A DNA stretch of 20,000 bases from an uncultured virus (IMG/VR IMGVR_UViG_3300005663_000032) (taxonomy: Duplodnaviria > Heunggongvirae > Uroviricota > Caudoviricetes): IMG/VR virus record IMGVR_UViG_3300005663_000032; one strand, given 5' to 3'. Below, one piece after another: positions 1-20,000 of the stretch (its first letter is position 1; each line of letters starts with the position of its first letter). The translations under genes were made by a program, and so were the position numbers. The notes under the pieces were generated by a model. That model saw only the letters and a program-made list of their open reading frames with translations, made no database searches and had not been told where the DNA came from.

Positions 1-81
1 ATAGCCGAACCAGAAATTTGCCCATATTGCAATACTCCCTATAGGACTGTTAAAGAATGTTCACAGGCCTGTTCGAGATAA
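1..81 (+). CDS. 3' end of a CxxC protein (partial; ...ICPYCNTPYRTVKECSQACSR)
   Basis: Frame 1 is open from the window edge to TAA 79-81, which lies in the motif. Confidence 0.7.
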   Translation: MAEPEICPYCNTPYRTVKECSQACSR

Positions 82-87
82 TATTTC

Positions 88-366
88 ATGAAAAAACTAT
101 TCTATGCCCTGTTTATGCATTATAACACAGGAACCGGTCCCGGTGGCAATGGCTTAACTTTTCATTCCGATATGCTCGATGTAAAGAAAGAAATACTACA
201 CGTAATCGAGATTATTCACGAGCCTTTGATATTCACCGATACACAGCTAATGCGTGACATAAACGCAATACATTTACTGAATGGCGATGATGGTGAACGT
301 TTCACAATATATGATGGTTCATGGGGTATAATATTCACAAAATCGACTTATGAAGTGCCCGACTAA
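88..366 (+). CDS. Hypothetical protein
   Basis: ORF bounded by the junction motif at both ends. Confidence 0.85.
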   Translation: MKKLFYALFMHYNTGTGPGGNGLTFHSDMLDVKKEILHVIEIIHEPLIFTDTQLMRDINAIHLLNGDDGERFTIYDGSWGIIFTKSTYEVPD

Positions 367-372
367 TATTTC

Positions 373-801
373 ATGCTAATAATAAAACCGCTAACTCTAA
401 TAAAACCCAATAAAAAAAATTGGACGCTATGTTATTATAAATTAAAAAATGGTTATATACGAATGACAAATTCAGATGTTTATTGGAGTGATGGGATCGG
501 AATATCTACAAAAGATGATATTTTCACAGAACTACCAGATTTCTCATTCAATGATGATTTAAGACATGGATGTGACAATTTTGTTTTTTTTGCTGCACTA
601 ACAATGGAGACAACATACACATGGATTGACACATACGGGAATAAATTCAGCATCATGCCAAGCGAAACAAAAAACATATTGCGATTTCTCTTAGAGGGAA
701 AATTAAAATTAACGTTTGTTGGGACTAGAGGATATATCGAAGCTGATTGGACTCTGACCAAGAAAAACAAAGAATTATCGATAAAACCATATTTTAAATA
801 A
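373..801 (+). CDS. Hypothetical protein
   Basis: 142-aa ORF bounded by motifs. Confidence 0.85.
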   Translation: MLIIKPLTLIKPNKKNWTLCYYKLKNGYIRMTNSDVYWSDGIGISTKDDIFTELPDFSFNDDLRHGCDNFVFFAALTMETTYTWIDTYGNKFSIMPSETKNILRFLLEGKLKLTFVGTRGYIEADWTLTKKNKELSIKPYFK

Positions 802-807
802 TATTTC

Positions 808-849
808 CTGAAACAAATGAAACAAAAACTGAAACAAGTGAAACAAAAA
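808..849 (+). repeat. Tandem 21-bp direct repeat x2 (four TGAAACAA sub-repeats); possible operator
   Basis: CTGAAACAAATGAAACAAAAA (808-828) and CTGAAACAAGTGAAACAAAAA (829-849), one mismatch. Confidence 0.9.
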
Positions 850-850
850 T

Positions 851-890
851 AAAAACATAACATTTTAAACACCGTTACTATATTTAACCT
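851..890 (+). promoter_or_regulatory. Putative archaeal promoter (A-rich BRE-like tract plus TATA box) for a leaderless gene
   Basis: TTTTAAAC at 863-870 lies -28 to -21 from ATG 891; no SD and no adjacent junction motif. Confidence 0.55.
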
Positions 891-1295
891 ATGAATAAAG
901 ATGAGATTGATTTTAAACTAATTCATAAACAACGCAAAACTAAAAAAATGAAACAGATATGTGCGGAACAAGGATATCCATATGATAAAACCCGTTCATG
1001 GTATTCAAGGTGGAAAAAAGAAAGGAAACCAACTAAAAAAACCAAGAAAACTGAAACGCATTCAGGTGTTTCAAATAATATTGCGAAACAGAAAAAAGAA
1101 CAAAACCCTGACCAGATACCAACATATAATGAACTGTTTCAGTTTTTTCAAAATAGTAAAAATCATGTCGATCGGGAATATTGGCTAAAACCAATTAAAA
1201 GAGGTAATAAAGAAGTGCCTCAGATATTTGTAAACAAAGAACTAATTAAAAAAGTGCTCGATGCAATAAGAGACATTCAAAGAACCAAAAAATAA
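891..1295 (+). CDS. Basic protein with putative N-terminal helix-turn-helix
   Basis: KMKQICAEQGYPYDKTRSWYSRWKK resembles an HTH, followed by a Lys-rich linker; the stop lies in a motif. Confidence 0.6.
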   Translation: MNKDEIDFKLIHKQRKTKKMKQICAEQGYPYDKTRSWYSRWKKERKPTKKTKKTETHSGVSNNIAKQKKEQNPDQIPTYNELFQFFQNSKNHVDREYWLKPIKRGNKEVPQIFVNKELIKKVLDAIRDIQRTKK

Positions 1296-1301
1296 TATTT
1301 C

Positions 1302-1622
1302 ATGGCTGAAAAACTTCAGTATCTAGAGTTCTACAAAGAACTTGCTGATTTATTGGATAAATATAGACCAATAAAAGATCAGATTGATTACCGTCGAGAA
1401 GATGAGGATTGGATGCAATTAAGGCTCCCCTATTCATTTATGCTTGGAGATAAAGATTATAGCTATGAGTTATATCTTTACAAATGTTCTAATTCTGATT
1501 GTGGGTCTCAGGACTTTACAAATGAGCCACAAGATAACATCATATGTGAATTCTGCAATAAGGGCACAATGGAAAAAGTGGAACTCACACACCATAACGA
1601 CTGGCTAAAATATTCAAAATAA
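1302..1622 (+). CDS. Hypothetical protein with C-terminal Zn ribbon
   Basis: CSNSDC...CEFC; bounded by motifs. Confidence 0.8.
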   Translation: MAEKLQYLEFYKELADLLDKYRPIKDQIDYRREDEDWMQLRLPYSFMLGDKDYSYELYLYKCSNSDCGSQDFTNEPQDNIICEFCNKGTMEKVELTHHNDWLKYSK

Positions 1623-1628
1623 TATTTC

Positions 1629-1787
1629 ATGGGTAAACTAAAAGCGGCAGATATATCGCTTAGTAATACGGCTCAAGACATATTGGAATCATATGCTCAA
1701 TTTGAAAAAGAGTTTCCAGAAATGCTTACATTAGAACAATTTCTTGTTAATCTGACTTCAAAAGCATTAAACAAGAGGACTGGATGA
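1629..1787 (+). CDS. Small hypothetical protein, 52 aa (MGKLKAADISLS...)
   Basis: Starts at the motif ATG; translated manually, below the ORF-track cut-off. Confidence 0.7.
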   Translation: MGKLKAADISLSNTAQDILESYAQFEKEFPEMLTLEQFLVNLTSKALNKRTG

Positions 1788-1791
1788 AGAA

Positions 1792-2073
1792 ATGAAATGC
1801 GAGAATAGACACGATCAATTAAACAATATTCTCCCTGCTAAATGTCTGGCTGGGGAACAAAAGCGAATTGTAACTGTGGATTATGGTTATGAGAAAGATG
1901 AACTCAAACTATGTGTTAAGTGTGCGGGGGCGGTCAAGAGAGACGCTGAGAAACATGGTTACACTGTGACGGTAGCTGAACTAAAAAAAGAAGCCAGATA
2001 TGATGTGACAAACCAAGGCGACTATTATGATCGGATGGATTCTATTCGCCGAGAGGATGCGTTTGATGAATAA
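1792..2073 (+). CDS. Hypothetical Cys-containing protein
   Basis: Upstream AGAGGA (1774-1779); CVKC. Confidence 0.75.
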   Translation: MKCENRHDQLNNILPAKCLAGEQKRIVTVDYGYEKDELKLCVKCAGAVKRDAEKHGYTVTVAELKKEARYDVTNQGDYYDRMDSIRREDAFDE

Positions 2074-2086
2074 AATATAATATTTC

Positions 2087-2680
2087 ATGGAGAACATAAC
2101 TCTATTAACTCCTGAACCATTGATAGATAATGGTGCAGAAAAGGAATTAAAAAAACGCCAAATAAAAGCAACTATAAACGGTGCAATAATTGGGCACTCT
2201 TTTTTAATAATTGTGGCTTTGATATCTTATATTAACAATCCCACTGATTATAACTGGGACGGGGTAATTGTATTTTATCTCATGGTTACTATTGCTTCTA
2301 TATTTGTTGGTACAGTAATATTTTCTGAAGTAGAAAATAATTGGAAGCGTGAAGGTAATAGGCGATTCAAATATATCAAATATGAACGAAAAAACGATGA
2401 AAAAACTGCATATCACCTATTCGCTAAGTTTCTAACATATGTCTATAATGGGTTTTCAACTTTCGACATATTGTGTAGTGATGAACAGGATTGGGAGGAT
2501 GCATTACTCTTCTCAGATCTGACAATTCCTAAACTGAATCCTTACATAAATAAAAAACATTTGTTTGACATGGCCGGATTGGCTATGAATGACATATCTC
2601 AGGGCTTGACTATGATAAAGGAACATGGAAAAATAACTGAAGTAGAAAATTATAAAAAATTATTGAAATTAAGGGTTTAA
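2087..2680 (+). CDS. Membrane protein (2 TM) with soluble C-domain; paralog of 15240..15764
   Basis: Two hydrophobic segments; the C-terminal ...YNGFS...NP...KKHLFDM...GL.MIKE..KI...KLLKL pattern is shared with the paralog. Confidence 0.85.
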   Translation: MENITLLTPEPLIDNGAEKELKKRQIKATINGAIIGHSFLIIVALISYINNPTDYNWDGVIVFYLMVTIASIFVGTVIFSEVENNWKREGNRRFKYIKYERKNDEKTAYHLFAKFLTYVYNGFSTFDILCSDEQDWEDALLFSDLTIPKLNPYINKKHLFDMAGLAMNDISQGLTMIKEHGKITEVENYKKLLKLRV

Positions 2681-2686
2681 TATTTC

Positions 2687-2926
2687 ATGAACGACAACGA
2701 ACTAAGAGTGGGGATAGTGGTGGAAAGAAAGGTTTCGCTCTGGTCCGGCGAAAGTAAAAAAAATTAAAGATACATATCTCACATCTTATACTCCGGGTAT
2801 CGTGAAGCTGAAAAAGATGATGAGATGTTAGTAATCGTTTGTCAATATTGGTGTCATCAAACTGAAAAATCTACTCCGACATCTTTTTTAACCGCAATTA
2901 TAAAGGCAAAAGTAGATTTAATATAA
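2687..2926 (+). pseudogene. Motif-to-motif 79-codon unit interrupted by an in-frame TAA
   Basis: ATG 2687 and terminal TAA 2924-2926 are in frame; one internal TAA at 2765-2767. Confidence 0.65.
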
Positions 2927-2991
2927 TATTTCTATGGGCTAAAACCTGATAAAATCGAAGACAATAGCTCCAATAATAGAGGAATTATAAA

Positions 2992-3210
2992 ATGAAATGC
3001 AGAAATACGAATAATGAAACCACAATCGAGGCGATGCGAACATATACTAATGTATTTGCGAGTATAGATGATTTGGATATTAATTTTATCAATGAAAATT
3101 TAGATGAAATGAATATTGACAATAGAGCCATAACATACGAATGTTTAGAATGTAATGCACAGTCTACAAGCATTAAATGGGCTAGAGAACACGTAAAGCC
3201 CAAGATTTAA
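2992..3210 (+). CDS. Small hypothetical protein (CLEC)
   Basis: SD AGAGGA 2978-2983; stop in motif. Confidence 0.75.
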   Translation: MKCRNTNNETTIEAMRTYTNVFASIDDLDINFINENLDEMNIDNRAITYECLECNAQSTSIKWAREHVKPKI

Positions 3211-3216
3211 TATTTC

Positions 3217-3621
3217 ATGTTTGTTATTAAAATATTGAAAACAATAACAACACGAAACCCGGAACAGGGTGATTGGAGCGGGGCGACACATGATCAAGGA
3301 ATTCATACCGTTATTCAACCTACTAGATCCGCGATGATACAATGGTTATCTGCAACCTATCCTCTTCTGGAAAAAATAGAGGGAGAGTCGAATAGATGGC
3401 ATTTTGATCAAGTCGAAGACGAGGATAGTATAAAAACCCCAACAGGAAAATACCTTTGTGACTATGATATTTACCTATACGAAACATCTGAATATTCTGG
3501 TGATTTGAATGAACCAATTAAAGCTTTATTAAAAAAATATCAAGATAAAGGCAGTAAGTACACAATGGACGCTTCAAGGGGCCTATTAGCCGAAATAATA
3601 GGCGACCTAAACAAATTATAA
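3217..3621 (+). CDS. Hypothetical protein
   Basis: Bounded by motifs. Confidence 0.85.
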   Translation: MFVIKILKTITTRNPEQGDWSGATHDQGIHTVIQPTRSAMIQWLSATYPLLEKIEGESNRWHFDQVEDEDSIKTPTGKYLCDYDIYLYETSEYSGDLNEPIKALLKKYQDKGSKYTMDASRGLLAEIIGDLNKL

Positions 3622-3627
3622 TATTTC

Positions 3628-3852
3628 ATGGGACATGTAAAAAATGGCCTGTCAACAATGATGCATTCATTGTTTTTTGTATTATATAGTTCCTTATGGA
3701 TATATATTGCAGAGAGATATATTCTTGAATATTATCTGACAACCGAGTCAAAATGGATGGAACTTTTCATTCTTGCAATTGGTTGGATTATTTTTGCCAT
3801 AGGGCATTCTGAATTGGCAGACGCCAGTATAGCGGAGGCACTGGCAGACTAA
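3628..3852 (+). CDS. Small 2-TM membrane protein
   Basis: Two hydrophobic stretches; bounded by motifs. Confidence 0.8.
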   Translation: MGHVKNGLSTMMHSLFFVLYSSLWIYIAERYILEYYLTTESKWMELFILAIGWIIFAIGHSELADASIAEALAD

Positions 3853-3859
3853 TATTTCT

Positions 3860-4204
3860 ATGGGACTAAGACCAAAACCTGTAGCAATGCATAAAGGCAA
3901 ACTGCATTGGATTGACCACGATGAAGTGACACTAACCTCATTTTTATGGAACTTTCCAGCTAACGTTGGAAAAGAGACCCCTGCTCTAACCATAGTGGCA
4001 GAAATAGAAACCCTGCATTCATGTGCATTTCCGGGGTTCTTCAAACCATCAATTCAGGAAGTGTGGAATCAGATTCCAGAACTCTTCAAGGATATTGATT
4101 TACATGCATTTGAAACAAATTTAATTTCAAACGATTTAAATGAATGTTTAACTGAAGATCAATCGAGCCATATTGCAAGAACAAGATTTTACAAGGTGAA
4201 ATAA
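3860..4204 (+). CDS. Hypothetical protein (contains GFFKPSIQEVWNQIP)
   Basis: Starts at TAATATTTCT-ATG; its stop overlaps the next ATG. Confidence 0.8.
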   Translation: MGLRPKPVAMHKGKLHWIDHDEVTLTSFLWNFPANVGKETPALTIVAEIETLHSCAFPGFFKPSIQEVWNQIPELFKDIDLHAFETNLISNDLNECLTEDQSSHIARTRFYKVK

Positions 4205-4344
4205 TGAAAGCACGTTTTATGATACAAAGCGATGAGGGATTTACACAAATCATCATATATATCACTGACAGACAATATGAGTGGCTGAAGGACAAATTGA
4301 CAAAGAAAAAACCAATTGAAATAACTGAAGTCGAAAAAATATAA
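4204..4344 (+). CDS. Small hypothetical protein, 46 aa (MKARFMIQSDEG...)
   Basis: TAATG overlap, SD AGGTGA at 4194-4199, stop in motif. Confidence 0.75.
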   Translation: MKARFMIQSDEGFTQIIIYITDRQYEWLKDKLTKKKPIEITEVEKI

Positions 4345-4350
4345 TATTTC

Positions 4351-4692
4351 ATGGATGAAATAAACACCATTATTAACGCAATTTCTGTCAAATGTGGATT
4401 AACTCCACAGCATAGTGAAACTCTTTCAAAATGGGTTCCTATTGGTCTAGAACTATATGGGCTGAAAACAACTCCAATAAACATTGGTTGTATATATTAT
4501 ATGGTAACACACGATTTGATTGACGATAGACTATATAGTCACAAAGGTAGACAATATAGGACGGTTACACAACAAAAAATTGCGAAAGCAGTAGGCTGTA
4601 CTATTCAAACAATAAACACAAACTACAAAAAAATACTACATTCTAAACCCGATTCAGTATGGCTTGAGTATAAAACCCGAATGAATCTATAA
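4351..4692 (+). CDS. Stand-alone TFB/TFIIB-like C-terminal cyclin repeat with HTH
   Basis: ISVKCGLT...PINIGCIYY...TVTQQKIAKAVGCTIQTINTNYKKI parallels the TFB second repeat (..LGLS..P..LAAAALY..RTQ.EVA..AGVTEVTIRNRYKEL). Lacks the Zn ribbon and first repeat. Confidence 0.7.
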   Translation: MDEINTIINAISVKCGLTPQHSETLSKWVPIGLELYGLKTTPINIGCIYYMVTHDLIDDRLYSHKGRQYRTVTQQKIAKAVGCTIQTINTNYKKILHSKPDSVWLEYKTRMNL

Positions 4693-4698
4693 TATTTC

Positions 4699-4947
4699 AT
4701 GGGTACACCACCTATAGAAGAAATTCAATTAAAAGTTCAACGCGAAGCATGCCAGGCTTGGTTTGAAGATATCGAAGAACTATTGTTTTGCTCAAACGGA
4801 GCGGAATGTGATGGCAATCACAAAACAACTCATGAAAATATGCGATGGACTTACCCCGGTGCAGCTGAGGGAGAAGAAGAATATGAGCACACCATCACAG
4901 TGGAATTGAGTTGGAAAATCACAGTCACAAAGAGCGAAAAAATATAA
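4699..4947 (+). CDS. Hypothetical acidic protein
   Basis: Bounded by motifs. Confidence 0.8.
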   Translation: MGTPPIEEIQLKVQREACQAWFEDIEELLFCSNGAECDGNHKTTHENMRWTYPGAAEGEEEYEHTITVELSWKITVTKSEKI

Positions 4948-4953
4948 TATTTC

Positions 4954-5343
4954 ATGCCTGAACAGAAAAGATTGTGGATTGCAGGATCAAGTAAGGATTT
5001 TAACCTAGATGAAAAAACTATCAAGGCATTGATTTTACATTACATGATAATAAATATGGATTTAAGAGGTAATTCTATTGTTGGTCATGGTGCGGCAAAA
5101 GGTGTTGATACACTGGTAGATGAAGTTGCCACAGAATTGCAAACAGTTCCGATTCATAGACTTCCTGCGGAATGGGTAAAAGATGGAAAATATCGCAACT
5201 ATGCCGGAATGTTAAGAAACACAGAAGGTGTGGATTGGTCTACAGGGGTAATAGTATTCTGGAACGGAGTCTCTCCTGGGACTGCAGATGTTATCAAAAA
5301 AGCAAGGAAAGCAGGAAAACTCCTTGAAATCATAAAAATATAA
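4954..5343 (+). CDS. SLOG-superfamily protein (YspA/cpYpsA/DUF2493-like)
   Basis: IAGS, HGAAKGVD, PAEW, AGMLRN and FWNGVSPGTADVI are the family hallmark motifs. Confidence 0.8.
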   Translation: MPEQKRLWIAGSSKDFNLDEKTIKALILHYMIINMDLRGNSIVGHGAAKGVDTLVDEVATELQTVPIHRLPAEWVKDGKYRNYAGMLRNTEGVDWSTGVIVFWNGVSPGTADVIKKARKAGKLLEIIKI

Positions 5344-5349
5344 TATTTC

Positions 5350-5922
5350 ATGGTTCAAAAAACCAAACTTGTTTTATTCATAATCTTTTTATTAATATTA
5401 CCTGTTAATGGACAAAACATACCAACAATTCATGAATTTGATTTCAAAGGATTGAATAATAAAGGAAACGAATGGATAAAATACAGATTATGCTTTGAAT
5501 ATTCTATTTTTGAGAGCACGACAAAAATAAGTGTCAATTTCACGACTGACTATCCACTGGCCTCGATACATGCGGATGTAACGGGTTTTAATGACGGTAC
5601 AACAACAAAGCAAGAAGGCCTGCTATTCAAACAGGACGAATTAAACGTTTGGTTCTTCCCTAGAAACACTACCGCATTTTTCTACGAAATGGATTTTTTT
5701 TATGAACGCCATCCAGGTAGTGCATATGATGGTTATAACAAAGAATATCCAATCGGTGCTCATAAAACTATCACGGAATCAGTGATTCTCAATCGTACAT
5801 GTAATTGGTCTGTATTGGATAAAAACAAACTGTTTACTGTGGGGGCTGCGTCATATCCTCTTTCATTTGGATTGCTGGCTATCGGCCTCCTACTTCTCAC
5901 TAAAAAATATTTCAATGTGTAG
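5350..5922 (+). CDS. Secreted/surface protein with signal peptide and C-terminal membrane anchor
   Basis: N-terminal MVQKTKLVLFIIFLLILPVNG; C-terminal YPLSFGLLAIGLLLLTKK; several NxT/S sequons. Confidence 0.75.
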   Translation: MVQKTKLVLFIIFLLILPVNGQNIPTIHEFDFKGLNNKGNEWIKYRLCFEYSIFESTTKISVNFTTDYPLASIHADVTGFNDGTTTKQEGLLFKQDELNVWFFPRNTTAFFYEMDFFYERHPGSAYDGYNKEYPIGAHKTITESVILNRTCNWSVLDKNKLFTVGAASYPLSFGLLAIGLLLLTKKYFNV

Positions 5923-5936
5923 AAGAATAATATTTC

Positions 5937-6158
5937 ATGTTTTTCAAAAAAGAAAACATCGATTCTATGTATTCGCTATTAATACTATTTTTGGTATTTC
6001 TATTAATACTTAGATATTTTGGAATTTTCATGGCTCTCACTACAATTTTAATTTGGGTATGGGTTGGCCTTCTGGTGATTATATTTGCATATGATGTCAA
6101 AAGCGGACATTTCGCCGAAGAGATTAAGAAGAAAAAAAATAAACAAACACCTCGCTGA
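5937..6158 (+). CDS. Small 2-TM membrane protein; near-duplicate of 13629..13877
   Basis: 22 mismatches over the first 183 nt (about 88% identity, manual alignment). Confidence 0.85.
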   Translation: MFFKKENIDSMYSLLILFLVFLLILRYFGIFMALTTILIWVWVGLLVIIFAYDVKSGHFAEEIKKKKNKQTPR

Positions 6159-6180
6159 ACGAAGTGTTAATTAATATTTC

Positions 6181-6297
6181 ATGCTCGAAGACGAAGAAAA
6201 AGAAGAAATTCACCCAGTTACAATGGCTGCAATTGTGCTCGGTCTTGCATGGGCGTTGGTGTTTATAGCACTTGGCATTACATATCGGTACGCTTAA
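6181..6297 (+). CDS. 38-aa single-TM micro-protein (MLEDEEKEEIHPVTMAAIVLGLAWALVFIALGITYRYA)
   Basis: Runs exactly motif-to-motif. Confidence 0.8.
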   Translation: MLEDEEKEEIHPVTMAAIVLGLAWALVFIALGITYRYA

Positions 6298-6303
6298 TAT
6301 TTC

Positions 6304-6663
6304 ATGGACAAACCTGTCGCGTTAGGAAACTGTTTTCAAAATGGTTTTAGATACCTATTATCGTCCGAGGGAAATGAAAAAATGTTTCTTGTACACGGCA
6401 TGGTGTCTGGACAGAAAGAACTTACAGAAGTAAGATATCATCATTGCTGGATAGAGTACTGCGAGAAAGTCCAAGGATATAATCTTTGGATGGTATTAGA
6501 TCCGTCTCAGGACATGAAAAATCCCTATATAATTCCTAGAGATTACTATTACAAAGTCGCAGAAGTCATCGAGACTAACTTGAAACGATACGGCCGAATT
6601 GACGCACTCATACTTTCAGTAAAACAGTTGCATTATGGCAACTGGGAAGAACTAGGAGATTAA
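6304..6663 (+). CDS. Putative transglutaminase/papain-fold enzyme
   Basis: GNCFQN, HHCWIE and VLDPS give Cys-His-Asp triad spacing. Confidence 0.55.
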   Translation: MDKPVALGNCFQNGFRYLLSSEGNEKMFLVHGMVSGQKELTEVRYHHCWIEYCEKVQGYNLWMVLDPSQDMKNPYIIPRDYYYKVAEVIETNLKRYGRIDALILSVKQLHYGNWEELGD

Positions 6664-6671
6664 TATTTCAC

Positions 6672-7163
6672 ATGCAAATTGCATTTACAAAATCGGAAAA
6701 AATACAAATACTTTTAACATTTGGTATCTTCCTGACAGTGCTTACGATACTGTTCTGTGCTTTTGAAGCTTGGACCTACCACATTGCTGTCTTTCATATA
6801 CAACCTCTGACTTTTACACTAATCGTCTTATATTTAATATTATGGTGGCTAATAGTGCTGGCCTATATTACTGGTGGTGGTTTATTTTCGTTATCGCCTA
6901 AAAAAAACGATCTTGACACAGATTACCAGATGGAGGCTCTAGGATGGGCATTATTTATTGCTCCTATAATATTGATATTACTGGGATATTATATATTCAT
7001 ATTTATTTTTGGACCATGGGTCAAAAGCCCAAATGATAGACTTGAAGAATTGGAAGAATTAGTAAAAAAACAGGTTGAAAAAACTGCTTCGACAGAAAAT
7101 CGAATCGACCAACTCTCAGAAAAAATTCTGACACGCCTTGAAGAATTGGAATCAAAGGCTTAA
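6672..7163 (+). CDS. Multi-TM protein with C-terminal coiled coil; paralog of 7173..7694
   Basis: Three hydrophobic segments; tail ENRIDQLSEKILTRLEELE. Confidence 0.85.
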   Translation: MQIAFTKSEKIQILLTFGIFLTVLTILFCAFEAWTYHIAVFHIQPLTFTLIVLYLILWWLIVLAYITGGGLFSLSPKKNDLDTDYQMEALGWALFIAPIILILLGYYIFIFIFGPWVKSPNDRLEELEELVKKQVEKTASTENRIDQLSEKILTRLEELESKA

Positions 7164-7172
7164 ATATTTCAC

Positions 7173-7694
7173 ATGCAAATCTCATTAAACAAAACCGAGA
7201 AAATTGTATTACTATATTTGTTAGCTATACCTCTGGCAATCTTAACCATACTATTCTGGACACAGAATTGGAGAGATTATAAATGGGTGGCTATTGCGGG
7301 CAATCCAGATGATCCTATGAATAACGATCTGAATTTACCATATGTGACTATTCTCATATTTGCATATTATATATTGTTGTTCTACAGTGTCGGATCTGCA
7401 CAAATCAACCGTGCGCGAGGGACTCCACTGCACCGCGCTCCATTTGGCACGAAGCCTCCAAAACATAACGAAGATTTTGATGGGATGTGGGATGCATTCG
7501 CATGGTCATTTTTGGTTGTCATCATGCTGACAATACAGATTATTGCACTTATTATCATAATGCTTACATTTGTAATTTCTCCATGGCGTGCCAACAATCA
7601 AATGGCGATGGAAAAAACTATCGCATTAGAAAACCGAATGGACGAACTATCTGATAAATTCTTTACCCGTCTTGAAACACTTGAAGAAAATTAA
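7173..7694 (+). CDS. Multi-TM protein with C-terminal coiled coil; paralog of 6672..7163
   Basis: MQI...K.EKI...LTILF N-terminus; tail ENRMDELSDKFFTRLETLE. Confidence 0.85.
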   Translation: MQISLNKTEKIVLLYLLAIPLAILTILFWTQNWRDYKWVAIAGNPDDPMNNDLNLPYVTILIFAYYILLFYSVGSAQINRARGTPLHRAPFGTKPPKHNEDFDGMWDAFAWSFLVVIMLTIQIIALIIIMLTFVISPWRANNQMAMEKTIALENRMDELSDKFFTRLETLEEN

Positions 7695-7701
7695 TATTTC
7701 T

Positions 7702-7887
7702 ATGACAGATATAGAAGTCTCACGTGATACTATCACAATCGGAGACACAAAATTAGTCATCAACGCACACAAGGAGATAGTGATTAAATTCGATGATGAA
7801 TCAAAAGAATTGTTATCTCGTAACGGTGTGGCCTATCTGGCACAAAAACTAGGTGAATTCCTAGAAACAGGTAATTTTCAAAATTAA
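7702..7887 (+). CDS. Small hypothetical protein, 61 aa (MTDIEVSRD...)
   Basis: Start moved to the motif-associated ATG 7702. Confidence 0.8.
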   Translation: MTDIEVSRDTITIGDTKLVINAHKEIVIKFDDESKELLSRNGVAYLAQKLGEFLETGNFQN

Positions 7888-7893
7888 TATTTC

Positions 7894-8115
7894 ATGTCAG
7901 AAAACGGCATACTTGCAGCAATGTGTGAGAGACATAATTTATTTTACTCTGCTGATAATGAGGAAATTTGTCCAAAATGTGTTGAAGAGGGCGCAGTATT
8001 GGTAAAATGTATTGAATGTCAATCAACCGATGTATTCAAAATAAATAAAGATAAAAAAGATACTAAGCTTGGTTGCACTGATTGTGGTGCAAGATTTGAA
8101 TTCAAATCAGATTAA
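7894..8115 (+). CDS. Zn-finger micro-protein
   Basis: CERH, CPKC, CIEC, CTDC; bounded by motifs. Confidence 0.85.
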   Translation: MSENGILAAMCERHNLFYSADNEEICPKCVEEGAVLVKCIECQSTDVFKINKDKKDTKLGCTDCGARFEFKSD

Positions 8116-8121
8116 TATTTC

Positions 8122-8346
8122 ATGAAACCATGTGGTGTATGTGGGGAATCAATAATTGATTTCAACATATCATTAAGGTATCAAACCAAGATTTTGATAA
8201 CAGTCTGTTCAATCGACTGTTTTACTGGGCTTGTAAAAGCGGCTGACAAACTGCTTGGAATTAATTTCAAAAAACCAGAATTAGAATGGGGCAAAATTGC
8301 AGAAATGATCGAAAGGTTCAAGGAAAATTTAGTTGACTTATATTGA
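8122..8346 (+). CDS. Small Zn-binding (TRASH/MYM-like) protein
   Basis: CGVCG...VCSIDC. Confidence 0.7.
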   Translation: MKPCGVCGESIIDFNISLRYQTKILITVCSIDCFTGLVKAADKLLGINFKKPELEWGKIAEMIERFKENLVDLY

Positions 8347-8390
8347 CTTCTAATTGCGCCCCCTCGATACATTTATATTAATATTTCACA

Positions 8391-8424
8391 TCAATTTATA
8401 TATCAGGACATAAAAAGATATTTC
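8391..8424 (+). promoter_or_regulatory. Putative archaeal TATA-box promoter between two junction motifs
   Basis: TTTATATA at 8395-8402 lies -30 to -23 from ATG 8425. Confidence 0.55.
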
Positions 8425-8763
8425 ATGTCGGAAGAGACATTTGAGAAACAACTCTGCCAGATGTTAAAAAATCTGGAAGCTTATCGTGTTGATAATTTCG
8501 CTGGAGAAATGGCTTCATTATCTCACAAAAACGGTCTGGAACTCGATAGAATTATATTCGAGGTAAAAATATTTGACAAAGCCCTTTCAAAATTGGAGGA
8601 AAAGGATGTCAAGAACGTGGTCTCCCACTTGACCAACATAATGTGGAATTTCTATCATTTCGAGAGAAAACGAAGAGAGATTGATGATGTTCCTTCTCTA
8701 TGGCGTGTTGCAAACGGTGACATGAATCATCTTCGTGTCTTCCTAAACATGGAGCGCATTTAA
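8425..8763 (+). CDS. Hypothetical protein
   Basis: Starts at GATATTTC-ATG; stop in motif. Confidence 0.8.
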   Translation: MSEETFEKQLCQMLKNLEAYRVDNFAGEMASLSHKNGLELDRIIFEVKIFDKALSKLEEKDVKNVVSHLTNIMWNFYHFERKRREIDDVPSLWRVANGDMNHLRVFLNMERI

Positions 8764-8790
8764 TATTTCTGCCCAGTGAGGAAAATTCAT

Positions 8791-9270
8791 ATGAAAACCA
8801 TACAAAGCACATATCTAAGATATGCATTCGACAATTCCGACAAGGTATATCTCATCATGATGGAAGTAGATGATGATGAATATTATCTTGTGAAATATGG
8901 ATATGGTCGATTTGGGAGTATCCCCAAAGTTTCATACAAGGCCGCACCCGGTAATCAGACCAGAATGGCCCAAGAAACTGCTGAGAAATTATATAATAAA
9001 TTACTCAGAACAAAAACAAATAAGGGATACCAATTACAAAAAGGAACATACAGCGATGCTCTTCAAAAAGAAGGATTCAATCTTGATTATGTTCAATTGA
9101 ATGAGATGCTTGGTGGGAATACCACTACATCTCTGATAAAAGCAGGCCCTGTTCGAAAACCAAAACCTGTTACGAAAAAGAGAAGAGAGTCAAAACTGAT
9201 GCTGATCAATCTTTTATCACAACAATACTTAAGGAAGCAGAAGTGGACATGCTTTAATATTTCATGGTAG
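8791..9270 (+). CDS. WGR-domain protein (C-terminus probably frameshifted)
   Basis: SDKVY...LVKYGYGRFG...AEKLYNKLLRTKTNKGY is the WGR signature; SD GTGAGG 8776-8781 supports ATG 8791. Confidence 0.8.
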   Translation: MKTIQSTYLRYAFDNSDKVYLIMMEVDDDEYYLVKYGYGRFGSIPKVSYKAAPGNQTRMAQETAEKLYNKLLRTKTNKGYQLQKGTYSDALQKEGFNLDYVQLNEMLGGNTTTSLIKAGPVRKPKPVTKKRRESKLMLINLLSQQYLRKQKWTCFNISW

Positions 9271-9605
9271 TTCTCAGCGTAGAAGAAGAAAAACTATGTA
9301 ATGAAGGAGTTAAATTCCTACTACTCTCAAACGGGTATGAGGTGTCAGATGAACTGATCAACAAAATAGTCAGAATCGTTGAAAGATTGTCGGAGGATTA
9401 TGACAATTACGAAAAGAACGAGCGGATTCGAAACGATCCAACCGAACTAGAAAACTATCTTACAATGTACTGGAAAGCATATGGTAGGTGTAGGGAAAAG
9501 AAACAAGCTGCAAGAAGAATTTACAAAGGTTTTATTATCGATTTAACTAGCGAGGCTGAATTCAATACCGAACACCAAAAAAGATATGGAGTACCATACA
9601 ACTAA
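9264..9605 (+). CDS. Hypothetical protein
   Basis: Bounded by motifs. Confidence 0.85.
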   Translation: MVVLSVEEEKLCNEGVKFLLLSNGYEVSDELINKIVRIVERLSEDYDNYEKNERIRNDPTELENYLTMYWKAYGRCREKKQAARRIYKGFIIDLTSEAEFNTEHQKRYGVPYN

Positions 9606-9611
9606 TATTTC

Positions 9612-9842
9612 ATGGTTTGGGAACCAGAAACAAGCGATATTGATTGGACAAAAAACACACTATCTCAACTTAAAATTGGTGGAATTTGGGTATCTAGTTA
9701 TTATTCCATTAGAAAATTATCAGAAACCACTTTCGAGTTTGATCATCTAAACAAATCCCATCCAGAATTCGAATTTCATTACGATGCTATAAACAAAGTA
9801 ATGATTGAACTCGGGTGGATACTAAACGATCCTATAAAATAA
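9612..9842 (+). CDS. Hypothetical protein
   Basis: Motif start. Confidence 0.8.
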   Translation: MVWEPETSDIDWTKNTLSQLKIGGIWVSSYYSIRKLSETTFEFDHLNKSHPEFEFHYDAINKVMIELGWILNDPIK

Positions 9843-10008
9843 AAGGAGATTGAAAAATAATGGCAACAAAACAAAATTCTATTTGTTTAAATAAGAAAAA
9901 TGGTAAAACATGTTTTTATGGATTACATTCGAATAAATCTGATAAGGATATCGAAAATCATTGGAAAAAAGATAATTGTAAATCAGATTTAAAAAAGGAG
10001 ATTGAAAA
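9841..10008 (+). repeat. 16-bp direct repeat AAAAGGAGATTGAAAA flanking a small gene
   Basis: Exact copies at 9841-9856 and 9993-10008. Confidence 0.85.
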
Positions 10009-10012
10009 GTAA
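9860..10012 (+). CDS. Small hypothetical protein, 50 aa (MATKQNSICLNK...)
   Basis: SD AAGGAG 9843-9848; stop TAA 10010-10012 in motif. Confidence 0.75.
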   Translation: MATKQNSICLNKKNGKTCFYGLHSNKSDKDIENHWKKDNCKSDLKKEIEK

Positions 10013-10019
10013 ATATTTC

Positions 10020-10376
10020 ATGTCTACAATAGACGTAGAACGCAGAATCAAATCTCTACAAGAGATCGGAAAAGATTTATCATTAGAACTTATTATATTC
10101 CTTTTTGGTCTTTGGTGGCTTTATGTGGGGTCTTTAATTGGCTTCATATTCTTATCGTATAGTCTTGCAGCTATCGTTGGATATTTTGTCTTTAAGAAAT
10201 ATCTGGGGTTATATACGATCAAATACGCCGAATCAGATGAGCCTTGCGAAGATGAAAATTGTGAGGAATACCATTGCACAAAATGCGATCGACACTTCAC
10301 GGGCAGCAACCCGCAGATGAAAGATGATGAGATAGAATGTCTTCACTGTTTTGAACTGGAACAAGATTGCGGTTAA
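10020..10376 (+). CDS. 2-TM protein with C-terminal Zn finger
   Basis: Start moved to the motif ATG; hydrophobic hairpin then CTKC...CLHC. Confidence 0.8.
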   Translation: MSTIDVERRIKSLQEIGKDLSLELIIFLFGLWWLYVGSLIGFIFLSYSLAAIVGYFVFKKYLGLYTIKYAESDEPCEDENCEEYHCTKCDRHFTGSNPQMKDDEIECLHCFELEQDCG

Positions 10377-10382
10377 TATTTC

Positions 10383-10589
10383 ATGCCTAAATGGAAAAAA
10401 ATAGATGAACTCATGTTACAGATAAGTAACCGGGTTAGAACCTATTCAGTTTTCTTTGAACTCGGCTTACTCATCTATGGGGCAATAAACGGATTCACAT
10501 TGACAATCATTGCATTTCTAATAATGTTCGCTCATAGCACAACTCATGCAAACACTGAGCGATTGATAAATCAGGCCCTTGGGTCTTAA
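10383..10589 (+). CDS. Small 2-TM membrane protein
   Basis: Bounded by motifs. Confidence 0.8.
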   Translation: MPKWKKIDELMLQISNRVRTYSVFFELGLLIYGAINGFTLTIIAFLIMFAHSTTHANTERLINQALGS

Positions 10590-10599
10590 TATTTCGGCT

Positions 10600-11133
10600 A
10601 TGCCAAAATCTCGACAATCATTAATGAAGATAAATATTCGAGAATGGAGAAAGCATAGAATGTTAAAATTAACAATCGAATGTGATGCCTGTAAAACTTC
10701 CATCGATAAGAAGGGAGAATTCAAGGGCAAAACACTTGAAGAATTGAAACGCGTAATGCAAGATTCAGGATGGACTAGAACAAAAAGCGATAGCTACATT
10801 GGTCCAAAATGTGACGCACTATACACTCGTATAGATGGAATGAAACTTGGAATGGATACTGGTATCATCTCGCATGATACCAGTGATGAGAATAGGGATA
10901 AAAAACCATCTGTTGAAATCATCGGCGATGATTCTTTTACTTGGGGGTATCAATCTCGTTATTGTATTCTTGGATTTAAATCTGCAAGTGGAAAGAACTC
11001 TCATGAGAAGAAATTCCACAAAGATAAATATGTGGCACCACTACGTGGTGAGGCAAGAAAAACACAGATTAAAAAGGATAATTTTGGCAAAAGAGGTGGA
11101 AAGGGAAGGCCCGATCCAGCCTGTCAAAATTAA
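10600..11133 (+). CDS. Hypothetical protein with phage-type CxxC...GW...xPxC domain
   Basis: ATG 10600 follows the motif (ATG 10660 with upstream GGAGA is an alternative start); stop in motif. Confidence 0.7.
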   Translation: MPKSRQSLMKINIREWRKHRMLKLTIECDACKTSIDKKGEFKGKTLEELKRVMQDSGWTRTKSDSYIGPKCDALYTRIDGMKLGMDTGIISHDTSDENRDKKPSVEIIGDDSFTWGYQSRYCILGFKSASGKNSHEKKFHKDKYVAPLRGEARKTQIKKDNFGKRGGKGRPDPACQN

Positions 11134-11140
11134 ATATTTC

Positions 11141-11344
11141 ATGGTAAAGTGTCATATCTGTGGGCGTTTTGTGTCCAAAAATAAACCATGTAATCGAGTA
11201 CACAATATGGAAAAGTACTATGAAAGAATGGACGCACAACAACAATATCAAGATGATTTACACCACGAATATTTATTAGAACAAGCTGGCGGATTAGACG
11301 AAGTTCAAAGACAAGAGAGGCTGAGATATTATGGTGAAGAATAA
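11141..11344 (+). CDS. Small Zn-binding protein, 67 aa (MVKCHICGRFVS...)
   Basis: Start moved to the motif ATG. Confidence 0.8.
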   Translation: MVKCHICGRFVSKNKPCNRVHNMEKYYERMDAQQQYQDDLHHEYLLEQAGGLDEVQRQERLRYYGEE

Positions 11345-11404
11345 CTACCCCTTAGGTTTTCTAGGGTCAAATTTCCAACCAAACCAACACAAATTAAATA
11401 TTTC

Positions 11405-11953
11405 ATGGAACGACAAGACGTACCATTAGGAACTCATAAAATTGGGAACTTACTTTTCTCTAAAACCTCTCGAATGGAGCTTGGAGATCCCTGTTATGAG
11501 GGAGACAAAGTTCAAACAAATTTTGTAAGAGGCAACTACCATTGTTTTATTAATGTAGTTGAAATCGATGATTGGGGCAAAAGAGTCCAACGCATGTGGG
11601 TTGAACACGAAGACCATATTAATAAGCCGAAAAAATGGCATAGCACCGAGACAATGCTTGGGGTTGATGCGGGATTAATGTCAATCAATACTGATGGATA
11701 TCAGACTTATGATACATTTTTACCTAAACTGGAAAAAGCTGAGAAAGAACAAAATCCTTTTGCACAAATCATTGATAAAAGACATTTTGTTTCTTCGAGT
11801 GGATATGGCGATGGGAACTATCCTGTGGCAGTTTCAAGAGAAAATGGTGACATTGGGCTTATAGCTGCCTTGGGAATTGTATTTATTTACAATGAAACCC
11901 ACCCTTATTTAACTGAAGAAAAATTTGTTGCCGAACACGAAATGAATGTTTAA
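11405..11953 (+). CDS. DUF4241-like protein
   Basis: GDPCY, LGVDAGLM and SSSGYGDGNYPV motifs. Confidence 0.7.
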   Translation: MERQDVPLGTHKIGNLLFSKTSRMELGDPCYEGDKVQTNFVRGNYHCFINVVEIDDWGKRVQRMWVEHEDHINKPKKWHSTETMLGVDAGLMSINTDGYQTYDTFLPKLEKAEKEQNPFAQIIDKRHFVSSSGYGDGNYPVAVSRENGDIGLIAALGIVFIYNETHPYLTEEKFVAEHEMNV

Positions 11954-11959
11954 TATTTC

Positions 11960-12166
11960 ATGACTAAAAAACACAAATGTCCCAAATGTGGTTCTGATGA
12001 CATAGTTGCCGCGGGGGCATTGACTGTGAATTTAAAAACAGGAAAAATCCATTCAATACAGACTTTAACACATTTTGAATGTTTAGATTGTAAATTCACA
12101 GAAGACTGGATTCCACAAGATGGGTCTCCCATATTTTCTGAATTAGAAAAAGAATGGTTGAAATAA
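11960..12166 (+). CDS. Zn-ribbon micro-protein
   Basis: CPKCGS...CLDC. Confidence 0.85.
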   Translation: MTKKHKCPKCGSDDIVAAGALTVNLKTGKIHSIQTLTHFECLDCKFTEDWIPQDGSPIFSELEKEWLK

Positions 12167-12172
12167 TATTTC

Positions 12173-12448
12173 ATGTCCGAAGAGAAAAATCTCAAAGAAT
12201 TATTGAAAGAGAAACATAATACAGTAGGTCTTTCAGAAGTAATTTGCAGCGGTTGCAAAAAAGTTCTCTTGGCCGATTATGTCATCCCATCAGATGTCAG
12301 CAAATTAAGCTACCCAATAAACATCGCCTGTGGTGGGTTTATAGCAGACCATTTTCACACAGAAAAAAGATTGCTTATTACTAACGTGGGTCGTTTTCTA
12401 TGGTACAAAGATGGAGAAATTTACAAAAACATATGGGATCAACAATAA
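12173..12448 (+). CDS. Hypothetical protein
   Basis: Bounded by motifs; CSGC. Confidence 0.8.
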   Translation: MSEEKNLKELLKEKHNTVGLSEVICSGCKKVLLADYVIPSDVSKLSYPINIACGGFIADHFHTEKRLLITNVGRFLWYKDGEIYKNIWDQQ

Positions 12449-12457
12449 ATATTTCGC

Positions 12458-13318
12458 ATGGCAGGAGGAACCTCAATGCTATGTCATAAAGGTTCACCAG
12501 ATGAATTAAAACCATTTGGCGACGATACTATGGCAGAACAAAAATTTGATGGTGATCGAGTAATTGCAGTTGTCAAAGCTGGCAAAGTTGCATTACTTAG
12601 TAGAACCAACAACAACATCACTTATCGTTATCCGGAGATAATTGAACAATTAAGGAAGATAAAAAGTGATGTGATACTCGATGGTGAGATGATTGTCCTG
12701 ATCAACGGAAGAGACGAATTCAATGAGGGAATTTCCCACAGACGAAGTTTAAAATCTGAAGAGAAGATCAAGGCACGCGTGATCACTCATCCCGCAACAT
12801 ATATGGCATTTGACATATTAGTAATGAATGGTAATGAAGTAATAACAAAAACGCTGACTGAGCGAAGAAAATTACTTCAGGGGCTATTCGACAAAGAAAA
12901 ATATGATGATGTGATTAGAATATCACAACAGTTCACTGACATCCAGAAAGCATGGGATGATGCAGTTAAGAACGATCAAGAAGGAATCATTATAAAAAAT
13001 ATGTCTAGCCAGTATTCTTATGGACGATCAAGAAATTGGTTGAAAATAAAATACAATAAAGATGCCGATCTGGTATTCGATTCTTATGAAGAGAATCCTG
13101 CTGGAGGCAAATTGATCAAGACAGTCGCACATGAAGATGATGAGATAGAAATTAATCTTGAGAAAAAACCATTGCATGTACAATGTGCCGGGTTTAATTG
13201 GGCTCCAGTCAAAGCACGATTGGATTCAAATAAATCTGCAAAAATCAAAGTGCAGTATCTTGGTATTACCAAAGACAAAAGATTACGGATGCCAACATTC
13301 AAAGAGATGTTGGATTAA
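12458..13318 (+). CDS. lig: Minimal ATP-dependent DNA ligase (adenylation domain plus short OB domain)
   Basis: Motif I EQKFDGDR, III LDGEM, IIIa AFDIL, IV EGIIIK, V WLKIK, VI LRMPTF. Confidence 0.93.
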   Translation: MAGGTSMLCHKGSPDELKPFGDDTMAEQKFDGDRVIAVVKAGKVALLSRTNNNITYRYPEIIEQLRKIKSDVILDGEMIVLINGRDEFNEGISHRRSLKSEEKIKARVITHPATYMAFDILVMNGNEVITKTLTERRKLLQGLFDKEKYDDVIRISQQFTDIQKAWDDAVKNDQEGIIIKNMSSQYSYGRSRNWLKIKYNKDADLVFDSYEENPAGGKLIKTVAHEDDEIEINLEKKPLHVQCAGFNWAPVKARLDSNKSAKIKVQYLGITKDKRLRMPTFKEMLD

Positions 13319-13324
13319 TATTTC

Positions 13325-13510
13325 ATGGACAAAGATTATATTTGGACCCCAAAAAGATTTAGGTTATACTCAGCAGTGAAAACTGAACCTGATAGGTATA
13401 GGCTGGTCTTTGGCACAATAAAACCGAAATCAAAACCGCCTCAAGAAATAACTTCAACATTTATACTTAACGAAAAAGAATTTCAAAATTTAAAGAAAAA
13501 AATATTTTGA
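13325..13510 (+). CDS. Small hypothetical protein
   Basis: Motif start. Confidence 0.75.
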   Translation: MDKDYIWTPKRFRLYSAVKTEPDRYRLVFGTIKPKSKPPQEITSTFILNEKEFQNLKKKIF

Positions 13511-13622
13511 TGGGGGAGTTATTCTAATCTATCTTATAGCCAACTTAATGGGTTTTATGTGGGCACAATTATATTATCTCCCCATATTCAATACGGAGAA
13601 AAAACACATGAGAACAATTTAA
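13510..13622 (+). pseudogene. Probable frameshifted single-TM micro-gene
   Basis: ATG overlaps the previous TGA. One extra G in the G5 run would give MGGVILIYLIANLMGFMWAQLYYLPIFNTEKKHMRTI, ending on motif TAA 13620. Confidence 0.45.
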
Positions 13623-13628
13623 TATTTC

Positions 13629-13877
13629 ATGTTTTTCAAAAAAGAAAACATTGATTCTATATATACACTATTGATGCTGTTTTTGATACTTCTAATACTA
13701 CTTAGATATGTTAGAATTTTCATGGCTCTCAATACAATTTTAATTTGGGTATGGCTTGGCCTTCTGATGATTCTATCAGCGTATGGTGTCAAAAGCGGGC
13801 ATTTCGCCGAAACATTACAGAAATACGAGCAGAAATACGAGACTAAACATGCAATAAAGGAAAAAGGAGATAAGTAA
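13629..13877 (+). CDS. Small 2-TM membrane protein; near-duplicate of 5937..6158
   Basis: About 88% nt identity over the first 61 codons, then unrelated tails. Confidence 0.85.
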   Translation: MFFKKENIDSIYTLLMLFLILLILLRYVRIFMALNTILIWVWLGLLMILSAYGVKSGHFAETLQKYEQKYETKHAIKEKGDK

Positions 13878-13892
13878 TATTTCGGTGGCTGA

Positions 13893-14054
13893 ATGCGAAT
13901 AAGTAAAGACCTACCAAATCCAGATCATTTTGAAAAATGCCAAAGTTGTTTGAAATCCTATGATGCAATGACAAAAGTAGACATAGGGAAAACACGCCCT
14001 TGGAGTTTTTATTTATGTTCTGACTGTAAAGATGAATTAAAAGAAAAATTATAA
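13893..14054 (+). CDS. Zn-finger micro-protein, 53 aa
   Basis: CQSC...LCSDC; GGTGG upstream; stop in motif. Confidence 0.8.
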   Translation: MRISKDLPNPDHFEKCQSCLKSYDAMTKVDIGKTRPWSFYLCSDCKDELKEKL

Positions 14055-14060
14055 TATTTC

Positions 14061-14246
14061 ATGGCATTTACTAACAGATACCTAAAATCATTTCATTGGT
14101 TCTCACTAGGCATGGTGGTGGGTTGGGGAGTGAGTCGTCGCGCTGAAATTGAAAACTGGAATCAAGATTACATCTGGCTTATACTAATTCTAATCCCATT
14201 TTTAATGATAGGATTGGATTCTCTGCTTCCAGAGAAAAAAGATTAA
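14061..14246 (+). CDS. Small 2-TM membrane protein
   Basis: Bounded by motifs. Confidence 0.8.
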   Translation: MAFTNRYLKSFHWFSLGMVVGWGVSRRAEIENWNQDYIWLILILIPFLMIGLDSLLPEKKD

Positions 14247-14252
14247 TATTTC

Positions 14253-14435
14253 ATGGACAAAGTTCATCGAGGCGATATTATGAATGATATATCTGATAGC
14301 CTCACAGTGGAATTAAAACCTCACGAAAAATCAGTTCATTGCAATGAAAACTGTGTTACGAATGAGAAATTCGCCAATGCAATGGATAACATTTGGAGTG
14401 CAATTAAAGGCTACTTCAAAGAACAAATTGCCTAA
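14253..14435 (+). CDS. Small hypothetical protein
   Basis: Bounded by motifs. Confidence 0.8.
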   Translation: MDKVHRGDIMNDISDSLTVELKPHEKSVHCNENCVTNEKFANAMDNIWSAIKGYFKEQIA

Positions 14436-14441
14436 TATTTC

Positions 14442-14699
14442 ATGAGTATTTGTGATACCGAATACGAAACAACAAACGCAAAAGGCGATTATATTGTGGG
14501 TGTCAAATGTCCGAAAGAACACGATGACCACTGTGCGAACCACTGCCCATTGGAGGAAGATTCTAAACAACTCGAGGATACCTATGATGTTGCAGACGCA
14601 GATGAGAATGAATGCTCACTAGAGGCCACTTTTACTTGTATTTACTGTGGAAAAGTAAATCATACCAAAACAATTTATTATGCTAAAGTGGACGAATAA
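14442..14699 (+). CDS. Acidic Cys-rich small protein
   Basis: CANHC, CIYC; bounded by motifs. Confidence 0.8.
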   Translation: MSICDTEYETTNAKGDYIVGVKCPKEHDDHCANHCPLEEDSKQLEDTYDVADADENECSLEATFTCIYCGKVNHTKTIYYAKVDE

Positions 14700-14706
14700 T
14701 ATTTCT

Positions 14707-15192
14707 ATGCCAGATGACATGAACAACTGTGGAAGCTGTCAAAACTTAACTTTTTTTATATCTGCCTGTTTTCATTGTGAGGCTAAAATTTGTAGAGAAT
14801 GTTATCGAAATAACCATGGAGATAATTGCTTATATAATCAGTACAAACAAAAAACTATTCAGACAGAAAAAGAAAAAGAAAAATGGCGACCTCTCACAGA
14901 AGAAGAACTTGTGACATATGAACGGAATAGAAAATCACAGATTAACTATACCGAAAACATGATCGAGAATGATAAACTCGATATTGAGAAATATTATCGT
15001 TGGATTAAAAAAGATAAGGAATTAATGAAAAAAATTCCAAAGCGAATCAAGGCTCGAAAACGAGCTATTGAGAAAAAAAGAAAAAGACTCGAATACTCCG
15101 AAAAAAGCCTTGAACATCATAAAAAACCAATTGATTACAAAAAATTGGAAATAGCCGATGATGGCTATATTACTAAATACAAACACGAATAA
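14707..15192 (+). CDS. N-terminal Zn finger plus basic coiled-coil protein
   Basis: Start moved to the motif ATG; CGSC, CFHC, CREC..H..C. Confidence 0.8.
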   Translation: MPDDMNNCGSCQNLTFFISACFHCEAKICRECYRNNHGDNCLYNQYKQKTIQTEKEKEKWRPLTEEELVTYERNRKSQINYTENMIENDKLDIEKYYRWIKKDKELMKKIPKRIKARKRAIEKKRKRLEYSEKSLEHHKKPIDYKKLEIADDGYITKYKHE

Positions 15193-15239
15193 TATTTCAT
15201 TAATTGCGGAAAAAGAAACTGCAAGAAAATTAATATTTT

Positions 15240-15764
15240 ATGCTACATAAAGTGGTATTATTAGACTATAAACCTACAATAAAATATCCGAATCGCAACC
15301 TATATGGTATTTTATATATTCTGATAGGCGGGGGATTATTTAAAATCTCTCAAACAAATACGGTTGTAGAATCTGGACGATATTTTATATACATTGTTAT
15401 ATTTATGCTTATATTTATGCTTATATTTATGCTTGATGATGATAATTTGTCTGAAGAAACTATAAACAACCATCGAAAAAACGCCTTCAACATGATTGTA
15501 GATTTTTTGATAATTATCTATAATGATTTCTCAAAAGAGGGCGAATTTGCAGATAAATATGAACTATATGATATGTATCTGTTTACTAAAGACATAGGGG
15601 TAAATGATTTCGATAACCCAGTCATGACAAAAGATCATTTCTTTGACATGATTCAATTCTATATGACTCATCTAGACGTGGGGCTGCAATTGATAAAAGA
15701 TTGGAAAAAAATTGATAAACTCGATAATCTTAAGCAACTGGTAAAACTAAAAAATATCGCATAA
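15240..15764 (+). CDS. Membrane protein; paralog of 2087..2680
   Basis: Shares the C-terminal domain; starts at variant motif TAATATTTT-ATG. Confidence 0.8.
   Translation: MLHKVVLLDYKPTIKYPNRNLYGILYILIGGGLFKISQTNTVVESGRYFIYIVIFMLIFMLIFMLDDDNLSEETINNHRKNAFNMIVDFLIIIYNDFSKEGEFADKYELYDMYLFTKDIGVNDFDNPVMTKDHFFDMIQFYMTHLDVGLQLIKDWKKIDKLDNLKQLVKLKNIA
15399..15434 (+). repeat. In-frame 12-bp tandem repeat ATATTTATGCTT x3 (IFML x3)
   Basis: Three perfect copies. Confidence 0.95.
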
Positions 15765-15784
15765 TGTTTGATGAATAATATTTC

Positions 15785-16246
15785 ATGCCTTATTATGGCG
15801 GCCTCTTGCTAGGCTATCAAGTAAAGACCGAACTCGAAGCAAATGCCCTATTTGAGAAAATGGGTATTCGTAGTACAGATTACGAACGTTTCAAGAGTTT
15901 AAGAGATGTTCAACTGAATATACTGGAGTTGATTTCAACCCATTCACGTGAACAATTGGAGACAATTGTAGAAGATTCTACAAAAGGACAACGGAAGTAC
16001 AAAATCTCAGAGCTTACTTTTTGTGCATTTGGTAGTTCAGAACTCGAAGACATATATCCACAAGATTTTGTATTCGGAGTTGAATTGATTTCCCGATATT
16101 TTCCTATTTTATTAGATTGGCAATTAGAACATGGTGGAACTGGTGAAGCATTTGAAATCAATGATAAAGTATTGATACAGGTGATAACTGAACTTAGAAA
16201 AGTAATGCCTGATGCTCAACTTTTTATTAAAACAGAATTCGCATAA
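15785..16246 (+). CDS. Hypothetical protein
   Basis: Motif start; 153 aa. Confidence 0.85.
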   Translation: MPYYGGLLLGYQVKTELEANALFEKMGIRSTDYERFKSLRDVQLNILELISTHSREQLETIVEDSTKGQRKYKISELTFCAFGSSELEDIYPQDFVFGVELISRYFPILLDWQLEHGGTGEAFEINDKVLIQVITELRKVMPDAQLFIKTEFA

Positions 16247-16265
16247 TATTGATGGATAATATTTC

Positions 16266-17282
16266 ATGATTACAAAAAATCAATCATTGTACTTTGTATG
16301 GGAATTGCACACACAAATAATTGATATTAAAAAAGGTACAGCAAGATTTGCTAATAAAAACCTTTTTTGGTATATTGGAAAAGAGGAGGATTTGAAAATA
16401 GAATTTCCGGATACGGAAGATACTACTTTTGGGTTCTGCAACCCTTCAATTCCAATTATTGTGATGAAATCTAGACAAACTGATTCCAACATTCTTCAGA
16501 ATAAGGCATTTATTGGAAATGCATTTGCAGAAGCAAAAAGACTTAACGCAGACATATCTGATTATGAAGAATGGCTAATTTATGAGAAAAACATGCAAAC
16601 TCCAAGGATTCAATGCGAGACTTGTAAGAAAATTAATGAATGCAATGTAGCGATGGACTTTCCTTTTTATTGTGATGGTACAATGAAGTGGAAAAACAAT
16701 GAACTCTCCTGTTTGGCTACGTTTGATTTTAAATCACATTCGTACAAACTCAGAGAAACAGATATCGAGACATTGAAAGCACAATGTTTTGAAGAAGATG
16801 GATCTCAATGCTGGATTAATGCCTGCTGTAAACTGAGCCACAAAGACCATGCTTTTATTAATGTAGAAGATGACGGACGGCGAAAGCTTAGTTGGTTCAA
16901 AACAGAACAACAATGTACCAATTGTGGCACTAGAAAAGTTGGCTTGAAAGACAAATATTCTTTAGAAAAACTAAAAGACAAATTGTTTGAATTATTTGTG
17001 GATCAATATATGACATATTGGCGACAACGTAATAGAAGTTCTGAGATGATGGCCAAAGGTTACACCGAAAGACAAAGAGATATCCACACAGAGATTAAAG
17101 TAATTATAGAGGGTGATATGATGGTTGTTCAGAAGGCGGTAACAAAAGCTGAAGAAAAATATGGTGATTTTTCTTCTATTGTTATGGATCTTAACAATGA
17201 ATCAGAAGCTCTGGCAAAAGCTTATGATTATGCAGATGTATCCACAAATTACATCATGCAGTATGAATTGGGGTTAGAGTAA
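16266..17282 (+). CDS. Hypothetical multi-Cys protein, 338 aa
   Basis: Bounded by motifs; CETC, CC..H, CTNC. Confidence 0.85.
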   Translation: MITKNQSLYFVWELHTQIIDIKKGTARFANKNLFWYIGKEEDLKIEFPDTEDTTFGFCNPSIPIIVMKSRQTDSNILQNKAFIGNAFAEAKRLNADISDYEEWLIYEKNMQTPRIQCETCKKINECNVAMDFPFYCDGTMKWKNNELSCLATFDFKSHSYKLRETDIETLKAQCFEEDGSQCWINACCKLSHKDHAFINVEDDGRRKLSWFKTEQQCTNCGTRKVGLKDKYSLEKLKDKLFELFVDQYMTYWRQRNRSSEMMAKGYTERQRDIHTEIKVIIEGDMMVVQKAVTKAEEKYGDFSSIVMDLNNESEALAKAYDYADVSTNYIMQYELGLE

Positions 17283-17327
17283 ATATTTCATGTGTAACCA
17301 ACACGAATATCTCGGGGCTGATTTTTA

Positions 17328-17693
17328 ATGTTTGAATGGTTGAAAAGCATTTTCAAAAAGAAAAAGTCATGGGAAGATATGGCTTGGTCTGGATATGAAT
17401 ATAAGACTGAATTGATTGAAATGCCAAGAATTGATTATGGTTTTCAAGAAAATTATGAGATATTTAATACTGCAAAAACACTTTATGATCTTGCAATTAA
17501 TAATAATTTTGATCTTGAAGATTGGGTTCAAACAGATTCAGAAATATTTGGACAAGTTGATTTTGAAGAGGATACGTCTGATATGATGCTAGAAATAATA
17601 GATTCACTCTCTTTGTATGATCTTCTAAATTATCTTGCAATGACTTTTGGATTTGAAATTCAAAGCACGCATGAGCTATTTTCAAGCCCTTAA
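17328..17693 (+). CDS. Hypothetical acidic protein
   Basis: TAATG overlap with a 12-codon ORF (17290..17328); GGGGCTGA upstream. Confidence 0.75.
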   Translation: MFEWLKSIFKKKKSWEDMAWSGYEYKTELIEMPRIDYGFQENYEIFNTAKTLYDLAINNNFDLEDWVQTDSEIFGQVDFEEDTSDMMLEIIDSLSLYDLLNYLAMTFGFEIQSTHELFSSP

Positions 17694-17730
17694 CTGCGAA
17701 TTAGAAGTTTATGATTATGGGTAATATTTC

Positions 17731-17904
17731 ATGGATCACATTGATTGGGATCAATATGGGTGGATGTCTCAGGGTACAGGCGGAGATGGAAGTGGTAACA
17801 AAATCATCATTAAAATACTGTAAGCTTTTTGCGACAAACCAATGCATAATAAATGCATAATCGCACACCTAACTACGGATCACAAAGATGACCTCGAAGA
17901 ATAA
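17731..17904 (+). pseudogene. Motif-to-motif 57-codon unit with internal TAA; degenerate C2H2-like finger
   Basis: ATG 17731 and TAA 17902 are in frame; internal TAA at 17821; downstream FCDKPMHNKCIIAHLTTDH. Confidence 0.55.
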
Positions 17905-17911
17905 TATTTCT

Positions 17912-18910
17912 ATGGATACCGAAAAATTGGAAGCCATACAGGAACTGCCCGATTCTCACAAAATTATATTTTTAGAAGGGGTAGACCCATCAAAACTGAC
18001 AACTACTTTTAATTGTCAAGGGTGTGGCACTAGATGTTGTACTGGGCCAACTATTGGCCCAAACGTATTATATGCACCAATAACATTTGCATATTATCGT
18101 AAGAAGCACGGAAGGGAAAAGTTTGAAGAAATATACAGAAAATTCAGCCACCACATTGGTCAATACTCTTTATTGCCATTAATTACAACCGAAGAACCTT
18201 TCTGCCCATTTCTTTATTTAGAATGGACTGGAGCAAACAAAAAGGTCATAATGGGTAATCTGAAAACATTAGATCTTCAGCTGAAGAAACTAATGCGAAC
18301 TACTATCAAGAAATTGGACGATGCGGAACAGAAAGAATTCACATTTCGTGAACTCTGGGATCTTTTATCGGCCGAAGATGAAGGCGAAACTCTTCTCATA
18401 TTCAACCTGTTTGTGGGGCCATTGATCGATAATCAGGTAACGAAAAAACACATAAAAACTATGTGTGGTGTATATGAGGCACAACCTGCTCAATGCCGAC
18501 CATTTCCATTTGGGCGTGCTTGGTCTGTTAACATGGAAACAAATGAGCGAGAAGAATTTGTCAAACTGGTTGACGATTTACAATGCCCACCAACGGCATT
18601 TGAAGGAAAAGAAATCGGGGTTGATACATTCTTTAAGCAACAAAATGTTGCAGATTATCCTGCTTGGACAGAGAAACTAACTCTTCTTCTGAATACAAAC
18701 AAGGAACTGATGGAATTTGCTGGAGAAAAATCGAAAGACATGATTTATTTTGCTATAGACCAAATACTGTATCACAGACCTGTTTACAACTCAGACGAAA
18801 GCGCCTTCAACGAAGCGTTAGAGAAAGAAATTGACATACTCGTTGGACTCTTTGAAGAACTGAAAGCAACAGTGGCTCTTACAAATGAGTTTCTGGCACA
18901 AAAGAAATAA
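17912..18910 (+). CDS. YkgJ-family (CxxCxxCC) Zn/Fe-S cluster protein
   Basis: FNCQGCGTRCC, FCPFL, CGVYEAQPAQCRPFPF, CP; start moved to the motif ATG. Confidence 0.8.
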   Translation: MDTEKLEAIQELPDSHKIIFLEGVDPSKLTTTFNCQGCGTRCCTGPTIGPNVLYAPITFAYYRKKHGREKFEEIYRKFSHHIGQYSLLPLITTEEPFCPFLYLEWTGANKKVIMGNLKTLDLQLKKLMRTTIKKLDDAEQKEFTFRELWDLLSAEDEGETLLIFNLFVGPLIDNQVTKKHIKTMCGVYEAQPAQCRPFPFGRAWSVNMETNEREEFVKLVDDLQCPPTAFEGKEIGVDTFFKQQNVADYPAWTEKLTLLLNTNKELMEFAGEKSKDMIYFAIDQILYHRPVYNSDESAFNEALEKEIDILVGLFEELKATVALTNEFLAQKK

Positions 18911-18918
18911 TATTTCTC

Positions 18919-19143
18919 ATGGAAAGAAAAGACTATGGACATTATTATTTTGCCATTATTATGGTAATCGCCGCTGTGGTGTTATATGCGCAGGCAGACG
19001 ATCTATCCATCGATAGGGTATTGGCAGTAATACTTGTATTCGCGGCTTTTTTTTACCTTAAATACAGGGAGAGAAAAAGAAGAGAATATATTGCTGGTGA
19101 ATTGCAGACCAGAAATGGAATTGATGAATTAAATGCCGAATAA
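18919..19143 (+). CDS. Small 2-TM membrane protein
   Basis: Motif start; two hydrophobic helices. Confidence 0.8.
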   Translation: MERKDYGHYYFAIIMVIAAVVLYAQADDLSIDRVLAVILVFAAFFYLKYRERKRREYIAGELQTRNGIDELNAE

Positions 19144-19312
19144 AATAAATAACACGAACATTTACAATAATGCAAACTTACATTGGTTAAAGTATCAAGA
19201 TAAAGTAACTGATGCTCGATTAACTGATATTGAACAAATCACAGCATTAACTACTTATATCAAAGAATTAACTAATATTCTAGAGTTGAATGTAAAGAAA
19301 CTCTCGGAATAA
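19133..19312 (+). CDS. Small hypothetical protein, 59 aa (MPNKINNTNIY...)
   Basis: Overlaps the previous stop; ends on motif TAA. Confidence 0.7.
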   Translation: MPNKINNTNIYNNANLHWLKYQDKVTDARLTDIEQITALTTYIKELTNILELNVKKLSE

Positions 19313-19337
19313 TATTTCGAATGAATTGGTGTAAATA

Positions 19338-19475
19338 ATGATAAGAAGAATAATAGAAATAATAATAAACTGGTTTATAAAACCTATACCACATGCAGAT
19401 GTGATAGTTACAGGAATAAATTCAAAAGGAGAGCAGATTATAGATTTTGAAAGTCTGTTATATCCATCAAGATGA
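19338..19475 (+). CDS. Small hypothetical protein, 45 aa (MIRRIIEIIINWF...)
   Basis: TAATG overlap at the start, ATGA overlap at the end. Confidence 0.6.
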   Translation: MIRRIIEIIINWFIKPIPHADVIVTGINSKGEQIIDFESLLYPSR

Positions 19476-19768
19476 CTAAAAAAAGAAAGGGTGTTTGGTT
19501 TCCAGATGGGCCTCACCTATCTCAAGTTGACACACTATCTGGACTAACCGAAGCTCCTTCTGAGAAACCATATGATTATTATGAAGGAAACCCTATTAGT
19601 ATTGGCAAAACTATTAGTTGTGATTGTATTCAATTTGCATTACAAAGAAAAGTATCATATGGTTCGAGTCTATTAGATAAAGCAGACTATTGTGAATGTG
19701 AACATACCAAAAAATCCCACGAACACGGGAAAGGAAAATGTCTCAAACAATGGATCAAAAAAGAATAA
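19472..19768 (+). CDS. Hypothetical Cys/His protein
   Basis: CECEHTKKSH...C; ATGA overlap. Confidence 0.7.
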   Translation: MTKKRKGVWFPDGPHLSQVDTLSGLTEAPSEKPYDYYEGNPISIGKTISCDCIQFALQRKVSYGSSLLDKADYCECEHTKKSHEHGKGKCLKQWIKKE

Positions 19769-19841
19769 CTTTGCAATGGATAATATTTCTGAAAATCATG
19801 ATGAGAAACATGGTTTTTTTATGATAATGGTGAAAAAATAA

Positions 19842-19922
19842 ATGAATCTTAATTATCAAAAGTCATTTGGAATGCCTTCAAAAGAGGATATTGAAGCAAT
19901 TTTTAATAAAGGAGACAAATAA
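19842..19922 (+). CDS. 26-aa micro-ORF
   Basis: GGTGA at 19829-19833; its stop overlaps the next ATG. Confidence 0.4.
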   Translation: MNLNYQKSFGMPSKEDIEAIFNKGDK

Positions 19923-20000
19923 TGGGTACTCAAAGTCTTGCATCCACAATACTGCTCGGGCTGTTCGCTCTCATGTTAATACTCCGAGTCCCTATTACCT
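19922..20000 (+). CDS. 5' end of a hydrophobic protein (partial)
   Basis: SD GGAGA 19911-19915; open to the window edge. Confidence 0.55.
   Translation, partial: MGTQSLASTILLGLFALMLILRVPIT

What the first reader, a model, noticed from the sequence alone, without database searches (positions are those of the whole stretch)
79..19789. About 53 genes joined by one ultra-short junction motif (TAATATTTCATG): candidate novel gene-cassette array
Seen: the core AATATTTC occurs at about 51 gene junctions, plus 2 one-base variants, all in one orientation. I noticed only two reverse-strand matches (14988, 17541) and one internal forward match (5906), close to my rough chance estimate of 1-2 per strand. 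The TAA is usually the upstream stop and the ATG usually follows within 0-4 nt. The units between motifs are mostly promoterless, unrelated single genes, ranging from about 13 bp to about 1 kb. Known: promoterless single-gene units with the stop codon inside the boundary site is integron-cassette architecture, but attC sites are long imperfect palindromes with GTTRRRY cores, and none is present here. Inference: this is either (a) an integron-like gene capture/shuffling system with a ~9-bp site in an archaeal MGE, or (b) a per-gene expression signal such as termination-reinitiation, an mRNA cleavage site that makes leaderless mRNAs, or an element-specific transcription initiator. The two models are not exclusive. 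The duplicated, empty, promoter-only and decayed units favour (a).
Basis: partly seen in the sequence, partly recalled or inferred. Interest (0 to 1): 0.95.

Follow-up and report, generated by a model that had tools for sequence, protein, structure and literature searches.

The report
Eight-base signal before nearly every gene
In an uncultured 131-kb virus-like DNA from marine sediment, almost every one of about 90 tiny unknown genes is immediately preceded by the same exact eight bases, which look like a new kind of gene-start "punctuation mark" that replaces the normal ribosome-binding site rather than a site for shuffling genes.

Summary
AATATTTC occurs 52 times on the + strand and 2 times on the - strand of the window (shuffles: mean 3.2). 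With 15 kb of upstream contig it occurs 87 times on + and 3 times on - in 35 kb. Nothing else is conserved from -60 to +40 except T/A at -1 and the ATG.

The motif belongs to gene starts. 69 of 87 copies have a start within 4 nt, and 71 of 89 genes carry the motif. Genes without it tend to carry Shine-Dalgarno-like sequences (9 of 22, against 2 of 76 motif-led genes). The motif's 3' half, TATTTC, is avoided inside genes on the sense strand only. No hairpin, recombinase, host-type promoter or terminator was found.

Best reading: an RNA-level, start-linked expression signal, most likely a processing site that yields leaderless mRNAs. A promoter for a special polymerase and a ribosome-recruiting element remain rivals. 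The integron-like reading is not supported but could not be tested on relatives. No relative carrying the motif was found.

The parts
80..19789 (+). Window part of the co-oriented gene array punctuated by (T/A)AATATTTC. It continues at least 15.2 kb upstream in the same record and runs to the record's end.
80..87 (+). Motif; TAA at its 5' edge; ATG directly after (88-366, 92 aa)
365..372 (+). Motif; overlaps the stop of 88-366; ATG directly after (373-801, 142 aa)
800..807 (+). Motif overlapping the stop of 373-801; no long ORF adjacent. An 11-aa ORF starts 9 nt on; the next gene, 891-1295, lies 83 nt downstream ('orphan' copy).
1294..1301 (+). Motif; stop overlap; ATG directly after (1302-1622, 106 aa)
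1621..1628 (+). Motif; stop overlap; ATG directly after (1629-1787, 52 aa)
2079..2086 (+). Motif 8 nt after the upstream stop; ATG directly after (2087-2680, 197 aa)
2679..2686 (+). Motif; stop overlap; ATG directly after, but the ORF is only 26 aa
2925..2932 (+). Orphan motif followed by a 2-codon ORF. The SD-led gene 2992-3210 lies 59 nt downstream.
3209..3216 (+). Motif; stop overlap; ATG directly after (3217-3621, 134 aa)
3620..3627 (+). Motif; stop overlap; ATG directly after (3628-3852, 74 aa)
3851..3858 (+). Motif; stop overlap; ATG after 1 nt (3860-4204, 114 aa)
4343..4350 (+). Motif; stop overlap; ATG directly after (4351-4692, 113 aa)
4691..4698 (+). Motif; stop overlap; ATG directly after (4699-4947, 82 aa)
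4946..4953 (+). Motif; stop overlap; ATG directly after (4954-5343, 129 aa; phrog_289 GTP-binding-domain-like)
5342..5349 (+). Motif; stop overlap; ATG directly after (5350-5922, 190 aa)
5906..5913 (+). Copy inside the last codons of 5350-5922 (A at -1, no TAA). It looks like a former junction that is now read through to the TAG at 5920.
5929..5936 (+). Motif; ATG directly after (5937-6158, 73 aa); left edge of duplicate D1
6173..6180 (+). Motif 17 nt after the upstream stop; ATG directly after (6181-6297, 38 aa)
6296..6303 (+). Motif; stop overlap; ATG directly after (6304-6663, 119 aa)
6662..6669 (+). Motif; stop overlap; ATG after 2 nt (6672-7163, 163 aa)
7163..7170 (+). Motif with A at -1 (the TAA ends 1 nt into the motif); ATG after 2 nt (7173-7694, 173 aa; paralog of 6672-7163)
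7693..7700 (+). Motif; stop overlap; ATG after 1 nt (7702-7887, 61 aa)
7886..7893 (+). Motif; stop overlap; ATG directly after (7894-8115, 73 aa; weak zinc-ribbon hit)
8114..8121 (+). Motif; stop overlap; ATG directly after (8122-8346, 74 aa)
8380..8387 (+). Orphan exact copy, 36 nt after the upstream stop and 29 nt before the variant copy at 8417
8417..8424 (+). One-mismatch variant GATATTTC directly before the ATG of 8425-8763 (112 aa)
8762..8769 (+). Motif; stop overlap. GTG follows after 6 nt (8776-9270, WGR-domain protein) or ATG at 8791.
9256..9263 (+). Motif lying inside the 3' end of 8776-9270; ATG directly after (9264-9605, 113 aa)
9604..9611 (+). Motif; stop overlap; ATG directly after (9612-9842, 76 aa)
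10012..10019 (+). Motif with A at -1; ATG directly after (10020-10376, 118 aa)
10375..10382 (+). Motif; stop overlap; ATG directly after (10383-10589, 68 aa)
10588..10595 (+). Motif; stop overlap; ATG after 4 nt (10600-11133, 177 aa)
11133..11140 (+). Motif with A at -1; ATG directly after (11141-11344, 67 aa)
11397..11404 (+). Motif 55 nt after the upstream stop, yet directly before ATG (11405-11953, 182 aa)
11952..11959 (+). Motif; stop overlap; ATG directly after (11960-12166, 68 aa)
12165..12172 (+). Motif; stop overlap; ATG directly after (12173-12448, 91 aa)
12448..12455 (+). Motif with A at -1; ATG after 2 nt (12458-13318, ATP-dependent NHEJ-type DNA ligase, 286 aa)
13317..13324 (+). 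Motif; stop overlap; ATG directly after (13325-13510, 61 aa)
13621..13628 (+). Motif 113 nt after the upstream stop, yet directly before ATG (13629-13877, 82 aa); left edge of the second D1 copy
13876..13883 (+). Motif; stop overlap; ATG after 9 nt (13893-14054, 53 aa)
14053..14060 (+). Motif; stop overlap; ATG directly after (14061-14246, 61 aa)
14245..14252 (+). Motif; stop overlap; ATG directly after (14253-14435, 60 aa; paralog of a gene 16 kb upstream)
14434..14441 (+). Motif; stop overlap; ATG directly after (14442-14699, 85 aa)
14698..14705 (+). Motif; stop overlap; ATG after 1 nt (14707-15192, 161 aa)
15191..15198 (+). Orphan exact copy overlapping the stop of 14707-15192, 33 nt before the variant copy at 15232
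15232..15239 (+). One-mismatch variant AATATTTT directly before the ATG of 15240-15764 (174 aa)
15777..15784 (+). Motif 15 nt after the upstream stop; ATG directly after (15785-16246, 153 aa)
16258..16265 (+). Motif 14 nt after the upstream stop; ATG directly after (16266-17282, 338 aa; no homolog found)
17282..17289 (+). Motif with A at -1; ATG directly after, but the ORF is only 12 aa; gene 17328-17693 lies 38 nt downstream
17723..17730 (+). Motif; ATG directly after; 30-aa ORF
17903..17910 (+). Motif; ATG after 1 nt (17912-18910, 332 aa; cysteine-rich, one distant relative is named Fe-S-cluster protein)
18909..18916 (+). Motif; stop overlap; ATG after 2 nt (18919-19143, 74 aa)
19311..19318 (+). 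Motif overlapping the stop of 19133-19312, followed by only a 5-aa ORF (orphan)
19782..19789 (+). Last copy before the record's end; an 8-aa ORF starts 8 nt on
14988..14995 (-). Reverse-strand match inside a + strand gene; count is at chance level
17541..17548 (-). Reverse-strand match inside a + strand gene; count is at chance level
1792..2073 (+). Gene without the motif, 4 nt after the upstream stop, with SD-like GAGGA upstream (distal cistron type)
2992..3210 (+). Gene without an adjacent motif; SD-like AGAGGA 9 nt before its ATG; orphan motif 59 nt upstream
4204..4344 (+). Gene without the motif, overlapping the upstream stop (ATGA), with SD-like AGGTGA
9860..10012 (+). Gene without the motif, 17 nt after the upstream stop, with SD-like AGGAG
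5928..6119 (+). Duplicate D1, copy A (89% identical to copy B). Similarity starts exactly at the motif and ends about 45 nt before the next motif.
13620..13811 (+). Duplicate D1, copy B

Best explanation
(T/A)AATATTTC is a start-linked gene 'punctuation' signal, read on the sense strand and most likely in the RNA. On this reading the co-oriented array is transcribed into long polycistronic RNA. A sequence-specific endoribonuclease, viral or host, cuts at or just 3' of UAUUUC. The upstream message then ends just after its UAA stop, and the downstream message begins at or within 0-4 nt of its AUG, so it is translated as a leaderless mRNA without a Shine-Dalgarno sequence. Genes that lack the motif stay attached as second cistrons, or sit behind a short leader, and use an ordinary Shine-Dalgarno sequence.

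Shown: the anatomy, the replacement of SD, the sense-only avoidance, and the absence of hairpins and of host-type promoter elements.

Inferred: that the signal acts in RNA, that it is cut, and that the products are leaderless.

The broader claim, an expression signal and not a recombination site, I hold at about 0.85. The specific cleavage mechanism I hold at about 0.4.
For: 1. The signal is exact and tightly bounded. There are 87 exact copies on + and 3 on - in 35,183 bp. No other column from -60 to +40 carries information except -1 (T in 69, A in 16, C in 2) and the ATG. Only 3 one-mismatch variants sit before starts, against 64 exact copies.

2. It belongs to the start. 69 of 87 copies have a curated gene start within 4 nt (45, 11, 11, 1 and 1 copies at 0, 1, 2, 3 and 4 nt). 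Where the upstream stop is 12-113 nt away, the motif still abuts the ATG (u4684, u7872, u8180, w11397, w13621, w15777, w16258). GTG and TTG starts also sit right after it (u5062, u262, u15040).

3. It also closes the upstream gene. 57 of 87 copies overlap the upstream stop, and 46 do both. A cut site between two messages would look like this.

4. It replaces the SD. SD-like 4-mers occur at -18..-4 in 2 of 76 motif-led genes, 9 of 22 motif-less genes and 11% of random positions. Duplex energy to an anti-SD probe differs between motif-less and motif-led genes (p = 3e-6) and between motif-less genes and random positions (p = 2e-4).

5. Unit architecture. Of 89 curated genes, 71 have the motif within 9 nt upstream. 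Of the other 18, 7 are tightly coupled to the gene before (gap of -11 to +17 nt), and 11 have the nearest upstream motif end 26-373 nt away. 'Leaderless first cistron, SD on distal or leadered cistrons' is the pattern described for Saccharolobus in PMC7531240 (passages read).

6. Sense-only avoidance. On the + strand TATTTC occurs 90 times: 87 in the motif, 1 in a variant before an ATG, and only 2 inside genes. Expected counts are 13.3 (maximal-order Markov; the most under-represented hexamer, z = -3.2), 17.2 +/- 4.3 (order-2 simulations) and 14.4 +/- 3.6 (codon shuffling of 89 genes; observed 4, counting 2 full motifs; 1 of 1000 shuffles was as low). The reverse complement is not avoided (28 observed, 30.7 expected; 37 copies on the - strand). 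An internal cut site would destroy a message. An extra sense promoter in a terminator-free array would cost little, and an antisense one should cost more.

7. Host-type promoter geometry does not fit. There is no TATA-like or -35-like signal at any distance. Sigma-70-like sites are at the shuffle level (93 found, 91.3 expected) and there is no convincing + strand terminator.

8. Precedent. T4 RegB cuts GGAG in the initiation regions of early mRNAs and needs an 11-nt conserved context (PMC1702504, abstract seen in the listing).
Against: - No RNA data exist. No RNA run holds this DNA, so no 5' end has been seen.
- No ribonuclease family was found among 89 proteins. The other 95 kb of the record could not be read.
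- An 8-9-nt specificity is longer than I recall for most known sequence-specific RNases.
- The avoidance statistic rests on small counts (2-4 observed against 13-17 expected). As the extreme of about 2,900 hexamers, z = -3.2 is not remarkable by itself; it counts only as a pre-planned test of the motif's sub-words.
- Strand-specific avoidance would also fit a signal read in single-stranded DNA.
- Two one-mismatch variants directly before ATGs each have an exact orphan copy 29-33 nt upstream. A pure cut-to-leaderless model does not predict this.
Confidence: 0.4

Rival explanations
1. The motif is a minimal promoter or initiator for a non-canonical, probably virus-encoded RNA polymerase. Transcription starts at or next to the A of ATG, so each gene gets its own leaderless transcript. 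This would resemble the roughly 9-nt promoters of phage-type single-subunit polymerases in organelles, or poxvirus late initiators that overlap the ATG (both recalled, not checked here).
For: - The motif is exact, oriented, and at a fixed distance from ATG.
- A pyrimidine precedes the ATG in nearly all copies.
- The unit architecture fits: SD on second cistrons, and orphan copies 26-83 nt before several motif-less genes.
- No other promoter-like signal appears in 35 kb.
- Per-gene conserved promoter motifs are known in large viruses: T4-type PeSLs (PMC2839356, abstract), a TATA-like motif before most ORFs in one arm of HGTV-1 (PMC3950731, passage), and AAATATTT in marseilleviruses (PMC7192143, passages).
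Against: - All the information lies within 9 nt upstream of the start. A bacterial -10 element at -12..-7 or an archaeal TATA box near -26 cannot produce a transcript that starts at this ATG (geometry recalled; absence of such signals). A special polymerase is therefore required, and none was found in the 35 kb read.
- The sense-only avoidance of TATTTC, with no antisense avoidance, is the opposite of what a short promoter core predicts in a terminator-free array.
Confidence: 0.25
2. The motif is an SD-independent translation signal inside long polycistronic mRNA. It would act as a landing or re-initiation pad that places ribosomes on the adjacent AUG, possibly also serving as the binding site of a viral translational regulator. 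No cleavage would be involved.
For: - The motif occupies exactly the space where an SD would sit, and motif-led genes lack an SD (2 of 76) while motif-less genes tend to have one (9 of 22).
- 46 of 87 junctions place a UAA stop 6-10 nt before the next AUG. That distance is favourable for termination-reinitiation, as discussed for archaeal gene pairs in PMC7531240 (passages).
- One-mismatch variants directly before ATGs are kept at 3 genes.
Against: - The motif has no complementarity to the anti-SD core. A spacing of 0-2 nt to the AUG is too short for an SD-like helix (geometry recalled).
- Canonical SDs on the motif-less genes argue that the host ribosome is ordinary.
- A/U-richness alone would not keep 8 positions invariant in 87 copies.
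- The motif works without an upstream stop nearby (gaps of 12-113 nt), so it is not simple reinitiation.
- 18 of 87 copies are not next to a curated gene start (more than 4 nt away), yet all are exact, and several lie at the head of a leader before an SD-led gene.
- TATTTC is avoided even where no ATG follows.
Confidence: 0.2
3. The motif is the recombination site of an integron-like capture and shuffling system, as the first reader's model (a) proposes, possibly acting on one DNA strand.
For: - The units are single, unrelated, co-oriented genes bounded by one repeat.
- Duplicate D1 and the paralog pair u12443/w14253 start exactly at the motif.
- Two copies sit back to back at u243/u252, and several units are 'empty' or truncated.
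- Strand-specific avoidance would also fit a single-strand DNA site.
Against: - No hairpin or palindrome surrounds the site. Flank-to-flank duplex energy is -3.48 kcal against -3.52 for mismatched controls (p = 0.52), and the window has only one unrelated inverted pair.
- No integrase, transposase, HUH or reverse transcriptase family appears among 89 proteins.
- The right end of D1 lies about 45 nt before the next motif.
- A recombination site has no need to abut the ATG when the intergenic gap is 12-113 nt, nor to replace the SD.
- Contigs of three runs from two samples show identical order, no indels and one weak joint whose shorter side is 27 nt.
Confidence: 0.05

Closest known systems
PeSL (promoter-early stem-loop) cassettes in hyperplastic regions of T4-type phages (PMC2839356 and PMC4122927, abstracts read)
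   Same: A short conserved regulatory element is repeated before many small, non-essential, mostly unknown genes in a large virus. Because it is repeated, it could also serve as a substrate for recombination.
   Different: A PeSL is a composite of a sigma-70-like promoter and a terminator stem-loop, and it lies in real intergenic space. Here the element is 8-9 nt long, has no stem-loop and no sigma-70 pattern. It overlaps the upstream stop, abuts the ATG and replaces the SD. Recombination at the motif could not be tested.
Conserved motif before most ORFs in one arm of the archaeal myovirus HGTV-1 (PMC3950731, one passage read; the primary paper was not seen)
   Same: A large tailed virus (144 kb, against 131 kb here) in which most ORFs of one genome arm are preceded by one conserved A/T-rich motif. 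Its ligase is a distant relative of the window's ligase (27.9% identity).
   Different: The HGTV-1 motif is described as a TATA-box-like region plus an inverted repeat. Here there is no inverted repeat, and the distance to the ATG rules out a TATA box for the adjacent gene. I did not examine the HGTV-1 motif itself.
T4 RegB target sites (PMC1702504, abstract in the search listing; PMC3014915, listing only)
   Same: A short sequence in the translation initiation region of many early phage mRNAs is recognised by a sequence-specific endoribonuclease, with a wider conserved context of 11 nt.
   Different: The RegB site is the SD itself (GGAG), and cleavage inactivates the mRNA. Here the motif is not an SD, and cleavage is proposed to create the translatable 5' end. 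No RegB-like protein was found.
Per-gene promoter motifs of nucleocytoplasmic large DNA viruses, especially AAATATTT of marseilleviruses (PMC7192143, passages read)
   Same: An exact A/T-rich 8-mer linked to more than half of the genes. 7 of its 8 bases match this motif, and 16 of the 87 copies here contain AAATATTT (A at -1).
   Different: The marseillevirus motif lies in intergenic regions, in single or multiple copies. Here there is one copy per gene, one strand only, a fixed position against the ATG, phage-like tiny genes and SD-led second cistrons.
Integron gene cassettes (attC and IntI)
   Same: An array of co-oriented, mostly single-gene, unrelated units bounded by a repeated site.
   Different: There is no attC-like imperfect palindrome and no integrase in 35 kb. 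The site is tied to the start codon, not to the 3' end of a cassette.

Membership tests
Integron cassette array | An attC site at each cassette boundary: an imperfect palindrome of roughly 57-141 bp with inverse core sites (definition recalled) | tested here: not met
   Only 9 columns are conserved. The flanks do not pair with each other more than mismatched controls do (-3.48 vs -3.52 kcal, p = 0.52). The window has one unrelated inverted pair.
Integron cassette array | An adjacent IntI tyrosine recombinase with attI and Pc | tested here: inconclusive
   No recombinase family among 89 proteins from 35 kb (Pfam; PHROGs for 43 window proteins; NCBIfam). The other 95 kb of the record could not be read.
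Integron cassette array | Gain, loss or reordering of units with breakpoints at the site | not testable with these tools
   No relative could be fetched. Contigs of 3 runs (2 samples, 1 study) show the same order and no indels.
PeSL regulatory cassettes (T4-type phages) | A sigma-70-like early promoter within the repeat | tested here: not met
   No -35 or -10 pattern in the profile. Sigma-70-like sites: 93 found against 91.3 in shuffles.
PeSL regulatory cassettes (T4-type phages) | A stem-loop terminator within the repeat | tested here: not met
   One search finds no flank pairing. One search finds no convincing + strand terminator at the junctions.
Shine-Dalgarno ribosome-binding site | Complementarity to the anti-SD core, placed about 5-10 nt before the start | tested here: not met
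   The motif contains no G. 2 of 76 motif-led genes have an SD-like 4-mer at -18..-4, against 9 of 22 motif-less genes.
Leaderless genes driven by host RNA polymerase | A -10 element at about -12..-7 (bacteria) or a TATA box near -26 (archaea) relative to the ATG (geometry recalled) | tested here: not met
   No information at -35..-20. The invariant bases lie at -8..-1, with A rather than T at -7.
Sequence-specific mRNA processing (RegB- or MazF-like) | Avoidance of the site within the sense strand of the genes that must survive | tested here: met
   TATTTC is seen 2 times inside genes against 13-17 expected; the antisense word is seen 28 times against 30.7 expected.
Sequence-specific mRNA processing (RegB- or MazF-like) | RNA 5' and 3' ends at the site, and a nuclease that makes them | not testable with these tools
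   No RNA run holds the sequence. No RNase family in 35 kb.
Marseillevirus-type AAATATTT promoter | Motif in intergenic regions of a nucleocytoplasmic large DNA virus, single or multiple copies, before genes on either strand | tested here: not met
   One strand only (87 against 3), one copy per gene, abutting the ATG. SD-led second cistrons and bacterial-type Ku and NHEJ ligase hits point to a prokaryotic virus.

The most novel reading that the evidence does not exclude
A large prokaryotic virus transcribes tens of kilobases of accessory genes as one RNA. It then punctuates that RNA with a dedicated 8-9-nt cleavage signal placed between each UAA and the next AUG, turning some 90 genes into leaderless monocistronic messages. 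This would be a viral counterpart of mitochondrial 'tRNA punctuation', using a sequence-specific RNase with unusually long specificity that could serve as a tool. The same repeated 12-mer may also let genes be swapped as units.
Probability: 0.35. Interest if true: 0.9.

Novelty: new variant of a known kind. Interest (0 to 1): 0.74.

Why it matters
Conserved per-gene signals are known in large viruses. I found no description of an exact 8-mer that overlaps the upstream stop, abuts the next start, replaces the Shine-Dalgarno sequence and is avoided inside genes on the sense strand. The 12-mer gave 0 papers and the record name gave 0 papers.

If the signal is an RNA cut site, it points to an unknown long-specificity endoribonuclease and a new way of expressing compact gene arrays as leaderless mRNAs. 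If it is a promoter, it is among the shortest complete promoters known and implies an unusual polymerase. Either way it gives a simple, testable handle: one junction in a reporter. The genome's roughly 90 genes here are almost all without relatives.

Tried and rejected
**Whole genome and rest of the record.** No genome is held for the window, and the record behind L027 is not held. Whether the motif also precedes structural or replication genes stays open.

**Relatives carrying the same motif.** Motif-pair scans gave the following:
- IMG/VR with three gap ranges: 6 + 5 + 6 loci.
- 185,579 species genomes: 21 loci.

I ranked every locus by motif density and strand bias. I read the motif sites of all 6 loci and of the densest or most strand-biased loci of the other scans: 11 of 112, 3 of 21 and 1 of 11. 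Apart from the window's own record, the dense ones were tandem satellites or repeat proteins and the rest held a few scattered copies.

**Relatives by protein.**
- The 338-aa and 486-aa proteins have no homolog other than themselves.
- The ligase has a 57%-identical relative (P0030) on a 46-kb contig.
- Relatives of the 332-aa protein lie on contigs of 1.5-20 kb and were not in IMG/VR.

**RNA evidence.** No RNA holder is listed for the sequence.

**Read and contig evidence for shuffling.** No indels were seen. One joint, 7903 to 14253, has a shorter side of 27 nt and no shared letters, so it is too weak to use. Loose ends at 7903, 12072/12112 and 14847/14880 suggest related sequences in the same samples, but these could not be followed.

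**TATA-box reading.** Rejected for the adjacent gene. The ATG next to the motif opens the ORF at 71 of 89 curated genes, and paralog alignments start at residue 1.

**Read-through polyprotein with a Tyr-Phe-Met linker** (TAA TAT TTC ATG is in frame). Rejected. The synonymous positions are invariant, and the frame changes at imperfect junctions.

**Rep or HUH nick site.** The 9-mer differs by one base from the geminivirus origin nonanucleotide (recalled). I found no stem-loop around it, and a nick site would not need to abut the ATG.

**Other checks without result.**
- tRNA scan and Rfam: nothing.
- ESM Atlas for the two large ORFans: only a HEAT-like solenoid lead and nothing usable.
- Earlier findings of this scan: none for this genome or for P0030.

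Full report
**1. The observation**

AATATTTC occurs 54 times in the window, 52 on the + strand and 2 on the - strand. 200 dinucleotide-preserving shuffles gave a mean of 3.23 and at most 10 for both strands together. ATG follows directly in 34 of the 52 forward copies, after 1 nt in 6, after 2 nt in 5, after 4 nt in 1 and after 8-9 nt in 3. Three copies have no ATG within 20 nt. Thirty copies are exact TAATATTTCATG. The base before the 8-mer is T in 45 copies and A in 7. In 37 cases the stop codon of the preceding motif-led ORF overlaps the motif.

**2. Where the window lies and how far the array goes**

No whole genome is held for the window. A motif-pair scan of metagenome contigs showed that the window is the last 20 kb (110,906-130,905) of the record LAZR01000084.1, which is 130,905 bp long. 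It also gave me 15,183 bp of upstream sequence (L027). The array runs through all of that sequence: the joined 35,183 bp hold 87 forward and 3 reverse copies. Both ends of the array are therefore unknown. In that scan, pair hits in this record fell only at 105.7-121 kb.

Contigs from three DNA runs (two samples, one study) cover the window with no indels and cross many junctions without a difference. The array is therefore not an assembly artefact.

**3. Anatomy of the signal**

A position profile over the 87 copies shows information only in three places: position -1 (T in 69, A in 16, C in 2), the eight invariant bases, and the ATG. A weak A/T preference appears at -3 and -2. Nothing is conserved from -60 to -4 or from +12 to +40, so there is no TATA-like or -35-like element at any distance.

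The flanks do not pair with each other more than mismatched controls do (-3.48 against -3.52 kcal/mol, p = 0.52). Sigma-70-like sites are at the shuffle level (93 found, 91.3 expected), and there is no convincing + strand terminator. The signal is thus a bare 8-9-mer.

It is also remarkably exact. Among 93 candidate + strand ORFs, 64 have the exact 8-mer within 12 nt of the ATG and only 3 have a one-mismatch variant there. Over the whole + strand there are 87 exact copies and 24 one-mismatch words.

**4. The motif belongs to gene starts and marks the head of expression units**

I curated 89 genes of 45 aa or more. Against this map:
- 69 of 87 copies have a start within 4 nt (45, 11, 11, 1 and 1 copies at 0, 1, 2, 3 and 4 nt).
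- 57 of 87 copies overlap the upstream stop, and 46 do both.

Where the upstream stop is 12-113 nt away, the motif still abuts the ATG rather than the stop or any other place in the gap (u4684, u7872, u8180, w11397, w13621, w15777, w16258). Three long ORFs start with GTG or TTG right after the motif (u5062, u262, u15040). Paralog alignments begin at residue 1, so the adjacent ATG is the real start.

Of the 89 genes, 71 carry the motif within 9 nt upstream and 18 do not.
- 7 of the 18 are tightly coupled to the gene before them (gap of -11 to +17 nt).
- 11 of the 18 have the nearest upstream motif end 26-373 nt away, with short ORFs or leaders in between.

Genes without the motif carry Shine-Dalgarno-like 4-mers at -18..-4 in 9 of 22 cases. 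The figure is 2 of 76 for motif-led genes and 11% for random positions. Duplex energies to an anti-SD probe differ accordingly: p = 3e-6 for motif-less against motif-led genes, and p = 2e-4 for motif-less genes against random positions. The host therefore has an ordinary anti-SD, and the motif stands in for the SD. 'First cistron without a leader, distal or leadered cistrons with an SD' is the pattern described for Saccharolobus (PMC7531240, passages).

**5. Sense-strand avoidance**

The hexamer TATTTC, the motif's 3' half, occurs 90 times on the + strand. Of these, 87 lie in the motif, one lies in the variant before the ATG at 8425, and only two lie inside genes. The expected numbers outside the motif are:
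- 13.3 by a maximal-order Markov model, where TATTTC is the most under-represented hexamer (z = -3.2);
- 17.2 +/- 4.3 by order-2 simulation;
- 14.4 +/- 3.6 by shuffling codons within the 89 genes (observed 4, counting two full motifs that lie in gene ends; 1 of 1000 shuffles was as low).

The 5-mers TATTT and ATTTC, the palindromic AATATT and the reverse complement GAAATA are not depleted (GAAATA: 28 observed, 30.7 expected). The - strand holds 37 TATTTC.

As an unplanned scan over about 2,900 hexamers, z = -3.2 would not be notable. As a planned test of the motif's sub-words it is significant, and it is strand-specific. Something that reads the sense strand appears to recognise as little as TATTTC, and such sites are not tolerated inside genes.

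**6. What it most likely is**

These facts favour a start-linked expression signal read on the sense strand, most simply in the RNA. My preferred mechanism (about 0.4) is punctuation of a long polycistronic transcript by a sequence-specific endoribonuclease. The cut would fall at or just after UAUUUC. The upstream message would keep its UAA, and the downstream message would begin at or within 0-4 nt of its AUG and be translated as a leaderless mRNA.

This one mechanism explains several things together:
- why the motif touches both the stop and the start;
- why it replaces the SD;
- why motif-less genes are SD-led second cistrons or sit behind leaders that begin with an orphan copy;
- why no promoters or terminators are seen in 35 kb;
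- why internal sense copies are strongly avoided while antisense copies are not.

T4 RegB is a precedent for a phage RNase aimed at a short sequence in the initiation regions of early mRNAs, with an 11-nt conserved context (PMC1702504, abstract in the listing). RegB, however, inactivates its targets.

What is shown is the anatomy and the statistics. That the signal acts in RNA, that it is cut, and that the products are leaderless are inferences. No RNA data exist for this element.

**7. Rivals**

(a) *A minimal promoter or initiator for a special polymerase (about 0.25).* Exactness, orientation and the unit architecture all fit, and per-gene promoter motifs are known in large viruses (PeSLs, PMC2839356 and PMC4122927 abstracts; HGTV-1, PMC3950731 passage; marseillevirus AAATATTT, PMC7192143 passages). 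However, all the information lies at -9..-1. That does not fit the recalled geometry of bacterial -10 elements or archaeal TATA boxes, so a non-canonical polymerase is needed, and none is in the 35 kb I read. The avoidance pattern is also the wrong way round for a promoter.

(b) *An SD-independent ribosome landing or re-initiation element (about 0.2).* This fits the replacement of the SD and the short distance from UAA to AUG. It does not explain the eight invariant bases, function without a nearby upstream stop, exact orphan copies at the head of leaders, or avoidance of TATTTC where no ATG follows.

(c) *An integron-like recombination site (about 0.05 as the primary function).* Single-gene units, a duplicate and a paralog pair that start at the motif, two back-to-back copies (u243/u252) and truncated units speak for it. 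Against it are the lack of any hairpin, the absence of a recombinase among 89 proteins, the right end of the duplicate lying about 45 nt before the next motif, the tie to the ATG, and the stable order in three runs. Passive recombination between the roughly 90 identical 12-mers, as shown for PeSLs, remains plausible but could not be tested.

**8. What the element is**

Of the 89 proteins, 85 match no NCBIfam family at E <= 0.001, and Pfam and PHROGs name little more. The hits, not all above the curated cut-offs, are:
- an ATP-dependent NHEJ-type DNA ligase (12458-13318; Pfam E = 7e-39; NCBIfam TIGR02779 E = 2e-45, below its curated cut-off);
- a bacterial-type Ku (L027:7063-7860; E = 1e-13 over the full profile, below cut-off);
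- a helix-hairpin-helix protein (L027:11235-11726);
- a WGR-domain protein (8776-9270);
- a phrog_289 GTP-binding-domain-like protein (4954-5343);
- weaker hits below or at cut-off, such as a zinc ribbon (7894-8115) and DUF1828 (L027:5340-5765).

The 338-aa and 486-aa proteins have no homolog in 5.8 billion sequences. Tiny co-oriented genes, SD-led coupling and a Ku-ligase pair point to a large virus or other mobile element of a prokaryote. The host domain is open, and 'archaeal' is not established.

**9. Novelty**

The 12-mer and the record name gave no papers. No other DNA in IMG/VR (three gap ranges), the scanned part of the JGI/ENA metagenomes or 185,579 species genomes carries such an array: the dense hits were satellites or repeat proteins and the rest held a few scattered copies. 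It is a related idea but a different element.

I class this as a new variant of a known kind, namely per-gene conserved signals in accessory regions of large viruses. There is a real chance (about 0.35) that it is something categorically new, an RNA punctuation system.

Noticed in passing
L027:7063-7860 and window 12458-13318: The array encodes a bacterial-type Ku (E = 1e-13 over the full profile length, below cut-off) and an NHEJ-type ATP-dependent ligase, which together form a two-component end-joining set. The Ku gene is one of the few without an adjacent motif. An orphan copy lies 26 nt upstream, and the leader holds a perfect 6-bp hairpin with a GCAA loop (L027:7038-7053).
   Followed up: partly
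window 8776-9270: A stand-alone WGR-domain protein (Pfam E = 2e-5). A ligase relative (P0031, 41% identity, 384 aa) carries a WGR domain fused to the ligase, so the two window genes may work together.
   Followed up: no
window 8380-8424 and 15191-15239: Two of the three one-mismatch variants that sit directly before an ATG each have an exact 'orphan' copy upstream, with 29 and 33 nt between the two. No model explains this pairing well.
   Followed up: partly
L027:243-259: Two motif copies lie back to back (AAATATTTC then TAATATTTC), followed after 2 nt by a GTG that opens a 440-codon ORF.
   Followed up: partly
motif-led genes of the 35-kb array: In-frame ATG codons are somewhat enriched at codons 10-11 (6 and 5 of 69 genes, against about 1-2 at other codons). 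Part of this comes from paralogs, and the significance is marginal.
   Followed up: no
window 808-852: After the orphan copy at 800, an open frame reads a lysine/glutamine-rich repeat built from several near-identical CTGAAACAA/ATGAAACAA/GTGAAACAA units. It may be a decayed gene or a small repeat peptide.
   Followed up: no
window 13511-13600: The 113-nt gap before the motif at 13621 holds a long-range inverted repeat (TGGGGGAG ... CTCCCCA). It is the only sizeable non-coding structure candidate I saw in the window.
   Followed up: no
window 7903, 12072-12112, 14847-14880: Contigs of the three DNA runs match these short stretches and then run on with unrelated sequence (loose ends). This suggests other junctions or related elements in the same samples. 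One joint, 7903 to 14253, was seen at high depth but with a shorter side of only 27 nt.
   Followed up: no
window 17912-18910: A cysteine-rich 332-aa protein (invariant C35, C38, C42, C43, C98, C185, C195 and C225 in an 11-sequence alignment). It is the only large ORFan with relatives: 25 distant hits on short metagenome contigs, one of which a source names 'Fe-S-cluster containing protein'.
   Followed up: partly
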